64,000 bases of DNA from positions 248,001-312,000 of the IMG/VR virus record IMGVR_UViG_3300025121_000011, one strand, 5' to 3'. Below the pieces are notes generated by a model, which was not told the DNA's origin, ran no database searches, and was given only the letters and a program-made list of their open reading frames with translations. Both the position numbers and the translations under genes were made by a program. Below, piece after piece: positions 1 through 64,000 of the stretch. Every line of letters starts with the position of its first letter. Within the stretch, counting starts at the first letter, position 1.

Positions 1-849
1 TCCAGAATAGCTTAAGTAATTTTTAAGAAAAGAACGAAGCAAAGAATATGTCATTTCAAATGTATTTTTAGCATCAGTTAAACGTTTTAAAACTTCTCGT
101 CTGGTGGGAACAACGATTTGTTTAGATAAACTTATTAATTGTTCATCTTTTGAATCTATTAAGATTTTCTGAATTTGGCGCTTAAATTCTTCTGGATGAT
201 ATATAAGATTAACCATATCTGTTAAATTTCCTTTAAGCTCCCCAAAGCTAAAAGCCTTTTTTATAGAACTTGGAACGGGATCTAATTCTTCCATTAAGAT
301 AATATAATATCGAATAGTGGTATTATATTTTTTAGATTCTACAGAACCGGTAAATGTACCATATATATTTGGAATATGTTTTTGTAATTCTGGAGCAATG
401 TTTTGTGAAGCTTGTTGAATCGCCCTCCATACTTCTACATCTTGAGCTTCTCCCCACTCTAATTGTTTGCCATAAAACCCTATTTTTGCAGATACGGGTT
501 TTCCTTCATATACAGCGGAATATACTGTAGCATATTTTCCAACTCCTAAAAATCCAGAATTATCTCCTCTGGTAACCGGAGTAATTCCATGTTGATGTAG
601 AGCGGTAAGTTCTTCATCCTTCATAGACTCTGGAGGAATAGTTACATTTTTTAATAACTCTTCTTCAGATTCATATTTTTCAGGAAATTCTTTTACCGCT
701 TCTTCATGCCAAGGCTCATCATATTCATCGGGTTCATCGGGTTCATTAGGTTCATCATATTCTGAAGCTAATGAATCAACTTCATTAGCATAAGATTTAA
801 GATGCAATCGACTTAAAATACTAGATAATTTTAATAACCTATTTTTCAT
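1..849 (-). CDS. Ser/Thr/APH-like protein kinase, runs off the left edge (absent from ORF track)
   Basis: Manual translation from ATG at 849: MKNRLLKLSSILSRL...GFLGVGKYATVYSAVYEGKPVSAKIG...YIILMEEL. Gly-loop, VxxK lysine and hinge are present; the frame is open to position 1. Confidence 0.75.
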   Translation of the reverse strand, partial: MKNRLLKLSSILSRLHLKSYANEVDSLASEYDEPNEPDEPDEYDEPWHEEAVKEFPEKYESEEELLKNVTIPPESMKDEELTALHQHGITPVTRGDNSGFLGVGKYATVYSAVYEGKPVSAKIGFYGKQLEWGEAQDVEVWRAIQQASQNIAPELQKHIPNIYGTFTGSVESKKYNTTIRYYIILMEELDPVPSSIKKAFSFGELKGNLTDMVNLIYHPEEFKRQIQKILIDSKDEQLISLSKQIVVPTRREVLKRLTDAKNTFEMTYSLLRSFLKNYLSYSG

Positions 850-934
850 TGTTCACCTTAAATATTTAATTTTATATTAATAGTTATCAAGATTAGCAAA
901 AAGGCAGTTCTCAAGAGCTGCCTTTTTTAATTGA

Positions 935-1423
935 TTAACGGCATACTTTATCTGCTACTCCTGATGCGCACCAAGCTTCTGGTTTAATAGAGCATTCATA
1001 ACCTTGACTAGCAACAAGGCCAATTAACTCTACTTTAAAAGCAGATGTTTTAGACAGCTTTGGATTTGGTCCAATATCTAAGTGAATATGAATTGTCTTT
1101 TTAAAATCTGGTTCAATCTCCATAGCTGCTTCTAAAGAGCGATAAGCTTCTAGCATCATTCTCATCCTAAGATTAGGATAATCCTTTTTAAGTATTTTTT
1201 CTTTAACATAAAAAACCCGACCAGAACAATCTGATCCATACCTAGAGTTTCTTCTAACAAAAGCTATGCAGGTGGCGATATAGATTTTATTTTTAATTAC
1301 TTGAGAATCAGTGCCTATATAGGCATCATATCCTTCTGAATCATATTGTTTTAATATTTTAATAAATTCTTCATATGAATATTCAACTTGATTTAGATTT
1401 TTAATTTTTTGCTCTTTTAGCAT
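935..1423 (-). CDS. RNase H-like YkuK/DUF458 family protein
   Basis: YIGTDSQV, RMMLEAYRSLE, IHIHLDIG and IKPEAWCASGVADK motifs typical of the family. Confidence 0.75.
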   Translation of the reverse strand: MLKEQKIKNLNQVEYSYEEFIKILKQYDSEGYDAYIGTDSQVIKNKIYIATCIAFVRRNSRYGSDCSGRVFYVKEKILKKDYPNLRMRMMLEAYRSLEAAMEIEPDFKKTIHIHLDIGPNPKLSKTSAFKVELIGLVASQGYECSIKPEAWCASGVADKVCR

Positions 1424-1527
1424 ATAAATTTGCCTCTGAATTTGCTATTAATATTTTATAGCAAGATAGACAGTATAATCACAGAAATATTTCATGAATC
1501 CACAACAATCTATGGGTGAATTGTTGA

Positions 1528-1809
1528 ATGAAAACCCCACACAACATACGATACCCAATCAATAATTCAGAAGCAATTCATTTTATACATATAACAAATA
1601 TACATTGGCTGAAGAGTCTTTCAATACCTGATAAAAGAAAACGTTGCAAAGAAACGCTACATATAATTAAAGAAGTACAATTTATATTAAATGAACTTAA
1701 AAAAGAGTTAGATAAATTAAAAAGAGAAAATAAAATAGATTTAGATATTTCAGAAGCATATTTAGTTATTTTAAAGTGGTATGCTACACATTGGAGACTT
1801 AAAAAGTGA
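1528..1809 (+). CDS. hypothetical protein
   Basis: 93-aa ORF whose stop overlaps the start of the next gene. Confidence 0.55.
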   Translation: MKTPHNIRYPINNSEAIHFIHITNIHWLKSLSIPDKRKRCKETLHIIKEVQFILNELKKELDKLKRENKIDLDISEAYLVILKWYATHWRLKK

Positions 1810-4466
1810 AACTAAATTCTGCTAAAAGATTGTATAAACTCGGAATTTATTTATTCGATCAAGCTATGAATCAAGAACTTTTATCTTTAGTTAAAATTGC
1901 AAAAGAAAGTTCTGGAGAAATGCCGGGTTTAGAATTAATTGAAGCATCTACTGAAATCAAAACTTATTTAAGTAACTATGTTAATAATTTTGATGATCCT
2001 AAAGTTAGGGAATTTTGGTTAAGAGATTTTCTAGATCTTAATATAGATTTTTTTATAGAAAATACACCAATAAAAAGACTTGGAGAAGGTTATGTTGGAG
2101 AAGCATTTTTATTAGATAATGGAATGGTATTAAAAATTTTCCATGAAAAGGCATTAAATAAATTTTATAAACAAGAATTTGATTTATTACATGAACAAAA
2201 AGCTACGCAACAAACATTAATGGTCTATGGATTTGGTGAATTCACATTACCAAAAACATCCAGACATTATAAAGTTTATAATAATGGATTTTTGGGATGG
2301 GCTTTGGTTGAATATTTGCCCAATCCGGAAAAGATAGAAAATAGTCCTTTAATAAAAGATTTAGCAGATTTTGTATATTTTGCTTTTGATAGAGAACAAC
2401 TTAATAATATTGACATATTAAATCTTAAAAATATAGCTACACAAATATACCAAGAGTTTCAAGAACATATAGATCCGGAATTTGAAAAAATATCTGAATT
2501 TACTTTAGATAAAAATTCAACTTGGGCCATTAAATATGTAATGTCTTTAATATATCAAATAATATTAAAAAGAAGAGATACATATGGATCAAAAAATATG
2601 GGTTATAGAAATATAGAACAGCCTGTTTTCTTTGATCCATATCATCCAACTTCTAAAAGTCAAGGCACCGATGAAGAAAGAGAGTCAGATTTAGATTCAT
2701 ATTCTTCTTTAATGAAATTAGAAAAAATATTAAGCATTAAAACAGCTGGCTCATATCAAGATATACACTATAGATTTAGACAGAAAGAAAAAATTCCAGA
2801 AGTAGTAGACGCCATTAAACATTATTATGGAGTAACACAAGAAACCCAATCCGATAGATTTATCAGTATATATAAGAGTGTGGAAGACGTAGCCGAAGTG
2901 GCGTTTCGAGACAAGCCTGCGGCAATTTTAAATGCAAAAATTTATGATAAATATTCCGATCTTTTTAACGTTTTAATTAAAAAAATCATTGCTAATCCAA
3001 ATTATACAATGATAATATCAACTGGATTATCAGAAAATTCTGCTTATATTATTGGTAAAAAACAAAATGTAGCGGCGATTCAAAAAGAATTTGAACAGGC
3101 TAAGCGCTATAATCAACATGGAAGACCGGCGACAACAAGAGATTTTCATTATAATTTAGGGAAAAATTTAGGATATAGTGATCAAGATATTGATGAATTT
3201 TTAGCAGAAACACATAATACTCCAGATAGTGCATCGTATTCTCAAGAAGAGGCAGATTTCTGGAATAATTGGAATGAAAATAATGCTGAAGATATTCTTT
3301 CTCCAATTAGAAGAAATTTAGATTATAAATTTGAAAATATGTCAGAAGACATAGTTTTAACAGAAGATTATGCAAGAGAACATGGTTTAGAAAGATATCT
3401 TCCGGCTCCTAAAATAGAATTAGGTAAGTATGGAAAGATTTTTGAAACCGGAACTAAAATTAGAGAATATGTTGATCGAATATTTTATCATCATTCTCCT
3501 CAAGAAGATGCAAAAGCCAAACAAAGTTGGGTAGATGATTTTTTAGATCAAAATTCTGATATTTTAGCATCTTATGATCCCGTAAAATTATTAGGCTCAG
3601 GTGTCTATGGTGATGCTTGGTTAACGGATGATGGTCGAGTTATTAAATTTATTCGTGATAATAAAGATTTATCATTTTATGCTAAACAAAAAGAAGAAAT
3701 ACATGATCCAAAAAAAGGGACTAAGCATCATATCATGATTTATGATTATGGCACCTTTGACGTTCCTTGGGCTGAATATCCATACAATACACAACCGCTG
3801 CAAATGATGTCTTGGGTGGTAATGGAAAAGCTGGTTCCGCTTAGAGATTTAATTTCCACTTATGATAATCAATTAAGATTTTTAGCTTCTCATTTAAAGG
3901 ATTCTACAGAGTCTATGGATGTAATAGATCAAAATAAATTATTAGGTAGCTTTAAAGATAGTTTTACTAAATTTAGAATGGTCGTAGAAGAGAGAGCACA
4001 AAGTTTGTTTGCTGTATCAAAGTTTAAAAATCAAAATACAGCAATTTCTAAAATTGGAAATATTGTATATCAAGAGCTTTTAAATTCACCAATATATATT
4101 CAAAATATTAAACCTGTTTTTGATCAAGTAACAAAAAAAGTAGATTTACCTAGTAATTGGCTATATAATATGACTCAATCGTTAGTTTTCCAAGTGTATA
4201 ATCAAAATACAGATACACACAGCGGAAATGTAGGATTTAGAGGACAACAATTAGTATATTTCGATCCTTCTAATATGAAGCCTGCTGGTAGCATAACTAA
4301 AGAGCCTAAGTATACTTCTTCTCAAAAATCTCCCGAAACAAATATAGAGTGGCTTACTCCAGAAGAAAACACTAATATTATAGAACCAGATGAGCCTGAT
4401 GAATCTTTAAATGAAGAATCACGAGCAGACTTTAGTAATGAAACTTTTGATTATGAGTATCGATAA
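1806..4466 (+). CDS. large protein with two atypical kinase (APH/RIO-like) domains
   Basis: Domain 1: LGEGYVG/VLKIF/RDTYGSKNMGYR/VFFDP. Domain 2: LGSGVYG/VIKFI/DTHSGNVGFR/VYFDP. Confidence 0.75.
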   Translation: MKLNSAKRLYKLGIYLFDQAMNQELLSLVKIAKESSGEMPGLELIEASTEIKTYLSNYVNNFDDPKVREFWLRDFLDLNIDFFIENTPIKRLGEGYVGEAFLLDNGMVLKIFHEKALNKFYKQEFDLLHEQKATQQTLMVYGFGEFTLPKTSRHYKVYNNGFLGWALVEYLPNPEKIENSPLIKDLADFVYFAFDREQLNNIDILNLKNIATQIYQEFQEHIDPEFEKISEFTLDKNSTWAIKYVMSLIYQIILKRRDTYGSKNMGYRNIEQPVFFDPYHPTSKSQGTDEERESDLDSYSSLMKLEKILSIKTAGSYQDIHYRFRQKEKIPEVVDAIKHYYGVTQETQSDRFISIYKSVEDVAEVAFRDKPAAILNAKIYDKYSDLFNVLIKKIIANPNYTMIISTGLSENSAYIIGKKQNVAAIQKEFEQAKRYNQHGRPATTRDFHYNLGKNLGYSDQDIDEFLAETHNTPDSASYSQEEADFWNNWNENNAEDILSPIRRNLDYKFENMSEDIVLTEDYAREHGLERYLPAPKIELGKYGKIFETGTKIREYVDRIFYHHSPQEDAKAKQSWVDDFLDQNSDILASYDPVKLLGSGVYGDAWLTDDGRVIKFIRDNKDLSFYAKQKEEIHDPKKGTKHHIMIYDYGTFDVPWAEYPYNTQPLQMMSWVVMEKLVPLRDLISTYDNQLRFLASHLKDSTESMDVIDQNKLLGSFKDSFTKFRMVVEERAQSLFAVSKFKNQNTAISKIGNIVYQELLNSPIYIQNIKPVFDQVTKKVDLPSNWLYNMTQSLVFQVYNQNTDTHSGNVGFRGQQLVYFDPSNMKPAGSITKEPKYTSSQKSPETNIEWLTPEENTNIIEPDEPDESLNEESRADFSNETFDYEYR

Positions 4467-5989
4467 TGACCACGAAAATGCATTTAAATAAATCACATAA
4501 TAATAAAGGCGTAGGGCATAAGCATCCCTATAAAGATTTGCCTACGGGCTCTCTAACGGCATGGAAACCAAAACTGAATAGGCTTATCGCTTCATTAAAA
4601 AGCCTTGGAAATAATGAAGAGGCTGAAAAATTACGTCAAATGATGAAGGAGTTGGACGAAGATGCTGCCTGGATGGGGTTAGATGATGAAGATGAACCAT
4701 CTGATGCCCCAAAATATCAACCGATTCCAGATGATCCAACCTTACATGGGCAGTTAGTTTCTGAAGAAGAATTTGATGAATTAGATAAACAGGAAAATAA
4801 ACCTAATATAGAAGCTATCGAATCATGGTTAATAGAAGGCATAATGATGAATTCTATTCATAAACGCGCTCCAATCGGGTTTAAAGATTTTATACATTCA
4901 AATATTAATATACTTAAAAATTTTGGAAATCCACAATATATTGGTTCTGGAGCTACAGGTGACGCATGGAAAGAAGGACATTCAGGAGGAGTGTTAAAAA
5001 TATTTGATGCCAATGCTTTTTCAAATGCATCTAATCCACCTTATTTGCAATATTTAAAATTTTATGAATCTATGCATATACCTTTAAATCAAGACATCAA
5101 AACTTTCACCACAGATAAAGGTTTAGAAAATATACCAATGATATATGGAGTTGGATTATTTAATACACCATTTTCAATTTCTAAGATGAGTTTTTCTAAT
5201 TTTTCTCATGGTGGAACAAAGCTAGCTTGGGTAGTTATGGAAAAGCTTATCACACCAGATGAAATGTTATCTAGATACATTAAAGATTCAGAAAATACAC
5301 TTGAACCAGAAAAATCTATTGATGATGAAGAAGAAGCTGGTTGGGTAACTGAAGATAATCCAGATTTTAAATTAGCAGAAATATATGATATTTATGAAAA
5401 AACACCTGATTTGCAAAATTCCGTAGAACAAGATTATGGCGGAGACTGGTCTCAGGCGCCAGTGTCAACTTTATTAAAAACATTAATACATGCCGTTATA
5501 ACTAGTATTATTAGTAACGTAGCATTAGAATATTATATTCTAACAGAAACAACTTATCAATATGCGGATGATAAAGATGAATATGATTCAGAAGAAGATT
5601 GGATAGAAAGTCAATTAGATTTAAAAGATCCGAAAGTTTTGCGTCGATTCGTAGAAAGAGAAGTAGAACAACAACTGAATTCAGAGGATGTTATTGGAGG
5701 AGTTGCCGCATTAGATTTGGTGGAAAGAGTTTTGGGAATAAATACTGTTGCTAAAGAATATAATGATGAAACCATTATAGATAGTACCGGTAAAAACAAT
5801 TGGTTAATAGATGTAGTTTTATCTGGCATGCGTAGAATGTTAGAAGGATATGGAGATATCCATTCTGGTAATTTTGGATTTAGAAAAGAATGGGGTAAGC
5901 GTCAACCAAATAGAGATCTTTCTCCGCCTGGAAATAGAAAAGAAGAAGAGTTAGAACCGATTAATAGACCAATCTTCTTTGATTCATAA
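4466..5989 (+). CDS. atypical protein kinase (APH/RIO-like)
   Basis: IGSGATG, VLKIF, WVVMEKL, GDIHSGNFGFR and IFFDS motifs. Confidence 0.75.
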   Translation: MTTKMHLNKSHNNKGVGHKHPYKDLPTGSLTAWKPKLNRLIASLKSLGNNEEAEKLRQMMKELDEDAAWMGLDDEDEPSDAPKYQPIPDDPTLHGQLVSEEEFDELDKQENKPNIEAIESWLIEGIMMNSIHKRAPIGFKDFIHSNINILKNFGNPQYIGSGATGDAWKEGHSGGVLKIFDANAFSNASNPPYLQYLKFYESMHIPLNQDIKTFTTDKGLENIPMIYGVGLFNTPFSISKMSFSNFSHGGTKLAWVVMEKLITPDEMLSRYIKDSENTLEPEKSIDDEEEAGWVTEDNPDFKLAEIYDIYEKTPDLQNSVEQDYGGDWSQAPVSTLLKTLIHAVITSIISNVALEYYILTETTYQYADDKDEYDSEEDWIESQLDLKDPKVLRRFVEREVEQQLNSEDVIGGVAALDLVERVLGINTVAKEYNDETIIDSTGKNNWLIDVVLSGMRRMLEGYGDIHSGNFGFRKEWGKRQPNRDLSPPGNRKEEELEPINRPIFFDS

Positions 5990-6029
5990 TGATACATACT
6001 AATAATTTTAAAGTTAACAGAGGTTTAGA

Positions 6030-6728
6030 ATGAGTAATAATGTGAAAACAGTTTTAGAAACATTGGCACATTTAGATGCCAAAGGGTTGACAACAGAAGT
6101 TGATATTCTAGACTCTTATTTGCGTAAGCATGCTAAAAAGGTTCTTCATAGGTGCGGATTAGAAGAAGCAACCATTGAGTCTCATAAAAAGTTATTAGAA
6201 GATTATACAGATGCCAAAGAAAATTTAAAAAGAGAGCGCCAAAAAATATTATTATCTTCTAATGAAAAGGATAACTCAAATGATAGTAAGCTTAGAGACA
6301 TTTCTAGAAATTTAACTAATGCAAGAAATAGTATATTTTTGCATGAAATGTATTTTGCTGATGTTATTGATTCCAAACCATTTCCATTAGAAAAAACTCG
6401 CTTCTTAAATGATAATCTTAATGGTTTATATATTAGAAGTGCAAAAGATTTTCCAAAAGACTTAGTACGAATGGCTAATCTAACACGCAGTGGTTGGGTG
6501 TTATTAACTTATTGTACAAAAAATAAAAATTTAGAATTAGAAATAATCGATTTGCATGAAATCGGAGGCACTTTATGTAGGGTTCCGGTTGCTGCATTAG
6601 ATATGTGGGAGCACGCCTATTTTATGGATTTTGGCTCCGATAAAAATGCTTACGTCGAATGGTGGCTTTCCAAATTGGATTGGCGCGGTATCGAAACAAG
6701 AATTAAAAACCTTAGCAGAATAAAATAG
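6030..6728 (+). CDS. sod: Fe/Mn superoxide dismutase-like protein
   Basis: ALDMWEHAYFMDFG signature, plus IESHKKL and FLHEMYF giving the other two candidate His ligands. Confidence 0.8.
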   Translation: MSNNVKTVLETLAHLDAKGLTTEVDILDSYLRKHAKKVLHRCGLEEATIESHKKLLEDYTDAKENLKRERQKILLSSNEKDNSNDSKLRDISRNLTNARNSIFLHEMYFADVIDSKPFPLEKTRFLNDNLNGLYIRSAKDFPKDLVRMANLTRSGWVLLTYCTKNKNLELEIIDLHEIGGTLCRVPVAALDMWEHAYFMDFGSDKNAYVEWWLSKLDWRGIETRIKNLSRIK

Positions 6729-6736
6729 GAGCTGCA

Positions 6737-7963
6737 ATGTCTAGTATTCCAATTCAATTTATTTCAAAAAAAGCGTCGGGTTATGAGGGTTTTTCTAGTG
6801 GTTTAGAACTTACAGATGACAGCAATCTTGAATATCCAGAAGAAGATGCTTTATATCCTGCCGAAAGTGTACCTTATGATACAAGAGATTACAAAAAAAC
6901 AGATAGACCCGATATATATAGTGAATATGTAGATTATGCAGACATGAAATCTTTTGAAGTCCAAATTTATGGACCAATTAGATCTGAATTATCTGAGGCT
7001 TCGGAACATATTGGAATGCCAAAAGGTAGTTTAAATACTATTAAAGATTGCGCTAATTTCTTACGTAAATATTTAGAAATAGAAGAACCAACAGATGTCA
7101 ATGGAGTTATAAACTTCATTGATATGAAAAAGGGTCACAAAAGTATTCCTGTTTTAGAATTTTATACCGCGGATCCTTACGAAACTTTAGAGTTCATCAG
7201 TCATTATGATTCTTTAGATGAAGGTGTTAGATTTCAAATATACGATAATGAAGATATGACGGCATTAAATGAAGCATTATCTAAAGTTATTTCTAAAGAT
7301 ACATTAGAAAAATATAATGAGCGCACCAAGTTATCAGATGAGATGACCGAAGAATATAGAACTAAAGAAATTCCTATGGGGAAAGATATTGAGAGATTTA
7401 CAGAAGAAGAAACACCAGAAGATTGGGAGGATATGTCTATGGCTTCATTGACGATGCAAAAGAGTTTAATTCGTTTAGCTGATAAATTAGATAAAGCAGG
7501 ATTTTATAAAGAAGCGGATCTAGCAGACGAAATAGTTAGAATGGCTATGGACGAATTCGATGACACACAACAATATGACAGCCTGGAAGGCGCAGATGTT
7601 AAGCCTGGTGAAGTGCTTTATGATTCTGATATCGGCATAGAAAATGAAGATATTGGAGAAACCGGAGAGGCCGAACAATTAGTTGGAAAATTAGAAGCAT
7701 TGAAAGATATGATATCCGAAGGCGAAAATATTGATCCAGCTCAACTCCAAGAAGCTCAAGATCAAGTAGATGCTTTAATGGCTTTATTTATGGGCGGCGA
7801 TATTATAAGTCCAAAAATCGGAAGGCCACCATTACCATCGCCTGCTTGGGGCGGCAACATGGCGATTGGAGAACCAGGATTAGAACCCGGTGTGTTACCC
7901 GTAGCAGAAGCCTCTAAGTTAACATTACGAGATTTAGCTAAACGAGCCAAAAGATCTAAGTAA
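6737..7963 (+). CDS. acidic hypothetical protein, possible virion internal protein
   Basis: 408-aa D/E-rich ORF containing the LIRLADKLDKAGFYKEADLADEI helix. Confidence 0.6.
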   Translation: MSSIPIQFISKKASGYEGFSSGLELTDDSNLEYPEEDALYPAESVPYDTRDYKKTDRPDIYSEYVDYADMKSFEVQIYGPIRSELSEASEHIGMPKGSLNTIKDCANFLRKYLEIEEPTDVNGVINFIDMKKGHKSIPVLEFYTADPYETLEFISHYDSLDEGVRFQIYDNEDMTALNEALSKVISKDTLEKYNERTKLSDEMTEEYRTKEIPMGKDIERFTEEETPEDWEDMSMASLTMQKSLIRLADKLDKAGFYKEADLADEIVRMAMDEFDDTQQYDSLEGADVKPGEVLYDSDIGIENEDIGETGEAEQLVGKLEALKDMISEGENIDPAQLQEAQDQVDALMALFMGGDIISPKIGRPPLPSPAWGGNMAIGEPGLEPGVLPVAEASKLTLRDLAKRAKRSK

Positions 7964-7994
7964 AAATATATAAAAATATAAACTTATGACTTCT

Positions 7995-8020
7995 AAAGCC
8001 CCTAAATATTTAGGGGCTTT
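7995..8020. terminator. bidirectional intrinsic terminator
   Basis: AAAGCCCCTAAATATTTAGGGGCTTT palindrome between convergent genes. Confidence 0.8.
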
Positions 8021-8395
8021 TCAATGATGATAATCATCATTGAATGATGCAGTCTCAGCAAATACATAATCATCTTTGAAATCATTTCTCAAATTCATAG
8101 ACACAATATCGCTGGCTCCAAAAGGAAAACATAAACCATTTCCAATTAATATCAAAATAGAAAACTGTCCCTCAATAAAGTTGGCTGTGGCTATATGCAT
8201 ATAACAATGATTCGTGATCTCATCTATAATCATCGGGTGTCTATGATATACAAATACATGAGCCAAATTCATTCGCGCCGTATCTCTATAAAAAATGGAA
8301 GGATTATAAATGACGGCCGTTTGCCCGGATTTGATCGGAAACATTTCCATAGGCTCGGGAAGTTCTGTAATTGAAATCGGATATGATGCGCCCAT
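8021..8395 (-). CDS. hypothetical protein
   Basis: 124-aa ORF convergent on the terminator. Confidence 0.45.
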   Translation of the reverse strand: MGASYPISITELPEPMEMFPIKSGQTAVIYNPSIFYRDTARMNLAHVFVYHRHPMIIDEITNHCYMHIATANFIEGQFSILILIGNGLCFPFGASDIVSMNLRNDFKDDYVFAETASFNDDYHH

Positions 8396-8711
8396 ATAAA
8401 TATGGACAAGATATAACCATATAAGAAAAGGTTATGTTTTATATATTCAGCATATAATCAAAAGATATAAATATATGATAATCATGAATAAATAAATTAA
8501 TGCTTTTTATATATAATCAAACAAATAAAGCGCCGGCGGAAACTTTCTGTTGGAATATTCATGATAATCATAAGAAAAATATTATAAATCATAATTTGCC
8601 TCTTATGAAGAAGACAGAAAGAAAAGATAGAGACCCCAAGAAAGAAATTTTGAAGATTTCCAAGATCCCAAAATTTCTCAGCGGTATTATTTATTCTAAC
8701 AGGAGTGTACA

Positions 8712-9101
8712 ATGAATCCAATGCCATACACAATTGTTCTAAAGTCTAGAGCGATTGGCGCCTCAACAATGATAAATCTTTCAAGCCCATATTACATTTC
8801 AAGAAACAAGTCGTTGCCATGCGTCGATGTTGGCGACTTTCATCAATTATCAAATATGATGAGCAAAGAGATCCCGACCGAATATAAGTCTATAATAAGC
8901 TATGTTCGAATAAAATCAAAAAATCTCCCCAATTTTAAATTGATGCTCCTTGAATCCAATTTAAATGGCAGGCATTTTGTAATCCAAGACTCAATAGATT
9001 TGGATTTTTATCGATGGATACCCATAGAAGAAGTGATTCCAATGTTATCCATCGAAGAACAAAAGAATATGCTTTTCTTTTTGAATGAGATAAGAATATG
9101 A
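8712..9101 (+). CDS. hypothetical protein with shared C-terminal helical motif
   Basis: GGAG RBS; ends IEEVIPMLSIEEQKNMLFFLNEI. Confidence 0.6.
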   Translation: MNPMPYTIVLKSRAIGASTMINLSSPYYISRNKSLPCVDVGDFHQLSNMMSKEIPTEYKSIISYVRIKSKNLPNFKLMLLESNLNGRHFVIQDSIDLDFYRWIPIEEVIPMLSIEEQKNMLFFLNEIRI

Positions 9102-9122
9102 ACGATATGCAGGAGAAGAAAC

Positions 9123-9440
9123 ATGCAGGTGGATGATAATATGTTGGTGCATTTGGATCTTTGCAACGAAGAAGATGTGAATTTGTTAAGAGATTTATGC
9201 GCCGGAAAAAGACCATGCAATTCAATCTTTTGCATCAAAGGATCTCCTCAATACACAAAGGCGTTTGGGAGATCCTCTTCTCCATGGGAATGGGGAAAAA
9301 AGACTTCTTCAAAATTCTTATATTCCTGGAGAATTAAAGAAGAATATAAAGAGACGGAGGTATCCTTCGATGATGTGTTCGAGCATCTAAGCCCAAAACA
9401 GAAACAAGCCGCTCTGTATCTCATGGATATATTAAGATAA
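9123..9440 (+). CDS. hypothetical protein with shared C-terminal helical motif
   Basis: Ends FDDVFEHLSPKQKQAALYLMDILR. Confidence 0.6.
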   Translation: MQVDDNMLVHLDLCNEEDVNLLRDLCAGKRPCNSIFCIKGSPQYTKAFGRSSSPWEWGKKTSSKFLYSWRIKEEYKETEVSFDDVFEHLSPKQKQAALYLMDILR

Positions 9441-9549
9441 AGGATTAACCGCATTATGAAATCTGAATATTTGAAAAATTGTCTGATCTCCCAAAGAAAC
9501 AACAATCGCCCGGCTATGTATTATTGTCTGATAGAATATAGGATATAGA

Positions 9550-9846
9550 TTGATGACATCTCCATACCATAATATAACATTTTTAAAACATATACCAGAG
9601 ATAGATCTAGAGTTCTTAACAAATAAGAAAGTACTCGTAAAGTGTTATCAAATAAGAAGATTCTATTTTATAGTCTTTGAAGAATCTCCTAAGAAAAGAC
9701 TATGGACAGAGTGGACAGCATATAAAGGAGAATCGGTATTAAGGCAAGTACCTATAGATAAGGTTCTAAATTCTTTGTCTTCATCGGAGAAGAAAGAGTT
9801 TATAGAAAATTGGTCTATATTAAAAAATATAGGGAATCAAGATTGA
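9550..9846 (+). CDS. hypothetical protein with shared C-terminal helical motif
   Basis: Ends IDKVLNSLSSSEKKEFIENWSIL. Confidence 0.55.
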   Translation: MMTSPYHNITFLKHIPEIDLEFLTNKKVLVKCYQIRRFYFIVFEESPKKRLWTEWTAYKGESVLRQVPIDKVLNSLSSSEKKEFIENWSILKNIGNQD

Positions 9847-9963
9847 GAAGATAGAAAAGATATGAGAAGTAGATTATATTTATAAGTTATCAGAGATTGG
9901 TTTATATAAAGATCTTCATTTTAAACTTTTTAATTTAACTGTTATGAGAGATAGATTATAAAT

Positions 9964-10170
9964 CTGCTTTGATGTTTTATGGCTGTAAGAGATATCTTTG
10001 ATGTTTTATAGCTACTCCATTGCTTTGATGTTTTCATTTTTATACTCCATTGCTTTGATGTTTTATAGCTACTCCATTGCTTTGATGTTTTCATTTTTAT
10101 ACTTTATGGCTGTAAGAGATATTTTCATTTTTATACTTTATGGCTGTAAGAGATATTTTCATTTTTTTTT
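9964..10170. repeat. mosaic tandem repeat tract
   Basis: Shuffled repeats of TGCTTTGATGTTTT, ATAGCTACTCCAT, CATTTTTATACT and TTATGGCTGTAAGAGATAT. Confidence 0.85.
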
Positions 10171-10191
10171 ATAAAATAGGCTTGGCGGAGC

Positions 10192-10207
10192 GCAATTACC
10201 GTGCCAA
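10192..10207 (-). promoter_or_regulatory. single sigma54-consensus site
   Basis: Minus strand reads TTGGCACGGTAATTGC, i.e. TGGCACG-N4-TTGC. Confidence 0.55.
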
Positions 10208-10429
10208 CACCGATTGCTCCCAACCCTTTATTCAACCCATATAAGTTAAGCTGATCCATGTCATGTATACCACGTCAAGTGACGGTGATCACAAAAGTAA
10301 AAAGAAAAGCGTGACGATTACTTTTTTAAATGTCAAGCAATGTTTTGTTGGTTTTAAAAAAAATAAACATAGTATGTGTTATCTTTAAAAAGATATTCTA
10401 TATAGTAACAAAGAAGAAAGGAGTAGCCC

Positions 10430-10741
10430 ATGAGGCGGTTTGTCTTGATAGATACCGAAATCACGGCAGAATGGAACGATGATATCTGGGATGATTTTCA
10501 CCTTGTATGGTCCATTCCGGAGGTTCCGGGGTTGTTTCAAGCTCTAAAAGCAGCTCTGAAAGAGGAGCCGAGTCCCATAACCCTTGTTGCAGGGGTTTTG
10601 GATACCCTAAGGCATCCCGAGGTTTGGAGGGTTTTGGAGGCTAAAACGAGTCATTCTGCTGCCTCGATTATCCTTGGTATCGGCCGTCAGGAGGTTCTTG
10701 CTGCTATAAACTGGTTGGAAGTTGATTCGGATCAACTGTAA
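10430..10741 (+). CDS. hypothetical cassette protein
   Basis: Follows header; AGGAG RBS. Confidence 0.6.
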   Translation: MRRFVLIDTEITAEWNDDIWDDFHLVWSIPEVPGLFQALKAALKEEPSPITLVAGVLDTLRHPEVWRVLEAKTSHSAASIILGIGRQEVLAAINWLEVDSDQL

Positions 10742-10919
10742 ATGGGTTTTTGGGGTAAATAGAGGTAGGTCCCTATAGGGTTAAAATACCTCTATTATAG
10801 GTTTATAGGTTGGCACGGAACCTGCATTAAGCAGATATCATGCCAAACAGGGTTTAAGGATAGAATAAGTTTACTCTAAAAAGATATCCTCTGGAGTAAC
10901 TAATGACTGAGAGGTAAAC

Positions 10920-11399
10920 ATGATTGCAACCAATCGTTCTATTCTTGACCTGTTTCGTACTGTGGCTAAACGATGGTGGTATTTCCAGGAGCTTCGTAAT
11001 TGCGGACGCGAATCCGAAGCACGACGACTGGAAAGGGATTCCGTTCTGGAGAAAGTCTCTTCTCTTCGGAAAGTCAATACTCGTGGTGTCGTGGTGATTC
11101 GCGATCTTGGCACCTGTGGATATCCCGGTGAGGCATGGTGGCAGTATGTTGACGGTAACTCCACTGTGACCACGACCGGTGGTAGTTGGGAGTTTGTTCA
11201 GGCGGCGTATCGTTACGGTTGTCTCATGGTGGACGTGTCGCACTTGACCGTCGGTCAAAGGCTTCGCCTTCCGAATCCCATGGGATATGCCGATGATGAT
11301 TGGCGGGAAGCATTGATGAAGTTTGTGAAAGAAGTCAAAATGGAGGGTGGGGTAGTGTTCAACGACAGAAACCTCTTCTGCGACGATTCCGATGTGTGA
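10920..11399 (+). CDS. hypothetical cassette protein
   Basis: Dyad, header and GAGG RBS upstream; hairpin terminator near 11486. Confidence 0.7.
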   Translation: MIATNRSILDLFRTVAKRWWYFQELRNCGRESEARRLERDSVLEKVSSLRKVNTRGVVVIRDLGTCGYPGEAWWQYVDGNSTVTTTGGSWEFVQAAYRYGCLMVDVSHLTVGQRLRLPNPMGYADDDWREALMKFVKEVKMEGGVVFNDRNLFCDDSDV

Positions 11400-11624
11400 A
11401 GACTCAAGGATGGTTGCATGGCGACGGTTTCAAGATGCAGCAATGCAGGCCCTTACTACCTGACAGACTGAACTCCGGAAGGAAGGGGGGCGCAAAGCGC
11501 CCCGCCTTTGTTTCTGTATCTGAGTTGGCATAGTTTTTGCTTAATGCAGTTATCGTGCCAATGCATACACACCGGTTACTCTAAAAAGATATCTTCTTAA
11601 GTAATAAAGAGTTGAGAGGTAAAC

Positions 11625-11975
11625 ATGGCTTCCTATAAGCAACTTTCTGCGCTTCCTGCACTTGCATACCTGAATCCAGAAAACTTCCGAACGGAGTATG
11701 ACAATCTGCCTGAAGACGATTACCGTGTTCGTCAGTATCAGAAAGGCAGAAAGTATGGAGAAGGAGGTACCACGCTGTATATCAGCGTTGAATCCGTTTG
11801 GAGTGTAGACGGATATAACGGGAATGGATTCGTTTCGTCTTCAGAAGGTATTGGCTACCATAGCTGTACCGCCGATCTACTAAGGGGGTTTCTCGACAGT
11901 GGGATTAAGATCGTCGTGATTCGTCGTTGCGAATACGGTGTAACTGAAACTGTAATCAAGGAGGGCAAGATATAA
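11625..11975 (+). CDS. hypothetical cassette protein
   Basis: Dyad, header and GAGG RBS upstream. Confidence 0.7.
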   Translation: MASYKQLSALPALAYLNPENFRTEYDNLPEDDYRVRQYQKGRKYGEGGTTLYISVESVWSVDGYNGNGFVSSSEGIGYHSCTADLLRGFLDSGIKIVVIRRCEYGVTETVIKEGKI

Positions 11976-12272
11976 TGTGGGCAACGTGGCCTAACGGCAG
12001 GGACGCCTTTTGTTTTGACACGATGGTTGGGTCCGCTGGTTGGACCTGGAGTAACATCTATCTGGTTGAAGTTTGGTTCCTGGGTATGACCGTAGTGTAT
12101 GGTAGCCGCTGGTATGCAGAGGCATAGACCAGAATAGAAGCGGGGTTATATCGTTTAATCCGTCGTGCTTTGGCATAGAACATGCATTAAGCAAAGACTG
12201 TGCCAAGTCGAACACCGGCGACAATAAGTTAACTCTAAAAAGATATCTTCCGAAGTAATAAAAAGATAAGAG

Positions 12273-12716
12273 GTGAATATGGAATCGAAAGTGCTTTTCG
12301 TTGCGCTGTGTCTCGACGACGAATCTCAGGCCAGCCTATCCAGGGTTGCGAGGTTTGAAGTATCCCATCCGAATCGGATCGTTCTGGCTTTTAATCCCGG
12401 GATGGATGTAGAAGGGGAATACTCCGGTCGATCGCGATTGGGTGAATGGTTTGAGATTCCGTTTGATCGGATGGCGGTAGGAAACGGCATTGAAGCGGTG
12501 AGCATTATCATGCCCGAGGGGCTTACCTGCTATGAGGAAGTGCCGCACGTCGTGGTTTCTCATAGGGTTGAGATCACAGAGGTATATTCATTCTACCTCT
12601 TTGATCCTGATCTGGCATATATTGTATCATCTCGCCCGTTCAAAGGATCTTGTCGTGCTCGCCTCGGATTCGTCATGGCAGATGGAACAACTCGGTTCCA
12701 TAACCCAACGGAATAA
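12273..12716 (+). CDS. possible degenerate 2H-phosphoesterase-fold protein
   Basis: FVALCLDDESQASL..HPNRIVLAF..IEAVSI..PHVVVS resembles the two-His layout of 2H enzymes; HxT motifs are degenerate. Confidence 0.35.
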   Translation: MNMESKVLFVALCLDDESQASLSRVARFEVSHPNRIVLAFNPGMDVEGEYSGRSRLGEWFEIPFDRMAVGNGIEAVSIIMPEGLTCYEEVPHVVVSHRVEITEVYSFYLFDPDLAYIVSSRPFKGSCRARLGFVMADGTTRFHNPTE

Positions 12717-12723
12717 ATAAAAA

Positions 12724-12751
12724 GAATGCCCCGATTTTAGTCGGGGCATTC
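12724..12751 (+). terminator. hairpin terminator
   Basis: GAATGCCCCGATTTTAGTCGGGGCATTC. Confidence 0.7.
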
Positions 12752-12758
12752 CGGTGTC

Positions 12759-12801
12759 TGCATTTATGGCGTTTGCATTTATGGCGTTTGCATTTATGGC
12801 A
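12759..12801. repeat. 15-bp tandem repeat, about 3 copies, abutting a dyad
   Basis: TGCATTTATGGCGTT repeated. Confidence 0.85.
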
Positions 12802-12904
12802 TGACTATTGCATTAAGCAAAGGGCATGCCAATATTAATGTCTGCGTCTATGCGGATAACTCTAAAAAGATATCTTCCGAAGTAATAAAGTAACAAAGGA
12901 GGAA

Positions 12905-13171
12905 ATGATGCTCACTTTCGTAAGCAAGCTCTCTACCCCGACGCGATATGTCGTCCTTTGCGGGGACAAGATCAGTATGATCAAGGCCGTTCGGTTGCTC
13001 ACAGGTTCTGGGTTGAAGGAGGCAAAAGATGCTGTTGAAGCCGAGAACCCGGACATGAGGGTTGGCTTTGATATCTTCATTGTAAAAGTCTACTATCAGG
13101 AGGCGCATGCACAAGAGATTCGTGATGTCGTCAATACGTTGACGCGGGTTGGTTTCGTGCTTCCTTATTAG
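12905..13171 (+). CDS. ribosomal protein bL12 C-terminal-domain-like protein
   Basis: DKISMIKAVRLLTGSGLKEAKDAVE matches the bL12 CTD consensus KIxVIKxVRxxTGLGLKEAKDxVE. Confidence 0.8.
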   Translation: MMLTFVSKLSTPTRYVVLCGDKISMIKAVRLLTGSGLKEAKDAVEAENPDMRVGFDIFIVKVYYQEAHAQEIRDVVNTLTRVGFVLPY

Positions 13172-13186
13172 CACGAAAGAACCAGG

Positions 13187-13215
13187 AAGCCCCGGCAGTT
13201 GTTTCGCCGGGGCTT
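13187..13215 (+). terminator. hairpin terminator (near-identical copy at about 15925-15953)
   Basis: AAGCCCCGGCAGTTGTTTCGCCGGGGCTT followed by a T-rich tract. Confidence 0.75.
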
Positions 13216-13342
13216 TCTTCTGTGTATCACTCTTGGCATATAACTTGCATTAAGCAAAGAGCGTGCCAAGTTAAGATATCGGTGGCAATAAGTTAACTCT
13301 AAAAAGATATTTTATGAAGTAATAAAGAGCTAAGAGGTAAAC

Positions 13343-13615
13343 ATGGATACACCCATTCCGTTTCCAGAGATTGCGAATCCGACGCCATTTCAAGTGAAGG
13401 GGGTAAACATCTGGTTTCTTCCGGGTGAGGATCATTTCATCGCAATGGTACATCTGTCTGTATCCGAGCGTGACTTGCGAACTTGGCACTGGCACAATAC
13501 AACCTCTTGCACCGGGAAGGATGAATGCAGTCGAGACGGTTTCTCATGGTATACCATGAGAAAAGAATCTGAAAAGGGAGAGGTGCTATACATGAGTAAT
13601 CACAAGGCGCTGTAA
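13343..13615 (+). CDS. hypothetical cassette protein
   Basis: Dyad, header and RBS upstream. Confidence 0.65.
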   Translation: MDTPIPFPEIANPTPFQVKGVNIWFLPGEDHFIAMVHLSVSERDLRTWHWHNTTSCTGKDECSRDGFSWYTMRKESEKGEVLYMSNHKAL

Positions 13616-13990
13616 CTCTAAAAAGATCTTCTCCAGAGTAAGAAAAGGACATAGGAGTCCAGAATGATTCGAAAGCATAGTGTCCGTGAAGTTGTAAAGG
13701 TCGCAGAAAGCGATTTCATGACGGAAGAGGAGAGGGCATATCGAAGTGATCGGTGGAGCCGGCGAAAGGGGAAGATGAAGGGGAAGGGGAAACAAGAGGA
13801 TCGCGGGAAAAACCGCGATTTTGATGAAGGGGGGTATTGAGAAGAGACGGGGAGGGGCACGGAAATCCGTGCCCTTCCTTTTGATATATAAGGTTGGCAT
13901 AGAACATGCATTAAGCAAAGACCGTGCCAACGTGTATACAGATAAGTCTAAAAATATATTCTTCGTAGTAACTAATCGACGGAGGTACCA

Positions 13991-14362
13991 ATGCGAACCA
14001 TTACGCGTATGTTTCTGATCCAGGGACTGTCAACCGTTGCCGGTGTCAGTGGTTGCACGATTCTGATCTCTGAGATTGCGTTCCTTGAGGGTATCGATCC
14101 GATGTCCCTGGTAATCCTGGCGATTACATCAATCGTATCTGGAGGGGCATCTATCATTCTGATCATGACGCTTCCCAAGGCTTCCAAGGTAGAAAGCTCC
14201 GCATATGTGGGCGAGGATACGGATGATATTGAAACGGAGGAGATGGCCGATCCTTATGCCTACTGGGATGCCTATGGTTCCGGAACCACTTACCCGGAAG
14301 ATCGGGAAGCTATCATCGGTCGCATCGGAAACAATGGAATCGTGGTACGATTCGGAAAGTAA
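13991..14362 (+). CDS. membrane protein with acidic C-terminal tail
   Basis: Two hydrophobic segments; GGAGG RBS. Confidence 0.65.
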   Translation: MRTITRMFLIQGLSTVAGVSGCTILISEIAFLEGIDPMSLVILAITSIVSGGASIILIMTLPKASKVESSAYVGEDTDDIETEEMADPYAYWDAYGSGTTYPEDREAIIGRIGNNGIVVRFGK

Positions 14363-14513
14363 TCTCAAGGGGCTTTGCCCTATTCAATGTGGCATAGAAC
14401 ATGCATTAAGCAAAGACTGTGCCAAGTCAAACACCGGCGGGAATAAGTTAACTCTAAAAAGATATCTTCCGAAGTAATGAATAGGTGTAAGGAAACAAAG
14501 CAAAGAGGCTCCT

Positions 14514-15197
14514 ATGAAAAGCGCTCACCACTCAAACGAGATCATTGATGAAATGATCGCTACCCGAAGGGAATCAAACCCGGAAGAAGTCTGGACACGA
14601 GATGTTCCCGCGATTCACCAGAATCGCATTCTCGGAAATAATGTCACCGTGGCGGCGGAAAGTGATGCGGGGCGTGGTGCTCCGGTTCTTGATCTCTATG
14701 GATTGGTTCCAATCTGTGGGGGAGCGATTACCGATGAAGTGCTGATCTCTGTCAAGAGTACGGAAGGAGCCGATCGGATCACGGGTAGAACCTGTGTGTT
14801 CACTACGGGAACTGAGAGGCACATCAGGGCGATTCTGGCGCAACTCATGAATCCTGACGTTTCAATCCCGGTGCTTTTCGTGCACCGAAACACCACGAAT
14901 GGTCAATGGGTACAGACGTCTTTCGATGCCTGCAAAGTGGTCCGGGCCTTGTATAATCTTCAGGGTGAGGGAGATTACTGCGAAGATTCTCCTGCGAAGT
15001 GGTCGACAGGAAAGCGGGGCGTTCCAATGGTGGTTCGTGTGCGAGAGCAGATCTATAAAGATACCGTCTATTACTATCACCAGATTCGGTTCAATATGGC
15101 TCCGCTGATCGCCATGGGTTTGGTGCCAGAATGGCGAAAGGTGAATAGCCCGACACTTGAGTTGGACGACGACACCGATACGATCGCGTCAATGTAG
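14514..15197 (+). CDS. hypothetical protein, possibly PD-(D/E)xK nuclease-like
   Basis: LDLYG...LISVKS could be a variant catalytic motif; weak. Confidence 0.45.
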   Translation: MKSAHHSNEIIDEMIATRRESNPEEVWTRDVPAIHQNRILGNNVTVAAESDAGRGAPVLDLYGLVPICGGAITDEVLISVKSTEGADRITGRTCVFTTGTERHIRAILAQLMNPDVSIPVLFVHRNTTNGQWVQTSFDACKVVRALYNLQGEGDYCEDSPAKWSTGKRGVPMVVRVREQIYKDTVYYYHQIRFNMAPLIAMGLVPEWRKVNSPTLELDDDTDTIASM

Positions 15198-15378
15198 AAT
15201 GTAGGTGTAAAGAAAGCCGTCCGGATGGGCGGCTTTTCGTTATTTCATAACTAATGTGGTATAAGTATTGCATTAAGCAAGTATCATGCCAACGCATGCA
15301 TCTGGATAACTCTAAAAATATTTTCTGTAGAGTAATAAAGAACTGTGAGTAACCATCGTCTGACATTCGGGAGGCATA

Positions 15379-15609
15379 ATGTTTGGAATCTACCGTCTGC
15401 ATTCAGGCCGACCCCGGCTGCATTACCGTGGAACACTTGAACATCTACTGGTAAAGTTGTGCGCCGATTCCATGTATGCAAATGCAGCGCCAATGACAAG
15501 AGCGCGTGCATGCGGTATCGAGGGGACGATCGATGAAGTTACCGCATTCTTTGCGGCGGGTGGGAAGCGGTGGGGTGGCGGAGCGTACTACCTTGTTCAA
15601 GAGGCTTAA
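15379..15609 (+). CDS. hypothetical cassette protein
   Basis: GGAGG RBS after header. Confidence 0.6.
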   Translation: MFGIYRLHSGRPRLHYRGTLEHLLVKLCADSMYANAAPMTRARACGIEGTIDEVTAFFAAGGKRWGGGAYYLVQEA

Positions 15610-15663
15610 AGGGTTCATCTCCAAAAATATATCGTCTTAAGTAATAAAGGAACACAGGAGAAG

Positions 15664-15909
15664 ATGATGCTCACTTTGCGATATTTCACCCTTCGCGGGG
15701 ACAAGATCAGCGTGATCAAGGCTGTTCGGTCGTTCACAGGTTTGGGCCTCAGGGAAGTAAAAGATGCTGTCGAAGATGCGAACCCGGGAAAAGTGATGGC
15801 GGATTATGATATCTTCACCATGAAACTTTATTATCCGAAGGAGCAAGAACAAGAGATTCGTAATGTCGCCTGTATGTTGATGGATGTAAGTTCCGTGTTT
15901 CCCCATTAG
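15664..15909 (+). CDS. bL12 C-terminal-domain-like protein (paralog of 12905-13171)
   Basis: DKISVIKAVRSFTGLGLREVKDAVE; downstream terminator also duplicated. Confidence 0.8.
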   Translation: MMLTLRYFTLRGDKISVIKAVRSFTGLGLREVKDAVEDANPGKVMADYDIFTMKLYYPKEQEQEIRNVACMLMDVSSVFPH

Positions 15910-16084
15910 CGCGAAAGAAATAGGAAGCCCCGGCGGTTGTTTCGCCGGGGTTTTTCTGTGTATCACTCTTGGCACATAACTTGCTTAATGCAAGTGTCAT
16001 GCCAGCATATAAATAAGTATCTTATGCCGTGGCGGCAAAAGAATCACAATAACTCTAAAAAGATATCCTCCGGAGTAACTAAGA

Positions 16085-16600
16085 GTTGCCAGCACAAAAC
16101 GAGTAAAAGAAGTAAACGAGGAAAAGAATAAGTACCCGCTGGTCTCTCAAATCTTAGTAACAAAAAGAGGTGCATATGCCTGGTTGATAAGGTTCTCACC
16201 TAATGTCGTCTAAAACTTTGGTTCCTTAAGTTGAGCGCGACTTCCGAGGCATCGGAAGGAAATACCGGCAAATAACGGTTCTATGGTCGCGCCAGGGGGC
16301 GGGCCACTAAAAGAATCGTTCGCGCTCAGTCGAGAATAAGCAGGTTAAAGATACTTTTGCGCCGCTCGACAACCTACTTCTGTCGATGAAATAACCCGCA
16401 CACCGCTTTTTACATAGCCGCAACGGAAGGGGCACACCTGTTAGCTTTGCATATCCTAATATTCCATAGGGATATGTGCGGGCTGGAATCAACAGGGAAG
16501 TGCGAACCCGGTCAAGGCAAAGAGACGGAAGCCTGTTAGGGTTGATAGAGAGAGATAGGAATAAGATGCCCAAGGAGACGCGCGCTCCTTGGGTTTCTTT
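16085..16600 (+). ncRNA. candidate structured ncRNA cassette
   Basis: Full dyad and header upstream, terminator at 16569-16593, no credible + strand ORF between them, several hairpins. Confidence 0.45.
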
Positions 16601-16777
16601 TTGTTTAAAAGTAGTTTGGCATGAGACTTGCATTAAGCAAAGGCCATGCCAATGTATATGCGTATGACTAATGAATGGATAGATATTGTGGCGGCAAAAG
16701 AATCACAATAACTCTAAAAAGATATCCTCTGGAGTAACTAAGGACTGTAAGAACCCTAACCACCAACGAGGTACCTC

Positions 16778-17266
16778 ATGCGCCCTATCAAGCTTTCTCG
16801 AATCGTCATTCGCAGTGCCACCGTCGTTCGCTCTTGGCTTGAACGATGGAACGATTCCGCCCGTTCCATCTGGGAAGCTCAGGTTCCTGAGGGCCTTCCT
16901 CCGCTGGTTGTTTGCGAGGTTACCGTTCCGGGGGCATCGAAGGATGATGCGGAGAACCCCAATAAGGGGAATGTGGTAATGCTGGTCCCGACGGAAGAAG
17001 TGGACGACATGATGGAGGAGTTGCTTTTGCAGGCCAACGAGGGTCGACCGGCCACGGCGGCGGAGGTTGTCCGGAAGACGGCCACTTGGATCGATATTGG
17101 AACCGAAGACGCACCGAATCTGATTTTTTCGTTCAAGGTTTCTGAGGCTCCTGGCAGTCGAACAATCAAGGTTGCCGAGAGTGATCTTCCCCTGTTCCTT
17201 ACCGGTCTCAATCTGAGGTTCAAGTCGTTGATTGTCCAGTGGAATGACGCCCATCCGGACAAGTAG
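16778..17266 (+). CDS. hypothetical cassette protein
   Basis: Dyad, header and GAGG RBS; purine tract and hairpin downstream. Confidence 0.7.
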   Translation: MRPIKLSRIVIRSATVVRSWLERWNDSARSIWEAQVPEGLPPLVVCEVTVPGASKDDAENPNKGNVVMLVPTEEVDDMMEELLLQANEGRPATAAEVVRKTATWIDIGTEDAPNLIFSFKVSEAPGSRTIKVAESDLPLFLTGLNLRFKSLIVQWNDAHPDK

Positions 17267-17510
17267 AGAAAGAAAGAAAGAAAGGAGGGAAGGGGCGCAT
17301 GCGCCCCTTCCCTTTAAACCTGTAGAATGAAGGGCGGATATATCCGTCCTTTTCGTGTATCTTTATTTTAGTTGGTATGGTTCTTGCATTAAGCATATAT
17401 CATGCCAACGCATATTATGTTAACACATACACATACCCATGGCGGCAAAAGATTTGCAGTATCTCTAAAAAGATATCTGCTGTAGTAACTAAGGGCTGTG
17501 AGAAACCACT

Positions 17511-17557
17511 AACAGAGTTACCCAACAGAGTTACCCAACAGAGTTACCCAACAGAGT
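17511..17557. repeat. 13-bp tandem repeat, about 3.6 copies
   Basis: AACAGAGTTACCC repeated. Confidence 0.9.
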
Positions 17558-17566
17558 GAGGTTCTT

Positions 17567-17791
17567 ATGGCTTTTTCTTTTGATGAATACAATAATCGTC
17601 CTTATACTTTCATCGCGGATCAAGATGAAGTAGATGACGATTGGTCAGACGACGATGATGATTGGAGCGAACCCTCTGAAAATGATATGTGGGAATCGTT
17701 CCCTGATGATGATGACGACTACACGACGAATGACCCTGACAACGACTATTACATAGAACCCGACTACACGGAATCCAATAAGGACTACTGA
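17567..17791 (+). CDS. very acidic small protein
   Basis: D/E-dominated 74-aa ORF with GAGG RBS. Confidence 0.6.
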   Translation: MAFSFDEYNNRPYTFIADQDEVDDDWSDDDDDWSEPSENDMWESFPDDDDDYTTNDPDNDYYIEPDYTESNKDY

Positions 17792-17829
17792 TAAGGAATA
17801 CTGAGGGATTGGACATCATTGGAGCGAGA

Positions 17830-18330
17830 TGTCATGATGGTTCGCTCTACCCATGCCCCTTAAGTGGGTGTTACCAACAAGGAGTTAGGAATGTATAAGA
17901 ATAAGAATAAGAATAACTCTGGACGGGATTTATCCTGTTCACCAGCAGGATAAGCTGCTGGGAGCAAAGTAGGCCGTGAGAGCTTTGGATACCTTCTGTC
18001 TGACAGCAGAGGGCAAACGAAAAAGCAAGCCGAAAAGCTTGGTGTGAGGGATGCGAAGACAGAGACCTGTCAGGTCTGGTCGTTCACCTAAAACCCTCCC
18101 TTGGTCCGCCGTGTGTGCAGATTAACTTAAGAATGCGTGTCCGGATACGCAAACTGAGACACTGATGCGCACATAGGGTAAGCGGGCCTATTTTAGTAAC
18201 TAAAACGGAGAAAGTTAAAACAAAAAAGGAAATAAGCGATTCTGCCCTGGGTCTGATACAGTGGGGTTCGTCACTTAGAAGGTTCATAACCTCTTGGACG
18301 ACAACGACTGCCAGACCCAGGGCGTTTCAT
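17830..18330 (+). ncRNA. candidate structured ncRNA
   Basis: About 500 nt without a credible + strand ORF; perfect 12-bp long-range stem 18244-18255/18312-18323 and multiple hairpins. Confidence 0.45.
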
Positions 18331-18477
18331 TGTTTAAAGATTACTTGGCATGAGACTTGCATTAAGCAAATGTCATGCCAACGCACGTATAAGCATTTTA
18401 TACTCTGGCGGCAAAAGAATAACATCATCTTTAAAAATATATTCTTTGTAGTAACTAACATCTGAAAGGAGGCTGAG

Positions 18478-19350
18478 ATGGCAATGATTTCCAAAGATGA
18501 AATGCTTGCGCGAGTAGTTGACCCTATTCTTGAGGCAATGAAAGAGGGAAAGCTGCTATGGCTTCAAGGATGGAATGTGGGTGCGGGTGCGGGTCTCCCT
18601 TATAACCCGACCAAAGCATCTAATAAGCAAGCGTATCGAGGTGCGGTCAATAACATCTTGATGTGGTTTGCGTCCGCTGCTAATGGTTGGGGCGACCCTC
18701 GTTGGATGGGTTTTGCTCAAGCGAAAACAAAAGGATGGCGAGTTCGGAAGGGGGAGGAGTCGACCCAAATCTATGCTCCAATCATGGGTTCGTATCCGAT
18801 TGAAGAGAACGGCCAAAAGGTTTGGAGAAAATATGTCAAGGGCTTCAACCCTGTTCATGTTTTCAATGCCCAACAGGTGGATGGAATCCCCGCGATTGAA
18901 AAGGCTGGAACCTTGGATGTCTCCACCGGATATGCTGCCGCAGAGGACATGTATAAGGCTATGAACGTGCAAACGATTCATGGCGGTAATGTGGCTGCAT
19001 ATGCATATCAGGTTGACATCATTAGGATGCCGGAACCAGAAATGTTTGTGGGCGCAGATGAATACCACGCTACGCGCTTGCATGAAATGGGGCATGCGAC
19101 GGGGCACCCGTCTCGCATGGATAGAAGGATGTTCGGAACAGGGTTACAGGATTACGCTCAGGAAGAGCTTGTAGCGGAGTTGTTTGCTGCTTTCGCATGT
19201 GCAGACATTGGCGTATCCAAAGCTGAAATGACGCAGAATCATGCAGCATACCTCAAAAGCTGGCATGAGCGTCTAAGCAGGGAACCAAAAGCATTCATAG
19301 ATGCCGTATCGGCAGCATGGGAAGCTTTTGAGTTTGTTCGAAAACTGTGA
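18478..19350 (+). CDS. ardC: ArdC-family antirestriction/ssDNA-binding protein with zincin-like domain
   Basis: LPYNP..YRG..N..WMGFAQAK..GWRVRKGE; YHATRLHEMGHATGHPSRMDR; YAQEELVAE. Confidence 0.9.
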   Translation: MAMISKDEMLARVVDPILEAMKEGKLLWLQGWNVGAGAGLPYNPTKASNKQAYRGAVNNILMWFASAANGWGDPRWMGFAQAKTKGWRVRKGEESTQIYAPIMGSYPIEENGQKVWRKYVKGFNPVHVFNAQQVDGIPAIEKAGTLDVSTGYAAAEDMYKAMNVQTIHGGNVAAYAYQVDIIRMPEPEMFVGADEYHATRLHEMGHATGHPSRMDRRMFGTGLQDYAQEELVAELFAAFACADIGVSKAEMTQNHAAYLKSWHERLSREPKAFIDAVSAAWEAFEFVRKL

Positions 19351-19645
19351 TAGAGATTAATCTGGCAAAGAAGAGACAAGCGAAGAAGCTTGTTTCTTGC
19401 GTGAGATATTTGCATATGCACGCTTTGGAGTTGGTTCTTTTGTTTTTGGTGATAATTGTTTCGATACTGTTTGTTATCACCAGTTTTTAATAAAATAACG
19501 AGGTGCAGGGTTTGAGTTGGCACAGTTTTTGCTTAATGCAGTTATCGTGCCAATGCATACACACTAGTTTACTCTAAACTAGTTTACTCTAAAAAGATAT
19601 CCTCTGGAGTAACTAATGATTGTAATCCGCTAAGGAGGTGTTTTA

Positions 19646-20080
19646 ATGGCAAAGTTTCTGATCGACTTCCGTGATCCACCGAACTCCCTGGTCAAGTGTG
19701 TCAAGGCTCTTAAGAAGATTTCCGGAATGAGTTATAGGAGAGCAAAGGACGCCGCGATACTTACTGATCCGATCGTTGTGGAGATTCCGATGTTCTCCGA
19801 GAACAACGAAATCTCCCAAGGGATGATTAGGACTTGGTTTGCAGAGGAAATCGGTTGGACTATCATGGTTGGAAGTCCCAAAATGCTTCCCGACCGAACA
19901 GGACTCTTCACAATGCACTTTCGGAACGGATCCCGGATGGATTCGGTAAGGATTGAAGTGTTCGAGTTGGTGAACGATGGTAGTAGACCTGAGATTGATC
20001 GTTATTTCTTTTCCTATAAGGGAGATAGCCGTATGCAGAGCTTTTACAGCACGACCGATGACCACTATCTGACGGATTGA
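19646..20080 (+). CDS. protein with divergent N-terminal bL12-CTD-like helix-turn-helix
   Basis: SLVKCVKALKKISGMSYRRAKDAA. Confidence 0.5.
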   Translation: MAKFLIDFRDPPNSLVKCVKALKKISGMSYRRAKDAAILTDPIVVEIPMFSENNEISQGMIRTWFAEEIGWTIMVGSPKMLPDRTGLFTMHFRNGSRMDSVRIEVFELVNDGSRPEIDRYFFSYKGDSRMQSFYSTTDDHYLTD

Positions 20081-20250
20081 TACCCGGAAGAGCGGGGGCG
20101 CTTTGCGCCCCCTGCTCTTGTTTATGTATCTGAGTTGGCACAGTTTTTGCTTAATGCAGTTATCGTGCCAACGCATATATAGGCGGCAAAAGATTAACAG
20201 CATCTTTAAAAATATATTCTTTCGAGTAACTAATAGTTGAAAGGTAAATA

Positions 20251-21120
20251 GTGTGGTGTTCAACAACAGAAACCTTTTTGAATATACTAAGGTGTGAAGA
20301 TTTAAGGATGGATAACCTCAATAGGAGTAACTCAATGTCCAGTTCGTCTTTCGTCACGCTTATGTCTGTTGTTATCGACCCCGCTGATCTACCTGCCCTT
20401 TTTACCGAGTTGGAGGACACTGCTGATCGTGTATGGTTGTCCCGGACCTGTGTTTGTGACCGATACACAATTAGGGGCGTGCCAGCAAGGAGGGTCGATG
20501 TTGTAATCGAGAACCGTTTGTCGACGACTAACCTTGCTGAGATTGATCCTTGCGAACGAATTGTAATGTCGGTCGTGGAAAAGGCCGGGCGCTTCGATGG
20601 TGCCATTCGTTGGCGTCTGACAGTTCGTGTCGTGCGTAGCATGGACCTTGTGATCCGCGGTGCCGATGGGTGCGTAATCAATCCGATTCCCGGTGGCCGT
20701 CTTGATGTTGAGTTGACATCAAATGGTAAGTATGGGAGTGTTCGCGTGACTCTATCTGACGGTACCGGCATTCGGTGGGATCAGAGTTTCGTTCGTCTTC
20801 GCTCTGACCTCGGTGATTACAGTCCTGCTCGGCTTGTGATGTGGCATGCCAGGAGATACTATGGTTTTCTTTTAGCCTCTGATGAGGGCTATCAGGAAGT
20901 GGTTGCCCTTGCTGATTCTTGGAAGATTCCAGGAGAGGCGTCCACACTTGCGGAAGCGAATCGGGCTGCATCTCGTGAACTGTACCGTCTTGCCCGTAAT
21001 GGTGGATGGCGAAAGCTTACACTTAGGGAACGGACAAAGCTCGGTCTTTATGGTGAGGCACAGTGGATTCCTGAGAAGATCTATGCCCGCGCGCAGATGG
21101 AACATCGGATGGTAAGATAG
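20251..21120 (+). CDS. hypothetical cassette protein (true start may be downstream)
   Basis: 289-aa ORF after dyad and header; hairpin downstream. Confidence 0.65.
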   Translation: MWCSTTETFLNILRCEDLRMDNLNRSNSMSSSSFVTLMSVVIDPADLPALFTELEDTADRVWLSRTCVCDRYTIRGVPARRVDVVIENRLSTTNLAEIDPCERIVMSVVEKAGRFDGAIRWRLTVRVVRSMDLVIRGADGCVINPIPGGRLDVELTSNGKYGSVRVTLSDGTGIRWDQSFVRLRSDLGDYSPARLVMWHARRYYGFLLASDEGYQEVVALADSWKIPGEASTLAEANRAASRELYRLARNGGWRKLTLRERTKLGLYGEAQWIPEKIYARAQMEHRMVR

Positions 21121-21316
21121 CGGTAAAAGAGCAGGGAAGAAACGGGCCTCTTCCGGCCTGTTTCATTTATATGTCCATGTTGGCACAGTTTTTGCTTAAT
21201 GCAGTTATCGTGCCAATGCATACACAGGCGGCAAAAGATTAACAGCATCTTTAAAAATATATTCTTTCGAGTAATATAAGTCTGTAAGCATCTACACACT
21301 CAAGGGGAGAATACTG

Positions 21317-21505
21317 ATGAAATACTCTGTCTACTCCAGATCAGCGAGGTGGTGGAATGGCAAAAAGTGGGTAACCACTATGGAGGCGCTTAGCTTGCCG
21401 AAGAATGGTCAACTTTCTTCTGAGCGAGTATTTAAGACGCAAAAAGCGGCTCTTGCTGCGATCACATGTGAAGATCTTGATATTAGGATTACCAACCAAG
21501 GATAA
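21317..21505 (+). CDS. small basic hypothetical protein
   Basis: GGGGAG RBS after header. Confidence 0.55.
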   Translation: MKYSVYSRSARWWNGKKWVTTMEALSLPKNGQLSSERVFKTQKAALAAITCEDLDIRITNQG

Positions 21506-21507
21506 AC

Positions 21508-21708
21508 ATGCCCACACACACCACCTGCATAGAACTGATTCGTCGTCCGCATGAAGTGAATGTTCGTCCATGTGGTGGAACGATGCGAGAGTCGAGTGCG
21601 ATGATTCCAATCTATGCATCAAATCATAGAGGACATTGTATGCGACCAATCACATACAAACGAAAGACTGTATGGAAGTGTGTTCGATGTGGTCATAGTA
21701 TCGGATGA
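21508..21708 (+). CDS. small Cys/His-containing protein
   Basis: CVRCGH motif. Confidence 0.5.
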   Translation: MPTHTTCIELIRRPHEVNVRPCGGTMRESSAMIPIYASNHRGHCMRPITYKRKTVWKCVRCGHSIG

Positions 21709-21804
21709 TTCGCCGAAAGGCGGCAAAAAGTTAACTTCTCCTCTAAAAATATATTTTCCAAAGTAACTAAGGGCTGTAAGAAATCTTCAAACAGAGGGGC
21801 ACAC

Positions 21805-22107
21805 ATGCTCTGTCAATATCTGGTTCTCGATCCAGAAAACAACGATGCCACGATTGGAATGGTAAGTGAAGCAGAAATCTGGATTGTGCGGAATGAATAT
21901 GATATGTATCACACAGGCATCGCCTTGATTGATAGTGAAGTTCGGGAACGCGTAAGCGTGCAGGAACTTATTAAAGTGTGCGAGTCTTTGATTGCTTCTT
22001 TTAAAAAGACTTCAAACAATAGGGTGTCAGGATTAACACAAATGAGGGATTTTGTTGGTGATTTCAACCATCTGGCTGAACTGATGAATAAGTTGAAAGT
22101 TCTTTAG
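21805..22107 (+). CDS. hypothetical cassette protein
   Basis: Header and GAGGGG RBS. Confidence 0.65.
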   Translation: MLCQYLVLDPENNDATIGMVSEAEIWIVRNEYDMYHTGIALIDSEVRERVSVQELIKVCESLIASFKKTSNNRVSGLTQMRDFVGDFNHLAELMNKLKVL

Positions 22108-22176
22108 CCAACATTCGTATAACTTTTGATAAACTCTACAACCAAATCCATAACCCAACCAAACCAATAATCAGAG

Positions 22177-22491
22177 GTGATAATGATTTCTCGACGCATG
22201 GTTCGAAGTCTTTCTCTTAGTCAGGCTGAGAATGTTTACAATGTCTTTGCTGATCGAGCGGACGAACTGCGCTCAGATGCATTTGATGCGATTTCGGCCA
22301 TCAAGACTCCTGCTGGTATCAATGGATATACATTGATGGAACTTGTTGACATCGCTCGCGATATGAAGCAAATGGAGCAGGCATCTGAGCGTGTGGGTAC
22401 CGTTATCGACAACTGGGATACCGGTGGGATGCCTCCTCGCGATCCGAAGGGCAAGATGTCGAAGGAGCTTCAGAGTGAGCCTATCTGGTAA
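22177..22491 (+). CDS. hypothetical protein with NWDTGG motif
   Basis: Shares NWDTGGxPPR with 23093-23467. Confidence 0.65.
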   Translation: MIMISRRMVRSLSLSQAENVYNVFADRADELRSDAFDAISAIKTPAGINGYTLMELVDIARDMKQMEQASERVGTVIDNWDTGGMPPRDPKGKMSKELQSEPIW

Positions 22492-22494
22492 TAG

Positions 22495-22940
22495 AAAGTC
22501 GAGTGTATATACGATCGCGAAGGCTTAATGAAATGGTCGTGCTCGTAAATAGGATGTGCTTCAACTGTCAACATTAAACCTCCTATCTTTTCCGACTTAA
22601 AATAAGAATAACCGCTAATGGACCCCGTTAGTTCCGCACATAGGAGCGAGGGGAAGTGTTGAAAAAGTTAGCGGGTAAGAGCATTGATAAATCTGCTTGA
22701 AAGTAGCTGCCCTGAGAACACCGCGGGAAACAACCGCACCCATAAACATGGGAACGATGCGAACAACGATGCGGACAGGCAAGTAGATTATCATAAGCTC
22801 CCATCATCTTGTTAAGCGAAAAGTGGACCGGATGTGTAGATGGACGGGCACATAGAGTGTAGCCTCTTGATTTACCGGAAGCTTGTACAAGTATTAGGTT
22901 AAACTCTGAGAAGGCGGATGCTAATGTATCCGCTTTCTTC
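22495..22940 (+). ncRNA. candidate structured ncRNA
   Basis: About 440 nt ORF-free; 10-bp stem 22690-22699/22780-22789; terminator hairpin 22911-22936. Confidence 0.4.
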
Positions 22941-23092
22941 CTTATTTGTATTTTGGCACGATTTTTGCATTATGCAGTTCTTGTGCCAATGCATATGCTG
23001 GCGGCAAAAAGTTAACTTCTCCTCTAAAAATATATTTCCCAAAGTAATTAAGGGCTGTAAGATTCCTAAGAAAACAAAAGTAGGAGGATCAA

Positions 23093-23467
23093 ATGATTAC
23101 TCGGGCAATGCTTCTCGCTCTTCCTCGCCCTGTTGTTCAGACTCTTGGGGACCAGGTTAGTGTAGCGATTGACGGTGTGCAGACAAAAGCATTTGAAAAT
23201 CTGGTTTCGATCACCGGCAAATCTTCACATGATATCACCGCGGATGATCTCATTGCGCTGGCGGCTGCTGGAACTAAGCTTCGCACGCTTACACAAGCCG
23301 ATGAAAGGCTTAGTCTGCTTCTTGGCAACTGGGATACGGGCGGTCGTCCACCTCGAACGCATGGTGATGATATGACAGACGACCCCTCATGGGAAGGCGA
23401 CCCTGAGACGTTCTCGTCGCAGCCAGTAGACTACGAAGGCGAGTGGAGGGCAGGAGTGTGGCGATGA
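23093..23467 (+). CDS. hypothetical protein with NWDTGG motif
   Basis: GGAGG RBS; NWDTGGRPPR. Confidence 0.7.
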   Translation: MITRAMLLALPRPVVQTLGDQVSVAIDGVQTKAFENLVSITGKSSHDITADDLIALAAAGTKLRTLTQADERLSLLLGNWDTGGRPPRTHGDDMTDDPSWEGDPETFSSQPVDYEGEWRAGVWR

Positions 23468-23767
23468 AGACAAATCGAGACGACAGCCAGAGCGATTACA
23501 ACTATGATAGCAGACATGATAGCCGACGCCGACGGACGACGGAGGCGACGACGGCAGCACGACGACAGCGACAGGCCGAAAGAGAGGCGGACGATCGCCG
23601 GACGCTGGTCTTGATGATCGGACAGGAGAGATTTGACTCAGATATGGTCTCTACTGTAGAAAAGTAGTGGGAGTGTGCGTGCTAATGAATGAGTACACAG
23701 TGTTTGTTCAGTTTGTAGATGGATAAATCCCGGCGCCCGAACCGTATGCCGGGCAGAAGGAGTAGAT

Positions 23768-24259
23768 ATGATCATCGATTGGCCGTGGAATGGCGAAGAG
23801 TTGGCGTTTGCCCATCTTCCCAATGAGGTGGTCTACGCGTGTGAATGCGAAAACCGGACGGCGTACTTCGATGTCGCCGGCATCTGTATTTTGGTTTCTG
23901 GCAAATGTGACGTGTATAGGCGTACACCATACCAACTGTTCGTCTGGCGCCCCAATGCCGAAGATGCTGAATGGTGGCAAGATATATTTCGTCACGGAGT
24001 TGAAAACCGACTCCGGGGAGAATCTGATTTTGCCCAGCCCCGGTACATTGATCCCTCTAATCAAGTCGCAGAATGGGAAAAGGTTGAATGGCCTATTCCG
24101 CGGGAGTGGGTGGCGCATCTACCGCCCCCACTGGTACCTCGCACTTCTGACCCTCAATTTTACGGCGTGTTCGTCCTTTGTGATGATGAGTGTCACCAGC
24201 GCAAACTGTTGGAACGTTTCGCCGGAAATAAGTTTAAATGCCGTGCGTGGAACTTGTAA
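23768..24259 (+). CDS. hypothetical protein
   Basis: AGGAG RBS, 163 aa. Confidence 0.65.
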   Translation: MIIDWPWNGEELAFAHLPNEVVYACECENRTAYFDVAGICILVSGKCDVYRRTPYQLFVWRPNAEDAEWWQDIFRHGVENRLRGESDFAQPRYIDPSNQVAEWEKVEWPIPREWVAHLPPPLVPRTSDPQFYGVFVLCDDECHQRKLLERFAGNKFKCRAWNL

Positions 24260-24453
24260 GGAGAAAACATACAAGTGTTCACTCATCGACTCTGGCGGTA
24301 AAAACATTACATGTATATGCATTGGCATAGTTTTTGCTTAATGCATGTATTGTGCCACCACGATTCCAAACACCGCCTGGCGGCAAAAGATTTACTATAA
24401 CTCTAAAAATATATTCTTTGCAGTAACTAAGGATTACATACAAACATCAAGAG

Positions 24454-25308
24454 ATGAAAAAAATGCCTATTTCTCATATAACCTCAGAAGAGACCGCAGA
24501 AAATATACGAAGGATTTTCACGGATCGTGTTGGCAAGATTCGTGCATCTACTTCGGAACTCTGTGGGTTTGTCGACTCGCCCGCCAAAACAGCGAAGATG
24601 TTTGGATTCAATCTTGAAGATGATCGCATCTATAGCGATGACGAGTGGTATGACCTCTGTGATGTAATATTTTACGTCCGAGATATGACAGAGCTATTCA
24701 GGCGTACCACGGGCCTTCTCTCTGGTTGTAACTCTGATGCTGCATTGATGCTCTCTTTCTATGAGATCAGACTCCTGGCCAATATGCTGCGGTCTCCGAA
24801 AGTTGCACTGATGGTGCTGGCTTACATTTACAATGGAGCAATCAATCACGAACTTATGGCGATGTCCTATCTCACGGAGATTGGAAAGTGCGTAACCGGA
24901 ACCGTGGATTGTAAGGCCAACGCTTTCGCAGATGCGGCGTACCTCCTTGGGAACCATGCGGCTAAGCTTCTCGGGAGGAAGATGCCTGATCCGCTGGAGG
25001 GGCAGAGCCAGCAGAGCCACAGGTGGGCGAGTGTGGAAGAGATTCGTCAGTATGAAGATCGGATGCATGAGAAGTTTCTAAACATCACGCATTCTGCTCT
25101 CGAAAACCTCGTTGGTGTTAGCGGCCTAAAGGAAGGAGGACGCGTGTTCATCTTCAAGAGTAATGACTTGCCAGAGTTTTTGTGGGGGAAGAATGGTACA
25201 ATCCTTGGTAAAGATGGAGATGACAGTTATTGGATTACACTGGCTCATCCTGGTCCCCAGGGTGAGACTGAATGGCTGATAGATTATCATTACTTTAGAA
25301 CGCTGTGA
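24454..25308 (+). CDS. hypothetical cassette protein
   Basis: 284-aa ORF after dyad and header. Confidence 0.7.
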   Translation: MKKMPISHITSEETAENIRRIFTDRVGKIRASTSELCGFVDSPAKTAKMFGFNLEDDRIYSDDEWYDLCDVIFYVRDMTELFRRTTGLLSGCNSDAALMLSFYEIRLLANMLRSPKVALMVLAYIYNGAINHELMAMSYLTEIGKCVTGTVDCKANAFADAAYLLGNHAAKLLGRKMPDPLEGQSQQSHRWASVEEIRQYEDRMHEKFLNITHSALENLVGVSGLKEGGRVFIFKSNDLPEFLWGKNGTILGKDGDDSYWITLAHPGPQGETEWLIDYHYFRTL

Positions 25309-25465
25309 GAACGCTTCCATAGACATTCAAATGTATCTGGGCTCATATGAGCCCAAGGCGGTAAAAGATTTACAGCATCTCTAAAAATATATTCCTCATA
25401 GTAAGTAATAGGCAAATGTTTATAAATCCGCCTCATTAAAGTGAAGCATACATAGGGAGATTATC

Positions 25466-25783
25466 ATGTTTGATATTTGTCCAGGTTGTGGTTCTAATCA
25501 GAAAGGTGAACCGATTCCCGAGAAACTCAAACATACCGAGGCGTGTGGTGAAGGTCCATACTTCGGAAAAGAAGGCACCTGTGTAGATCCGGATCATCAT
25601 TGTTATGGAAAAGAACAGGAGTATTTCTATCGTAGCGTTGGATATTATGCTTGTGATGTTACGTTGTTTTCCTTCTGTCCGGATTGTAAGATTGCATGGC
25701 ATCGTTTTCTAAAGGGCGATTACTATTGGTATCTGGCTGCCAGGTACATGCAAGACGAGGGATATAAAGTCCATGACGAGTAA
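25466..25783 (+). CDS. Cys-rich (zinc-ribbon-like) protein
   Basis: CPGC...CPDC motifs; GGGAG RBS. Confidence 0.6.
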   Translation: MFDICPGCGSNQKGEPIPEKLKHTEACGEGPYFGKEGTCVDPDHHCYGKEQEYFYRSVGYYACDVTLFSFCPDCKIAWHRFLKGDYYWYLAARYMQDEGYKVHDE

Positions 25784-25845
25784 AATACTGGTCGGATTTG
25801 TTCTGGTTGCAGTTGTTTCTGGTCTTATAATGGAGGGAGTGTGTC

Positions 25846-26061
25846 ATGCCTTCTCAAGAAGAACTCCTCGTGACTAACGGAACAGTCCAAGTTCAAGCTC
25901 GAATATGCGGACATCGCTACATGGTAATGAGCACGCCAGTCCAGTGGTCAACATACATCTGTCGGATTTGCGGCCTGATGACAGACCTGATGGTTGTGCC
26001 TATGGAAATGCGTATTCAACAGGCAAGACTTGAGAAAAGAAACGCGCACAAAGCTCAGTAA
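25846..26061 (+). CDS. small zinc-ribbon-like protein
   Basis: CGH...CRIC; GGAGG RBS. Confidence 0.55.
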   Translation: MPSQEELLVTNGTVQVQARICGHRYMVMSTPVQWSTYICRICGLMTDLMVVPMEMRIQQARLEKRNAHKAQ

Positions 26062-26085
26062 TCTCAAAAGCATCTTCTGTGTATT

Positions 26086-26307
26086 GTGCGTTTAGGATTT
26101 TCTGGTAGAAATAACTCGTGCGAAAGCATATGGAGACAACTCATGAACTATGGAAGTAAAGCGAACAAAGAAAGCATCAAAGCTATTGCTGTTGTTTTGG
26201 TAATGTTTTTTGGTGTTGCGGGCATCTTGTATGCCAGTTGGACTTGGGCAGAGTTTACATACGGAGATGGCACTTGTGCCTTTTCTGATTGTGTAAAACT
26301 CAAGTAA
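26086..26307 (+). CDS. small membrane protein (likely start at ATG about 26143)
   Basis: One hydrophobic helix. Confidence 0.5.
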   Translation: MRLGFSGRNNSCESIWRQLMNYGSKANKESIKAIAVVLVMFFGVAGILYASWTWAEFTYGDGTCAFSDCVKLK

Positions 26308-26535
26308 TCAGTCTTTACTAAGAAAAGGTAGGTACATAATCCTGTGGCTCGAACAGCGCTCCGCCGGATTTATGCATGCCCGCTATCTTAGTATTTAAAG
26401 ATTTTTGGTATAATATCTTGGCATAATTTTTGCTTAATGCAATATGTATGCCACCCTTTTCAAGGCGGCAAAAACTTAACTATAACTCTAAAAATATATC
26501 TGTTAGAGTAAGTATTATACAAAGGAGAGATTCAA

Positions 26536-26816
26536 TGATTACTGCATATTTTATTTATTGTTCTACTGGTTGCTCATGCTGTTCGTATGACAACCATTTC
26601 AGCGGGCCTTTTTCTACGCGAGAGATTGCAGAGAAGATGAGGCAGGAGTTTATTGATGGTAGGAAGTTGTCCAGCCAGTTTTCTGTAGCTGGCAGATACT
26701 TAATCGAGGAAGAAGAAGCTGAACAGCTTTTAGATGGAAGGCTGATTATCAATGATCGAGTTTTTCCTGGATGGGCTGATGACGATGGGTGGAAAGAGGC
26801 ATTCAAAGAGTGGTAA
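26536..26816 (+). CDS. hypothetical cassette protein
   Basis: ATG at 26536 after AGGAG; the ORF-track extension overlaps the header. Confidence 0.6.
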
Positions 26817-26831
26817 TCGGAGGATTGTTCG

Positions 26832-27044
26832 ATGGGTAAGAAGATTAAGCATAGTGGTCAAAACACTGAAGAAGTAGATCGAGCTACTGCTCAGCGAGGC
26901 CAAGATCGCAAAACTCATTTTAAGGAAGGCGGATCAACTGAGGAGTGGACCGGAACCCATCGGGTTCATGATTCCCGTCCTCGTGGTTCGCGAAACCGAA
27001 GAGATTTGAGAGAACAAGCCATTCGTGAGAGCGCAGAGGAGTAG
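26832..27044 (+). CDS. small basic hypothetical protein
   Basis: GGAGG RBS. Confidence 0.6.
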   Translation: MGKKIKHSGQNTEEVDRATAQRGQDRKTHFKEGGSTEEWTGTHRVHDSRPRGSRNRRDLREQAIRESAEE

Positions 27045-27046
27045 TC

Positions 27047-27316
27047 ATGAAAGACGCGAGCATTATCAGGCTGAAGAAAGAACTTGAAATGCTTGCGCGC
27101 AGGCGGCATGCATTGGAAGGGCATCGACTTCTTGCAAATGTTTTAGAAAGCATTAGACGATATGAAGATGAAACAGGAGATGTAGTGAGATGTTCCCTTG
27201 AATTTGTCGCTGAGCAAGATCAAGATTCTGTACGGCATGAATGGATTGGTGGCGGATTTAAGGCTGAGCCCCAATGGTATCTGCAAAAGAATCATGTTGT
27301 TTTAGAAGAGATATGA
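27047..27316 (+). CDS. hypothetical protein
   Basis: Translationally coupled in operon. Confidence 0.6.
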   Translation: MKDASIIRLKKELEMLARRRHALEGHRLLANVLESIRRYEDETGDVVRCSLEFVAEQDQDSVRHEWIGGGFKAEPQWYLQKNHVVLEEI

Positions 27317-27555
27317 GCATGCAAGTACAAGTAGCTCTACCCAAAACAGAGGAAGAGATTCTCGCCTATCTTCAGGGATTGCAACCTGGAGAGAGAGTGA
27401 GAGAAACTGGTAATTCTATGACAAATCAAGAAGGCGATGTCTCCATCAATGGACGTGGAAGCGTCTGTGTACTTTGGGATCCATTTGAAGATGGGAACCG
27501 GATGGGGACATCTATAACTTATGGCACACGAAGAGTGTCTGATCTAGAGGAATAG
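27274..27555 (+). CDS. hypothetical protein (likely start about 27313)
   Basis: Coupled to the previous stop. Confidence 0.55.
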   Translation: MVSAKESCCFRRDMSMQVQVALPKTEEEILAYLQGLQPGERVRETGNSMTNQEGDVSINGRGSVCVLWDPFEDGNRMGTSITYGTRRVSDLEE

Positions 27556-27644
27556 TATGTGATCGCAATAAATTAGAGTTAAAATGTTCGCAGGCGGCAA
27601 AAACTTAACTGCATCTCTAAAAAAATATTCTACATAGTAATATA

Positions 27645-28590
27645 GGGCTGTGAGAGGAGCTAACTTGAAGGGCTAAAGAGTTTGTGGTGATGATAGTGTT
27701 AGTTGAGTTAACTTCTTTCACAGGACCTGGAGACTTCTCGGAAATATTTAAGATGGTATCATAACCGACTGGCAGGGAGCCGCACGGCAACAAAGGGCGT
27801 TCACCTTAGGGTGGGGGTCTGCCAAAATGATCAAGCCAAGCCTTGCAGGTAGGAGTGACCGGCGAAACTCCCGTAACCTGAGTAGGAGAATGGCAAGACG
27901 TGAGGGACATGCAGTCGACCCTTAGGGATACGATAATCCCCATTTTTTAACATCGTTACAAATAAGTGTTTATTGAGTTTCACCAGTATCTCGGATAAAG
28001 GCGATGTTAAAGTTAAAACTGGTACTTGTTCTTAGCGGATCCCCGGCTCCGCGTTTGCCCAGAGGAAAGCCGAGAGACGTATAGTTTCTAACGGGTAGGC
28101 AGCATCGCAAGAGTGCCTGATAAAAAGAGGTTATCGGTGGTTGGCTTAGAGGCAGCCATCCTTAATGAGTGAGACGATTGCCCCAAGGCGCAAAATGTCG
28201 GTAAGTGGTAACAGCTATGCCGATGATGTACCGGGGATAAACAGGGAAAGTGAAAGGCACCCCGTAACTGGTAAGGCCAATCTTCTCTTCAGCGTAATAG
28301 CACGCCGATATAATCTCTTTTAGGTAGGTCCACATGGAATAGCCAAGCGCTATGGGATCGAATATTATCGCATTTGGGAATGGTACTCTCCCGCTGGTTG
28401 TACCACCTTCTTAAGCGTCAGACATTTACAATGCATAATGCCGGTTAATTTTGCCGGTTAAAGTTGTGAATGTAGAAAACACTTGTATATATAAGAACAC
28501 AAGCAGTGACGTAAGTCTGTGATGATTCTATGCAGACACTCTATCATAAATTATAAAAGATGCGCAGCTTTAAAGCTGCGCATCTTCATT
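27645..28590 (+). ncRNA. large structured ncRNA containing a 23S rRNA GTPase-associated-centre-like domain
   Basis: About 940-nt ORF-free unit between a header (27594) and a terminator (about 28556-28586). Contains GGTTGGCTTAGAGGCAGCCATC (H43-like) and AGCGTAATAGC (H44 loop-like), closed by stem 28132-28139/28303-28310. Confidence 0.65.
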
Positions 28591-28733
28591 TATGTGTTGG
28601 CACAGGAAATGCATTATGCAAAAATCATGCCAGTTAATTATTGTGCAAAAATCAACGTCTCCGGCGGCAAAAACTTAACTTCTCTTCTAAAAAAATATTC
28701 TATAGAGTAACATAGGGCTGTAGGAGAAACCAA

Positions 28734-28979
28734 ATGCCTTCCATCGATTATTCGGTATATATGAGGACCAGGTTACTGGACAAGGTAACCATGGCACAGC
28801 TGATAAAGGTTTGTAAAGATCGACAAGATCTGACCGTTACTCAGGAAGGTGACGATATCTTTCGTGTCTATCTTGATGTTCCAGGAAATCTGAACGCTGT
28901 TAGGATTTTGGAAGCGATTCATCGCGCAGATCGTTGGTGGGATGTAGCTTATGATCTTCGTTTCATGAAAAGCCTATAA
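28734..28979 (+). CDS. hypothetical cassette protein
   Basis: Dyad, header and AGGAG RBS. Confidence 0.65.
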   Translation: MPSIDYSVYMRTRLLDKVTMAQLIKVCKDRQDLTVTQEGDDIFRVYLDVPGNLNAVRILEAIHRADRWWDVAYDLRFMKSL

Positions 28980-29003
28980 TACAATCTTGTATCAGGAGGA
29001 AAG

Positions 29004-29264
29004 ATGAAATTTCTTTCAAGTCTTTTCAACAAGCTTTTTGGTCGTCCTGCCGCTGAAATGTATCTTCATCGAATGACGACGGCTATCTTGGATGAAGAGT
29101 TACAAGCGATGAATTATCGGGCTTGTCTTGAACATTCCGGTATGGATATTGATACATTCTGTGAGAAAAACAAGTGTAGTCGTCAATCAATCATCAACGG
29201 ATGGACGAGAGTATACGGTTCTCCTCCTTCATGGATGAATAAATCTGATTTCATTGGAGAATAA
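29004..29264 (+). CDS. hypothetical protein
   Basis: AGGAGG RBS. Confidence 0.65.
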   Translation: MKFLSSLFNKLFGRPAAEMYLHRMTTAILDEELQAMNYRACLEHSGMDIDTFCEKNKCSRQSIINGWTRVYGSPPSWMNKSDFIGE

Positions 29265-29637
29265 TCACATGACAATTCCAAAGCCGAATTATACCGACAT
29301 TAGGCGTCAAAGGGAAGCGTTGGAGCTTGCTGTTAAACTCCGAAGGCAAAGAGAGGCGGACGAGCTTAAAGCCGGTCTTGAAAGACAGGAAGCGGAAAGA
29401 AACAATGAGTGCTTTGAAGAGCGTGTGCGTTGCGCCATTCAGGAGGGTATTGGAGACGCAATCACAAGAGGGGTTCCGACCTTCCATGTTCGAGTTGGAA
29501 ATGTTGATCCCCTTAGTCTTATAGATCTGGCAAACTGGGGACATCAGATTACCTGCTATGGATTTAGGGTGTGCTTTTCGGCTCTCGATAAATGTAACCC
29601 TCCAAATGGAGTTGTGTTTACAGTTTCTGTTGAATAA
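29254..29637 (+). CDS. coiled-coil hypothetical protein
   Basis: Operon position. Confidence 0.6.
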   Translation: MENNHMTIPKPNYTDIRRQREALELAVKLRRQREADELKAGLERQEAERNNECFEERVRCAIQEGIGDAITRGVPTFHVRVGNVDPLSLIDLANWGHQITCYGFRVCFSALDKCNPPNGVVFTVSVE

Positions 29638-29660
29638 ATATAAATGGAGATAGACAAATC

Positions 29661-30038
29661 ATGCCTGATTCTTTGGATCTTGCCCTACAACAGATTCGCG
29701 ACACTTTATGTGTAAGCGGGGATACACATCCCCTTTCACTGGATATCACATTTCAACTTGAAGTAGAGCGCGGAAATAAAGTTGAGGATAATGATTGGAC
29801 TATTACATCTCTGGGTGTAGTTGAGGTTTCTTTGCCGCTTAACCGCTTTCTTTGCGGCAAGATGAGTCGTCCAGACTGGATGACAGAAAGCCAATGGCAA
29901 GCATTTGCCATAGTTCAATACGAAACAACCGAAGATCCAGAGTTCAGAGAAAGTTTAGATCATGCTCTGAATTCTCTTCTCTCAGAACCACACACAGAAG
30001 AAGAAGTTTCAAAGTTTCTTGCAACATTTAACCAATAG
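29661..30038 (+). CDS. hypothetical protein
   Basis: GGAG RBS. Confidence 0.6.
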   Translation: MPDSLDLALQQIRDTLCVSGDTHPLSLDITFQLEVERGNKVEDNDWTITSLGVVEVSLPLNRFLCGKMSRPDWMTESQWQAFAIVQYETTEDPEFRESLDHALNSLLSEPHTEEEVSKFLATFNQ

Positions 30039-30223
30039 GGGTTTTATCATGGTCAAGGTTCTTGTATCAATCTGTTTCGGGTTTTGTCTTGGTGTGGCTA
30101 CTTGTGTCTTTGCAAGTGAGGTGGTTTCTTCACAAGTTCACAAGGTGGATGCGGCTGTGACCGCATATCAGAAGTAAGGAGTCCGAAGAGTAACAGCAGT
30201 CGTCTATACATGTATGTAAGTAT

Positions 30224-30308
30224 GGGGGCGTGGCGGAAAGGCAGACGCGTCAGACTTAAAATCTGGTGAGCTTAGCTCGTGTGGGTTCAAGTCCCACCGC
30301 CCCTACCA
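30224..30308 (+). tRNA. trnL: tRNA-Leu(TAA)
   Basis: Full cloverleaf with variable arm, anticodon loop CT-TAA-AA, GGTTCAAGTCC T-arm and encoded CCA. Confidence 0.95.
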
Positions 30309-30337
30309 TTTTAACTTTAACTTTATCTGAGGTGTTC

Positions 30338-30577
30338 ATGAATCCTTATATCCTTTGTCCTGAATTGAACAAGTTGAACAACTATTACAAGAATGATTTC
30401 TATAAGAATGATCTCTCTTCTATTGTTATTGTTGGTTCCGTAGTCACACTGAATAGTGGTGGGCCGAAAATGACGGTCGCCTCTATCTATAGAGGTAAAA
30501 ATGTTGTTTGCACTTGGTTTGATGGTGAATATAAGACGTGGTACGGAGTTGTATCGATGCTTACTGTGGTAAAGTAG
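30338..30577 (+). CDS. YodC/DUF2158-family protein
   Basis: VGSVVTLNSGGPKMTV..VVCTWFDG; start reassigned to the ATG downstream of the tRNA. Confidence 0.75.
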   Translation: MNPYILCPELNKLNNYYKNDFYKNDLSSIVIVGSVVTLNSGGPKMTVASIYRGKNVVCTWFDGEYKTWYGVVSMLTVVK

Positions 30578-30836
30578 ATTTACTTCAAAGCCTTCTTTAT
30601 AAAGTCTTCTTTATATAGATAACCGCTTAAGCGGTTATCTATATTTGCGTTTACATACTAATCGCAAAGCCCGGCGGCAAAAGATTTGCAGCATCTCTAA
30701 AAAAATATCTTCTATAGTAATACAGAGGTGTAACCAAGTCGGAGAAGTCCTCCCAATTACATTAATATTACGGTTACGGGGTTTGGAGTTTTTCACCTCA
30801 CGAAAGACCAACATTTTTCAAAGGAGGAATCAAATC

Positions 30837-31184
30837 ATGGATTCGGAACAGTTTGTCAAGGCAGGTGGTCGTTTTCTTCATTACCGAAGTTCTGCTCAAC
30901 GTAGAATTACGGTGGCATATCGAGTGGAAAATGGGAATATTCTCTATGGGGCGGAGATTCATCAACCAGATGGTCCGGATGATTGCTGGATAAGGAAACA
31001 GGCAAATTATCGAGCTTTGTATCGGCTGATTAGCCAGCCGGTGACTATTCCTGATGGGAATATGACAAATACCGAGAGGCATAGTTATATCCGAAGTGCT
31101 CTTATCAAGTTTGGGTGTTGCCAAAGAGAAGTTCTTTCTGTCAATAAAAATATCGCCGGGAAGGACTTGAAGAGAAGGGTTTGA
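30837..31184 (+). CDS. hypothetical cassette protein running into a CRISPR fragment
   Basis: AGGAGG RBS before ATG 30837; the last codons derive from repeat/spacer sequence. Confidence 0.6.
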   Translation: MDSEQFVKAGGRFLHYRSSAQRRITVAYRVENGNILYGAEIHQPDGPDDCWIRKQANYRALYRLISQPVTIPDGNMTNTERHSYIRSALIKFGCCQREVLSVNKNIAGKDLKRRV

Positions 31185-31342
31185 GGGATTTGAGATCAAG
31201 AGCTTCAATGGAGGGCCAAGTCTGCGGGGCTGTTTATGCTGCTTATGATAATGCTGCTGTTTATGGTAGCAAGCCCCTCTCGAACGGGGCCAAGTCTGCT
31301 GGTTCCTCAGATGATCTGATTATGCTGTTGAAAAGTAGCAAA
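31153..31342 (-). CRISPR. mosaic cas-less mini-array (type I-G-like fragment plus type III-like repeat)
   Basis: TCGCCGGGAAGGAC, 35-nt spacer, hybrid repeat, 37-nt spacer, 37-nt repeat GTAGCAAGCCCCTCTCGAACGGGGCCAAGTCTGCTGG (31266-31302), 32-nt spacer, GTAGCAA. Confidence 0.7.
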
Positions 31343-32033
31343 AAGCCATCGGTAGCCATGGAGGAGTTTGTTGGGTCAACCAATAGATGTCGATTCCGAA
31401 TCTGATGCAAGGCTCGTGTCCCGGATTTGCTTGCGGGAAAAGAGGTGGTGAATTGACCGTCTATGCGTTATTACGTGTGGCCCGTCAAACATTGGACCTC
31501 ATAGTTTGAGTGACGAACCTATTCTCAAACACACTTTACACCAGAAGAGAGTCATGCCTGGACGCAGGAAGATATACAGAACATAAAAGAATGGGCGCAA
31601 TTCTCATCCTTCTGGTGTCTTTTATTTTATAATTTAGTCTTCACTTAAGAGTATCATGCTTTTGTCCTTCTTGTTGATGCGCTGATGCCTGTATTAACTC
31701 TGATACTAGACTAATCTGTAGTTACTTATATCAATGTTAAGGCGGCAAAACTTTTGCACATGCAGGCACGAAAGCTGCTATATGCAAGAATCATGCCAAG
31801 GGTTGAGAGTATTGACGCGACAAGAATTCCTGGCGGCAAAAGCTTTACAGCAACTTTAAAAAAATATCCCCCGTAGTAACTAAGAGGTGCAGGGGCAAGG
31901 TTCCAGACTCCAGCCCGGTAGCCCCTGCCGACCGGGCGGCCAAAACGGCCTTCTAACTCTAAAAAAATATTCTATAGAGTAATATAAGGCCAGCCGCCTG
32001 AGCGGCAAATAACAACAAACAGAGAGGTGTGAG

Positions 32034-32636
32034 ATGGGTAGTTTTAAGTTTAAGATTGGTGCCGCTGCTGCTGCTCCGACCGAGCGACATCCTGTGGAAG
32101 TCATGACGGACTCCGTAAATCTTGTGGATTTCGTTCGAAACGGTGAGCTGGTTCCGGCTTTCGCCTTTGCAACGGCCGATGGTCGTGGTACGTCTCCGGA
32201 AGTCGTTCCCCTTGATGAGATTGAAGAGTATGCGGCAGTTCTGCGAAAGGCCCTTGACGAGGGCATTCCGGAGCGAGCAGAAGATGATGAAGGTTATATT
32301 CCTTCTTATGTTGTTCTTGCAGCGGAACTTCATCAAGGCGAATACACGACGATTCGAAAGGATGCTTCTGGCGAACCCGTGAAGCTGAATGGTAAGGTGC
32401 AGCGCGATGATCATGGTGTGCGGTACTTCTTCCGGAGTAACACTGGACGGGGTGCGAAAACCCAGAAGATTCGGCCTGAGCATTTTGAAGATGTGGTTGG
32501 ATTCGTTGAGGCCCTGATTGACGAGGTTCCTGGCACCCTTGATATGTGGAATAGGGAGCTTCCAAACATTATGAAAGCTCGGGCTGAGGCTGAAGCCAAG
32601 GCTCAGACTGAGGCTGCCAAGGCTGCCAACGCCTGA
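32034..32636 (+). CDS. hypothetical cassette protein
   Basis: 200 aa; header and GAGG RBS. Confidence 0.7.
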   Translation: MGSFKFKIGAAAAAPTERHPVEVMTDSVNLVDFVRNGELVPAFAFATADGRGTSPEVVPLDEIEEYAAVLRKALDEGIPERAEDDEGYIPSYVVLAAELHQGEYTTIRKDASGEPVKLNGKVQRDDHGVRYFFRSNTGRGAKTQKIRPEHFEDVVGFVEALIDEVPGTLDMWNRELPNIMKARAEAEAKAQTEAAKAANA

Positions 32637-32689
32637 TCGATACGGATGTGATTGTGTGTGATTGGGAATTGAAAATGATTTAAGATTCA

Positions 32690-32782
32690 GTCTTTCCCGG
32701 CGATAAAAACCGGGAAAGACATCTCTGCTTCCTCAGATGATCGATTAAACTGCTTTCGGGACAAGCTTTCGGGTTTGTCCCG
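32690..32782 (-). CRISPR. solitary repeat-spacer unit (crRNA-like)
   Basis: Hairpin GTCTTTCCCGG-N9-CCGGGAAAGAC resembling the I-G-like repeat, followed by 27 nt identical to 47951-47977. Confidence 0.55.
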
Positions 32783-32898
32783 TTCCTGCGTTTACGATGT
32801 CAAATTTTTGCCGCCCACGCATATGTGCAACTCTAAAAAAATATTCCACATAGTAATATAGGGCTGTAAGCAAACACCATTTCAAAGGAGATTATCCA

Positions 32899-33141
32899 AT
32901 GCGATTCCTGACCAGGCTTTTTTCCGCGATCTCTATTATCCTTGCCGCTCTGACTTCGGCCGTGTTTACAGCTATTATCACCGGATTTGTTCTGATGCTT
33001 CTGTGGAACTGGTTGCTTGTTGGAGCTACCTCTGTGATCGGAGTGGGGCTTCCTGCAATCACTTGGCTTCAGGGTTGGGGGCTTTGTTTCCTTTGTACTA
33101 TGCTTTTCAATAGTCGTTCAAAGATCGGGGCTTCTACCTGA
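32899..33141 (+). CDS. small membrane protein
   Basis: Two hydrophobic helices; AGGAG RBS. Confidence 0.65.
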   Translation: MRFLTRLFSAISIILAALTSAVFTAIITGFVLMLLWNWLLVGATSVIGVGLPAITWLQGWGLCFLCTMLFNSRSKIGAST

Positions 33142-33157
33142 CATCTGCCTGAATAAA

Positions 33158-33233
33158 GGGACGTTAACTCAATTGGTAGAGTAGCGGACTTTTAATCCGT
33201 TTGTTTGGGGTTCGAGTCCCCAACGTCCCACCA
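33158..33233 (+). tRNA. trnK: tRNA-Lys(TTT)
   Basis: 76-nt cloverleaf, anticodon loop CT-TTT-AA, encoded CCA. Confidence 0.95.
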
Positions 33234-33342
33234 TTTAATAACGAGCGGTTCCGGAAAAAGCTATCCGGATAGTGAGAGTGGCGAAGGTCTCACGAACAAG
33301 TGGAGTAGCTTCCATACGATCCTGATCCCCATAAGTTACAAT

Positions 33343-33413
33343 CCGGTGGTAGCTCAGCAAGGTTAGAGCGCTCAGACAACTGAGAAAACGCGGGTTCAAT
33401 TCCCGCCCCCGTA
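33343..33413 (+). ncRNA. tRNA-like element or pseudo-tRNA
   Basis: Canonical D-arm and T-arm, but the anticodon arm has a 4-nt loop, the acceptor stem is imperfect and there is no CCA. Confidence 0.5.
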
Positions 33414-33574
33414 TTACTACGAAAGCGGTGATGGTGAGCAGCCCGAGATCTACAGTAATAGACGTATGAGTGGATGCGTTAGAGACACCTGCGGAGTCCT
33501 TGAGATGTTGATGTAAGGGTCTCACCACTATTTAACTTTTCTAACATTTAACCCTTTTAACAAAGGAGCTTCCG

Positions 33575-33973
33575 ATGCCTCTTGAAGATAATGAAAACCT
33601 TGCCATGGAATTGGTTCGGGTTGCTGATGTGATCCAAATTTCTATTTCCTACTTGACCAGGCTTGTTGAATCCTTGGTAGCTCAAAACCCCTCTGATCGT
33701 TCAAGGAATGAAGGTGATGCCATCCTTAAGATGATTAATGAAAACAAAGATGCTCTGGCTGAGGGAGTTGCCGCTATCTATAGCAAGTATTGGTCTCCAG
33801 AGGTAATGCAAGCAGCTATTGATTGGAATAATAGTGCTTCATGCATGGAGATGAAGGCGAAAACAGCAGTTGTCTCTGCGGAAGTAGAACAACTCTCGGG
33901 TGTGTGGATGCAACAGATTGTTGCTTCTGTTCTCGGTTCTGATGGTAATCAAACACTCGATACCCTCAATTAA
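33575..33973 (+). CDS. DUF2059-like protein
   Basis: VAAIYSKYWSPEVMQAAIDWNNS resembles the family motif. Confidence 0.5.
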   Translation: MPLEDNENLAMELVRVADVIQISISYLTRLVESLVAQNPSDRSRNEGDAILKMINENKDALAEGVAAIYSKYWSPEVMQAAIDWNNSASCMEMKAKTAVVSAEVEQLSGVWMQQIVASVLGSDGNQTLDTLN

Positions 33974-34003
33974 GATTAATTCTTATACTTAAGAGGTGTA
34001 GTA

Positions 34004-34519
34004 ATGACTTGTGTAACTATGTATTTGATTGGTGGCCTTCAGTTTCTTGGGATTATAGTTGGAGTGATGTTAGTAACCGTACTCATTTTTGCCGGACCTG
34101 CTCTATTTTGGAGATGGGCTGTAGGCTTTAGGATGGTTGATTTTATCTGGAATGATCAGGACAAGGTATATAAACACGTCTGGATTCGGAAGAATCCGGG
34201 ATGGCTTATCAGGTTTCTTGATCGTTTGACGCCAGGTTGGATTAAAAAGATTTCATCTTTTCTCTATACTTGGTTTGAACGAACCATGCCAAAGTTGTTC
34301 ATCATTCTGATGGGTTTACTTGTAGTCTCTATTTTGGGATTTGGTTCATACGGATACTCTCAGCAACAAGTCTTAATTTCATTCTCAGAAGAGTGTGAAT
34401 ACACTTGTCGAGAGGATGAAACCTCTCGACTCTGGGAAGAAGATGGAGATATCAAGTGTGCTTGCACTCCAGTTGGTGCAGAGGAAGTCTTTATCCTCGG
34501 ACATATTCCTTGCGGATGA
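34004..34519 (+). CDS. membrane protein
   Basis: Two hydrophobic segments and a Cys-rich tail. Confidence 0.65.
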   Translation: MTCVTMYLIGGLQFLGIIVGVMLVTVLIFAGPALFWRWAVGFRMVDFIWNDQDKVYKHVWIRKNPGWLIRFLDRLTPGWIKKISSFLYTWFERTMPKLFIILMGLLVVSILGFGSYGYSQQQVLISFSEECEYTCREDETSRLWEEDGDIKCACTPVGAEEVFILGHIPCG

Positions 34520-34661
34520 AATGAAAACCAAGGAAGAGTTTCTCAACTCTTCCGCGGCGGCAAAAACTTAACTGCATCTCTAAAAAAATATCCTCCGTAG
34601 TAACTAAGGGGTGTAAATCCAATAGGAATCGGAGATGACAGTGTTCCGAGCGTAAGAATGT

Positions 34662-34970
34662 TTGACTCTCCGATTTCTTTTTGGAAAAACCTTTACTACT
34701 CAGGAGTATCTAATGTCTTGTACGTGTCGCGATAACACTGGATGTTCAGTTTGTGATCCTTCTTGGGAGTCTGATTTGGAATCGTTTTTCGATTTCTCGT
34801 GTGAAGAGTGGCCGGATTTGTCCAACCTTCTCGATAGGGAGCCTTGGCTTCAAGATGTGATTGCATCGGCATATCTCAACGGCGCCATGCAAAAAGATGA
34901 TGATGAAAATGAAGCGGCTTTTGATCAGTATCTGGCGATAGAAGATTACAACATCGATGACTCCGATTGA
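34662..34970 (+). CDS. acidic Cys-motif small protein (likely start at ATG about 34712)
   Basis: MSCTCRDNTGCSVC followed by a D/E-rich body. Confidence 0.55.
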   Translation: MTLRFLFGKTFTTQEYLMSCTCRDNTGCSVCDPSWESDLESFFDFSCEEWPDLSNLLDREPWLQDVIASAYLNGAMQKDDDENEAAFDQYLAIEDYNIDDSD

Positions 34971-35036
34971 AATATTCTTTCTGTATTTCCTAAAGACTGT
35001 TGGCAAATAGGGCTTATTTTATAAGGAGAATTACTC

Positions 35037-35327
35037 ATGGCTATTTATGTATCAAATGCTGATAGTGTTCCAAAGTGTCAGCATTGGGCTATTCTCAAGT
35101 TTCAAACAATCCATATTCCCGGTGATGAAAGAAGTCGAACAAATCCCGGGCACGGATATGGTCCTTCTACAGAAACCACTTGTTCATATGTTGCATATAT
35201 GAACGAACAGGAGTGGGTGGTAGAAGTTCAAAAACTTGCGTCCCGAGCATTTCCTTCGGATGACTTTATTGCAATCAAGGTAATTCCCGCCACAATTACT
35301 ACAAAGGTAAGCGTTAGCGTATCTTGA
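35037..35327 (+). CDS. hypothetical protein
   Basis: AGGAG RBS. Confidence 0.65.
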   Translation: MAIYVSNADSVPKCQHWAILKFQTIHIPGDERSRTNPGHGYGPSTETTCSYVAYMNEQEWVVEVQKLASRAFPSDDFIAIKVIPATITTKVSVSVS

Positions 35328-35602
35328 TGGAACTCAAGATCTTTTCAGAAAAGAATATTTGATATGCAAAGATTTAGAATATGGATTCATTTCTTTGCAT
35401 AAGTCTTTTTCTCTTGTCTTTACTTTCTCAGCTGCATCTTCTGAAAGCATTTGCATATATGTGTTTTTGTTGTTTTTTCGTCGATTCGCATGTCAAATAA
35501 TACATATCATACAAGTGCTTTCAGAAGATGCAGAGAGATACCTATATCTCCGTTCTCTATAATTGTAGATGAGATGTCTCGCATATAAACATCCAAAAGT
35601 AT

Positions 35603-35947
35603 ATGAGGAGGGTTGATATGTATTATATCATCTTCGAACGAGGACCAGATGCAACAAAGAAGCTTGTTGTTGGACCATTTTATACGGTTCTAATCACACT
35701 CGATTTGTTGCGAGTAGATGATTGCAAAACCTTGGCATCATTTAGTGGATACACGCTCAATAGTGATGTTCAACCTTATTGGTGGATTGAATATATTTTT
35801 CCGCCAGGGATTGAAGATCATTTTCAAGATATAACTATTTCAATCACTTCTCCCACAAACTCTCCAGACGGATTCATCGAACTGGATGATAGTGGAGACA
35901 ATCCTTTGAGGGCAAACTATTGGACGAACCCTACGTATTCAACCTGA
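35603..35947 (+). CDS. hypothetical protein
   Basis: 114-aa ORF. Confidence 0.55.
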   Translation: MRRVDMYYIIFERGPDATKKLVVGPFYTVLITLDLLRVDDCKTLASFSGYTLNSDVQPYWWIEYIFPPGIEDHFQDITISITSPTNSPDGFIELDDSGDNPLRANYWTNPTYST

Positions 35948-36210
35948 CAAATTGCAACGCTGATGTGTGCGAGCTATTTCCAGCAGACTTGATTAAGGCA
36001 CAACGCATCGGATTTGCCGATCTCCAGGTTGGAGATTTGATCTTATCCTTTACTGATGATTATAAGCCAGCGTGGAATGAGGTTACGTTTGTTTCTCGCA
36101 AATACGAATTAATGCGCGTGTATTGGAGCGTAGACAACGGTGAGCGATATATGTGTTGGGGTGATACTCCAATATACATCAAAAAGAAACTAAAACAGGA
36201 GGTTGCATGA
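35920..36210 (+). CDS. hypothetical protein (paralog of 36535-36834)
   Basis: FN..ADVCE..RIxFAxLxxGDLILSxxDDxxPA shared between the two. Confidence 0.65.
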   Translation: MDEPYVFNLTNCNADVCELFPADLIKAQRIGFADLQVGDLILSFTDDYKPAWNEVTFVSRKYELMRVYWSVDNGERYMCWGDTPIYIKKKLKQEVA

Positions 36211-36226
36211 GTCATTATATGAGTTA

Positions 36227-36512
36227 GTATTAATGGGGCCCGGCTTCTGTCGCCGGGAAGGACGAAGTATCCGAAGGATTTACGACCGAGAAAAGCTGTT
36301 GCTTCAATGGGGCCCGGCTTCTGTCGCCGGGAAGGACTTGAAGAGAAGGGTCCGAAGGATTTGAGACCAGGAGCTTCAATAGAGGGCCTAAGTCTGCAAG
36401 GAACACATCTTTAATCTTATTATATCTCTGCTTCCATAGGTTAGCGAGTCCCTTCCGATAAGGAAGGGACTCTGTCTATCTTCAACAGGGGACTTCTGCT
36501 GCCGGGAAGAAA
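36227..36512 (-). CRISPR. cas-less CRISPR mini-array, type I-G(I-U)-like repeats plus a type III-like unit
   Basis: 37-nt repeats at 36227-36263 and 36301-36337 (minus strand GTCCTTCCCGGCGACAGAAGCCGGGCCCCATTGAAGC). Spacers of 37, 35 and 39 nt, a hybrid repeat at 36373-36400, a hairpin repeat at 36440-36476 and a degenerate repeat at about 36479-36512. Confidence 0.85.
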
Positions 36513-36534
36513 TAAGAATAGGAGGTTGTAAGTT

Positions 36535-36834
36535 ATGAGTCACTATTGGAGGTTTAACTCTCAGGATTCTCATGCAGATGTGTGTGAAGATTATGGAGTA
36601 GAACAACTTGGAGTAACACGCATTCGATTTGCCTATCTTAAATTTGGAGATCTAATTCTGTCTATTGATGACGATAATAGACCTGCTTATAACTTAGTGG
36701 TTTATGTTTTACTAAAGGAAGACAAGGTAATTTGGGAAGTAGAAGGTGTTCGATATATATCTTCAAAAGAAAGCGCGGTGTATGTAGACAGCGCAGTGCA
36801 TGTTAAAAATCGAGAAGCAGAAACAAACGGCTGA
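36535..36834 (+). CDS. hypothetical protein (paralog of 35920-36210)
   Basis: GGAGG RBS; shared motifs. Confidence 0.7.
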   Translation: MSHYWRFNSQDSHADVCEDYGVEQLGVTRIRFAYLKFGDLILSIDDDNRPAYNLVVYVLLKEDKVIWEVEGVRYISSKESAVYVDSAVHVKNREAETNG

Positions 36835-37672
36835 TTGATTCTTTGGCGGAAAATTTTAACGCAATATCCGGCATGATTCTTGCTTGATGCAATATCCATG
36901 CCGACCATACAAATCCCAGGCGGCAAAACCTTTACACCAGCTACAGTCGACACTGGGTACAAAAACTTTGCAGCACAAACAATCCATGGCGGCAAAAGTT
37001 TGTCATGCGCATTATTCAACTGGATACAAAAACTTTGCACAAGATATAACCAACTCTTATACATCATCATCTTATAAAAAAAATCATGAAGCTAATACAA
37101 GGCTGTAAATAGAACGGATTGGTTAGCAATCCATTGGATTGCCTTGATTAATACTAAGGGAGAGTTTCAGTTATGACATCAATAATCTTTGGCATCATTG
37201 CTGCAATGCTTTTTCTGGTATTATTCGTTCTTCTGCTTTATGAGCTTGATACTTTTTATCGAGGACTGCTCGCAGAGTTTGTGGAGTGGATGGCACAACG
37301 ACCAAAACGACCAAAGAAATAACAAAGAAAGAATTAAAAAAGAATGGAGTTGATCTTAACTCTCAGCTTTCTTTATTTGCTGTGGTATTTATTTATTTTT
37401 AGAGGAGAATAACATGATGGAATTTTTTCTTATTCTTTTTTTGTGGTTTGGATTCGTCTCTATTCTATACTTGCTTTCTGTTATCAGAGGAAATAGAGGA
37501 GACGAAGACTGATTACCCATTTGATACCCGTTTGGTCGTAATCCTTTTTGAATAGGGAGCGTAAATGTTCTGGAAACTTTTGCCGTTGATTATGGTTATC
37601 ATTTTAACTGCACCTTACTTTTATAACTCGTACAAAGAATCTCTCATTAGAAAGAAGATTCCTGGGAATAAA

Positions 37673-37748
37673 GACTTTTCTGAGGATGGGACTTTTTCTG
37701 AGTAATCGACTTTTTCTGAGAATGAAAAGTTTTTAAAGGGGGGGGGGT
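37673..37748. repeat. three GACTTTT(T)CTGAG direct repeats followed by an 11-G run
   Basis: Copies at 37673, 37690 and 37708 (17-18 bp period); G run at 37738-37748. Confidence 0.75.
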
Positions 37749-38204
37749 GCAGTTTTAAAAGTTAAAAGTAACTGAGTAACGGTTGAAAACTGACCCAGGT
37801 ACCTTTCTAACTTTATAAAAATATTTACTCCTTTTTATTAAAGCATCGCTGCAAATGCATACCTAAATGCATACCTAAAAAATATAATCTGGAAATATTT
37901 AAAGAAATATCATACAACCTATTCACAGACATGAACATGCGTTTTCTTTCTACTGACACTCGCTTCAAACACTCTCCTAAAGAAAGTGAAAGAGTATTTA
38001 TTACTGAGAGTGAGGATTTGCAGAATAAGCCGTAGAATCATTGTGATACTGTTATTAACAAAAAAGATGATCAACGTGTGCGAACATATCACACAGAGTT
38101 TCCAGAGTTTCATTAAGGTCCGTATACAGATACGCATATCCGAAAATATATTCTGGAAATTTTTTTTCCAGATATTTATATAAGACATTCATACGGAAAT
38201 ACTC

Positions 38205-38426
38205 ATGCAAACTATAATCATTCGTATCGCAGACTCTGAATGCGAAGCGGAAGACTCGAATAATTACTCCGTCATTACCGTTAACCGAGACTATCTTACT
38301 TCGGTATTAAAAATACTGAATGAAAGTAACCTGGTTCAGTATTTCTATGTCTCTGATGGAGTTAACTTGTTTGATCAAGTTTCGCTGGGATATGATCACA
38401 ATGCTTATCCAAAGTTGGTTAAGTAA
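38205..38426 (+). CDS. hypothetical protein (tandem paralog 1)
   Basis: YFYVSDGVxLFDQxxLGYDxNAYPK shared with the next gene. Confidence 0.7.
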   Translation: MQTIIIRIADSECEAEDSNNYSVITVNRDYLTSVLKILNESNLVQYFYVSDGVNLFDQVSLGYDHNAYPKLVK

Positions 38427-38496
38427 CCTTTGGTGGATTAAGTGACTTTTAACTCTCTTTAGGTAAATACAAATTCTCATTCATACGGAGATACTC

Positions 38497-38733
38497 ATGC
38501 AAATGGTAATTATTCGCGTCGCATACTTTTCTTTCTACTTTGAAGGTCTAAAAGTAGAAGGGCAAAAGGGTTATTCGGTCATTACCGTTGAACGATCATA
38601 TCTTACTCCGATGTTGGAAATGCTGAACGCAAGTGATCGTGTCGAGTATTTCTATGTCTCTGATGGAGTTGGATTGTTTGATCAGGCTGCGTTAGGATAT
38701 GATCGCAATGCTTATCCAAAGTGGGCTTACTAA
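38497..38733 (+). CDS. hypothetical protein (tandem paralog 2)
   Basis: Duplicate of the previous gene, including upstream sequence. Confidence 0.7.
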   Translation: MQMVIIRVAYFSFYFEGLKVEGQKGYSVITVERSYLTPMLEMLNASDRVEYFYVSDGVGLFDQAALGYDRNAYPKWAY

Positions 38734-39021
38734 CCTTTAGTGGATTAACTAACCTTTTCGCAAGTTTCCGCTGAGTCTCGACGCAGAATAACAAGGAGAA
38801 TAAAGCTATGAAAATTTATATCATTGCAATGTCTGATAACGGTGGATGTTGGATTCCCGGATCGGAATTTTTTTCAATTTTTGCAATGCAGAAAAAGCTT
38901 TAGCTCTCCGCAAGGAGAAGAAACCTTATCTCTGAATCTATACTCTTCGCGCTGTTGATTCTGAAACTCCCGCTCTTTAGACATGGGCACATATGCGTTC
39001 ATTTAACCGTAGGAGTATAAA

Positions 39022-39243
39022 ATGTTTTTTCTTTCCAATGCCAGTCTATCGACTCTGATGGATTTGGAGCTGATGACTTACTTTGATCATAAGAGGGCTC
39101 CGGATGATAAGCACGAGGGCGCCTCTAAAAATTATCGAGCTGTTATAACGGAATTGAAACGTCGTGGTATTAAACCGCGGGATTTTACAGATCAGTCTGA
39201 TTATGGTTTCAATCTTTGGGAAAATCAACTGAAATTGGACTAA
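39022..39243 (+). CDS. hypothetical protein
   Basis: AGGAG RBS. Confidence 0.6.
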   Translation: MFFLSNASLSTLMDLELMTYFDHKRAPDDKHEGASKNYRAVITELKRRGIKPRDFTDQSDYGFNLWENQLKLD

Positions 39244-39308
39244 GCAGAATAGTTAGTGTATGGTTGGAAGATTTTTTGAAAAGATTACGTTCTTAAGGAG
39301 ATACACGC

Positions 39309-39905
39309 ATGCCTACTTATCGAATTCCATACACTTTAAGTATGAATAATACTATTCGCACTTTATATATGTCTGTGCATGGAGATAACTTGTGTAACGC
39401 AGAAAAGACTTTAGAAGAATCTTTTCTTTCTCAAAGCCTTATGGGTAGAGATATTTTATATGGACAAGGGGTAGAGAAATCTTGTGTGCATATCCCACAA
39501 AAGGGCGATCAAGTCTTTATTCTAAAAGACGATTCTCTGCCTAAATCAATTTGGCATAAAATCGGCACTATTGATTCTGAACCTATTTCCATTGGAGAAG
39601 ATGGAGAAGCCAACGGTTCTTATCTGGTTCATTTTACATCGGATACCGAAGGGTATAAGATTCATGTAAGTCTATTTCATCTGATGAAGGCAGAACCTCT
39701 TAAAGAGATCAGCGACTCTGATCTTAAGAGTTTAGAAATACAGGTTTATTACGATTATAAAGCATCTATCTCTTCGGGCGGAGAAGGAGTGAGAAGGGCT
39801 ATTGAAAATTTACAAACACTGCAATGTGAAATGGATCGTCGCAATCTGTCACACGCAGATGCCACAAATTTTTTTAAAGTTGTTCCTTGGAAACCACTTG
39901 ATTGA
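39309..39905 (+). CDS. hypothetical protein
   Basis: AGGAG RBS, 198 aa. Confidence 0.7.
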   Translation: MPTYRIPYTLSMNNTIRTLYMSVHGDNLCNAEKTLEESFLSQSLMGRDILYGQGVEKSCVHIPQKGDQVFILKDDSLPKSIWHKIGTIDSEPISIGEDGEANGSYLVHFTSDTEGYKIHVSLFHLMKAEPLKEISDSDLKSLEIQVYYDYKASISSGGEGVRRAIENLQTLQCEMDRRNLSHADATNFFKVVPWKPLD

Positions 39906-40114
39906 AACCACTTAGTTAATATTTCTAAATGTGCATGTATGCGCAGAGGCGAGTTTTAGATTTATAACAATCTCTGTGCATAAACTTAGACACTTTTTAT
40001 TGACTTCTTTATAATCTCTTTTTAATCCGAACTGAGTTTTCATTCTTTATTCAAACTTTAGAAAACTCAGATGCACGTAACGATTACTTTTAATAACTCT
40101 TAAGGAGGGCCACC

Positions 40115-40471
40115 ATGGATAAAGCTTTAGAGGATAAATTTCTAGAAATTATTGAACAGATTCAAAATCTTCTTTCCAAAATTGATTTTAATACTGGTTC
40201 TAGACTTGTAAATGTTCTATATCCTGATGGCATCTGGAATAAAGATGGTAAACATTTAAGCCTTCAGACTGGAGAAATGCCAAGAGTTGGCGATCATATC
40301 AATCTTTATGTGGATGGATCGTGGCAAACCTTCCGCGTGGCAGATAAGATATTTGCTCCGGGTTGTACTCCTCACCTTAGTCTCCATTTGACTTATCCTA
40401 ATGATTCAGTAATTAAAGTACAAGCAAGACAAGAAGCGGAAGCAGAGAGGTTTATGAGTAGTCATGGGTAA
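40115..40471 (+). CDS. hypothetical protein
   Basis: AGGAGG RBS. Confidence 0.65.
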   Translation: MDKALEDKFLEIIEQIQNLLSKIDFNTGSRLVNVLYPDGIWNKDGKHLSLQTGEMPRVGDHINLYVDGSWQTFRVADKIFAPGCTPHLSLHLTYPNDSVIKVQARQEAEAERFMSSHG

Positions 40472-40820
40472 TCTTTGTAAAACCGGAAAGGCTCGACAAA
40501 TCGTATATGATGCTATTAAATATGTTCGAGAAACGGGCGAATCTAAGTGGGTTACGTTTGGGAAAAAACGTATAAAGATTTATAGAGATAAAGGCTCCGC
40601 ATACACAAACTCAGAACCTCCTGATAGTTTTGAGTTTGTTGGAAACGAACCTTGCGGCTGGCATCTTGTTAAACATCATGGACGTGTAATTTTGACTGAT
40701 GTTTATTCAAAGGATTATACATGGTGCTATCCCCCGGGCTCAAAAACCGCTTGTGTTATTCGACAAAAAGATCTATTAGCATATGTCCATCAAATTTATG
40801 ACCGTAACTCGGAAGATTAA
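40464..40820 (+). CDS. hypothetical protein
   Basis: Coupled to the previous gene. Confidence 0.65.
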   Translation: MGNLCKTGKARQIVYDAIKYVRETGESKWVTFGKKRIKIYRDKGSAYTNSEPPDSFEFVGNEPCGWHLVKHHGRVILTDVYSKDYTWCYPPGSKTACVIRQKDLLAYVHQIYDRNSED

Positions 40821-41261
40821 AATGCAAACTTAAAATGCAAACTCACGCTAAACCATATTTACCTGAAAGGTTTTAGCTGAGTGTTGTTCTGTTTTTATAG
40901 ATGCACTTCCAATCATTGGCGTTACCAATTCGTGAATATAGGAGTTCCTTGTGATAACTTATAACTTTCCAATTATCTTTAAAATTCCAAGTGAAGACGG
41001 AACAATCAACATGGAAATTTCGCCAAAAACCGTCGCCACAGCTATAGCGAGATCAAATTATGGATCTAAAAGTGTTTTAGAAGCATTAATCGAAGAAAGG
41101 ATCAAGAAATGATTGAAGATTACATTTCGCGACATCAATCAAATTTGGATCCGGGTGATGATAATGATTTTAAATTTTATAAAATTGCAATCCATAGAAA
41201 TACTGCCAAACTAAAAGAACTGTTAGGCGATGGTTGGTTTTAAACTGGAGTTAAATATATA

Positions 41262-41480
41262 ATGAATACATCAGATCACAAACAGTTACTTGAAACAATT
41301 TCCAGATTACTTGAAGAGTTTGAAACAAAACATTCTACGGTGATTGGATGCTTTTTAGACTTAGAAACCGGAGAAAGATCTCCAGACAGTATCATTTCTC
41401 AATCTTTATGGTATGAATGGGGCGGAAAAGCGTTTAATCCATGCCCTAGTTGGAGATTAGAAAAGGTTCGCAAGGCATAA
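41262..41480 (+). CDS. hypothetical protein
   Basis: GGAG RBS. Confidence 0.55.
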   Translation: MNTSDHKQLLETISRLLEEFETKHSTVIGCFLDLETGERSPDSIISQSLWYEWGGKAFNPCPSWRLEKVRKA

Positions 41481-41498
41481 CGCGTTTCGAGGTATATT

Positions 41499-41789
41499 AT
41501 GCCGTCTGTTACTATTACGTTCAAACCTGTTTCAAATAAAAAATTCAGAGTTGCGCCAAAAGCAATTCATTCAGAAGTTGTAACAGCGCTTTGTGCTATG
41601 CTGAAACAAGAAATAAATGAAGCAGAAAGGGAAGGGCGATTACCAGAATTTGTTTCGGGATATTGTGGATACTTACCACTTGTTCCAATTAAAGATTACG
41701 AAATTCACGACAAATCGATCCCAAAAGAATCAGAGTGGATTGATGATTCAGATACATTTGAAATGGAAATTATCAATGGAGATTTATAG
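41499..41789 (+). CDS. hypothetical protein
   Basis: GAGG RBS. Confidence 0.6.
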   Translation: MPSVTITFKPVSNKKFRVAPKAIHSEVVTALCAMLKQEINEAEREGRLPEFVSGYCGYLPLVPIKDYEIHDKSIPKESEWIDDSDTFEMEIINGDL

Positions 41790-42041
41790 ATGGGTAAGTT
41801 TAAACAAGTAACGGAAACGAATCACAAACTTGAAATCCAAATTTTAGATGAAAACGGACAACTTACAAAATTAGCTTTCGATCTAATTCGGCAAGGTCTT
41901 CGTAACTATATGGAAGATGCTTGGGATGATCATCATCGCTCAGCCGTTATAATTCCAGAGAACGCAGAATACGCCCTTCAAATCATTGAACCGGATGATA
42001 ATGATTCTACAAAACTTGTTATCACATGGCATACAAAATGA
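41790..42041 (+). CDS. hypothetical protein
   Basis: Abuts the previous stop. Confidence 0.6.
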   Translation: MGKFKQVTETNHKLEIQILDENGQLTKLAFDLIRQGLRNYMEDAWDDHHRSAVIIPENAEYALQIIEPDDNDSTKLVITWHTK

Positions 42042-42399
42042 GTTATGCATTCGAACATCTGTTTTTTCAGTGAAGCATTTGGTATATAGGAAAGGTTAAT
42101 AACCTGGAATAAACAGTTACATAGAATTTATTAAGGCTGACAGCAATGTTATTTTGCATGAAGCTAATTGACTTTGTTGTTAGCCTTAAGTGGTTAACAG
42201 CAGTTACCGCTGGTGTAAAAACCCTTACGGGGATTCTACTACTTTGATCTCGTGTCACACTAATTTTTTTTAATAAAATTTTAAAAAAGTTTGGTGGGGC
42301 TGTTTTTTGTTTAGCTTAAAAAGATAATCATCTGTATAATAATGGATTGTGTAGCTCGCCTATGTGTGAGTTGAGTTTTAACTTGAGGGACCAATAATA

Positions 42400-42603
42400 A
42401 TGTTACAACCAGGACCCGCCATTTGGCGCACCGATGTTTATGATGTCGATGTAGAAATCGTTAGATATCTCGGTACTACAGATGGGGTGCGTTATTATAT
42501 GATCCGTAATGATTCTGGCGAAACAGGTGTGCCAGAAACTGAGTTGATTGTTAAAAAACAAAATATAATTTTTGATTGGGCAGATATCTTTTTCCATGGA
42601 TGA
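42400..42603 (+). CDS. hypothetical protein
   Basis: GAGGG RBS. Confidence 0.55.
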   Translation: MLQPGPAIWRTDVYDVDVEIVRYLGTTDGVRYYMIRNDSGETGVPETELIVKKQNIIFDWADIFFHG

Positions 42604-43078
42604 AATGATGAAATTAATCATGTGGAGAATTTTGGTTCCGGCCTATGGTCGTCAAGAATCATTTTCTTATGAACATTATAAGGCGTGGGTGAATTACGTT
42701 CACTCTATTGCTGGAGGGTTTACAGTTTCTCAGGGAGTTAAGGGTCAATGGACATCTCCTGATGGAATCATCTTTCGAGATAGAATGATTCCAGTGGACA
42801 TTCTTTGTAGTCGAAAACAGATTAAAAAGATTATTGATTTTACTCTTGTTCATTATAAACAAAAAGCCGTCTTGGCTTATAAGATTAGTGAAGAAGCTAT
42901 CATTAGATACAGTGAAGAAGTTCCTGTTGAGCCTGTTGCGGTTGTGAAGCCTCTTCTGTTGCATGATTATTCTTATCAATTTGCTCCTGGATGGTATAAG
43001 TGTAATTTGTGTGGTCACGAAGTTCATTATAAAAATTATAATTATGTTTATCCCGAGCGTTGTCCCGGACCGGAGTAA
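42572..43078 (+). CDS. hypothetical protein with C-terminal Cys motif
   Basis: 168-aa ORF; CNLC. Confidence 0.6.
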   Translation: MIGQISFSMDEMMKLIMWRILVPAYGRQESFSYEHYKAWVNYVHSIAGGFTVSQGVKGQWTSPDGIIFRDRMIPVDILCSRKQIKKIIDFTLVHYKQKAVLAYKISEEAIIRYSEEVPVEPVAVVKPLLLHDYSYQFAPGWYKCNLCGHEVHYKNYNYVYPERCPGPE

Positions 43079-43542
43079 AATTTATGGGAAATCATGCACT
43101 TAGACGACAAACTTCTATGGCTCTTAGAGCGGCAGGTTTGCCGCATAAACTTTATCGCGGGAAGAGTCGTGTCGCATGGAAATATCTACATGCGAAGACT
43201 CTTAGAAATATGATTAAGGAAGCGGATCGTCGTGTTGGAGACTTAATTAATGATTGCGATGGATTTAATCATCGCATTACAAAGGTGAATGTTTCCTATG
43301 GTTGGAATGGTGTTCTAATGTTTAATGCATATAATTTGGAAGATAAACATTGGTCTTGTGGTTGTTCTGGTCGGTCGGATGATTCAAAGACTGTTGAGCA
43401 GATTGTTGCATTTTTTAACGTTACAGATCAACAGGTTGTTGAGATGGGTGATTGGTGGACTGAAAATGATCAGAGGTTGCTTGATAAAATTAAAGCAGGC
43501 GAGCCAATCTGTGATAAGGATGGGATTAAACTTCCGTTATAA
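43060..43542 (+). CDS. hypothetical protein
   Basis: 160-aa ORF in operon. Confidence 0.6.
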   Translation: MSRTGVKFMGNHALRRQTSMALRAAGLPHKLYRGKSRVAWKYLHAKTLRNMIKEADRRVGDLINDCDGFNHRITKVNVSYGWNGVLMFNAYNLEDKHWSCGCSGRSDDSKTVEQIVAFFNVTDQQVVEMGDWWTENDQRLLDKIKAGEPICDKDGIKLPL

Positions 43543-43574
43543 ATAAAAAAGATGATGTAAATATAAGGAGTAAG

Positions 43575-44102
43575 ATGAGTAATCTTGTAGCAGATAAAGC
43601 AGCGCGGGGTCGGAAGCATTGTCCCAAGTGTGATAAGTATCCGGGAGTTCGTAGCAATACTTGTCCTAATTGTGGATATTTATTTGTGGTGTCTGAAAAA
43701 CCCAAAGAGTCAGATTCGATTAAAATCAAAATTAAAATAGCGAAAGATATTAGTGTGGATGATGAAACTTCTCAGGATACTTCGTCAAGAGATAAAGAAG
43801 AAGTTAAAAAGATATCTGCACCGGGTTATATTCAGGGACAGGATTACGTTTTGATTCCTGCCGGCAAATGTCCTGTTTCTTTGGATGGACAAAGTATTAA
43901 TGAGATTAGAGTCTGGATGAAGGCGGTTAGAGATGTTTATAATCAAGGATATTTATCCACGGAGGCTCTTTGTTATTGGGTTAGAAATTTTTATCCATTC
44001 TTTTATTTAAAAGATGGTAAGGTTGTAGCTGATGACACTGGAGATAAAATTCGAGCGATCATTGAAAGGCTTGATGGATCAATTATTTTAGAAAAGGAGT
44101 GA
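43575..44102 (+). CDS. N-terminal zinc-ribbon protein
   Basis: CPKC...CPNC; AGGAG RBS. Confidence 0.65.
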   Translation: MSNLVADKAARGRKHCPKCDKYPGVRSNTCPNCGYLFVVSEKPKESDSIKIKIKIAKDISVDDETSQDTSSRDKEEVKKISAPGYIQGQDYVLIPAGKCPVSLDGQSINEIRVWMKAVRDVYNQGYLSTEALCYWVRNFYPFFYLKDGKVVADDTGDKIRAIIERLDGSIILEKE

Positions 44103-44106
44103 AATT

Positions 44107-44649
44107 ATGTTTGGAAAGAAAAAATATGGTTGGTTTAGTGCAAGGGCTGCTGAAGCTTGTGGTACGTTCGCGTATCACAATATAAGTGGTGAGGTAATCA
44201 CCGTTACCGTTGTTGGTTCTAATCCGTTTTCCCCTTCAAGTTTTTGGGGAGATGAAGTTTTTATTGGAGAAGTTTTTGGATATGTAGCAAGTAACTTGAA
44301 GCTTAGCTTTTTTGATAAAAATTTGATTTATAAGGAGTCTAAAACGATTAGTAATTATGTGATCGGTAGTCCTAATCTTAACTCTTCAGATCACTTTGAT
44401 TATGATAAATTTATCAATTGTGAAATTCCAAAATATATTGGTGTGGATCCGGTTAGGTCGGAGGATCTTTCTTCATTGGATTTTTCTCCATATGAACAGC
44501 ATCAAATTTGTGGAGATTTTCGTTTGATTTCAAATCCAAATGATGGATGCGGTGGAGTAAGAAAGTGGGTTAGCCTTGCAGCTATTCGTTCAGAGGGAGT
44601 GTCTGGCGCGTTTTATGACGCGGATATGATGTTTGATCCAACTGAATAA
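44107..44649 (+). CDS. hypothetical protein
   Basis: 180-aa ORF. Confidence 0.6.
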   Translation: MFGKKKYGWFSARAAEACGTFAYHNISGEVITVTVVGSNPFSPSSFWGDEVFIGEVFGYVASNLKLSFFDKNLIYKESKTISNYVIGSPNLNSSDHFDYDKFINCEIPKYIGVDPVRSEDLSSLDFSPYEQHQICGDFRLISNPNDGCGGVRKWVSLAAIRSEGVSGAFYDADMMFDPTE

Positions 44650-44685
44650 ATTGATTCATAAAATATAAATAATCAGGAGGTTATC

Positions 44686-45009
44686 TTGTATAAGAAAACC
44701 GTATTTCATTTTGAGCAACCGTTTTGTAGTTGTAATGTTTTAGATCTTGCTTGGGGTATGGTGGCTGTAAATGGCGCGCCGTGTATGTCTTTTCAATGTA
44801 GGACTTGTGCAACCGCAATTACAATTCCGTTACCAAAACTAAATGCGGGATTTGAATTTAGTTTTAAAGCAGAAGGAGTTACGGTTAAGGGTGAGGAAAG
44901 GGAGATTCCAAATCCAGAGATTATTAAGGAACCGAAAGATAGTGGATTGGTTGTCATTGGTAATGTAACGTATGGACCATGGGCGGGTGTTGAAATCCCT
45001 GAAGAATAA
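44686..45009 (+). CDS. Cys-motif hypothetical protein
   Basis: AGGAGG RBS before TTG; CSC..CRTC. Confidence 0.55.
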   Translation: MYKKTVFHFEQPFCSCNVLDLAWGMVAVNGAPCMSFQCRTCATAITIPLPKLNAGFEFSFKAEGVTVKGEEREIPNPEIIKEPKDSGLVVIGNVTYGPWAGVEIPEE

Positions 45010-45032
45010 TATAAACAATTTAATTAAAAGAG

Positions 45033-45926
45033 GTGCTTATGAATATGAGTAAGATGATTCTTGTGATGATTGGCGTTGGTATGTTTTCCGGTTGTGTGAT
45101 TCCGCCGGGAACCGTGGCGATTGAAACCTCTGTATGTGGCGATATGCCTGACGCAGAACGATATACTGTAGTTCGCAGTGGTCGGGTTTGGTCTGGACCA
45201 TGTACCGAAATTTATACTCTGCCAACTCGCGAGCAGCGAGCGGTGTGGACTTTAGATCCTACGGATGGTTCTCCCAATGATGAGAGTATTACTTTTGCGG
45301 GAGTAGATGGACAGCCAGTTAATGCGGATATCGGTATTTCATATTCTATTGGAGTTGACGATTCCAGTATCATTGCAATGATTAGGACTTATGGCCCTGA
45401 TCTTGAAAGTACAATCGACTCTAAGGTTCGAGATTATGTTCGAGATTCGCTTAATGCATGCGCCAGCGAGAATAATCGAACGGTGCAGGATCTTTATGGT
45501 GTATTTAAGACTGAGACTGTAGCTTGTGCTCAGGAGCGAACTCAAAAGGAATTTGGGCCAAACGGTTTGGTGATTAATCGACTGACGCTCAATTCAGAAA
45601 TTAGACTTCCTGCGAAGATTAAGCAAGCAATGGAAATGGCTCAGGCTGCAACTCAGGAAGCAGATCGAGTTAGTCGAGAGGTCCAAATGACTGAGGCAGA
45701 GGCTCGTAAACAGCTTGTATCTGCTCAGGCTGACGCTGATTCTCTGCGAATTAGATCTGAATCTGAGGCTGAAGCAAACCGGATTATTACTCAGTCTCTG
45801 ACAAAGGAAGTGTTGGAGCTTCGCAGGTTGGAGGTAGAAGAGGCTTTGATTGGAAAATGGAATGGTTCCGTTCCCACTACTGTTTTGAGTGGTGAAAGTA
45901 ATATGCTATATAATATTGGCAAGTAA
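45033..45926 (+). CDS. SPFH/band-7 (prohibitin-like) membrane protein
   Basis: N-terminal TM/lipoprotein-like segment, band-7 core (VRDYVRDSLN, GLVINRL) and coiled-coil tail (AEADSLRIRSESEAEANR). Confidence 0.85.
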   Translation: MLMNMSKMILVMIGVGMFSGCVIPPGTVAIETSVCGDMPDAERYTVVRSGRVWSGPCTEIYTLPTREQRAVWTLDPTDGSPNDESITFAGVDGQPVNADIGISYSIGVDDSSIIAMIRTYGPDLESTIDSKVRDYVRDSLNACASENNRTVQDLYGVFKTETVACAQERTQKEFGPNGLVINRLTLNSEIRLPAKIKQAMEMAQAATQEADRVSREVQMTEAEARKQLVSAQADADSLRIRSESEAEANRIITQSLTKEVLELRRLEVEEALIGKWNGSVPTTVLSGESNMLYNIGK

Positions 45927-46200
45927 AGGAGATTTTATGGTCTTGGGCATTAGTGGTTTGCTTCTTATTATTGTAATCGTAATGCTTGTTTTGGGAATAA
46001 CAATGATTGTGCCCAAGACTATACTTCTTTATAGTTCATGGAGTTATGATAATAAAATTAAGAAGTTGAAATTAGAACAAGAAAAGATACACACCAGAGC
46101 GTTAGAGGAGTTGGCTATAAATGCACAGCTATCTAACGACTGGTGTAATGTGCGTTCAGATAAAGCGAATAAACAAGAAGAATTTAAAGAAAAGATTTAA
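45889..46200 (+). CDS. small membrane protein (likely start about 45937)
   Basis: TM helix followed by coiled coil. Confidence 0.55.
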   Translation: MVKVICYIILASKGDFMVLGISGLLLIIVIVMLVLGITMIVPKTILLYSSWSYDNKIKKLKLEQEKIHTRALEELAINAQLSNDWCNVRSDKANKQEEFKEKI

Positions 46201-46203
46201 GGA

Positions 46204-46572
46204 TTGATTATGCATTACGTGTTATGGATTGATGATGAACCAGCCAGATATAATCTTCTTTGTGGGGATTTTTCTGATACACTTTTTATCTTTGCATGTG
46301 GTGTAAAGCAAATCAATCATTATCTTAATCATGCAAAAATTAAATGGGATTTGATTTTATTGGACCATGATATGGGAAGTGCCATTAATGGGATGGAGGT
46401 TTGTAAAAAATTTTTGGGAGAAAGAGGATTTAGAGTTGCTTGTGTTAGTAATAATACACCAAGGCGATTGGATATGATTGCTTATTTAAAAGAGTATGCC
46501 GTTCCGGTATATGACATTTCAGTAACTGATACGAATTTTTCTGCAAAAATAATTCAATTGTTAACCTTATAA
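46204..46572 (+). CDS. cyclic-phosphate-processing receiver-domain protein
   Basis: VLWIDDEPAR..WDLILLDHDMG..SNN stand-alone receiver pattern. Confidence 0.65.
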   Translation: MIMHYVLWIDDEPARYNLLCGDFSDTLFIFACGVKQINHYLNHAKIKWDLILLDHDMGSAINGMEVCKKFLGERGFRVACVSNNTPRRLDMIAYLKEYAVPVYDISVTDTNFSAKIIQLLTL

Positions 46573-46644
46573 TATATGAGATGCTATAGGAACAAACGCA
46601 CTCAATTCTCAGGATATTTATAAGGTTCTATTTAAAAAAGAATA

Positions 46645-46878
46645 ATGGAGGGAGTGATGGATCTTAAAGTTAAAACTATTCATGCAAAGAGTTTGATTTA
46701 CGGTGCTGCGTTTAAGGCTATGTATTGGACGTTAGGAAAAGAAGATGAGATTACGCGATATACATTAGAGGTTTATCGCAAAACTCGTAGGCAAATTCCG
46801 GGTTGGAAAGATCCTAAGACTGGCCGGTCTACACGTTACGGTGCTAATGAGGCATATGAATCTACTCGAAAAGATTAA
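46645..46878 (+). CDS. hypothetical protein
   Basis: ORF in operon. Confidence 0.5.
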   Translation: MEGVMDLKVKTIHAKSLIYGAAFKAMYWTLGKEDEITRYTLEVYRKTRRQIPGWKDPKTGRSTRYGANEAYESTRKD

Positions 46879-47242
46879 AATGAATTATAAGAAAGCAATT
46901 ATATGTTTACCGGAAGAGCATATTGTGCTTCGTGACGTATCAGTAAAATCAACTGAAATTGAAGGGTTGATTATGATAACCGGGCAGAGGAAAATTGTAG
47001 CAGAAGAAAGGTTGGCGAGTAAATTTCAAATCAAAGTAGAAGTGCAAAGATCTAAGTGGTCAATATGGCGGCTGTTTGGATTTCAGACTTATTTTAAGTA
47101 TGAAATAAATTTGCCAAGTGATTGGAATGCAAAATATAGTTGTTATGTTGATGATTATATTTGCATCAGATATGAATATATTACAAAAAGCTACATCGTA
47201 TCTATATATTCTACACAGATTTTCTTTGAAGAAGTTGTCTAA
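46841..47242 (+). CDS. hypothetical protein
   Basis: ORF in operon. Confidence 0.55.
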   Translation: MLMRHMNLLEKIKMNYKKAIICLPEEHIVLRDVSVKSTEIEGLIMITGQRKIVAEERLASKFQIKVEVQRSKWSIWRLFGFQTYFKYEINLPSDWNAKYSCYVDDYICIRYEYITKSYIVSIYSTQIFFEEVV

Positions 47243-47540
47243 GTTTTACCTATTCCAACTGAATTGCGAGAGCGAAAAAGAGTGGATTGATTTTTATTAT
47301 GGTTTATCAGTCCTCCTTCATATTTAGTTATATAATTGCTTATACGGTTGTTTTAGATGTTTTGTCTATATTTAAATAGCAATATACAAAAGATATACGT
47401 CTAAGAAAAGTTTGAATTAAGTAAAAATATTTAGATAGCGATAAAATTCAGTATCTGTTGAGTTTGTTAGAGAAATTTATACACAAATTGATGAAGTTAA
47501 TATCATTGGGTATTATTCTTCTTATGATGTTATTCATGTT

Positions 47541-47607
47541 GATGTTAACCGATGAACAGAAGAAATCGGTGATATATAATATGGATGCAATTGGAGGTTG
47601 GAAATGA
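47541..47607 (+). pseudogene. 3' remnant of a fourth copy of the Imm5-like tandem gene
   Basis: GATGTTAACCGATGAACAGAAGAAA...ATGGATG..ATTGG..TTGGAAATGA matches the 3' ends of copies 1 and 2. Confidence 0.7.
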
Positions 47608-48104
47608 TCTCATCAAGAGATTTGATTCTTTTTATTAATCCTCCAAAATATTTATCCGTATTGATTGCTTATACAGTTGCCGCAGATGTTCTGCCTATAT
47701 TTGAAAAGCATTTTCCGAAGGATTTGAGACCGAGAAAAGCTGTTGAAGCGTCTAAGATGTATTTGGATGGATATGCGGTTGATGCTGCTGCTTATGTTGA
47801 TGCTCCTTCTGCTCATTATGCTCCTTCTGCTCATTATGCTGCTGTTGCTGTTAATGCTGCTGATGCTTATGCTGCTGCTAATGCTGCTGCTAATGCTGTT
47901 TATTTTACGGCCAAAGATTCTTCCGAAGAACACATCTTTAACCTAATTTTATCTCTGCTTCCTCAGATGATCGATTATGCTGTTGAAAATCAAGTTAAGT
48001 TATTCACCGGGTCTGGAGACTTCTCAGAAATATTTGAGATGTTAACCGATGAACAGAAGAAGCTGGTGATATACAATATGGATGTAATTGGGAATTGGAA
48101 ATGA
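47604..48104 (+). CDS. Imm5-like Ala/Tyr-rich protein, copy 1
   Basis: AADVLPIFEKHFPKDLRPRKAVEASKMYL plus Ala-rich variable core; ATGA-coupled tandem. Confidence 0.7.
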   Translation: MISSRDLILFINPPKYLSVLIAYTVAADVLPIFEKHFPKDLRPRKAVEASKMYLDGYAVDAAAYVDAPSAHYAPSAHYAAVAVNAADAYAAANAAANAVYFTAKDSSEEHIFNLILSLLPQMIDYAVENQVKLFTGSGDFSEIFEMLTDEQKKLVIYNMDVIGNWK

Positions 48105-48658
48105 TTTCATCAAAAGATTTGGTTTTATTCATTAATCCTCCTAAATATTTATCCGTATTGATTGCTTATACAGTTGCCGCAGATGTTCTGCCTATATTTG
48201 AAAAGCATTTTCCGAAGGATTTGAGACCGAGAAAAGCTGTTGAAGCGTCTAAGATGTATTTGGATGGATATGCGGTTGATTCTGCTACCGCTGTTAATGC
48301 TGCTAATGCTGCTGCTAATGCTGCTTATGCTGCTGTTAATACTGCTGCTAATGCTGCTGCTAATGCTGCTGCTTATGCTGCTGCTTATGCTGCTGCTTAT
48401 GCTGTTTATTATGTTGATGCTACTGATGTTGCTGCTAATGCTGCTTATGCTGCTTGTTATGCAGCCAAAGCCTCTTCCGAAGAACACATCTTTAATCTTA
48501 TTCTATCTCTGCTTCCTCAGATGATCAATTATGCTGTTGAAAATCAAATCAAGTTGTTCACCGGACCTGGAGATTTCTCAGAGATATTTGAGATGTTAAC
48601 CGATGAACAGAAGAAGCTGGTGATATACAATATGGATGTAATTGGGAATTGGAAATGA
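48101..48658 (+). CDS. Imm5-like Ala/Tyr-rich protein, copy 2
   Basis: Near-identical flanks to copy 1, longer variable core. Confidence 0.7.
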   Translation: MISSKDLVLFINPPKYLSVLIAYTVAADVLPIFEKHFPKDLRPRKAVEASKMYLDGYAVDSATAVNAANAAANAAYAAVNTAANAAANAAAYAAAYAAAYAVYYVDATDVAANAAYAACYAAKASSEEHIFNLILSLLPQMINYAVENQIKLFTGPGDFSEIFEMLTDEQKKLVIYNMDVIGNWK

Positions 48659-49164
48659 TTTCATCAAAAGATTTGGTTTTATTCATTAATCCTCCTAAAT
48701 ATTTATCTGTATTGATTGCTTATACAGTTGCCGCAGATGTTCTGCCTATATTTGAAGAGAAGTATCCGAAGGATTTAAGACCGAGAAAAGCTGTTGAAGT
48801 TGCTAAGATGTATTTGGAAGGATATGCTGCTGATGCTTATGATGCTGCTATTTATTATGTTACTGATGCTGCTTATGCTATTGATGCCACTGTTTATGCT
48901 GCTAATGCTGCTTATTATGCTGCTTATGCTGCTTATGCTGTTACTTATAATTCTGATGCTGCCTATGCCGCTTATTATGCAGCTAAAGCTTCTTCCGAAG
49001 AACACATCTTCAACCTGATTTTATCTCTGCTTCCTCAGATGATCAATTATGCTGTTGAAAATCAAATTAAGTTATTCACAGGACCCGGAGATTTCTCAGG
49101 AATATTTGAGATGTTAACCGATGAACAGAAGAAGCTGGTGATATTCAATATGGATGTAATTTAA
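48655..49164 (+). CDS. Imm5-like Ala/Tyr-rich protein, copy 3
   Basis: Near-identical flanks, distinct variable core. Confidence 0.7.
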   Translation: MISSKDLVLFINPPKYLSVLIAYTVAADVLPIFEEKYPKDLRPRKAVEVAKMYLEGYAADAYDAAIYYVTDAAYAIDATVYAANAAYYAAYAAYAVTYNSDAAYAAYYAAKASSEEHIFNLILSLLPQMINYAVENQIKLFTGPGDFSGIFEMLTDEQKKLVIFNMDVI

Positions 49165-49194
49165 ACAATAATCTGAACAATAGAGGATAATGAT

Positions 49195-50160
49195 ATGAAG
49201 CTTGAAGAAATTGGTTTTTATAGTTTGCACGATGAGCGAGCCAAAAATACTTCGTCCTCTTCTCCTATGCAACGATGCGAAGTTTTAATTACGGAGGATT
49301 GCAATTTTAGTTGTCCTTATTGCAAGATGAAGAAGAATAGTTCTTATCTTTCTTTTGAAGATGCAAAAACCCTTATTGATTATTGGGCAGATGATGGATT
49401 AGTTAATATTCGATTCTCCGGAGGAGAGCCGACTATGAATCCGTATCTTTATCAGATGGTAGAATATGCTAAGAGTCGCGAGATTAAACGGATAGCTATT
49501 TCTACCAATGGCTCCATGGTAACCGAGGTTTATCACGATCTGGTTCAAGCGGGAGTAAATGACTTCTCTATTTCACTTGATGCTTGTTGTGCATCTGATG
49601 GAGATATTATGGCAGGTGGTGTTGAGGGCTCTTTTAATAGGGTGATTGAAAATATCAAATATTTGTCAGCAAGAACATATGTTACGGTAGGAGTTGTTAT
49701 TACTCATGAGAATGTTTCTAATGTGGCGAATATTGTTCGTTTTGCTCATGAACTTGGAGTTGCGGATATTCGCTTGATTTCTGCTGCACAATATAATGTT
49801 CTTTTAAAAGGAGTAGAGGATATCGATCCACAGATACTTGAGGCTCACCCGATTCTTAAGTATCGAGTTAATAATATTTTAGCCGGCCATAATGTGCGCG
49901 GTATGAAAGATTGTGATTCTCATACTTGTTATTTAATTCAGGACGATTCTGTGGTAGTTAATGGGAAGCATTATCCTTGTGTTATTCATATGAGGGAAAG
50001 TGGTAAACCAATTGGAAAGATTGGACCAAATATGCGACAGGAAAGAATTGCTTGGATGAAAAATCATGATCCTCATGATGACCCGATATGCAGATCGAAT
50101 TGCTTGGATATTTGTATTCTATACTCTAATAAGGTAAGATCATTTCACAAGGACATTTAA
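49195..50160 (+). CDS. radical SAM protein
   Basis: CNFSCPYC cluster motif, FSGGEPT, ISTNG, SISLD. Confidence 0.9.
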   Translation: MKLEEIGFYSLHDERAKNTSSSSPMQRCEVLITEDCNFSCPYCKMKKNSSYLSFEDAKTLIDYWADDGLVNIRFSGGEPTMNPYLYQMVEYAKSREIKRIAISTNGSMVTEVYHDLVQAGVNDFSISLDACCASDGDIMAGGVEGSFNRVIENIKYLSARTYVTVGVVITHENVSNVANIVRFAHELGVADIRLISAAQYNVLLKGVEDIDPQILEAHPILKYRVNNILAGHNVRGMKDCDSHTCYLIQDDSVVVNGKHYPCVIHMRESGKPIGKIGPNMRQERIAWMKNHDPHDDPICRSNCLDICILYSNKVRSFHKDI

Positions 50161-50197
50161 ACTAGTTAAACATAAAAACTAAAAATATGAGGTAATA

Positions 50198-51286
50198 ATG
50201 CGATTTATTCATTTTCCAAAAATTGGTCAATTCAAGGATGCTATTCATTCGATTCGTCAACGAGGCGCTTATGTAGGTAGAGATGTTAATGGCGATATTA
50301 TTTATGATAGTTCTATTTTGATGCCAAAAATTACATTCATTGGTTCTGTTAAAATGCATGGTACTAATTCTGCTGTATCTTTTCATCGTATGGAAGGAGT
50401 GAGGCAGGCTCAATCTAGGAATAAGATTTTATCTATAGAATCAGATAACAATGGATTTTGTAGATTTACAGAGTCTATTCCCGAAGATGTTTGGGATTTT
50501 CTTTTTAATTCTCTATTATCTCCACTAATTACTGAGCCATATCTTTTTGGACGAGTAACGGTTTTTGGAGAATGGATTGGTCCCGGTGTTCAGGGTGGTG
50601 AAATTGGTATTAAATATCTTCCGAATAAAATCTTTGTAGTGTTCGGAGTATATGTTGGGGAGCGTGATGAATTAGAAGATAAAACTCCCACCGGATACTT
50701 TGTTCCTCTTTGTGATATTCCATCTTTCAATGATGAATCTTATCATCTGAATGATAATAGAATTTATTTAATTACTGATTTAGCTCCAACTTTCAAAATA
50801 GAAGTCGATTGTAATTATCCAGAAATTTCTAGGAATAAGTTGGTCGAATTAACTATGCAAGTTGAAGCTAAGTGCCCAGTCGCCAATTACTTTGGAATTG
50901 AAGGAACGGGAGAGGGCATCGTATGGTGCTCAATTACGGAAGGGTGGATGGGTCCAGATTTTTGGTTTAAGACCAAGGGAGAAAAGCATTCCGCTTCAAA
51001 GATAAAAAAGATAGCCGAAGTAGATGTAACAAAGGTAGAGGGAGTAATTGCGTTTTTAGAAGAGACTCTAACTGAAGTTAGATTGAATCAAGCTTTGGAA
51101 TACTTAAAAGAAAAAGAGATGCCTATCGATCGAAGTAGCACAGGCGAGTTTGTTCGGTGGATGATCAATGACGTTACTACTGAAGAGGCTATAATGATGG
51201 AAGCCTCAGGACTTACAGTAAAAGAAGTTGGTCCCAAATTAGGCACAGCCGCCAGGCAGTGGTTTTTTAATCAACTTAATAAGTAG
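50198..51286 (+). CDS. RNA ligase, Rnl2-like family
   Basis: VKMHGTN motif I, FGEWIG, FVVFGV, GEGIVW, FKTKGEKH. Confidence 0.85.
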   Translation: MRFIHFPKIGQFKDAIHSIRQRGAYVGRDVNGDIIYDSSILMPKITFIGSVKMHGTNSAVSFHRMEGVRQAQSRNKILSIESDNNGFCRFTESIPEDVWDFLFNSLLSPLITEPYLFGRVTVFGEWIGPGVQGGEIGIKYLPNKIFVVFGVYVGERDELEDKTPTGYFVPLCDIPSFNDESYHLNDNRIYLITDLAPTFKIEVDCNYPEISRNKLVELTMQVEAKCPVANYFGIEGTGEGIVWCSITEGWMGPDFWFKTKGEKHSASKIKKIAEVDVTKVEGVIAFLEETLTEVRLNQALEYLKEKEMPIDRSSTGEFVRWMINDVTTEEAIMMEASGLTVKEVGPKLGTAARQWFFNQLNK

Positions 51287-51289
51287 GAG

Positions 51290-51535
51290 ATGTCCATGTC
51301 TTTTACATTTGTTAATGTACTTTTCATTCTCTTTATTTATATGATAGTTTTTGGTTATCCACTTCGTGGTATAATTTTATTATTTTTATGGATAATAGAT
51401 TGTTTTCCAGAAACAAAACATGATCGTTTGTTAATAATTTCTTCATGTATACTTCCAGTATTTGGAGAGTGTGTGGTTCTTTGGTTCTTAATTAAGCAAA
51501 TGATTAAGTGGATAAAGGAGGGAAAAGGTGATTAA
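51290..51535 (+). CDS. small membrane protein
   Basis: Two hydrophobic helices. Confidence 0.55.
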   Translation: MSMSFTFVNVLFILFIYMIVFGYPLRGIILLFLWIIDCFPETKHDRLLIISSCILPVFGECVVLWFLIKQMIKWIKEGKGD

Positions 51536-51854
51536 AATTAACGGTAAAACATTTTTTACAACTAATATTTCAAATGTTTCTATTCGTAATAATGAAATAT
51601 ATATCGACGGAAAGTTGGTAGGCGATAGTAAAGATGCAGAACAGGGTATTCTTACTGTCAAGATTGAGGGTAATTTGGTTAGCTTAATTTGTGATGCAAC
51701 AGTAGAAGTAACAGGCAATGTAAATGGTAGCATTAGCGCTGGTAACTCTGTTTACTGTGGTAATGTTAATGGAAATGTTAATTGTGGAAATTCTGCTCAT
51801 TGTAATAATATTGAAGGCAATGTAACTGCTGGAAATTCGGTTCATAAATTATAA
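51528..51854 (+). CDS. beta-repeat (G-N-V-x-G) protein
   Basis: VTGNVNGSISAGNSVYCGNVNGNVNCGNS repeats. Confidence 0.6.
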   Translation: MIKINGKTFFTTNISNVSIRNNEIYIDGKLVGDSKDAEQGILTVKIEGNLVSLICDATVEVTGNVNGSISAGNSVYCGNVNGNVNCGNSAHCNNIEGNVTAGNSVHKL

Positions 51855-52149
51855 AGAATTGATTCTTGTAATAAAATTTATGTAGTCGAAAAGATTATTA
51901 TCTTAGAAAAAAAAGTATCAAGATAATGTATCGATATAAAGCCACGGGATTGCTTTGATTTAGCGTAAGGATGGCGGACTCAGGTCCGCTATTTGGCGCA
52001 TTGGTTGTCATGGATTAATAGAGGTGATAATTGTATAATAAAAGTTTTATTGATCTTAGTAAAGATAAGTCAATGAATTGTAGCTAAGGTTTTATTATTT
52101 TGATTCGAAAATCGATTGTTCAATACTCAGGATAGAAAGGGAAATAATA

Positions 52150-53511
52150 ATGATTATACGATTTACATCGACCAATCCAAACGCACTTGATATTCTTAAA
52201 AAGAATCCAGAAAGTTTTTCAGGTATTCAATTGAGAAGTCATAAAAATGGTGTGGCTATAGGTAGGATTATTTCCGCAAAGATTCCTATTGAATATCATA
52301 TGATCTTTCAAGATACTAAATATAGTTACTCTCAGGATTCCTCTAATCAGATTGATTTTCAAAGTTATTGCAATCCTCGTGCAGCACTTGGTTTAATTGG
52401 AGAGTTACTCCGGCACGTATTAGTATCAGATCAAGATTGGCGGGATACAGATATTCCATGGCTTAACTCTACAATTGGAGAAGTTGATACAAGAGACTTT
52501 AACCACACTATTATAGTAGATAATTTATATGCAGATGGTTTTAACTTAGATGGAGGGCTGGTTTTAGAAAAGTATTTTAAGGAGATTTCTCTAAAAAGAA
52601 ATGGTCAGAATCAGTTTGAGCTAAAGATAGATGTCTGTCGAGATACAATACATTATACCATTAATTTATTGGCTTTTGTATGTATGTATTTGGCGGCAAC
52701 TAATAAACAGCCTTGGTATCTTAACCGAGATATAGCATCAAAATACATTAGAGTTTTAGAAAATATTGGTGACGTGCCATATTTTATTTTATATCTTTTT
52801 GCCCGTTCCTGTCTTCCATCGGAAGAATTATTTAATGAATTCGCTCCTCGATTGGAGAATATTTTTTACAGCTATGATGATCGAGCAAATGATCTAACTA
52901 TGGTATATGGAAATACTCAATCAATGAGATTGCGAAGTATTTCTGATTTGCTTTTAACTAATGATAAAATTTTTTCTAACATTATAGAAATTGGTTGTGG
53001 CGATGGAGATTATCCTCGCCGATTAGCAAAGAAGTTGAATAATGGATTAAGTTGGTGGTCATATGATATTGAAGATCATAGTTATCTTAATCGTAAAATT
53101 CCAGAAATGATGGGAAAATTAGCAACATTTAAATTTACTCAAGAGTGGGATCAAATTCCTTTATTGGATAACCCTATAGTATTGTTAGTAGAAGTAATTG
53201 AGCATATGTCGGTTGAAGAAGCGATAGAATTAATCTGTCGAATTTTAGATAAGCACTCTCCGACACAATTAATTATTACTACTCCAAATAGGACATTTAA
53301 TAATTATTATCGGTTTGATCCCGAAGATGATGGATTTAGACACAGCGATCACAATTTTGAAATGACTCAGGAGCAATTTAAAGAATATATTCTTAGTATC
53401 ATTAAATTGCTCCCATATGATGCATCCTTTTTCGGAATTGGTGATCGAATTGATGCAGATTATACTACTCAAGGAGTGGTATTAACTCGTAAAGATCCTG
53501 GGTCAAGCTAA
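52150..53511 (+). CDS. hen1: Hen1-like 3'-terminal RNA 2'-O-methyltransferase
   Basis: N-terminal ILKKNP Hen1-L-type region; IIEIGCGDG, EVIEHM, IITTPN and FRHSDHNFE motifs. Confidence 0.85.
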   Translation: MIIRFTSTNPNALDILKKNPESFSGIQLRSHKNGVAIGRIISAKIPIEYHMIFQDTKYSYSQDSSNQIDFQSYCNPRAALGLIGELLRHVLVSDQDWRDTDIPWLNSTIGEVDTRDFNHTIIVDNLYADGFNLDGGLVLEKYFKEISLKRNGQNQFELKIDVCRDTIHYTINLLAFVCMYLAATNKQPWYLNRDIASKYIRVLENIGDVPYFILYLFARSCLPSEELFNEFAPRLENIFYSYDDRANDLTMVYGNTQSMRLRSISDLLLTNDKIFSNIIEIGCGDGDYPRRLAKKLNNGLSWWSYDIEDHSYLNRKIPEMMGKLATFKFTQEWDQIPLLDNPIVLLVEVIEHMSVEEAIELICRILDKHSPTQLIITTPNRTFNNYYRFDPEDDGFRHSDHNFEMTQEQFKEYILSIIKLLPYDASFFGIGDRIDADYTTQGVVLTRKDPGSS

Positions 53512-53969
53512 TGTGGGGCATTAGTCGTAAAGATTCTAGCCCATGTAATGTAGTACCACCACTTTTTATTAAATATTTAGATTATTTAGTGAGAGATGGA
53601 CAATTATATTATATGAAGAGAAATTCTATAAGTCCATCTGTAATGATTCCAGATTCAGCTTACAGTTGGGGCTGGGATAATGCCGGGAATTATGGATTTG
53701 TTTGGCGCGGACCTAATGCCTATGAAGGGAATTTGCCATCCGATTTAGCTGGAATATTTCCACTGTGGGATATAATTTGGTCTTTTGCTTATCGTTATGA
53801 AAGACATCTTGTAGCAGAACAGAATTGGAATGCAACTCAAAGAGAATACTTTTATATCCTTCCTGATAGATTTTTGGAATTAGAAGAAATAAGAGAGTTA
53901 TGCGAACAAAATCTTTGGGTTGAGGCCGCTTCTTTATATGAGGTTAAGAAAAAAATATGGTGCGATTAA
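53511..53969 (+). CDS. hypothetical protein
   Basis: Coupled ORF. Confidence 0.6.
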   Translation: MWGISRKDSSPCNVVPPLFIKYLDYLVRDGQLYYMKRNSISPSVMIPDSAYSWGWDNAGNYGFVWRGPNAYEGNLPSDLAGIFPLWDIIWSFAYRYERHLVAEQNWNATQREYFYILPDRFLELEEIRELCEQNLWVEAASLYEVKKKIWCD

Positions 53970-54157
53970 CTTTGAAATTTCCAAATATTACTGCTGATAT
54001 TTTAGAGGAAAAGTTAAAGGATGCTGTTGAAAAATTTACATTATCCGCAGAGTATTCTGATGGCGAAGTAATCATTATTGGATCAAAAGAGGCAATTCAT
54101 ATAATTCAAAAGGCATATAAAATACAACAGATGCTTTCATCTATGACAGTCAATTAG
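53957..54157 (+). CDS. hypothetical protein
   Basis: Coupled ORF. Confidence 0.5.
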   Translation: MVRLTLKFPNITADILEEKLKDAVEKFTLSAEYSDGEVIIIGSKEAIHIIQKAYKIQQMLSSMTVN

Positions 54158-54167
54158 TGAGGCTTGC

Positions 54168-54578
54168 ATGTCTGATTATGAGTTTGAATCAAATAGTTTG
54201 TTAAATGCTCTTCAACACATTGATTGGGATAAGTTAGTTCTTAATAAAAATTCAGGTATGGCACGTTTGCTTACTGGAAGAGATGATTCTATTCCACTTA
54301 ATAAAATACAAGTGAAGATTGTGTATTCAGATTATAATCCGGTTGGATGGGCTTGGGTTTTTCCATATATTGATTATGATGGCCGTCGGCGCCTCGGATT
54401 TATGATTTTTATTCAAAGAGAATATCGTCGCAAAGGCTTGGGATCTAAATTGTTAGATTGGGGTCGAAACATTGCACGTCAAAAGCACATTAAATTTATT
54501 GTATATCCATGGGATAAAAAAGGACATTTGTTTTTTGAATCAGCCGGAATAACAAGTAGAAACAAAGGGGACTGGTAA
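54168..54578 (+). CDS. GNAT-family acetyltransferase
   Basis: FIQREYRRKGLGSKLL acetyl-CoA-binding motif A. Confidence 0.8.
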   Translation: MSDYEFESNSLLNALQHIDWDKLVLNKNSGMARLLTGRDDSIPLNKIQVKIVYSDYNPVGWAWVFPYIDYDGRRRLGFMIFIQREYRRKGLGSKLLDWGRNIARQKHIKFIVYPWDKKGHLFFESAGITSRNKGDW

Positions 54579-55804
54579 TGGGTAAACGATATTTAACTGA
54601 AAAAGAAGAGGGGCGTATTCGTCGAGCTATTAAGCAGAAGATTCAGTTTTTTTCGCCTACTATCTCTCCAGCTCCAAAAGATATGACTCGTAGAGAGATT
54701 GAAAGCATTCGTTCTGCAATCATGATTTATCATGAAGCTGGTATGAAAGGTGTTGTTATTCAACCAAAGTATATGGGTTCTTATTGTGATATTTATTTGC
54801 ATCGAGATCTTGATAAGACTAAATTTTATTCTCGTCGTGGTTATGAAGTTAGACTTGATTTTGAAATCTTGATTCAAGCAGTTAAATATTTGCATAATAA
54901 GTTTTTTTCCGATGAGTGTGAAATTAATTTTAAAGATGCAGAATTAATCATTATTCAATCCGAGCTTATGCCTTGGCATGCTTTAGGTGGAGGATTAATT
55001 GAGCGAGATTTTGGAGGGTATGAAATCTCTCACCGTATTCACCAAAGGTATTTTGCATCTACTGGCATTAAAAAAGATGTAGAGTCTTTAACAGAAGATC
55101 CGATTTATCGTCAATTTTTAGAAGATAAGTGTGTTATGGATCGTAAGACACTTCTTAAAAAGTATCCAATGCATATTGCTTCTCAATATGAAGCTTTAGA
55201 AGCTCTTGCTTTTCCAGATGTAGAACAGTATCTTCAAGATATTGAAGTTTATTCCGAACAGCTTTCTCTATATGGTTCGGCAGGAGAATTGCATTTTAAA
55301 CCTTTTAATATTTTAAAGATTGTATATTGTGATGGGCGGGAGGTAATTCCTGGTGATCATAAATTTGGATTTTTATCAGTGAGATTAAATCAAGAAGAAA
55401 ATCCAATGTTTGAAATCGATTTCTCAACACCAGAATTGGATAAACAAATCGATTTAGCTTATAAATTCTTTAATACATTAACTGATGATAAAAAGATGGA
55501 GGGAGTAATTATCAAGCCGATTGGGATATGGAATCCTGATGTTGCACCAATGTTTAAGGTTCGAAATAATAATTACTTACAAATGATTTATGGTGTCAAT
55601 TTTCAGCGTGAGTATGATTATTATCTTAATAAACGAAGCATTGGTGGAAAAGTAAGGGCTTCTAAAAACCAATGGAATATTGCACAAGAAATTATTAAAA
55701 TTCCTATGACGGAAATTAGTGATGACAATGTTAATTACACCAAATTAATTCGTGGTAGAATTTATGAAGAAGATTATGAGAGGTTGTTAGATTCTAGATT
55801 ATAA
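54578..55804 (+). CDS. stand-alone ligase domain of bacterial Pnkp (RNA repair)
   Basis: VIQPKYMGS, ELMPW, FKPFNILK, MEGVIIKP, FKVRNNNYLQMIYG. Confidence 0.85.
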   Translation: MGKRYLTEKEEGRIRRAIKQKIQFFSPTISPAPKDMTRREIESIRSAIMIYHEAGMKGVVIQPKYMGSYCDIYLHRDLDKTKFYSRRGYEVRLDFEILIQAVKYLHNKFFSDECEINFKDAELIIIQSELMPWHALGGGLIERDFGGYEISHRIHQRYFASTGIKKDVESLTEDPIYRQFLEDKCVMDRKTLLKKYPMHIASQYEALEALAFPDVEQYLQDIEVYSEQLSLYGSAGELHFKPFNILKIVYCDGREVIPGDHKFGFLSVRLNQEENPMFEIDFSTPELDKQIDLAYKFFNTLTDDKKMEGVIIKPIGIWNPDVAPMFKVRNNNYLQMIYGVNFQREYDYYLNKRSIGGKVRASKNQWNIAQEIIKIPMTEISDDNVNYTKLIRGRIYEEDYERLLDSRL

Positions 55805-55820
55805 ACAAAAGGTGGTGTAG

Positions 55821-56315
55821 ATGTCTTCTGGTCATGATTCTCAATTGCAAGATGTATTAAGACTTTATGGTTATAAATGTTTTTGGTGCAGAACTGATAT
55901 AGTCAGGGTTTCTTCTTATAGAAAGATGTCTTCGCATGAAAAATCTAAATATAGGGTTGCTACGATAGATCATCTTCTTCCGCAATCTTTTGCTGGCACC
56001 AATAATTTAAAAAATTTACGACCATCTTGTACTGATTGTAATGGGGCGCGAGGTAATGGTTGGCATAAAGATGAGGCAGAAGTTTTCCCAAGTTGTCCAT
56101 TATTGCAAAAGTTAGAGAAGGAAAAGAAAAATCTCAATATTAAACTTAGTTTTCCGGATTCTACAAAGTGGCATGCTAAGTGGGGTTCTCGTTTGAGATA
56201 TACAATTCTTCCTTATGTATCGAAACAGGAGGGAGAAGATACGGAGATTAAACTGGATTTAATTTCCGAAGAAATGAATCTGGAGATTCTTAATGAAGGC
56301 TCTGAATTGGATTAA
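55821..56315 (+). CDS. HNH endonuclease
   Basis: CFWC..ATIDHLLP..GTNNLKNLRPSCTDCNGARG. Confidence 0.85.
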   Translation: MSSGHDSQLQDVLRLYGYKCFWCRTDIVRVSSYRKMSSHEKSKYRVATIDHLLPQSFAGTNNLKNLRPSCTDCNGARGNGWHKDEAEVFPSCPLLQKLEKEKKNLNIKLSFPDSTKWHAKWGSRLRYTILPYVSKQEGEDTEIKLDLISEEMNLEILNEGSELD

Positions 56316-56535
56316 AGTTATTAAAGCAGAAGAAAATGATGATGAAACTTTTTATCAACTTCGTAAGTTAATTCGTGTTTCAGATATTCGTGATATAGAT
56401 GAGTTAACTTATGAAAATGATGATGGAGAATCTGAGTTTTCTGGATGTTTAATTAATTTTTATGATGGAGACTCCATTAGAGTCTTTGATTCTTATGAGG
56501 AGCTTTACGAAAGTTTAGAAGGAGTTTTAAAATGA
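56293..56535 (+). CDS. acidic hypothetical protein
   Basis: ORF in operon. Confidence 0.55.
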   Translation: MKALNWIKVIKAEENDDETFYQLRKLIRVSDIRDIDELTYENDDGESEFSGCLINFYDGDSIRVFDSYEELYESLEGVLK

Positions 56536-57071
56536 CGCCAATTTTAGTATTGCTTATTATGATGTTTATTCAAATAGGATTTGGAATAATTTGGTCTATA
56601 CTGAAATATAAAAAGAATACGAAAAATAGCGGTTCTCTTGAATCTGAAGTAGAATTTTTGGAAAAGAAGATTAATGAACTTAATAAATATAATTCAAAGT
56701 TAGAAAAAAAAGTTACGTCTCAGTTAGATTCCTTGAATAAATTCGTAGAAGCTTCAAAAACTCAGACGGTTAAGTATGTAAACCCAAAAATTGAAGAACT
56801 TGAAGATAAACCCCATTTGTTTACTTATAGAGGAAGTATTGTAAAGAATTTAAAGATAATGGAAGAAGATTTAAAATCTTTATCAAATGGCGGGCGATGC
56901 AAGGTTGAGTTAACGGTTAAGGTGATTGGAGGATGGAAAGCTCACCTTATGAAGACTTGGACTTGTCCAAAGACTGAGCACAGATATGATATATTATCAG
57001 AGCATATAAAAATATCTCCTTATAGAGGCACAGCAGATCAGATTATAAGTGAGATAAAAGGAGTCTGTTAG
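56532..57071 (+). CDS. membrane-anchored coiled-coil protein
   Basis: N-terminal TM followed by heptad-rich segment. Confidence 0.6.
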   Translation: MTPILVLLIMMFIQIGFGIIWSILKYKKNTKNSGSLESEVEFLEKKINELNKYNSKLEKKVTSQLDSLNKFVEASKTQTVKYVNPKIEELEDKPHLFTYRGSIVKNLKIMEEDLKSLSNGGRCKVELTVKVIGGWKAHLMKTWTCPKTEHRYDILSEHIKISPYRGTADQIISEIKGVC

Positions 57072-57677
57072 ATCCGTTTTGGGGTCTCGCTAAAGATGGT
57101 GAATATATTTTTGATTATCCAATCATATTTGAAGTCGGCGTATATCTTGATACTTCTAATAGGATTGCTCCTGAAGTACATGAGGTTCAAATTGCAATTC
57201 CAGTTGTCACAGTAGAAATTGTAGAGAAGCCAATTTTCATAGAGGTGGAACCAGAATCTACTCTTGATATGCAGGAGGTCAAAGATCTAATTGCCTCGCA
57301 ATTAGAAGTTGAGCTATCTCTGTTAGATGCTTCTAAGAAGAAAAATTTAGCATCACATTCAGGCATTAGGACTATTGGAGGCTGAAGTTGGTGTCAATAT
57401 TGATGATACTTGTTGATTTAGCAGAGTTACGGACTAATGTTGACTTGTCATGCAGTTCTTATCGTATAAGACTTGGGTGTTCTAATGGCAATAGATGGGC
57501 GAAGTTGAGGCAAATTATCTCAACTTCGCCCAAAGGCGGCAAAAACTTGGCAGTGCAATTACTACTAAGTTTAGTTATTGTCTTATTAAAAAAAATGCCG
57601 TCGTAATACATGGGCATAAAGAACAAGATAACCAAAACCCTTAGCTGGAAGTATATTGACTTTACTCGGAGGAAATC

Positions 57678-58022
57678 ATGGGTGACCGTATTAAATTTGA
57701 TTGGGTGACAGGAAAAACCTGTAATGTTTCAGAACTTGAACGAGATATCGATGAGTATCTTAGGGATAATGCTGGAGCGTCAAATATTGTTAAGCTAAGG
57801 ACCGCCACAGAAGGTGGAAAGAATTTTACTACACCTCGAAAGACTATTGTAGAGGCGAAAGTTAGAATTCCAATTTTTCAAGGTGTTCGTCGATTTAAAA
57901 AGCTTGAAATTAAAACTGACGAACAGATTGCGGAAGAAAAGAAACTTGCTGAAAATGAAGCGAGGTTAGTTGAGCGTCGTCGTCAACGTGCGGAAAGAGT
58001 TCTCATGGAGAAGGCTGGATAA
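57678..58022 (+). CDS. hypothetical protein
   Basis: GGAGG RBS; header at about 57535. Confidence 0.7.
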   Translation: MGDRIKFDWVTGKTCNVSELERDIDEYLRDNAGASNIVKLRTATEGGKNFTTPRKTIVEAKVRIPIFQGVRRFKKLEIKTDEQIAEEKKLAENEARLVERRRQRAERVLMEKAG

Positions 58023-58083
58023 TCATAAATAATAGACCACTTTAATTAAAGTAGTAAATTTATAAAATTTTTCGGAGGAAACC

Positions 58084-58428
58084 ATGATTGACACTAATGA
58101 AGTTATTATTAAAACTGAGATTGGAACCTTTGCTCTTGTTCGGGATATGGAGCGATTTGAGCGATATTGGATTACTCGTGATGGACGGTGTCCCGGTGCG
58201 CTAAAAAACGATAATATCGGGATGGTTGTTCCAGCTATATTTAGTATGGAACTTTATGCCATGGCTTTGGAAGAGGGATATTCTGTAGATTCTTTGTCTA
58301 CACCTAAGCGTCCGATCAAGGAACATACTTCTAATCCGCGTGAGGCAAAGGCCCCGTCTGGTAAGCTGAAGATTAAGATTTCTATGAAGCCTCGTATTGT
58401 AACTCGTGGTGAAGCCATTATTAATTAG
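58084..58428 (+). CDS. hypothetical protein
   Basis: GGAGG RBS. Confidence 0.7.
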   Translation: MIDTNEVIIKTEIGTFALVRDMERFERYWITRDGRCPGALKNDNIGMVVPAIFSMELYAMALEEGYSVDSLSTPKRPIKEHTSNPREAKAPSGKLKIKISMKPRIVTRGEAIIN

Positions 58429-58466
58429 TTTAATGCATAGTGCTCAACCTATGATAAGAGGTTAAT

Positions 58467-59027
58467 ATGATTGATGTTGAGGCTTTGTATTTAGAGATAA
58501 ATGCTGCGCATTTTAAAAATAGTCTACCCGCGGATCTTCCAATCGAATGGAATTATAGTTTGCGCACAACAGCGGGAAGGTGTCATTATAGAGGCATAGG
58601 TTATAGAGTTTCCCCAACCAAGATTGATCTAAATCCACGATTGTTAGATTCTGATGAAAAAATTAGAAACACTTTAACTCATGAGATGGTGCATGCCTGG
58701 TTGATGCTTGATACCGGAGAGTATCATGGTCATGATGTATTTTTTCAACGGAAGATGGATGAAATTGTAGGATACAAGTGTTCACACACGTATCATCAGT
58801 ATGATGTTTCTGATTTGCAGGAGGTGCGAGGTATTGAATATCATTGTCCGAAGCACGGAGTTGTTGGCCATAGAGCCAGAATGCCTCGTGCATATGATCT
58901 TAATCGCTATGTCTGCGATTACTGTGGTAGCAGAATTGAGTTTGTGGATACGCGACCTCCGACTTCTGCTGCTGCATCTCGTAAACAAAAGTCGGGAAAA
59001 TTATCTATTAAGATACGACTTAAATGA
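58467..59027 (+). CDS. SprT-like zinc metalloprotease
   Basis: IEWNYSLRTTAGRC, TLTHEMVHAW, HGHDVFF and C-terminal CDYC. Confidence 0.85.
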   Translation: MIDVEALYLEINAAHFKNSLPADLPIEWNYSLRTTAGRCHYRGIGYRVSPTKIDLNPRLLDSDEKIRNTLTHEMVHAWLMLDTGEYHGHDVFFQRKMDEIVGYKCSHTYHQYDVSDLQEVRGIEYHCPKHGVVGHRARMPRAYDLNRYVCDYCGSRIEFVDTRPPTSAAASRKQKSGKLSIKIRLK

Positions 59028-59039
59028 GTCTAAATTAAA

Positions 59040-59744
59040 ATGATTTGGTATATTGGAGATGTTCATTGTCGAGTTAAAGATATTAAAAAAATCGCCAATG
59101 ATGCAGAATCGTCTTGTAATCCTCCTGCTGTGTTAATTCAAGTTGGAGATTTCGGATGTTTTTGGCCAAATTATACAAAAGAAATGGATGCCTGGATCCA
59201 TGCCCGCGCGTTAACGCGGGAATGGTCTATTCCAATTATTACATGCGGAGGAAATCACGATAATTGGAATTTATTTCTAAAGCTAGAATCAGAAAGTGAT
59301 GCAGATTTACTAGAGATTATTCCAGATTCTGGAATTTTTTATGCTCGTCGTGGGTCTGTAATAGATATTGGCGGCATATCTCACGGATTTTTAGGTGGAG
59401 CATTTTCAACAAATCAGTCTTCTCTTATAGAAAACATAGATTGGTGGCGTCGTGAGGAACCAAATCGAGAAGAGTTCGACAGATTTTATCAAAATCTTTT
59501 AACATATCATCCAGATACAATCATTACGCATGAAGCTCCACGCTGTGTTTCTTATGATAGAATAGGAAGAAATTCAAATACCACAGTTAGGATGTTGGAT
59601 AATTTGTTTTGGATGGCAATGAAAGATGGATATCAACCGAAACGACATTACTACGGACATCATCATATATTAGAAAAAAGAAAAATAGCTGGAACAAAAT
59701 TTTTCTGTTGTGGATACCACGGGGAATATTGGATTCGAGATTAG
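59040..59744 (+). CDS. calcineurin-like metallophosphoesterase
   Basis: GDVH, QVGDFG, GGNHDN, THEAP, GHHH. Confidence 0.85.
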   Translation: MIWYIGDVHCRVKDIKKIANDAESSCNPPAVLIQVGDFGCFWPNYTKEMDAWIHARALTREWSIPIITCGGNHDNWNLFLKLESESDADLLEIIPDSGIFYARRGSVIDIGGISHGFLGGAFSTNQSSLIENIDWWRREEPNREEFDRFYQNLLTYHPDTIITHEAPRCVSYDRIGRNSNTTVRMLDNLFWMAMKDGYQPKRHYYGHHHILEKRKIAGTKFFCCGYHGEYWIRD

Positions 59745-59958
59745 ATTTAAAAAGGAGGCAACTAATGGGCGTGTGGTATCTATGCTGTTTGGCTATCATA
59801 AATATTTATCTAATAAAAATATGTTATGATGTAATCCCAAAAGCAAGAAACTTTGGTGAAAAGTTTCGGGCCTGGGTTGGGCTCGTGGCAAATATTTTTG
59901 CTTTAATTGTTTCTGTTATATTTTTAGTGACATACCTAACTATCTAGGAGGGTTTAAA

Positions 59959-60198
59959 ATGTTGGGGTATTTAATTTTCTGGATTGTTTCTAGAATTATT
60001 ATATTTATTCTAATTTCAAAAAAATTCTATATTTCAAGAAATACAGAGTTGCCATCTGTTGTATGCTTTCTGTCTATACCTATTGTTGGTGAAATGGTTG
60101 TAATTCTAGAAGTTTTATTTTTTACATATGACATCCTTATTCCACGTATTATGATGCGGGTTGGTGGTGTTTGTAACAATCTCACAAGGAAAAAATAA
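59959..60198 (+). CDS. small membrane protein
   Basis: Hydrophobic; GGAGG RBS. Confidence 0.5.
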   Translation: MLGYLIFWIVSRIIIFILISKKFYISRNTELPSVVCFLSIPIVGEMVVILEVLFFTYDILIPRIMMRVGGVCNNLTRKK

Positions 60199-60392
60199 TG
60201 GAATTTATTATTCTATATATTCTTAATAGTCCCGCTGGACTTGTTGTGGTTACCGCCATTATGTTATGGGGGTTGTATGTGGTGGCGGGTATGGGTATGC
60301 GTGCATATCGAGATAATGATTTGGCGACAGGCTTATCATCATTATTGGCGATTTTAATGTATCTTTGTTGTTTTGGCAGCTTTATTCTATAA
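60198..60392 (+). CDS. small membrane protein
   Basis: Hydrophobic. Confidence 0.5.
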   Translation: MEFIILYILNSPAGLVVVTAIMLWGLYVVAGMGMRAYRDNDLATGLSSLLAILMYLCCFGSFIL

Positions 60393-60404
60393 TAGGATAT
60401 TATA

Positions 60405-60674
60405 ATGTCTACACCGGCTATTATTTATTTAGTGCTTGTTATAATGCAACTCTTTTATATGTGGGTTAGGTATTGTCTTGATGTAAATGTAGATGCTCCA
60501 GTCGATACGTTGTCGATCATTATGATTTGTTTGTTATTGCTTTGGGGAGGGTTTTTCGATCCTCCTCATAAAGAGGTTGATTGTTCTACAGATGATGTTG
60601 TTGTGGCAATTCCAAATGGTTATCATCTGGAAAAGATTCAAACTAACATAAAAGATTTAGACTCGGGAATTTAA
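60405..60674 (+). CDS. small membrane protein
   Basis: Hydrophobic; AGGA RBS. Confidence 0.5.
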   Translation: MSTPAIIYLVLVIMQLFYMWVRYCLDVNVDAPVDTLSIIMICLLLLWGGFFDPPHKEVDCSTDDVVVAIPNGYHLEKIQTNIKDLDSGI

Positions 60675-60771
60675 AGGTATCTAGGTTTATAGTAACTTAT
60701 AAAAATATATCTCACGGTAAACTTAAATAGAATAATATAGGATTATTATATCTCAGTGGAAGCTGAGAATT

Positions 60772-61341
60772 TTGTATTTTAATAAACTAAATATAGGAGA
60801 TATTACAGTGGATAAATATGATGATATGGCCGGATTACCACTTTGGAGTATCCCAAAATCTTCGTCTGAGACTCGTTTGCAGTTTATTAAGGATTCTGAA
60901 AAAGATTTATCTGATATTAAATCGATAGATCTAAGAACTCAGGATGGAGTAAAGCTGTTTCATCAAACGATGAATAAATTTGGTTTTCAATTTACTGAAG
61001 GCACAAAGGAAGATGAGAAAATTCTCAAGATTCAACAGGATAATGCTTGTATTATCATGGAGAGTTTAATTGAGGCAGCAAAGATTGGAAAAGAGGGACA
61101 AACAGTTTTAATAGCTACATATCAAAAGGATGTTTTATACGGATTATGTTTTGACTTAGAAAATAAAAGAGTATATAAAACATCGGTTAAGATTGATATG
61201 ACTAAGTATACCAATCAAGATGCTGTTTTGAAAGAAATCTCAGATCTTACAATTGGGTTAACACTTGAAGCATGGGCAAAGCAACAGAATGCTGTTATTG
61301 CTTGGGATGCTGTAAGTATTTTATGCGGTTGTGCTTTTTAA
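60772..61341 (+). CDS. hypothetical protein
   Basis: 189-aa ORF. Confidence 0.6.
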   Translation: MYFNKLNIGDITVDKYDDMAGLPLWSIPKSSSETRLQFIKDSEKDLSDIKSIDLRTQDGVKLFHQTMNKFGFQFTEGTKEDEKILKIQQDNACIIMESLIEAAKIGKEGQTVLIATYQKDVLYGLCFDLENKRVYKTSVKIDMTKYTNQDAVLKEISDLTIGLTLEAWAKQQNAVIAWDAVSILCGCAF

Positions 61342-61354
61342 AAGGAAAAAATAA

Positions 61355-62530
61355 ATGACTACATCACTTGAAGATCTTACCACTGCATTACCAACTTTAT
61401 ATGCTTTAGACAGCAGCGGACGTATCAAGGTCTGGTCCGTTAGCATATGCATACATTTGGATCAATCCGCTACATATACAGTAATTCACGGGCTTTTAGA
61501 TGGAAAGAAACAGAGAAGCCCGCGCAAAATTACCAGCGGGAAAAATATTGGGAAAGCTAATGAAACTTCCCCATATGCTCAAGCGTTATCAGAAGCTCAA
61601 AGCAAATGGAAAAAACAGATTGACAAGGGATATGTAGAAGATGTGAATAACATTCCTGTCTGCACAGAGGTAGAATATTTTCTTCCGATGCTTGCTCAAA
61701 AATATACTGAGCGTAGTAAGCACATGAAATATCCTGCGTATGTGCAGCCAAAGTTCGATGGTTATCGAGCACTTAGTCGAAGAATCGGTAAGCAAGTTGT
61801 TCTATGGTCTAGAACCGGGAAGCCATTTTTTACCCTGGATATTATCGTTTCTGAATTAGAATCGATAATAAGTTCAAATGAATGTTTAGATGGGGAAGTT
61901 TATAGGCATGACTGGAGAAGTCCATCTAATGAGCCCGACTTTCAAAGAGTTTCTTCGGCAATTAAAAAGAGAAAGGCAGATACAGATTTGTTAGAATATC
62001 ATGTTTATGATCGTCCAATTCCAGAGAAGCCTGAAGCCTCATTCTATGAGCGGTTTTATAAACCAGCGTTCATTGACGGCACTTTAGTTGGCAGTGACCA
62101 TGTTAAAATTGTCCCCACTGCATTGGTGGCATCAGAAGAAGAAATGATGCTTCTTTTTAATCAATGGGTCAGTGAAGACCTTCCGTATGAAGGTGCTATC
62201 GTTAGAAATGCTTCTGGTGTATATGGATTTGACACCAGAAGCAATGATCTTCTGAAGGTAAAGGATTTTCAAGAAGAAGAGTATGAAATCATTGGAGCTA
62301 AAGAAGGTACCGGAAAAGACGAGGGTACTGCAATCTTCTTATGTAAGATGAAGGATGGTACAGAATTTGATAGTCGTCCGGTAGGCTCTTATGAGCAGAG
62401 AGCAGAATATTTAACTAACATTAGTAAATATATAGGCAGATATCTTCGGGTAAGATTTAATGGTCTGTCTAATCTTGGGGTTCCACGCTTTAATCGTGGC
62501 GTAGGTATCAGAGAAGAATGGGATATGTAA
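61355..62530 (+). CDS. lig: ATP-dependent DNA ligase
   Basis: LPMLA, VQPKFDGYR, LDGEVY, YHVYD, YEGAIVR, LLKVKD, OB-fold ending PRF. Confidence 0.9.
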   Translation: MTTSLEDLTTALPTLYALDSSGRIKVWSVSICIHLDQSATYTVIHGLLDGKKQRSPRKITSGKNIGKANETSPYAQALSEAQSKWKKQIDKGYVEDVNNIPVCTEVEYFLPMLAQKYTERSKHMKYPAYVQPKFDGYRALSRRIGKQVVLWSRTGKPFFTLDIIVSELESIISSNECLDGEVYRHDWRSPSNEPDFQRVSSAIKKRKADTDLLEYHVYDRPIPEKPEASFYERFYKPAFIDGTLVGSDHVKIVPTALVASEEEMMLLFNQWVSEDLPYEGAIVRNASGVYGFDTRSNDLLKVKDFQEEEYEIIGAKEGTGKDEGTAIFLCKMKDGTEFDSRPVGSYEQRAEYLTNISKYIGRYLRVRFNGLSNLGVPRFNRGVGIREEWDM

Positions 62531-62847
62531 TGTATAGCATAGTAATTTTATTGTTTGGCTTTTGTGTTATGATGCTTTTGATAAAACTTGGCATGTTGAG
62601 TAGTGTGCATGATCTTGATCGCACTAATAAGCTTCTTAAGATTGCTAAGAATCAATTAAAAGAATTATTTGAAGCAGAACAGATTTTAGGAAGAGCTCTC
62701 GGATATCCCACGTATGATCCTGTTTTATTTCCAGATGCAGATGGCGATGTTTGTACTGGTGAAAACACTGTAGTAACTTTGGCATTGGAAGCAGCGGACT
62801 TAATTGCAAATTTGGATACAACTGACAAAGTATTAGTGGAGATTTAA
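62518..62847 (+). CDS. membrane-anchored hypothetical protein
   Basis: N-terminal TM. Confidence 0.55.
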   Translation: MGYVMYSIVILLFGFCVMMLLIKLGMLSSVHDLDRTNKLLKIAKNQLKELFEAEQILGRALGYPTYDPVLFPDADGDVCTGENTVVTLALEAADLIANLDTTDKVLVEI

Positions 62848-63347
62848 TGATTTTTTATATTGGTACATATAATGATGGAGTTGTAAAACATGAGGGCTGT
62901 GAAAACTTAAAGGAGGCAGTAAGATTTTTCTCTAGAGATGTTATGGGTCATACTTTAAATAGTATTACAGATTATAATTACAATTTGTTATGGTCTATAG
63001 ATGGAGGATACAAACCCTATCAGAGTAGCTCCATTAGGGCTATTGATGAGGTAGAAGTATCTCATATTATAGATTATCTAAAAAATTCAGAAGAGGAATT
63101 ATTTACCTTCTTAGTTGAAGACTCTAAGTTAAAGACAAAAGGGTATCGAACTGGTGCAAGCTTTACTTTTGAAGATGGAGTGTTTGTGTTAAAAGATTCA
63201 GAAATGCAACCACGTAAAATGATTAAGATTTCAATAGACGTAGTTGATATTATGAAACATAGGTTCAATGCTGAATACTTATGTGAGAATTGTAATAGGA
63301 GCATGCTAGATATGGAAGATCCAACCGGATTTTGTAATTCAATTTAA
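62847..63347 (+). CDS. hypothetical protein
   Basis: Coupled ORF. Confidence 0.6.
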   Translation: MIFYIGTYNDGVVKHEGCENLKEAVRFFSRDVMGHTLNSITDYNYNLLWSIDGGYKPYQSSSIRAIDEVEVSHIIDYLKNSEEELFTFLVEDSKLKTKGYRTGASFTFEDGVFVLKDSEMQPRKMIKISIDVVDIMKHRFNAEYLCENCNRSMLDMEDPTGFCNSI

Positions 63348-63361
63348 AAGAGATATTTAAT

Positions 63362-63805
63362 ATGAACTCCTATCAGCGAAGAAAAAATCGTCGTTTTTTT
63401 AGCAAACTAATTAAAGCCCATCAAAATGGGCGACGAGGTAATTGGGCTTACTCTAGGGGCGGTAAGAAATATGATTGTGAAGTATTTTTTGGTGTAGATA
63501 GAATAAGTTTATTATCAAAAGATAGGCGAAGTGTAGTTGTAACTTGGACACCCTCTTTCCCCATGCAGATACGAAGTTTAAAGTTTTTAGAAGAATATTA
63601 TGGAGAGGATTCTGAGCTGAGATTCTTTCCTGCCTTTAGATTAAAAAATACCGATTATGTTATTATTCCGGGATTGCTAAAGGGTTCTATACAGTGGATC
63701 TCCCTCCCATTATTAAGAAATGCTTCTTTTGATGAAGTATTTAATGTTCTGACTAGTGCTCAGAAGAAGGAAATCATTTGGGTTTTTGATATACTTAGAG
63801 GATAG
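63362..63805 (+). CDS. hypothetical protein with shared C-terminal helical motif
   Basis: Ends FDEVFNVLTSAQKKEIIWVFDILRG. Confidence 0.6.
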   Translation: MNSYQRRKNRRFFSKLIKAHQNGRRGNWAYSRGGKKYDCEVFFGVDRISLLSKDRRSVVVTWTPSFPMQIRSLKFLEEYYGEDSELRFFPAFRLKNTDYVIIPGLLKGSIQWISLPLLRNASFDEVFNVLTSAQKKEIIWVFDILRG

Positions 63806-63809
63806 TGTA

Positions 63810-64000
63810 ATGAAAAAAATTGCAATAATTGGAGATATTCATGGTCGTTTAGATATGTTGATGAAAATGCATCTGAAAATCAGAGATGCATATGGAGATT
63901 TACAATTATATTCAACAGGTGATTTAATTGATCGAGGACCTGATGCCAGTGGTGTGATACAATATTGTATTGATAATAATGTAAAGGCTGTTAGAGGCAA
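63810..64000 (+). CDS. metallophosphoesterase (Ser/Thr phosphatase/Pnkp-phosphatase-like), runs off the right edge
   Basis: MKKIAIIGDIHGRL..STGDLIDRGPDA..VRG. Confidence 0.85.
   Translation, partial: MKKIAIIGDIHGRLDMLMKMHLKIRDAYGDLQLYSTGDLIDRGPDASGVIQYCIDNNVKAVRG

Follow-up and report, generated by a model that had tools for sequence, protein, structure and literature searches.

The analyzed window is a 64,000-nt stretch (positions 248,001 to 312,000 of the record IMGVR_UViG_3300025121_000011) from the genome of a 335-kb groundwater phage. It contains a compositionally distinct region with 21 small gene cassettes, in which the repeated units flank small ORFan genes, and each cassette is preceded by a 37-bp palindrome of the pattern TTGGCA-N6-TTGC-N5-GCAA-N6-TGCCAA (Table 1). 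The region also holds an ArdC-like anti-restriction gene, which is consistent with an early or host-takeover region in which each gene has its own control. A second promoter-like element, termed header, lies in front of the cassette genes and has the structure GGCGGCAAAA-N12-CTCTAAAAA(G/T)ATAT-N7-AGTAA. About 30 copies of this module were found, of which 20 follow a dyad and about 10 stand alone. In 17 cases the GGCGGCAAAA box starts exactly 22 nt before CTCTAAAAA.

Table 1. Positions of the dyads and associated elements in the analyzed window
Feature	Position	Strand	Remarks
Dyad 1	10810..10846	.	Centre ATTAA; 2 mismatches; header at +27
Dyad 2	11525..11561	.	Centre TTAAT (flipped orientation); hairpin (dG -25) 10 nt upstream
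Dyad 3	12170..12206	.	Centre ATTAA
Dyad 4	12796..12832	.	Centre ATTAA; upstream hairpin 12723-12752 also scores as a terminator on the minus strand
Dyad 5	13233..13269	.	Perfect match (0 mismatches); upstream hairpin 13187-13215 (dG -24.9), listed as a minus-strand terminator
Dyad 6	13894..13930	.	
Dyad 7	14389..14425	.	
Dyad 8	15256..15292	.	Gene-facing half degenerate (TGGTAT), opposed half intact
Dyad 9	15969..16005	.	Centre TTAAT; upstream hairpin 15928-15950, listed as a minus-strand terminator
Dyad 10	16616..16652	.	Perfect match; bidirectional hairpin 16568-16594
Dyad 11	17372..17408	.	Gene-facing half degenerate (TGGTAT)
Dyad 12	18345..18381	.	Perfect match; upstream of the ArdC-like gene
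Dyad 13	19517..19553	.	Centre TTAAT; identical to dyads 14 and 15
Dyad 14	20135..20171	.	
Dyad 15	21180..21216	.	Bidirectional hairpin 21135-21164
Dyad 16	22953..22989	.	Centre ATTAT
Dyad 17	24322..24358	.	
Dyad 18	26418..26454	.	
Dyad 19	28597..28633	.	Bidirectional hairpin 28556-28587
Dyad 20	31763..31799	.	Left half degenerate (AGGCAC); a GGCGGCAAAA box starts exactly 22 nt upstream
Dyad 21	36868..36904	.	Most degenerate (CGGCA in both halves); no CTCTAAAAA header follows
Lone half-site	10192..10207	-	Full sigma-54-type half-site pointing left, at the AT-rich to GC-rich boundary
Partial match	26222	-	Lacks the TTGC -12 element
Partial match	37190	+	Lacks the TTGC -12 element
Header span	10383..34591	+	About 30 copies of the header module

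Identification of the Dyads and Their Surroundings

For the identification of the dyads, the window was searched for the 37-bp pattern with at most 3 mismatches. In total, 21 matches were found, whereas none of 100 dinucleotide-preserving shuffles gave a match. The sequence-only reading had described 21 copies at these same coordinates, and this observation was confirmed. No full dyad was found outside 10.8-36.9 kb. The shorter pattern TGGCAY-N6-TGC matched three places outside the dyads, of which only one is a full half-site (Table 1).

It had further been proposed that each dyad lies between a terminator and the next header, which was found to be mostly right. In 20 of 21 cases the dyad is followed by the header CTCTAAAAA(G/T)ATAT at a distance of 15-59 nt. 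A strong hairpin with a dG of -15 or lower was found within 57 nt upstream of 12-13 of the 21 dyads, whereas the other 8 have only weak upstream structure. Seven of the upstream hairpins also score as terminators for leftward transcripts.

The central pentamer is not symmetric. It occurs as ATTAA in 10 copies and as its reverse complement TTAAT in 7 copies, and the flanking spacers flip with it. The element therefore sits in both orientations relative to the genes.

The palindrome could also be expected to form an RNA hairpin or a DNA cruciform, for example as a terminator or a processing site, since it is an inverted repeat of 37 bp. However, only the TGGCA and TGC blocks are complementary. 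The two 6-nt spacers are not complementary and show no compensatory changes across the 21 copies, and the centre is asymmetric. This explanation is refuted by the lack of complementarity in the spacers, so that the element is a dyad recognized by protein and not a hairpin.

Similarity to Sigma-54 Promoter Elements

A motif logo had been named beforehand as a point on which the sigma-54 assignment could fail, and the logo of the 21 copies followed the -24/-12 pattern. The positions G3, G4, A6, T14, G15, C16, A20, G22, C23, A24, T32, G33, C34, and C35 were found to be invariant. The GG and GC dinucleotides are exactly 10 bp apart in all 42 halves. The extended consensus YTGGCACG-N4-TTGCW was likewise recovered, with T2 and C5 in 19 of 21 copies, A6 in 21 of 21, Y7, R8, T13 in 15 of 21, T14, G15, and C16 in 21 of 21, and W17. 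The half-site YTGGCAYR-N4-(T/C/A)TGCW with exact spacing matches ChIP-supported sites of Salmonella position by position (Table 3 of PMC3844500). It also matches the sites that follow phage-encoded enhancer-binding protein genes. The agreement includes the secondary preferences, namely a T before TGGCA, Y then R after it, and TTGCW.

The interpretation given by the sequence-only reading was partly supported. The assignment of each half to sigma-54 holds. That the two overlapping halves could not both be occupied productively at once is a fair inference from the geometry, since the -12 GC pairs are 5 bp apart and each predicted start lies in the -24 element of the other half, although this was not tested. 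Of the four proposed roles (bidirectional promoter or switch, sink for sigma-54 polymerase, insulator, site for a phage dimer) none could be proven or excluded.

A gene-facing half exists in all 21 dyads, 75-150 nt before the start codon. However, both halves are equally conserved, and the gene-facing half is not the better one (11.9 against 11.6 bits; 13 of 21). In dyads 8, 11, and 20 it is the gene-facing half that is damaged. In the related huge phage L026 two of three elements are lone half-sites, which point only against the genes. Whether the dyads act as promoters pointing toward the genes they would drive is thus left undecided by their orientation.

Occurrence of the Dyad in Other Genomes

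The same dyad was found in 31 other IMG/VR contigs with a GC content of 32-58%, including two more huge phages. In 596 Gb of bacterial genomes it was found once, which is about what chance gives, so the arrangement is phage-specific. In small phages (L036, L012, L004, and L022) the dyad sits at the divergent junction of two operons, with extra single sites pointing toward the flanking genes. Small relatives (L244 and L258) carry 3-9 sites spaced 22-27 bp apart, and in L001 six dyads lie within 320 bp, which is too dense for independent promoters.

These data favor the binding of a universally conserved host factor over a phage-specific dimer, since the motif is identical in unrelated phages of different composition, since single half-sites occur on their own, and since the offset between the halves varies from 19 to 22 in other phages, which argues against a rigid dimer site.

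Alternatively, the dyad could be the operator of a phage-encoded symmetric DNA-binding protein that represses or activates the header promoter just downstream, and its likeness to sigma-54 sites would then be coincidence, mimicry or competition. The dyad symmetry is perfect, with four contact blocks about one helical turn apart, the dyad lies directly upstream of a separate promoter-like module, and the arrays of sites resemble operator or iteron clusters. On the other hand, the distance of 15-59 nt between dyad and header is unlike that of a phased operator. The same 16-bp half-site occurs in unrelated phage lineages with no shared neighboring protein family across the groups, and the lone half-sites, the variable offset and the match to secondary sigma-54 positions also speak against an operator. 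This possibility is considered unlikely, but it is not excluded.

Sigma-54 Activators in Phages

At least 269 viral contigs were found to encode short enhancer-binding proteins of 235-327 aa, which are AAA+ only, carry GAFTGA or GSFTGA, match Pfam PF00158 and have no DNA-binding domain. In 75 of the best 80, one canonical sigma-54 site follows the gene on the same strand, in 69 of them within 22-61 nt (75 sites against 6.9 expected). In a 43.6-kb marine phage, two such sites precede the replication genes and a 1109-aa gene on the opposite strand. Phage use of sigma-54 thus has independent support. Enhancer-less activators work from solution on any sigma-54 promoter (PMC3844500). Neither the literature searches nor the GenBank phage isolates turned up a phage-encoded GAFTGA activator.

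A search for an RpoN-like or enhancer-binding protein gene had been suggested as a check on the sigma-54 reading. Neither was found in the window, within 10 kb beyond either end of it, in the dyad loci, or in 29 of 35 kb of a podovirus-like genome that carries an array. The remaining roughly 250 kb of the phage genome was not read and the activators of the host are unknown, so that these searches do not settle whether a cognate activator is available. In addition, 114 loci with the activator motif contain no face-to-face pair. Dyads and activators have accordingly not been seen together, which would also be in line with the operator explanation.

Possible Functions of the Dyads

Each 37-bp element is a pair of sigma-54-type -24/-12 promoter elements set face to face. 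[quoted passage not shown] In this view, the half facing the downstream gene would serve as an activator-dependent promoter for the cassette, in tandem with the header module. The opposed half would either fire a very short transcript into the upstream hairpin, which is often a bidirectional terminator, or simply hold a poised closed complex that marks and insulates the cassette border. The analysis itself demonstrates the motif, its copy number, its dyad form, its restriction to phages and the existence of phages with their own enhancer-less sigma-54 activators, whereas sigma-54 binding at the dyads, mutual exclusion of the two halves and firing are inferred from these data. The host is unknown, no RNA data exist for this phage, and neither the presence of rpoN in the host nor holoenzyme binding nor transcript starts about 12 nt after the GC were measured here. 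The dyads do not behave like simple promoters, as seen in the equal conservation of both halves, the half-sites of L026 that point only against its genes, the dense arrays of sites in small relatives and the lack of an activator gene in the parts of dyad-bearing genomes that were read. This explanation is held with moderate confidence only, and the mechanism has not been shown.

The dyads could also bind the holoenzyme without being meant to fire. They would then act as decoys that titrate the scarce sigma-54 and so shut off host sigma-54 regulons, or as long-lived closed complexes that block read-through and insulate neighboring cassettes. Closed complexes of sigma-54 are stable and silent without an activator. 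The equal conservation of both halves, the half-sites of L026 pointing against the genes, the dense arrays of 6-9 sites in small phages, the lack of an activator gene in the dyad- or array-bearing genomes as far as they were read, and the position of the dyads directly after terminators would fit this view. However, the array sites in small phages are strongly biased toward the early operon and single sites point at genes, for which a pure decoy has no need, although tandem duplication could also produce this bias. Furthermore, a decoy has no need to sit before every cassette, and strong intrinsic terminators are already present at many borders. This alternative appears doubtful.

A broader and speculative version, which is possible but not likely, is that face-to-face dyads and dense site arrays are a phage-specific device that captures the host holoenzyme as a silent, long-lived DNA-bound complex, so that the virus would use a host polymerase as an insulator, roadblock or sigma-54 sponge rather than as an enzyme. 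This would stand beside a second, equally undescribed viral strategy, in which phages carry their own enhancer-less activator and use sigma-54 promoters as a temporal switch.

Sigma-54 is the one bacterial sigma factor that binds promoters tightly yet stays silent until an ATPase activator acts on it, and phage biology has hardly touched it. The findings point to a little-studied use of the host's sigma-54 RNA polymerase by viruses. If phages use it, a large set of uncultured phages would time their middle and late genes with their own enhancer-less activator, as at least 269 IMG/VR contigs qualify and the gene is abundant in TARA Oceans assemblies. Other phages, including three genomes of 260-335 kb, would deploy sigma-54 sites in forms that bacteria do not use, namely palindromic pairs and tight arrays, which points to a function beyond ordinary initiation. 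Either way, the motif gives a cheap sequence marker for transcription units and for host range (rpoN-positive hosts only) in metagenomic phages, and it provides compact bidirectional, activator-gated parts for synthetic biology.

Comparison With Known Systems

The dyads share with bacterial sigma-54 (RpoN) promoters the GG-N10-GC spacing, the extended consensus YTGGCAYR-N4-TTGCW and an AT-rich stretch after the -12 element. Here, however, two sites overlap face to face as a palindrome, with 21 copies in 26 kb and both orientations conserved. There is no recognizable upstream enhancer and no activator gene nearby.

Promoters of the -24/-12 type have been annotated in Pseudomonas phage YuA (NC_010116; PMC10914365), which is a precedent for a phage said to use sigma-54-type promoters of its host. 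The YuA promoters are single sites in the late region, the YuA genome has no match to TGGCAY-N6-TGC at all, and it carries no dyads.

The short phage AAA+ proteins have the same architecture as enhancer-binding proteins without a DNA-binding domain, such as truncated DctD250 or PspF; FlgR and CtcC are further examples. They would activate any sigma-54 promoter from solution, which removes the need for an enhancer next to each dyad. They were, however, found in other phages next to single sites, and none was found in the window or in any dyad-bearing locus.

The composite of terminator hairpin and promoter, repeated between small ORFan genes in a plastic region of a large phage genome, is similar to the PeSL (promoter-early stem-loop) cassettes of T4-type phages (PMC2839356, PMC4122927). 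The arrangement of stem-loop and following promoter-like element was found here as well. The PeSL promoter is a sigma-70 early promoter and not a palindrome, whereas the promoter-like part here is a sigma-54-type dyad plus the header. The number of sigma-70-like sites in the region is no higher than in shuffles (29 against 32.5), and from its sequence the dyad does not fit a -35/-10 promoter with 17-bp spacing. The repeated units could be chiefly substrates for recombination that shuffles cassettes, like PeSLs or, more loosely, integron attC sites. Identical dyads are joined to different headers and genes (dyads 2, 13, 14, and 15), and this mosaic suggests exchange between units but is suggestive only. 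Six population variants of the region keep the same gene order, the only length difference being a scaffold gap in a 13-bp repeat, and no recombination between units was seen among them, which does not decide whether cassettes are gained or lost between relatives. Contig breaks at the repeats are assembly effects. Recombination would not explain the precise sigma-54 pattern. This role is very unlikely to be the main one, but it could be secondary to a regulatory one.

Integron attC sites are likewise imperfect palindromes that punctuate an array of promoter-poor or single-gene cassettes. The dyad sequence has no GTTRRRY cores and no R''/L''-L'/R' core sites, it lacks the extrahelical-base architecture, and no integrase appeared among the proteins searched. 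Here, each cassette carries its own promoter-like signals and terminator.

Identification of the conserved dyad

For the identification of the repeated element, the window was searched for TTGGCA-N6-TTGC-N5-GCAA-N6-TGCCAA with up to three mismatches. A total number of 21 copies was found, all at the positions given by the sequence-only reading, whereas 100 dinucleotide-preserving shuffles gave none. The observation made from the sequence alone is confirmed by this search.

A failure of the positional conservation to follow the −24/−12 pattern had been named in advance as a result that would speak against the sigma54 interpretation. The column count over the 21 copies showed G3, G4, A6, T14, G15, C16, A20, G22, C23, A24, T32, G33, C34 and C35 to be invariant, so that the pattern was followed. 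The flanks outside the 37 bp carry almost no information. The two 6-nt spacers are not complementary to each other and the symmetry is therefore confined to the blocks that a protein would read, which excludes a hairpin or a cruciform. The central pentamer is asymmetric and was found as ATTAA (10 copies) or as its reverse complement TTAAT (7 copies), and the spacers flip with it. The element therefore occurs in both orientations relative to the genes, which are nearly all located on the + strand.

Genomic context of the dyads

The window belongs to a 335,169-bp IMG/VR contig, for which assemblies of 333,139 and 305,742 bp also exist, and all of them originate from groundwater metagenomes. No DNA similarity to GenBank phages was detected by megablast. 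The GC content is 30–35% outside the region and 43–48% between 10.2 and 34 kb. The change is sharp at about 10,180, next to a block of direct repeats at 9970–10170.

Within the region the unit consists of a gene, a hairpin with a T-run, the dyad, a spacer of 15–59 nt, a second conserved module and the Shine-Dalgarno sequence with the ATG. The second module (the header) was determined to be GGCGGCAAAA-N12-CTCTAAAAA(G/T)ATAT-N7-AGTAA, with the box starting exactly 22 nt before CTCTAAAAA in 17 cases. It has a rigid spacing and an internal palindrome around GATATC, and it looks like a second kind of promoter or operator. Twenty of the 21 dyads are followed by this header, and about ten headers stand without a dyad. 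In two cases (31741 and 36846) the box starts exactly 22 nt before a dyad instead, and a third copy at 24294 starts 28 nt before the dyad at 24322. A strong upstream hairpin was found for 12 or 13 dyads, and seven of those hairpins also score as terminators for transcripts coming from the dyad side.

The cassette genes are mostly ORFans. One encodes an ArdC-like anti-restriction protein and two carry ribosomal L7/L12-like domains, which fits an early or host-takeover region. In the search for known RNA families only three tRNAs were found. PDB sequence searches with the three large upstream proteins were uninformative. The positions of these and further features are listed in the table below.

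Positions of the dyads and of further features in the window and in related viral loci
Sequence	Position	Feature
Window	6030–6728	232-aa protein with an Fe/Mn superoxide dismutase C-terminal domain, among large proteins without a family match
Window	9970–10180	block of interleaved direct repeats of about 30 bp (ctccattgctttgatgttttcattttta / ctttatggctgtaagagatattttcattttta) at the sharp jump from 30% to 45% GC; could be a genome end, an origin or a region boundary; L014 (huge phage of 332 kb) shows a similar GC-rich to AT-rich boundary at its last dyad
Window	10383–34591	about 30 copies of the header module, e.g., 16031–16090
Window	10810–36904	21 copies of the 37-bp dyad
Window	12905–13171 and 15664–15909	two cassette genes (88 and 81 aa) with hits to Ribosomal_L12, the L7/L12 C-terminal domain
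Window	about 17510–17560	13-bp tandem repeat (AACAGAGTTACCC, three or more copies) in the 5′ leader of a cassette gene; one assembly has a scaffold gap there, so the copy number may vary
Window	18478–19350	protein with ArdC-N and a zincin-like metallopeptidase domain (anti-restriction type), as one cassette
Window	30224–30308, 33158–33233, 33343–33413	three tRNA genes inside the cassette region: Leu-TAA, Lys-TTT and a third found by Rfam only
Window	47598–49164	three tandem paralogues with Imm5-like immunity-protein domains
Window	49195–62530	RNA and DNA repair cluster: radical SAM protein, RNA ligase, Hen1 N-domain protein, PNKP-type ligase, SprT-like protein, metallophosphatases and an ATP-dependent DNA ligase
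L487 (same phage, about 4–8 kb beyond the left end of the window)	14473–17973	topoisomerase gene interrupted by an intein with a LAGLIDADG domain
L026 (huge phage of 260 kb)	1090–3260	many copies of a 16-bp palindrome AGCTTTATATAAAGCT flanking the sigma54-type sites; may be a second regulatory site
L119	3934–4662	phage-encoded AAA+ enhancer-binding protein
L123	3932–4657	phage-encoded AAA+ enhancer-binding protein
L147	3001–3708	phage-encoded AAA+ enhancer-binding protein
L370	10001–10708	phage-encoded AAA+ enhancer-binding protein
L244	1–270	dense array of sigma54-type sites
L258	2000–2215	dense array of sigma54-type sites
L001	6630–6950	dense array (dyads)
L287	7308–7406	dense array of sigma54-type sites

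Comparison of the half-sites with sigma54 promoters

Each half reads YTGGCA(C/T)(G/A)-N4-(T/C/A)TGC(A/T), with GG and GC exactly 10 bp apart. This agrees position by position with the ChIP-supported intergenic sigma54 sites of Salmonella (PMC3844500), e.g., fdhF with TGGCATAAAACATGCATA compared to TGGCATAGAACATGCATT in this study, and also with an independent set of phage sites described below. A reading of TTGGCA as the −35 element of a sigma70 promoter was rejected, since no −10 element lies at 16–18 bp and sigma70-like sites are not enriched.

Distribution of the dyad in other genomes

An exact and stricter pattern with 18 fixed and 4 two-fold positions (about 1e-12 per position; the chance estimates for the collection scans are our own arithmetic) matched 31 further IMG/VR contigs with a GC content between 0.32 and 0.58. 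Two of them are huge phages of 332 kb (L014) and 260 kb (L026). In 596 Gb of bacterial and archaeal genomes the pattern matched once, which is about what chance predicts, and this one hit lies in a phage-like stretch of a Methylotenera MAG. The face-to-face arrangement is therefore a property of phages and not of their hosts.

In the small phages the dyad is single-copy and located in the intergenic region between two divergent operons. In one abundant group this region lies about 0.9 kb from terS-terL-portal. Extra single half-sites on either side mostly point at the flanking genes, as found in the small-phage loci L036, L012, L004 and L022. No close isolate was found for TerL and portal of the small dyad phages.

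The huge phages L014 and L026 share the whole architecture of the window, which is a terminator, a sigma54-type element, a GCAA(A/C)(A/T)A(A/G)GA(A/T)A box and the gene. The GCAAAAGA box of the header is shared with L014 (GCAAAAAGAAAAC) and L026 (GCAACTAAGAAAAA).

Phage-encoded activators and their sigma54 sites

Independent support for a use of sigma54 by phages was obtained from a profile of enhancer-binding AAA+ domains, which found relatives in viral contigs. A second profile, built from the phage-type members, found at least 269 contigs. These proteins are 235–327 aa long and keep the GAFTGA or GSFTGA loop that contacts sigma54. They end right after the AAA+ domain without the usual helix-turn-helix, and they carry Pfam PF00158 (phrog_7998, “unknown function”). 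Their neighbours are phage replication genes. The gene is abundant in TARA Oceans assemblies and absent from GenBank phage isolates, where all tblastn hits for RpoN or an activator are host-contaminated records.

In 75 of the best 80 loci exactly one canonical site (TTGGCACG-N4-TTGCTT) lies after the stop codon on the same strand, and in 69 of them it lies within 22–61 nt. This corresponds to 75 sites compared to 6.9 expected. In a 43.6-kb TARA Oceans phage two sites were found, of which one follows the activator gene and precedes the replication genes, whereas the other lies 90 nt upstream of a 1109-aa gene on the opposite strand. This is a plain early-to-middle/late switch.

Evidence against a simple promoter function of the dyads

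Both halves of the dyads are equally conserved. Scored with a matrix from the phage sites, the gene-facing halves average 11.9 bits and the opposed halves 11.6 bits. This matrix is overfitted (37 related sites) and was used only to compare the two halves with each other. Where a half is damaged, it is the gene-facing one in dyads 8, 11 and 20. In addition, two of three elements in L026 are lone half-sites, which point against the genes and toward the upstream terminator.

Relatives of the small dyad phages form an abundant group of at least 590 contigs, which are podovirus-like with genomes of about 35 kb. They carry three to nine sites spaced 22–27 bp apart in the same divergent intergenic region. 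Eight tandem copies were found in L244 and nine alternating ones in L258, whereas L001 has six dyads in 320 bp. Sites packed so tightly cannot all hold a polymerase.

A search for an RpoN-like or activator gene had been suggested together with the sequence-only reading. The tblastn and profile searches of the window and of 36 dyad loci and 80 TerL loci were negative, with a working positive control, and a scan with a single protein found nothing. No activator was found within 10 kb beyond either end of the window, and about 250 kb of the genome was not examined. The profile and DNA-pattern scans of viral contigs, of which only part of the hits were examined, leave the presence of an activator in the three huge phages undecided. 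In the 29 of 35 kb examined of an array-bearing genome neither an activator nor a phage RNA polymerase was found. Conversely, 114 loci with the activator motif hold one to four well-spaced single sites and not one face-to-face pair. The data therefore describe two classes, namely activator phages with ordinary single promoters, and dyad and array phages with as yet no known activator.

Interpretation of the dyads

The half-site of 16 bp is identical across unrelated phage lineages, occurs as a free-standing unit and shows a variable offset between the halves (19–22 bp). This is best explained by recognition by sigma54, the specificity of which is the same in all bacterial phyla, and less well by a phage-specific dimer. 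An operator for such a dimer is possible, although unlikely. It fits the perfect symmetry and the arrays, but fits poorly with the variable distance to the header and with the cross-lineage identity of the motif.

The −12 GC pairs lie 5 bp apart and each predicted +1 lies within the −24 element of the other half. Closed-complex footprints of the sigma54 holoenzyme run from about −34 to −5. While the motif, its copies and their geometry were read directly from the sequences, it is an inference that a dyad is bound by the holoenzyme and holds one of them, facing either way. We therefore take the dyads to be holoenzyme sites at the cassette borders, and the interpretation in the sequence-only reading is partly supported. 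The dyads may fire as bidirectional activator-gated promoters acting in tandem with the header, or they may mainly hold silent complexes as an insulator or sponge. The sequence does not separate these two possibilities. The host is unknown, and no RNA run containing the stretch was found. The bidirectional terminators next to seven dyads fit either reading. Binding of the sigma54 holoenzyme is considered fairly likely, whereas the promoter-centred version is about as likely as not.

Comparison with known systems

The −24/−12 promoters reported for Pseudomonas phage YuA (PMC10914365) are the only description of a phage use of this kind that was found in the literature. YuA was considered as a relative and rejected, since it has no match to the motif identified in this study.

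A recombination role like that of the PeSLs of T4-type phages (PMC2839356, PMC4122927) is suggested by identical dyads joined to different headers. Nevertheless, six population variants of the region are collinear and cassette shuffling was not seen among them. The comparison of DNA contigs showed only that assemblies break at the repeats, and these contig breaks are assembly effects.

The activators encoded by other phages have no DNA-binding domain and would act from solution, as truncated DctD does (PMC3844500).

What the first reader, a model, noticed from the sequence alone, without database searches (positions are those of the whole stretch)
11486..21275. Identical headers carry different cargo, and dyad centres occur in both orientations: signs of cassette shuffling
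Seen: near-identical header blocks precede unrelated cargoes (12170-12260 vs 14389-14477; 16028-16085 vs 16687-16745; 20135-20230 vs 21180-21275). The dyad core is GCATTAAGC in 10 copies and its reverse complement GCTTAATGC in 7. At 13170-13250 vs 15908-15985 the upstream terminator and left arm are shared, but the centre is flipped and the right arm differs. The terminator loop at about 11490 (GCGCAAAGCGC) is inverted at about 20098 (GCGCTTTGCGC). Inference: cassettes are exchanged by recombination at or near the dyad, in an integron-like way but without attC sites. Hairpin-loop micro-inversion by template switching is a simpler explanation for the flips.
Basis: partly seen in the sequence, partly recalled or inferred. 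Interest (0 to 1): 0.6.

Follow-up and report, generated by a model that had tools for sequence, protein, structure and literature searches.

The report
Shuffled gene cassettes with sigma-54-like palindromes
A giant groundwater phage carries a 25-kb island of about 30 small gene cassettes, each with the same terminator, 35-bp palindrome and promoter-like module; the modules recombine with each other, and the palindrome looks like two inverted binding sites for the bacterial sigma-54 factor, a form found in many phages but almost never in bacteria.

Summary
The observations hold. Near-identical regulatory blocks (85/91, 55/59, 92/96 nt) precede unrelated genes. The dyad centre occurs in both orientations (10 and 7 copies). 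One terminator loop is inverted.

The region lies in a GC-rich island (44-48% GC; the genome is 33%) of a complete 335-kb jumbo phage. The island holds about 30 plus-strand cassettes. Each is framed by an intrinsic terminator, a 35-bp palindrome, and a promoter-like header plus ribosome-binding site.

Module types assort independently. One cassette is duplicated and one gene is truncated behind a header. In five related islands, single cassettes sit in permuted order on a conserved backbone. So shuffling is supported.

It is not integron-like. The phage has no tyrosine or serine recombinase, and the dyad shows no hairpin covariation. It does encode RecA/UvsX-like and SbcC-like proteins. The closest known system is the PeSL promoter-terminator cassette of T4-type phages.

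Each dyad half matches the RpoN (sigma-54) -24/-12 consensus, TGGCAYR-N4-TTGCW. The strict palindrome occurs in at least 119 viral stretches but only 4 in 596 Gb of bacterial genomes. What binds it, its function and the host are unknown.

The parts
10300..35000 (+). GC-rich accessory island (44-48% GC in a 33% GC genome). It holds all dyads but the last (36869-36903) and all headers, and the finding lies inside it.
10384..10416 (+). First header of the island, with no dyad; it marks the left edge.
10809..10907 (+). Unit: dyad 10811-10845 (centre ATTAA) and header 10875-10907.
11487..11612 (+). Unit: terminator 11487-11503 (loop AAA), dyad 11526-11560 (TTAAT), header 11580-11612.
12169..12266 (+). 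Unit: dyad 12171-12205 (ATTAA) and header 12234-12266. Near-identical to the unit at 14390.
12723..12893 (+). Unit: terminator 12723-12752, dyad 12797-12831 (ATTAA), header 12861-12893.
12860..13257 (+). Duplicated cassette, copy 1: header, L7/L12-CTD-like gene 12905-13171, terminator, left half of the dyad.
13187..13330 (+). Unit: terminator 13187-13215, dyad 13234-13268 (ATTAA), header 13298-13330.
13617..13649 (+). Header without a dyad, starting at the stop codon of the upstream gene.
13853..13979 (+). Unit: hairpin, dyad 13895-13929 (ATTAA), header 13947-13979.
14388..14485 (+). Unit: dyad 14390-14424 (ATTAA) and header 14453-14485.
14514..15197 (+). Cargo gene c (227 aa), present in all six islands. 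The predicted fold resembles PD-(D/E)XK nucleases; this is a lead only.
15212..15343 (+). Unit: terminator 15212-15237, dyad 15257-15291 (ATTAA; arm TGGTA), header 15311-15343.
15619..15993 (+). Duplicated cassette, copy 2: header 15620 (no dyad upstream), L7/L12-CTD-like gene 15664-15909, terminator 15928-15950, left half of dyad 15970.
15970..16086 (+). Dyad 15970-16004 (TTAAT; its left arm matches 13234 but the centre is flipped), GGCGGCAAAAG box, header 16054-16086.
16085..16600 (+). Cargo with no ORF: about 500 nt, structured (z -2.8), ending in terminator 16568-16594. Candidate non-coding RNA.
16617..16745 (+). Unit: dyad 16617-16651 (ATTAA), GGCGGCAAAAG box, header 16713-16745.
16778..17266 (+). 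Cargo gene d (162 aa), present in all six islands, at a different position relative to c and ArdC in each.
17286..17496 (+). Unit: terminator 17286-17313, dyad 17373-17407 (ATTAA; arm TGGTA), header 17464-17496.
18346..18462 (+). Unit: dyad 18346-18380 (ATTAA), GGCGGCAAAAG box, header 18430-18462.
18478..19350 (+). Cargo: ArdC-like anti-restriction protein (ArdcN plus zincin peptidase domains), shared by four islands.
19516..19620 (+). Unit: dyad 19518-19552 (TTAAT) and header 19588-19620. The dyad is identical to 21181 and the header is identical to 10875.
20094..20237 (+). Unit: terminator 20094-20112 (loop TTT), dyad 20136-20170 (TTAAT), header 20205-20237.
20252..20313 (+). Remnant of the 3' end of a paralogue of gene 10920-11399 (about 80% identical to 11357-11419), joined directly to a header.
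21139..21282 (+). Unit: terminator 21139-21164, dyad 21181-21215 (TTAAT), header 21250-21282.
21742..21774 (+). Header without a dyad.
22908..23055 (+). Unit: terminator 22908-22939, dyad 22954-22988 (ATTAT), header 23023-23055.
24321..24434 (+). Unit: dyad 24323-24357 (TTAAT) and header 24402-24434.
25380..25412 (+). Header without a dyad.
26417..26519 (+). Unit: dyad 26419-26453 (TTAAT) and header 26487-26519.
27616..27648 (+). Header without a dyad.
28557..28718 (+). Unit: terminator 28557-28586, dyad 28598-28632 (ATTAT), header 28686-28718.
30696..30728 (+). Header without a dyad.
31764..31990 (+). Degenerate dyad 31764-31798 and two headers, at 31855 and 31958.
32832..32864 (+). Header without a dyad.
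34579..34611 (+). Last header, without a dyad.
36869..36903 (.). Outlying degenerate dyad CGGCA...TGCCG: both outermost bases are changed symmetrically. No header follows.

Best explanation
The finding lies inside a roughly 25-kb hyperplastic accessory island of a 335-kb groundwater jumbo myovirus. The island consists of about 30 small expression cassettes, all on the plus strand.

Each cassette is framed by a composite regulatory module:
1. an intrinsic terminator;
2. a 35-bp palindrome made of two inverted half-sites, TGGCAYR-N4-TTGCW, which is the RpoN (sigma-54) -24/-12 consensus;
3. often a GGCGGCAAAA box;
4. a promoter-like header, TCTAAAAAKATAT-N7-AGTAAY;
5. a Shine-Dalgarno site, most often about 35 nt after the start of the header.

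The modules are repeated 20-30 times in one orientation. They therefore serve as short homologies for the phage's general recombination machinery (RecA/UvsX-like, SbcC-like). Gene conversion keeps neighbouring modules near-identical, and unequal or ectopic exchange between modules duplicates, deletes, truncates and permutes single cassettes. This is why identical headers carry unrelated cargo. It is the mechanism described for PeSL promoter-terminator cassettes in T4-type phages, not a site-specific integron-type reaction.

Orientation differences of the dyad, and of one terminator loop, are inversions of near-palindromic elements. Such inversions cost nothing functionally, because the element reads almost the same on both strands.

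Status of the steps.
- Shown: the architecture, its statistics, the mosaic of modules, the duplication, the gene remnant, and the non-collinear order in relatives.
- Inferred: the island is expressed early, the header is a promoter, homologous recombination is the mechanism, and the dyad is bound by host sigma-54 holoenzyme. I put the last of these at about 0.5.
For: Architecture and statistics.
- 21 dyads and about 30 headers are confined to the GC-rich island, and all headers are on the plus strand.
- Terminator-like hairpins are enriched, 28 against 17.2 expected, and sit just upstream of dyads.
- A Shine-Dalgarno site lies 34-36 nt after the header start in 14 of 30 units.

Recombination.
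- Repeats are limited to intergenic modules of 45-160 bp, apart from one 401-bp cassette duplication.
- Module identities are discordant. Examples: 11526 vs 19518 gives terminator 45, dyad 98, header 85; 10811 vs 19518 gives dyad 75, header 100; 16617 vs 18346 gives dyad 90, header 76; 18346 vs 20136 gives dyad 75, header 91.
- A gene remnant sits behind a header.
- Dyad and header subtypes cluster by position along the island.

Relatives.
- Five other islands share the architecture: L146, L148, and three contigs from the metagenome scan, one of them from Tara Oceans.
- They share cargo c, d, ArdC, e, f, h-m on a conserved backbone, with single dyad-flanked cassettes permuted and many unique cassettes.

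Machinery.
- RecA-like and SbcC-like genes are present.
- No tyrosine or serine recombinase is present.

Dyad identity.
- Both halves score 9-12 of 12 against TGGCACG-N4-TTGCW in the window, and average 10-11.6 across 79 dyads of relatives.
- Among hits to a pattern that fixed only TGGCA, TGC, GCA and TGCCA, the free positions follow the sigma-54 consensus: Y 88%, R 85%, T 60%, W 82%. Such hits lie outside long ORFs.
- The half-sites look like the ChIP-mapped E. coli sigma-54 sites listed in PMC4591121.
- There is no excess complementarity at the free mirrored positions, so the element is two sequence-specific half-sites rather than a hairpin.

Known precedent: the PeSL mechanism (PMC2839356 and PMC4122927).
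Against: - No closely related genome (70-95% nucleotide identity) was available, so breakpoints could not be mapped to the base. The permutations rest on protein matches of 30-55% identity, and some could be paralogues.
- The phage population itself is invariant: 100% identity in at least 24 contigs. No ongoing rearrangement is seen, although contigs hide rare variants.
- The header does not fit the canonical sigma-70 consensus (29 sites found against 32.5 expected), so its promoter function is an inference.
- For sigma-54: the host is unknown. No bEBP activator and no RpoN domain are encoded in this phage or in 47 other dyad-bearing records.
- The palindromic form is absent from bacteria.
- Two of the four bacterial-collection hits are binned with lineages that I recall as lacking rpoN (Saccharibacteria, Acidimicrobiales). 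I did not check this, and binning of short contigs is unreliable.
Confidence: 0.65

Rival explanations
1. The dyad is the operator of a phage-encoded dimeric DNA-binding protein, acting as an activator or as an early-gene shut-off factor. Its likeness to sigma-54 boxes is coincidental. The cassette-shuffling picture is unchanged; only the dyad's reader differs.
For: - The strict palindrome is nearly absent from bacterial genomes and common in phages.
- No bEBP is present in any of 47 dyad-bearing records.
- 18 of those 47 records, including all the jumbo ones, encode a small sigma-70-family factor, and this phage's own factor is homologous to some of them.
- The distance from dyad to header varies from 35 to 79 nt.
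Against: - No protein family is a universal neighbour of the dyads.
- 5 of 9 complete dyad-bearing records lack a sigma-70-family factor.
- The same bipartite half-site, including its four degenerate positions, is kept across phages of 36-60% GC and very different sizes. A universal host protein explains that more easily than a drifting phage regulator.
- The -24/-12 spacing and the YR, T and W preferences are exactly those of RpoN sites.
Confidence: 0.3
2. Integron-like or homing-like exchange: a dedicated enzyme cuts or recombines at the dyad and moves cassettes precisely. One candidate is the conserved island protein c, whose model resembles PD-(D/E)XK nucleases.
For: - Gene c is present in all six islands.
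- Its best structural matches are PD-(D/E)XK nucleases, including the homing endonuclease I-Ssp6803I at Z 7.4.
- One duplication ends at the dyad centre, and several shared blocks begin at the dyad's left edge.
Against: - There is no tyrosine or serine recombinase.
- Z values are below 8 and sequence identity is about 10%, so the fold assignment is only a lead.
- Dyads occur in many phages without gene c.
- Breakpoints also fall at header edges and between terminator and dyad.
- Every cassette has its own promoter-like header, unlike integron cassettes.
- There is no attC-like folded-strand covariation.
Confidence: 0.08
3. There is no shuffling. The blocks are alike only because selection keeps promoters and operators at their consensus, and the order is inherited vertically.
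For: - The phage is clonal and collinear in every assembly found.
- A backbone order (i-j-k-l-m, and roughly c/d/ArdC before e/f) is conserved among relatives.
Against: - Identity extends through non-consensus spacer positions: 92/96 and 85/91 nt including spacers that differ in other units.
- All four dyad/header combinations exist.
- A cassette is duplicated and a gene remnant is present.
- Single cassettes are permuted among relatives, and most cargo is not shared.
Confidence: 0.07
4. The dyad acts as a folded nucleic-acid structure: an RNA hairpin for processing or termination, or an extruded DNA hairpin promoter of the phage N4 kind.
For: - The element is a dyad with 6-7 bp outer arms and a 4-bp inner stem.
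- One copy (36869) changes both outermost bases symmetrically.
Against: - At the free mirrored positions, Watson-Crick complementarity is at or below chance in the window, in L146 and in 126 viral sites.
- Position 6 is Y and position 30 is R whether or not they can pair.
- True intrinsic terminators already sit just upstream.
- No T7/N4-type or multisubunit RNA polymerase gene was detected, although the T7-type search had no positive control.
Confidence: 0.04

Closest known systems
PeSL (promoter-early stem-loop) regulatory cassettes of T4-type phages (Arbiol et al. 2010, PMC2839356; Comeau et al. 2014, PMC4122927)
   Same: - Short composite promoter-plus-terminator motifs are repeated tens of times.
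- They are concentrated in hyperplastic regions, directly upstream of small ORFan genes.
- They serve as homologies for recombination that inserts, deletes and swaps single genes between related phages.
- The phage has its own homologous-recombination genes.
   Different: - The promoter part does not match the sigma-70 consensus.
- The terminator is separate from the promoter rather than interleaved with it.
- A third element, the 35-bp sigma-54-like palindrome, lies between them; PeSLs have nothing like it.
- The island has a far higher GC content than the rest of the genome.
- Mini-circles were not tested here.
Integron gene cassettes with attC sites and an IntI integrase
   Same: An array of single-gene units, all in one orientation, each bounded by an imperfect palindrome. 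Cargo is variable and its order differs between relatives.
   Different: - There is no IntI or other tyrosine recombinase.
- Each unit has its own promoter-like header and terminator.
- The palindrome is 35 bp with sequence-specific half-sites and no folded-strand covariation.
Bacterial RpoN (sigma-54) -24/-12 promoters (consensus and ChIP-mapped sites in PMC4591121)
   Same: Each half of the dyad is TGGCAYR-N4-TTGCW. The GG and GC are 10 nt apart, and the secondary preferences are the same as in RpoN promoters.
   Different: - Two sites are fused head to head, 3 bp apart, into a palindrome. That arrangement is almost absent from 596 Gb of bacterial genomes.
- No activator (bEBP) gene or upstream activator site was identified.
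- A second, promoter-like element follows 35-80 nt downstream.
Minute inversions at hairpins by intramolecular template switching or recombination in short inverted repeats (described for chloroplast non-coding DNA; cited from my own knowledge)
   Same: The loop or centre is inverted between otherwise homologous copies: terminator 11487 vs 20094, and dyad 13234 vs 15970.
   Different: Most dyad orientation differences here involve the arms as well and follow position along the island. They mark lineages of modules rather than frequent flips.

Membership tests
PeSL-type mobile regulatory cassettes | A composite of an early promoter and a stem-loop terminator in one short intergenic motif | tested here: inconclusive
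   Terminator hairpins are present and enriched. A conserved promoter-like header is present but does not fit the sigma-70 consensus, and no transcription data could be obtained.
PeSL-type mobile regulatory cassettes | Repeated many times, concentrated in a hyperplastic region, upstream of small genes of unknown function | tested here: met
   About 30 headers and 21 dyads occur only in the 25-kb island. The cargo is mostly small ORFs with no Pfam match.
PeSL-type mobile regulatory cassettes | Insertions, deletions, replacements and permutations between related phages are bounded by the motifs | tested here: met
   Single dyad-flanked cassettes are permuted among six islands, and most cargo is unshared. 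Within the genome the modules form a mosaic and one cassette is duplicated. This was resolved at the level of genes and modules, not individual bases.
PeSL-type mobile regulatory cassettes | Excised mini-circles formed by exchange between neighbouring motifs | not testable with these tools
Assembled contigs show no variant.
Integron | An IntI-type tyrosine recombinase next to or serving the array | tested here: not met
   PF00589 has no match in the complete 335-kb genome, and PF00239 has none either.
Integron | attC sites that act as folded single strands (conserved pairing with a variable sequence) | tested here: not met
   No excess complementarity at the free mirrored positions. Conservation lies in the sequence blocks instead.
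Integron | Promoterless cassettes expressed from one common promoter | tested here: not met
   Each unit has its own header and terminator.
RpoN (sigma-54) dependent promoter | -24 GG and -12 GC elements with the consensus TGGCACG-N4-TTGCW | tested here: met
   Both halves of every dyad score 9-12 of 12, and 79 dyads in relatives average 10-11.6. The free positions follow the consensus in 134 unique sites from other viral contigs.
RpoN (sigma-54) dependent promoter | A host that encodes sigma-54 | not testable with these tools
   The host is unknown (groundwater metagenomes). The phage itself has no RpoN domain.
RpoN (sigma-54) dependent promoter | A cognate AAA+ enhancer-binding activator | tested here: not met
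   No PF00158 match above the cut-off in this phage (the only weak hit is a generic AAA protein) or in 47 other dyad-bearing viral records. A host activator cannot be excluded.
RpoN (sigma-54) dependent promoter | Transcription starting about 12 nt downstream of the GC element | not testable with these tools
   No RNA data could be reached.

The most novel reading that the evidence does not exclude
The 35-bp palindrome is an undescribed, phage-specific class of regulatory element: two RpoN-type -24/-12 boxes fused head to head. Many unrelated phages, from 40-kb genomes to jumbo phages and from groundwater to the ocean, would use it to capture host sigma-54 RNA polymerase at the start of small accessory genes. 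It would act as an activator-independent or orientation-independent promoter, as an insulator or roadblock behind terminators, or as a sink for the host factor, all without a phage-encoded activator. In this phage lineage it has been built into the recombining regulatory cassettes that shuffle accessory genes.
Probability: 0.35. Interest if true: 0.85.

Novelty: new variant of a known kind. Interest (0 to 1): 0.62.

Why it matters
- It extends modular shuffling through repeated regulatory cassettes, so far documented in T4-type phages, to an unrelated lineage of jumbo phages found in groundwater and marine samples. It also gives a concrete unit of exchange for anti-defence and host-takeover genes: an ArdC-like protein, L7/L12-like proteins, a nuclease-like protein and two candidate non-coding RNAs.
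- The cassettes contain a palindrome that looks like a double sigma-54 site. It is common in phages and almost absent from bacteria. I found no report of sigma-54-type promoters as a general phage device in the paper searches I ran.
It would also offer a compact, orientation-independent part for synthetic biology.

Tried and rejected
Searches for relatives that found nothing useful
- A megablast of the region against 50,697 phage records found no match.
- The search for related loci with ArdC and with a flanking 408-aa protein gave one distant hit and none.
- The word-based protein search with gene d found only the protein itself.

Identical copies
- Exact-protein look-up found the same phage at 100% identity in at least 24 contigs. 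The one apparent length difference, in L141, is a run of N left by scaffolding, not a variant.

Reads

Genes sought in the phage
- Sigma-54 DNA-binding domain, bEBP, T7-type RNA polymerase and the RNA polymerase beta subunit were not found. The T7-type search had no positive control.

RNA families
- Rfam gave only tRNAs at the gathering threshold and nothing credible for the two ORF-free cargo stretches.

Other checks
- One genome search used a pattern with the wrong spacing and is void.
- Gene c was not found in five other jumbo records that carry dyads.
- A k-mer scan of intergenic DNA outside the island found no comparable repeated promoter.
- Reading the dyad or the header as a sigma-70, ECF, MotA-box or archaeal TATA type promoter by eye gave no consistent register, so I make no claim. 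In the relatives the GGCGGYAAAA-N2-TTGACA box sits at a variable distance from the A-rich box.
- About a quarter of the loose-pattern viral hits are chance matches inside long ORFs (tail-fibre-like and capsid genes, and the L002 repeat array). They were set aside.
- The large protein-representative search, complex prediction and alternative genetic codes were not used.

Full report
**Where the window lies**

The window is bases 248,001-312,000 of a single-contig, 335,169-bp IMG/VR virus record with direct terminal repeats, rated complete.
- PHROG matches identify a tailed jumbo phage: large terminase with an intein-like insert, portal, tail sheath, baseplate wedge, DNA polymerase and an SbcC-like nuclease.
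- Almost all genes are on the plus strand.
- The genome is about 33% GC, but window 10.3-35 kb is 44-48% GC. The finding lies inside this island.
- The same phage, at 100% identity, occurs in at least 24 contigs from groundwater metagenomes.

**Checking the observation**

- The three header pairs share 85/91, 55/59 and 92/96 nt, and the genes behind them are unrelated.
- GCATTAAGC occurs 10 times. GCTTAATGC occurs 8 times, 7 of them in dyads.
- The whole dyad, TGGCA-N7-TGC-N5-GCA-N7-TGCCA, has 20 matches at up to 1 mismatch against none in 100 shuffles. All 21 genomic copies lie in the island, apart from one degenerate copy just beyond its right edge.
- The pair 13170-13250 / 15908-15985 shares the terminator and left arm and has an inverted centre.
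- The terminators at 11487 and 20094 have the same stem with AAA and TTT loops.

**Anatomy**

A header, TCTAAAAAKATAT-N7-AGTAAY, occurs about 30 times, only on the plus strand and only in the island. In 14 of the 30 units a Shine-Dalgarno site lies 34-36 nt after the header start.
- Twenty of the headers are preceded by a dyad whose centre lies 35-79 nt upstream (177 nt for the second header that follows dyad 31764).
- Nine or ten headers have no dyad, and two of those begin at the stop codon of the upstream gene.
- Many headers, from 15970 onward, are preceded by a GGCGGCAAAAG box.
- Strong intrinsic-terminator hairpins lie 15-45 nt upstream of most dyads. Terminator-like sites number 28 against 17.2 expected.

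The unit is therefore: terminator, dyad, optional box, header, ribosome-binding site, then one or two small genes.

Cargo includes:
- an ArdC-like anti-restriction protein;
- two L7/L12-C-terminal-domain-like paralogues;
- many ORFs without any family match;
- two ORF-free, structured stretches of about 500 nt.

**Is the dyad a hairpin?**

No. In the window, in a related island and in 126 sites from other viral contigs, Watson-Crick complementarity at the unconstrained mirrored positions is at or below chance. Position 6 is a pyrimidine and its mirror position 30 is a purine whether or not the two can pair. The element is two sequence-specific half-sites in inverted orientation, which is the signature of protein binding.

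**What the half-site looks like**

Each half reads TGGCAYR-N4-TTGCW. This is the RpoN (sigma-54) -24/-12 consensus with its GG and GC 10 nt apart.
- The halves score 9-12 of 12 in the window.
- They are of the same form as the ChIP-mapped E. coli sites in PMC4591121, for example TTGGCACAGTTACTGCA.

- In the 134 unique sites the unfixed positions follow the sigma-54 preferences: Y 88%, R 85%, T 60%, W 82%.
- The 108 hits with YR in both halves lie in short open frames, like the intergenic dyads here. The other 36 lie in long ORFs and are chance coding matches.

The strict palindrome TGGCAYR-N4-TTGC-N5-GCAA-N4-YRTGCCA again reached the limit of 119 viral stretches. It has only 4 stretches in 596 Gb of bacterial and archaeal genomes.

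In other large phage records the dyads are likewise clustered in one small region. There too they follow terminators and precede a motif specific to that phage.

**Limits on the sigma-54 reading**
- No bEBP activator and no RpoN domain are encoded here or in 47 other dyad-bearing records.
- A small sigma-70-family factor is present in 18 of the 47, and this phage has two. However, 5 of 9 complete records lack one.
- No protein family is a constant neighbour of the dyads.

I therefore consider host sigma-54 the most economical reader, at about 0.5, and a phage-encoded dimeric regulator the main alternative, at about 0.3. The host is unknown.

**Evidence for recombination among modules**

A self-comparison of the island finds repeats only in the intergenic modules, plus one 401-bp, 74% identical duplication. 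That duplication runs from a header through an L7/L12-like gene and its terminator to the centre of the next dyad.

Module by module, identities are discordant.

| Units compared | Terminator | Dyad | Header |
|---|---|---|---|
| 11526 vs 19518 | 45% | 98% | 85% |
| 10811 vs 19518 | 50% | 75% | 100% |
| 16617 vs 18346 | 66% | 90% | 76% |
| 18346 vs 20136 | 64% | 75% | 91% |
| 19518 vs 20136 | 50% | 98% | 79% |

- All four combinations of two dyad types and two header types exist, which requires exchange between the dyad and the header.
- Blocks such as 12171/14390 and 20136/21181 share dyad, spacer and header (87-98% per module) but neither the terminator upstream nor the leader downstream.
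- About 62 nt of the 3' end of a paralogue of gene 10920-11399 lie directly behind the header at 20205. This is a scar of an illegitimate or ectopic exchange.
- Dyad and header subtypes follow position along the island: ATTAA dyads and ...AAAAAGATAT headers on the left, TTAAT dyads and ...AAAAATATAT headers in the middle...AAAAAAATAT headers on the right. Concerted evolution between neighbours predicts this pattern.

**Relatives**

Close relatives are not available; the collections return either the identical phage or nothing. More distant islands were found in two ways:
- through homologues of cargo gene c (L146/L147 and L148/L149);
- through a metagenome scan for a dyad followed by GGCGGYAAAA. 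This gave three contigs of 23-28 kb, one of them from Tara Oceans.

All have the same architecture: terminator, sigma-54-like palindrome, GGCGGYAAAA box, A-rich box, GTAA box, ribosome-binding site. Their 79 dyads score 10-11.6 of 12 on both halves.

Genes c and d occur in all six islands. ArdC, e and f each occur in four, and h to m in three or four. The table gives their order; the relatives' labels follow (A = L146; B = L148; C = L235, L246, L248; D = L236, L245).

| Island | Order of shared genes |
|---|---|
| This window | c-d-ArdC-e-f-h-i-j-k-l-m |
| A | d-c-e-f-k |
| B | c-b-d (this window has b before c) |
| C | c-ArdC-d; f-e-h-i; j-k-l-m (three separate pieces) |
| D | c-ArdC-d-h-e-f; i-j-k-l-m (two separate pieces) |

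In these relatives c, ArdC and d each directly follow their own dyad and header. Most other cargo is unique to one island. So there is a conserved backbone on which single cassettes have been moved, gained and lost. The caveat is that it rests on protein matches of 30-55% identity.

**Mechanism**

The phage has no tyrosine or serine recombinase. It does have a RecA/UvsX-like protein and an SbcC-like nuclease.

The closest described system is the PeSL of T4-type phages. PeSLs are repeated early-promoter/stem-loop motifs in hyperplastic regions, and homologous recombination between them inserts, deletes and replaces ORFan genes and can release mini-circles (PMC2839356, PMC4122927).

The present cassettes work like PeSLs but differ in three respects:
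- the promoter type differs, with no sigma-70 consensus;
- the terminator is separate from the promoter;
- a palindrome has been added between them.

An integron-type mechanism fails three of its defining features (see the membership test).

A speculative third possibility is that the conserved protein c initiates exchange. Its AlphaFold model (pLDDT 76) matches only PD-(D/E)XK nucleases, with best Z 7.4 to a homing endonuclease. The structural scores are marginal, and dyads exist in phages without gene c.

**The orientation flips**
- The half that ends in TGCT carries a T-rich spacer and the half that ends in TGCA an A-rich spacer, on whichever strand they lie. In general, therefore, the whole 35-bp element is inverted, not just its centre.
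- The dyad at 15970 is the exception: it shares its left arm with 13234 but has the centre reversed. That fits a minute inversion between the 4-bp inner repeats, or an exchange at the centre.
- The terminator pair 11487/20094 is a perfect-stem hairpin with an inverted loop.
- In the relatives one polarity dominates: centre ATA[CG]T 29 times against 5 for its inverse. Polarity is therefore either mildly selected or simply inherited. In this phage the ratio is 12 to 8.
- Because both halves satisfy the same consensus, an inversion should be nearly neutral.

**What could not be done**
Excised circles, rare rearrangements and transcript ends remain untested.
- Only genetic code 11 was used.
- The large protein-representative search was not used.

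**Verdict**

The cassette-shuffling inference is supported in the PeSL sense (homologous recombination between repeated regulatory modules), not in the integron sense. The most unusual component is the phage-specific, sigma-54-like palindrome, whose reader and function are open.

Noticed in passing
window 10300-35000: A 25-kb island of 44-48% GC inside a 33% GC jumbo phage genome, with its own promoter-like and terminator signals. The related islands found in other contigs are 48-60% GC. This suggests a gene pool with its own composition that is shared between phages.
   Followed up: partly
window 16085-16600 and 17795-18335: Two cassettes carry no ORF. Each is about 500 nt of structured sequence (folding z -2.8 and -3.7) ending in a terminator, with no Rfam match. 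They are candidate phage non-coding RNAs expressed from the same headers as the protein cassettes.
   Followed up: partly
window 14514-15197: A 227-aa protein conserved in all six islands. Its model (pLDDT 76) matches only PD-(D/E)XK nucleases (I-Ssp6803I, the SPARDA nuclease domain, DpnI, Hjc; Z 6.5-7.4), and its homologues conserve E-S-D, D-L-Y-G and S-V-K motifs.
   Followed up: partly
window 12905-13171, 15664-15909 (possibly also 19646-20080): Small phage proteins (81-88 aa) that match the ribosomal protein L7/L12 C-terminal domain. This domain contacts translation GTPases, so they may interfere with host translation.
   Followed up: no
window 17510-17556: Four tandem copies of a 13-nt unit (CAACAGAGTTACC) in the leader of the acidic 74-aa gene at 17567-17791. 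Several assemblies break or are N-scaffolded at this point.
   Followed up: partly
window 12757-12800: Three tandem copies of TGCATTTATGGCGTT directly upstream of the dyad at 12797, the last copy running into the dyad's first bases. Seen only by reading the sequence.
   Followed up: no
window 49195-55804: An RNA-repair cluster downstream of the island: a radical SAM protein, an RNA ligase, a Hen1-like protein (N-terminal domain match) and a Pnkp-type ligase domain. A Fe/Mn superoxide dismutase-like gene lies at 6030-6728.
   Followed up: no
window 30224-30308, 33158-33233, 33343-33413: tRNA-Leu(TAA) and tRNA-Lys(TTT) genes inside the island. A third tRNA-like match was reported only by Rfam (36 bits).
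   Followed up: no
G000 87366-90239 (locus L126:9366-12239): The large terminase ORF is 957 aa and carries LAGLIDADG homing-endonuclease and helicase-like matches in its N-terminal half, which suggests an intein or an inserted mobile element.
   Followed up: no
loci L049, L072, L093, L106, L190, L191: In several smaller viral contigs two strict sigma-54-like palindromes sit exactly 43 bp apart, start to start. This looks like a paired operator or promoter arrangement, unlike the one-per-gene layout here.
   Followed up: no
loci L235, L246, L248 (also L146): In the relatives the GGCGGTAAAAG box continues into a TTGACA-like hexamer at a variable distance (5-15 nt) from the A-rich box. Similar boxes (CCTACAAAAG...) also occur upstream of some dyads. 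This is an extra repeated element of unknown role.
   Followed up: no

Follow-up and report, generated by a model that had tools for sequence, protein, structure and literature searches.

Which product is encoded by the longest ORF-free gap in this segment of a viral genome, and why does part of it read like 23S rRNA? The window, the whole 64-kb stretch of DNA analysed here, belongs to a 335-kb viral contig. A first-pass annotation had described positions 27645-28590 as one transcription unit of about 940 nt, assembled from rRNA-like modules, including a split mimic of the GTPase-associated centre (GAC) of 23S rRNA, and possibly akin to the large phage RNAs GOLLD and ROOL. The split GAC mimic was found to be conserved and phage-encoded, with a predicted fold like the one proposed. 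The modular assembly, the kinship with GOLLD/ROOL and a functional unit of 940 nt were not supported. The conserved unit is instead a module of approximately 190 nt (window 28126-28318), a member of a large and apparently undescribed phage RNA family, which would represent a new kind of phage RNA. We describe the module and its family below, and propose that it may act as a decoy of the base of the ribosomal stalk.

The ORF-Free Unit of the Window

Positions 27556-28518 formed the longest gap on the plus strand of the window without an ORF of at least 55 amino acids, in agreement with the original description of the region as ORF-free; the small ORFs present there were unconvincing. The promoter-like motif located just upstream (Table 1), approximately 55 nt in length, was found in 16 copies in the window as compared to 0.07 expected, and 15 of the 16 lay on the plus strand. 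The other aligned copies preceded ORFs with Shine-Dalgarno sites. The neighbourhood consisted of small genes without assigned function, served by the same type of promoter. The flanking ORFs were distinct genes, each with a stop and a promoter of its own, unlike the parts of an intron-split gene, and the downstream ORF (28734-28979), which possessed its own promoter, showed no Pfam match.

The promoter-like motif and the hairpin at the end of the region are consistent with one transcription unit of about 940 nt. The internal terminator-like hairpin could terminate an RNA of about 300 nt upstream of the module, so that a single 940-nt RNA is only plausible. The folding energy of the whole unit corresponded to z = -3.4. 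The segments 27645-27952 (308 nt, z = -0.6) and 27953-28125 (173 nt, z = 0.2) were not unusual, and the 3' 272 nt reached z = -4.95, mainly owing to the terminator hairpin and one long hairpin. Outside of positions 28122-28321, no homologs were found in 115 viral loci, and neither rRNA similarity nor an Rfam match was observed. A search for relatives of this phage in viral and metagenome collections, by means of a neighbouring 284-aa protein, yielded identical copies only and no diverged relative. The idea that the 940 nt constitute the functional unit was not supported, as the remainder lacks homologs and the 5' 480 nt have no unusual folding energy.

Architecture of the Split-GAC Module

The coordinates of the module and of the surrounding signals are collected in Table 1. 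The three-way junction of the GAC was complete, P1, H43 and H44 each being present and paired, and both GAC loops were found in the window, UUAGAAGC (containing A1067) at 28146-28153 and GUAAUA (containing A1095) at 28294-28299. The GAC-like strings quoted in the first-pass annotation at 28139-28171 and 28291-28301 were read as quoted, and the insert of about 120 nt placed there between the two halves corresponded to 121 nt, from the U1090 equivalent (28170) to the G1091 equivalent (28292). The closing helix, initially drawn with 8 bp, does exist, but its register in the family is 6 bp (28132-28137/28305-28310). The remaining pairs, 28138/28304 and 28139/28303, are not part of it, as these bases belong to the base of H43 and to the G1087-C1102 pair. 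The stem P0, of 6-8 bp, extends the closing helix, and the window module is carried by a stem of 14 bp.

Table 1. Features of the ORF-free unit and of the split-GAC module (window coordinates).
Feature	Position	Strand	Description
Phage promoter-like motif	27593..27643	+	GGCGGCAAAAACTTAACT ... CTAAAAAAATATTCT ... AGTAAT; immediately 5' of the ORF-free unit
ORF-free unit holding the module	27645..28590	+	presumed extent of a single RNA
Internal terminator-like hairpin	27925..27947	+	5 bp, 6-nt loop, then U6; terminator scan
P0 outer stem, 5' strand	28122..28129	+	partner 28315-28321; from sequence; retained in minimum-free-energy fold
Split-GAC module	28126..28318	+	R1 family covariance model: 118.9 bits, E 1.8e-28, full-length, sole match in 64 kb
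P1 5' strand (= top of H42)	28132..28137	+	partner 28305-28310; 6/6 P1 pairs covary in family
H43-like hairpin (23S 1058-1080)	28139..28161	+	A1067 equivalent = 28148; pairs 1058-1080 and 1064-1074 covary
Junction strand UUAAUGAGU (23S 1081/2-1090)	28162..28170	+	1 base less than E. coli
Inserted arm, 121 nt	28171..28291	+	P-ins 28171-28179/28279-28287; inner helix; distal arm; linker
Inner helix of inserted arm	28181-28184/28233-28236	+	CCCC/GGGG
Distal arm, conserved	28256..28278	+	helix GGC/GCC; internal loop ACC/UAA; hairpin CCG-UAAC-UGG
Linker UUCA	28288-28291	+	family form UUU(G/A) in 97-99% of members; window deviates from UUUG
H44 3' portion (23S 1091-1103)	28292..28304	+	hexaloop GUAAUA; A1095 equivalent = 28296
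3' strands of P1 (28305-28310) and P0 (28315-28321)	28305..28321	+	internal loop UAAU between
13-bp GC-rich hairpin	28557..28586	+	terminator scan; likely unit terminator, weak U-tract

Across the family, the junction bases A1084, A1085, G1087, A1088, G1089 and U1090 were conserved at 96-100%, and positions 1091-1094 and 1098-1101 at 97-100%. In the window, A28302 pairs with U28170 and C28303 with G28167. The arm interrupts the 5' strand of H44 precisely at the 1090/1091 step. Its removal would restore GAGU immediately followed by GCGUAAUAGC, which we take to be the bacterial H44 consensus, and the arm is therefore a clean insertion in the 5' strand of H44. All four modelled pairs of P-ins covaried (4/4), and the arm could also be aligned within a subfamily. 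In the distal arm, the helix covaried and a hairpin pair changed from G.U to G-C and U-A. A 17-mer of this distal arm, CCCCGTAACTGGTAAGG, was present in 50 viral loci, with an exact copy in the window at 28260-28276. H44 being interrupted, and the window giving no LSU rRNA match, the module does not reside in a 23S rRNA gene.

Resemblance to 23S rRNA

Comparisons were made with the 23S rRNA of E. coli MG1655 (L120, 2,904 nt), rather than with the strain A12 record (2,852 nt), which has small deletions in the compared stretch that are probably assembly errors. The resemblance to the GAC was far above chance. Positions 28140-28163 were identical to E. coli 1059-1082 at 22 of 24 bases (score 38, as compared to 17.5 +/- 2.0 for shuffled sequences, 0/500 as high), and 28291-28301 matched 1090-1100 at 11 of 11 (0/500 shuffles). 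Two further similarities had been pointed out inside the insert. The first, between 28219-28242 and 23S 1122-1145, was real as a 24-mer (20/24 identical, 0/500 shuffles), but the whole insert compared to the rRNA operon gave a z of only about 2.5 against shuffles, and the similarity was confined to the window and to one other locus, L004; it is not a family trait. The second, reported between 28243-28263 and 23S 468-488, was weak when aligned with 466-487, and 11 of 500 shuffles did as well. The arm consensus and both flanks of the module resembled rRNA only at chance level. Assembly from several rRNA-like modules is thus not what the family displays: the GAC alone is rRNA-like family-wide.

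In return, the covariance model R1, derived from phage sequences, also scored authentic GACs, with 42.9 bits for E. coli 23S 1044-1117 and 48.5 bits for a Paenibacillus 23S. The comparison with Rfam that had been recommended for LSU rRNA, GOLLD and ROOL gave no match to any of them. At gathering score the window contained tRNAs only, and with E relaxed to 10 nothing but terminator look-alikes appeared in the region. The suggested kinship with GOLLD or ROOL was not supported on this ground.

A Family of Phage RNAs

More than 100 viral contigs share the split-GAC architecture. When viral contigs were searched for the exact H43 pattern, the contig of the window (IMGVR_UViG_3300025121_000011) and six others were identified, and two further scans yielded 108 more loci. 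None of the loci found with the H43 string was an annotatable rRNA gene (one, L002, resembles a short 23S fragment); three were situated in phage tRNA arrays and one within a group I intron. Searched with R1, 100 viral loci yielded 99 matches and another 17 loci, of which 14 were viral and 3 came from cultured phages, yielded 13.

The consensus order is P1 (of free sequence), H43 with the UUAGAAGC loop, YUAARGAGU, the P-ins arm, UUU(G/A), GCGUAAUAGCAC and P1', and the window fits it. Typical members measure approximately 110-330 nt, their arms range from about 60 to 280 nt, and all share one insertion point. About half of them, the window included, possess a distal arm with CACCCCGUAACUGGUAAGG; a degenerate form of the motif was seen in 39 of 77 unique members.

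Several members belong to cultured phages, where they have no annotation or lie beneath a doubtful ORF. The highest R1 scores among them were those of Pseudomonas phage Milchi (129 bits), Pseudomonas phage pf16 (119 bits), in which the element is placed between tRNA-Asn and tRNA-Pro, and Aeromonas phage 4_4572 (103 bits). Serratia phage BF (64 bits), Xanthomonas phage XacN1 (64 bits) and Cronobacter phage GAP32 (61 bits) scored lower. The 17-mer of the distal arm was also searched for among 185,579 prokaryotic species, and was found at 20 loci in their genomes. Only six were true members, all located on contigs of MAGs or draft assemblies, and as compared to the 50 viral loci this indicates that the family is enriched in viruses. 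BLAST against 50,697 phage records gave no match either with the whole unit of the window or with a compact member; an E. coli-like member was the only query that reached cultured phages.

No Rfam family was found at gathering score at the elements of 31 member loci (30 viral or phage loci and the window). T4 rnaC and rnaD were considered as candidate members and rejected: in the T4 tRNA cluster, the best score of R1 with filters off was 8.8 bits, in segB. Full-text searches outside subscription-only sources, a 2026 jumbo-phage review included, gave no description of a split-GAC RNA. More than 10,000 viral RNA candidates without a name were catalogued in 2023 (PMC10690425); that catalogue makes no mention of rRNA likeness, and it may contain members of the family.

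Conservation and Covariation of the Fold

A MAFFT alignment of 20 sequences served to define a structure of 27 pairs, from which R1 was built. In these 20 sequences, 95.7% of the cells were paired as compared to 37-48% when the partners were slid, and 16 pairs changed on both sides. With 82 distinct sequences, 96.2% of the cells were paired and 21 of the 27 pairs showed double changes, in an alignment that was fitted to R1 and favours this result. Over all the slid controls the range was 33-48%, against approximately 96% for the model structure. RNAalifold, applied to the same 20-sequence alignment, recovered 21 of the 27 pairs independently.

The bases engaged in the tertiary contacts of the GAC (U1060, G1071, C1072, A1077, A1088, 1091-1094 and 1098-1100) were conserved at about 90-100% in 77 unique members. 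They include the U1060-A1088 contact and the contacts that G1071 and C1072 make with the H44 stem, all with a conservation of at least 90%. Among the same 77, conservation reached 100% for G1093, U1094 and A1098, 97% for U1066, 96% for A1069, 90% for A1095 and 88% for A1067. The tertiary pair 1082-1086, which is absent from the model, covaried as well, being U-A in 27, C-G in 20 and A-U in 12 members (59 of 77). We consider it highly probable that the family and its fold are real. In three dimensions, the module appears to adopt the GAC fold, or to be under selection to adopt it, as judged from these contacts.

Genomic Setting of the Members

Half of the elements (47 of 94) were found at most 300 nt from a tRNA on the same strand. 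In the arrays, the preceding tRNA ended 1-10 nt before P1 and the next one started 4-29 nt after P1. The elements are therefore spaced like tRNAs, and cleavage by the enzymes of tRNA processing would generate their ends. In L007, the element directly follows the phage tmRNA, in an array that also includes an RNase P RNA. The remaining elements were intergenic, with unrelated and intact neighbours such as genes for capsid, glycosyltransferase, RlaP, CCA-adding enzyme and RNA ligase, and no fixed protein partner was found among the neighbours. The module of the window belongs to this second half of the family, as it is not in a tRNA array and the nearest tRNA (30224) is 1.9 kb away.

L004 was the sole intron-borne member: its module extends P6 in a group I intron (64.8 bits) which splits a primase-helicase gene. 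The group I core was absent from 18 other loci without tRNAs, and an intron origin was rejected for the members wedged between ORFs, the flanking genes being unrelated and intact. One of the loci, L149, includes a near-complete 23S gene.

A Possible Decoy of the Ribosomal Stalk Base

In the ribosome, the GAC forms a target for several ligands. The isolated GAC rRNA fragment is the classical high-affinity site of uL11 and of the thiopeptides, and ribosomes devoid of L11 fail to activate RelA. In the structures of L11 bound to RNA, A1067 and A1095 are exposed and dispensable for the fold. That both are nevertheless conserved at 88-90% in the phage RNAs argues for a ligand rather than for a mere scaffold. 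On balance, our analysis makes us lean towards a model in which the phage RNA would act in trans as a decoy of the stalk base. In this model, the RNA would display the surface that binds uL11, thiopeptides and factors, including the A1067 and A1095 loops, and would titrate or distract a molecule which recognises the stalk base. For action through a natural ligand of the stalk base, whatever its identity, we see an even chance. The likeliest such ligand would be free uL11, whose capture would alter the composition of the stalk and the activation of RelA; taken by itself, the choice of uL11 is tentative and rather doubtful. Alternatively, the ligand would be a GAC-directed weapon of the host or of a competitor. 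The conserved arm probably clamps a tertiary fold of marginal stability, or it may supply a second binding surface.

Phage tRNA arrays, in which half of the elements lie, are thought to counter defences directed against tRNAs. Tre23 is presented as a GAC-modifying toxin in the passage that cites it in PMC13768812. Stalk proteins encoded by phages are known, namely bL12 and uL11 (PMC6375957, PMC13157829).

Several observations count against a decoy. The phage GACs do not follow the GAC sequence of the host, as illustrated by pf16, which has G1058-C1080 where E. coli has U-A. Positions 1070, 1096 and 1097 are more variable than is usual for rRNA of bacteria. The 121-nt arm, entering H44 near the protein-binding face, might block uL11. 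The member located in P6 of a group I intron suggests a role that is purely architectural or consists in recruiting a protein, and the window module has no flanking tRNA and lies downstream of a terminator-like site. Finally, a decoy in competition with tens of thousands of ribosomes would need to be very abundant. The wider proposition, according to which the family would be a stand-alone replica of a large-subunit centre, processed like a tRNA and acting in trans on translation or immunity in many phage lineages, seems to us equally balanced between true and false.

Other Explanations

The GAC fold with its arm might instead be a rigid, self-folding building block or a platform for helper proteins, with no action on translation, and in the window it would be the scaffold of the RNA of about 940 nt. 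The P6 extension of L004, in a bona fide group I intron, is in favour of such a role, as is the window module, which tips a long stem within a larger ORF-free unit. However, most members are free-standing elements of approximately 110-330 nt in unconserved surroundings, and half are spaced like tRNAs in arrays. The conservation of the exposed A1067 and A1095 also speaks against a building block, and the rest of the unit in the window shows neither conservation nor unusual stability. We hold this explanation to be unlikely, while giving it some weight.

The partner of the RNA might also be a tRNA, a translational GTPase, RelA or a phage factor, for instance if the elbow of a tRNA docked on it, as in the A/T state, in the course of tRNA handling. 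In the ribosome, A1067 touches the tRNA elbow and the cleft touches EF-G, and the phage elements share their loci with tRNAs, tmRNA, RNase P RNA and genes for CCA-adding enzyme, RlaP and RNA ligase. Against this stand the absence of a fixed protein neighbour and the behaviour of the isolated GAC RNA, which to our knowledge is not a tight binder of tRNA or factors without the rest of the ribosome. A partner of this kind appears quite unlikely.

A third explanation, that the element is a cis-acting leader in which an rRNA mimic serves as operator of the downstream gene, is improbable. Some members end 4-60 nt upstream of a start codon, and rRNA mimicry in leaders is well known, according to the account of Meyer 2018 given in PMC10931766. 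The downstream genes, however, are unrelated and include no ribosomal-protein gene, and tRNAs flank half of the members. The next gene in the window has its own promoter, beyond an intervening hairpin, and no match to L10_leader or to another leader family was obtained.

That the module might be host 23S rDNA picked up by the phage and inert, or might resemble rRNA by chance, has very little probability. Phage records can hold host rRNA, as in L149 and in the fragment-like L002, but inert DNA is contradicted by the compensatory changes in every modelled helix of at least two pairs (82 distinct sequences), by the constant insertion point, by the conserved arm that is not rRNA and by the lack of further rRNA parts nearby. 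The presence of the 17-mer in 50 viral loci, compared to six confirmed members in the prokaryotic genomes, points in the same direction. A divergent relative of GOLLD/ROOL or of T4 rnaC/rnaD would share the habitat, phage genomes near tRNAs, but is to be regarded as extremely improbable given that Rfam was silent at gathering score in the member loci and, in the region, also with E relaxed to 10, and that R1 found no member in the T4 tRNA cluster.

Comparison with Known Systems

If the decoy model is true, uL11 would be soaked up, resulting in a blunted stringent response or in a remodelled stalk, or the RNA would deflect weapons aimed at the GAC. With a widespread phage RNA that folds like the stalk base, rRNA mimicry would join the means of phage takeover and counter-defence. 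Apart from its function, the family accounts for gaps left unannotated in the tRNA regions of numerous cultured phages, and it offers a natural version of the GAC that may be able to fold without uL11, useful for work on RNA folding and on thiopeptides. Since laboratory phage-host pairs carry the RNA (for example P. putida and pf16), the proposal is directly testable.

The closest known object is the 23S GAC itself (H42-H44, E. coli 1051-1108, the 58-mer that binds L11 and thiostrepton), which has in common with the phage RNA the topology of the junction, the loop sequences and nearly all of the bases in tertiary contact. The phage RNA differs in being free-standing and phage-encoded, outside of any rRNA gene and with a closing stem of free sequence. 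It also differs in the arm of 60-280 nt at 1090/1091, in an A1101-U1090 pair and in the relaxed positions 1070, 1096 and 1097.

Among the leaders of ribosomal-protein genes, the L10 leader mimics the H42 region, the neighbour of the GAC. The L10 leader and the L1 site in the L11 operon are likewise extra-ribosomal mimics of protein sites of 23S rRNA (Meyer 2018). These leaders act in cis, as 5' UTRs of cellular ribosomal-protein genes, and keep few of the recognition features, whereas the phage RNA reproduces a tertiary domain almost completely, is found in phage tRNA arrays and has no ribosomal-protein gene nearby. With GOLLD, ROOL, T4 rnaC/rnaD, phage tmRNA and RNase P RNA, the phage RNA shares the habitat and a presumed maturation by tRNA enzymes. 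In contrast to these RNAs of the tRNA clusters, to which it has no relation in sequence or structure, it has an identifiable cellular model for its fold, and it is much smaller than GOLLD and ROOL. The link with group I introns is limited to the P6 extension of L004, the region of the window (27500-28750) having no match to RF00028 at E up to 10.

In concept, the decoy model is similar to 6S RNA, to the tRNA-like structures and to the phage pseudo-ToxI, where an RNA copies a nucleic-acid ligand and thereby captures a partner. In the literature searched, no precedent was found for a functional centre of the large subunit as the imitated object, nor any report of a virus copying a functional site of rRNA. 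The known viral repertoire includes tRNAs, tmRNA, translation factors and a small number of ribosomal proteins. If the decoy model is true, the RNA described here would stand beside them as an unrecognised class of viral "rRNA mimic", the counterpart of the phage tRNAs.

Split-GAC RNAs in Other Viral Loci

Copies of the 23S rRNA GTPase-associated centre (split-GAC RNAs) were found close to other structured RNAs and to each other. In the 163-kb phage contig L007, the segment 10015–11318 contained an RNase P RNA (120 bits) and a tmRNA (89 bits), with a split-GAC RNA starting downstream, 4 nt from the tmRNA; the contig carried more than 20 tRNAs. A spacing of 4 nt separated the tandem pair of split-GAC RNAs at position 3841–4339 of the viral locus L024.

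Among cultured-phage records, Pseudomonas phage Milchi (L148) possessed a split-GAC RNA at position 1530–1661, scoring 129 bits against the covariance model R1. A 43-aa "hypothetical protein" annotated over it on the opposite strand is probably a spurious gene call. The record of Paenibacillus phage Pd_22F (L149) contained at position 397–3037 a near-complete bacterial 23S rRNA gene (2619 bits), which comes either from the host or from an artefact of the assembly.

Genomic Surroundings in the Window

Ten ORFs surrounding the split-GAC RNA in the window had no Pfam match. The other features are listed in the table. The third tRNA-like gene, adjoining tRNA-Lys(UUU), has a shortened anticodon arm and was not called by ARAGORN.

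Other features of the window
Feature	Position	Strand	Note
Anti-restriction-like gene	18478–19350
Radical SAM gene, then RNA ligase	49195–51286
ATP-dependent DNA ligase	61355–62530
tRNA-Leu(UAA)	30224–30308
tRNA-Lys(UUU)	33158–33233
Third tRNA-like gene	33343–33413		Rfam, 36 bits
No ORF of at least 55 aa	17792–18477	+
No ORF of at least 55 aa	31406–32033	+	Promoter-motif copy at 31832, then GC-rich hairpin
No ORF of at least 55 aa	37109–37985	+

A promoter-like motif of approximately 55 nt (GGCGGCAAAAAnTTAACT ... CTAAAAATATATTCT ... AGTAA), which does not match the sigma-70 spacing, was present in 16 copies between positions 12217 and 57535, 15 of them on the + strand, and most were followed by small ORFs of unknown function. 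Several copies were preceded on the 5' side by TGCCAA/TGCCGGTTAA-like boxes, and additional boxes of this type were located at positions 28440, 28454 and 28628.

Insert Boundaries and Group I Introns

The edges of the insert splitting the window module, 28170/28171 and 28291/28292, happen to coincide with the group I rule. The base upstream of the insert was a U in 96% of the family, and the final insert base was a G in 84% of the members and an A in the window member. Excision of the insert would restore the bacterial H44 consensus. The compact inserts of the family (approximately 65 nt) leave no room for a group I core. In the viral locus L004 (position 3690–5756), a group I intron interrupts a T7 gp4-like primase-helicase gene whose exons correspond to Toprim and DnaB_C, and the P6 extension of this intron is the split-GAC module.
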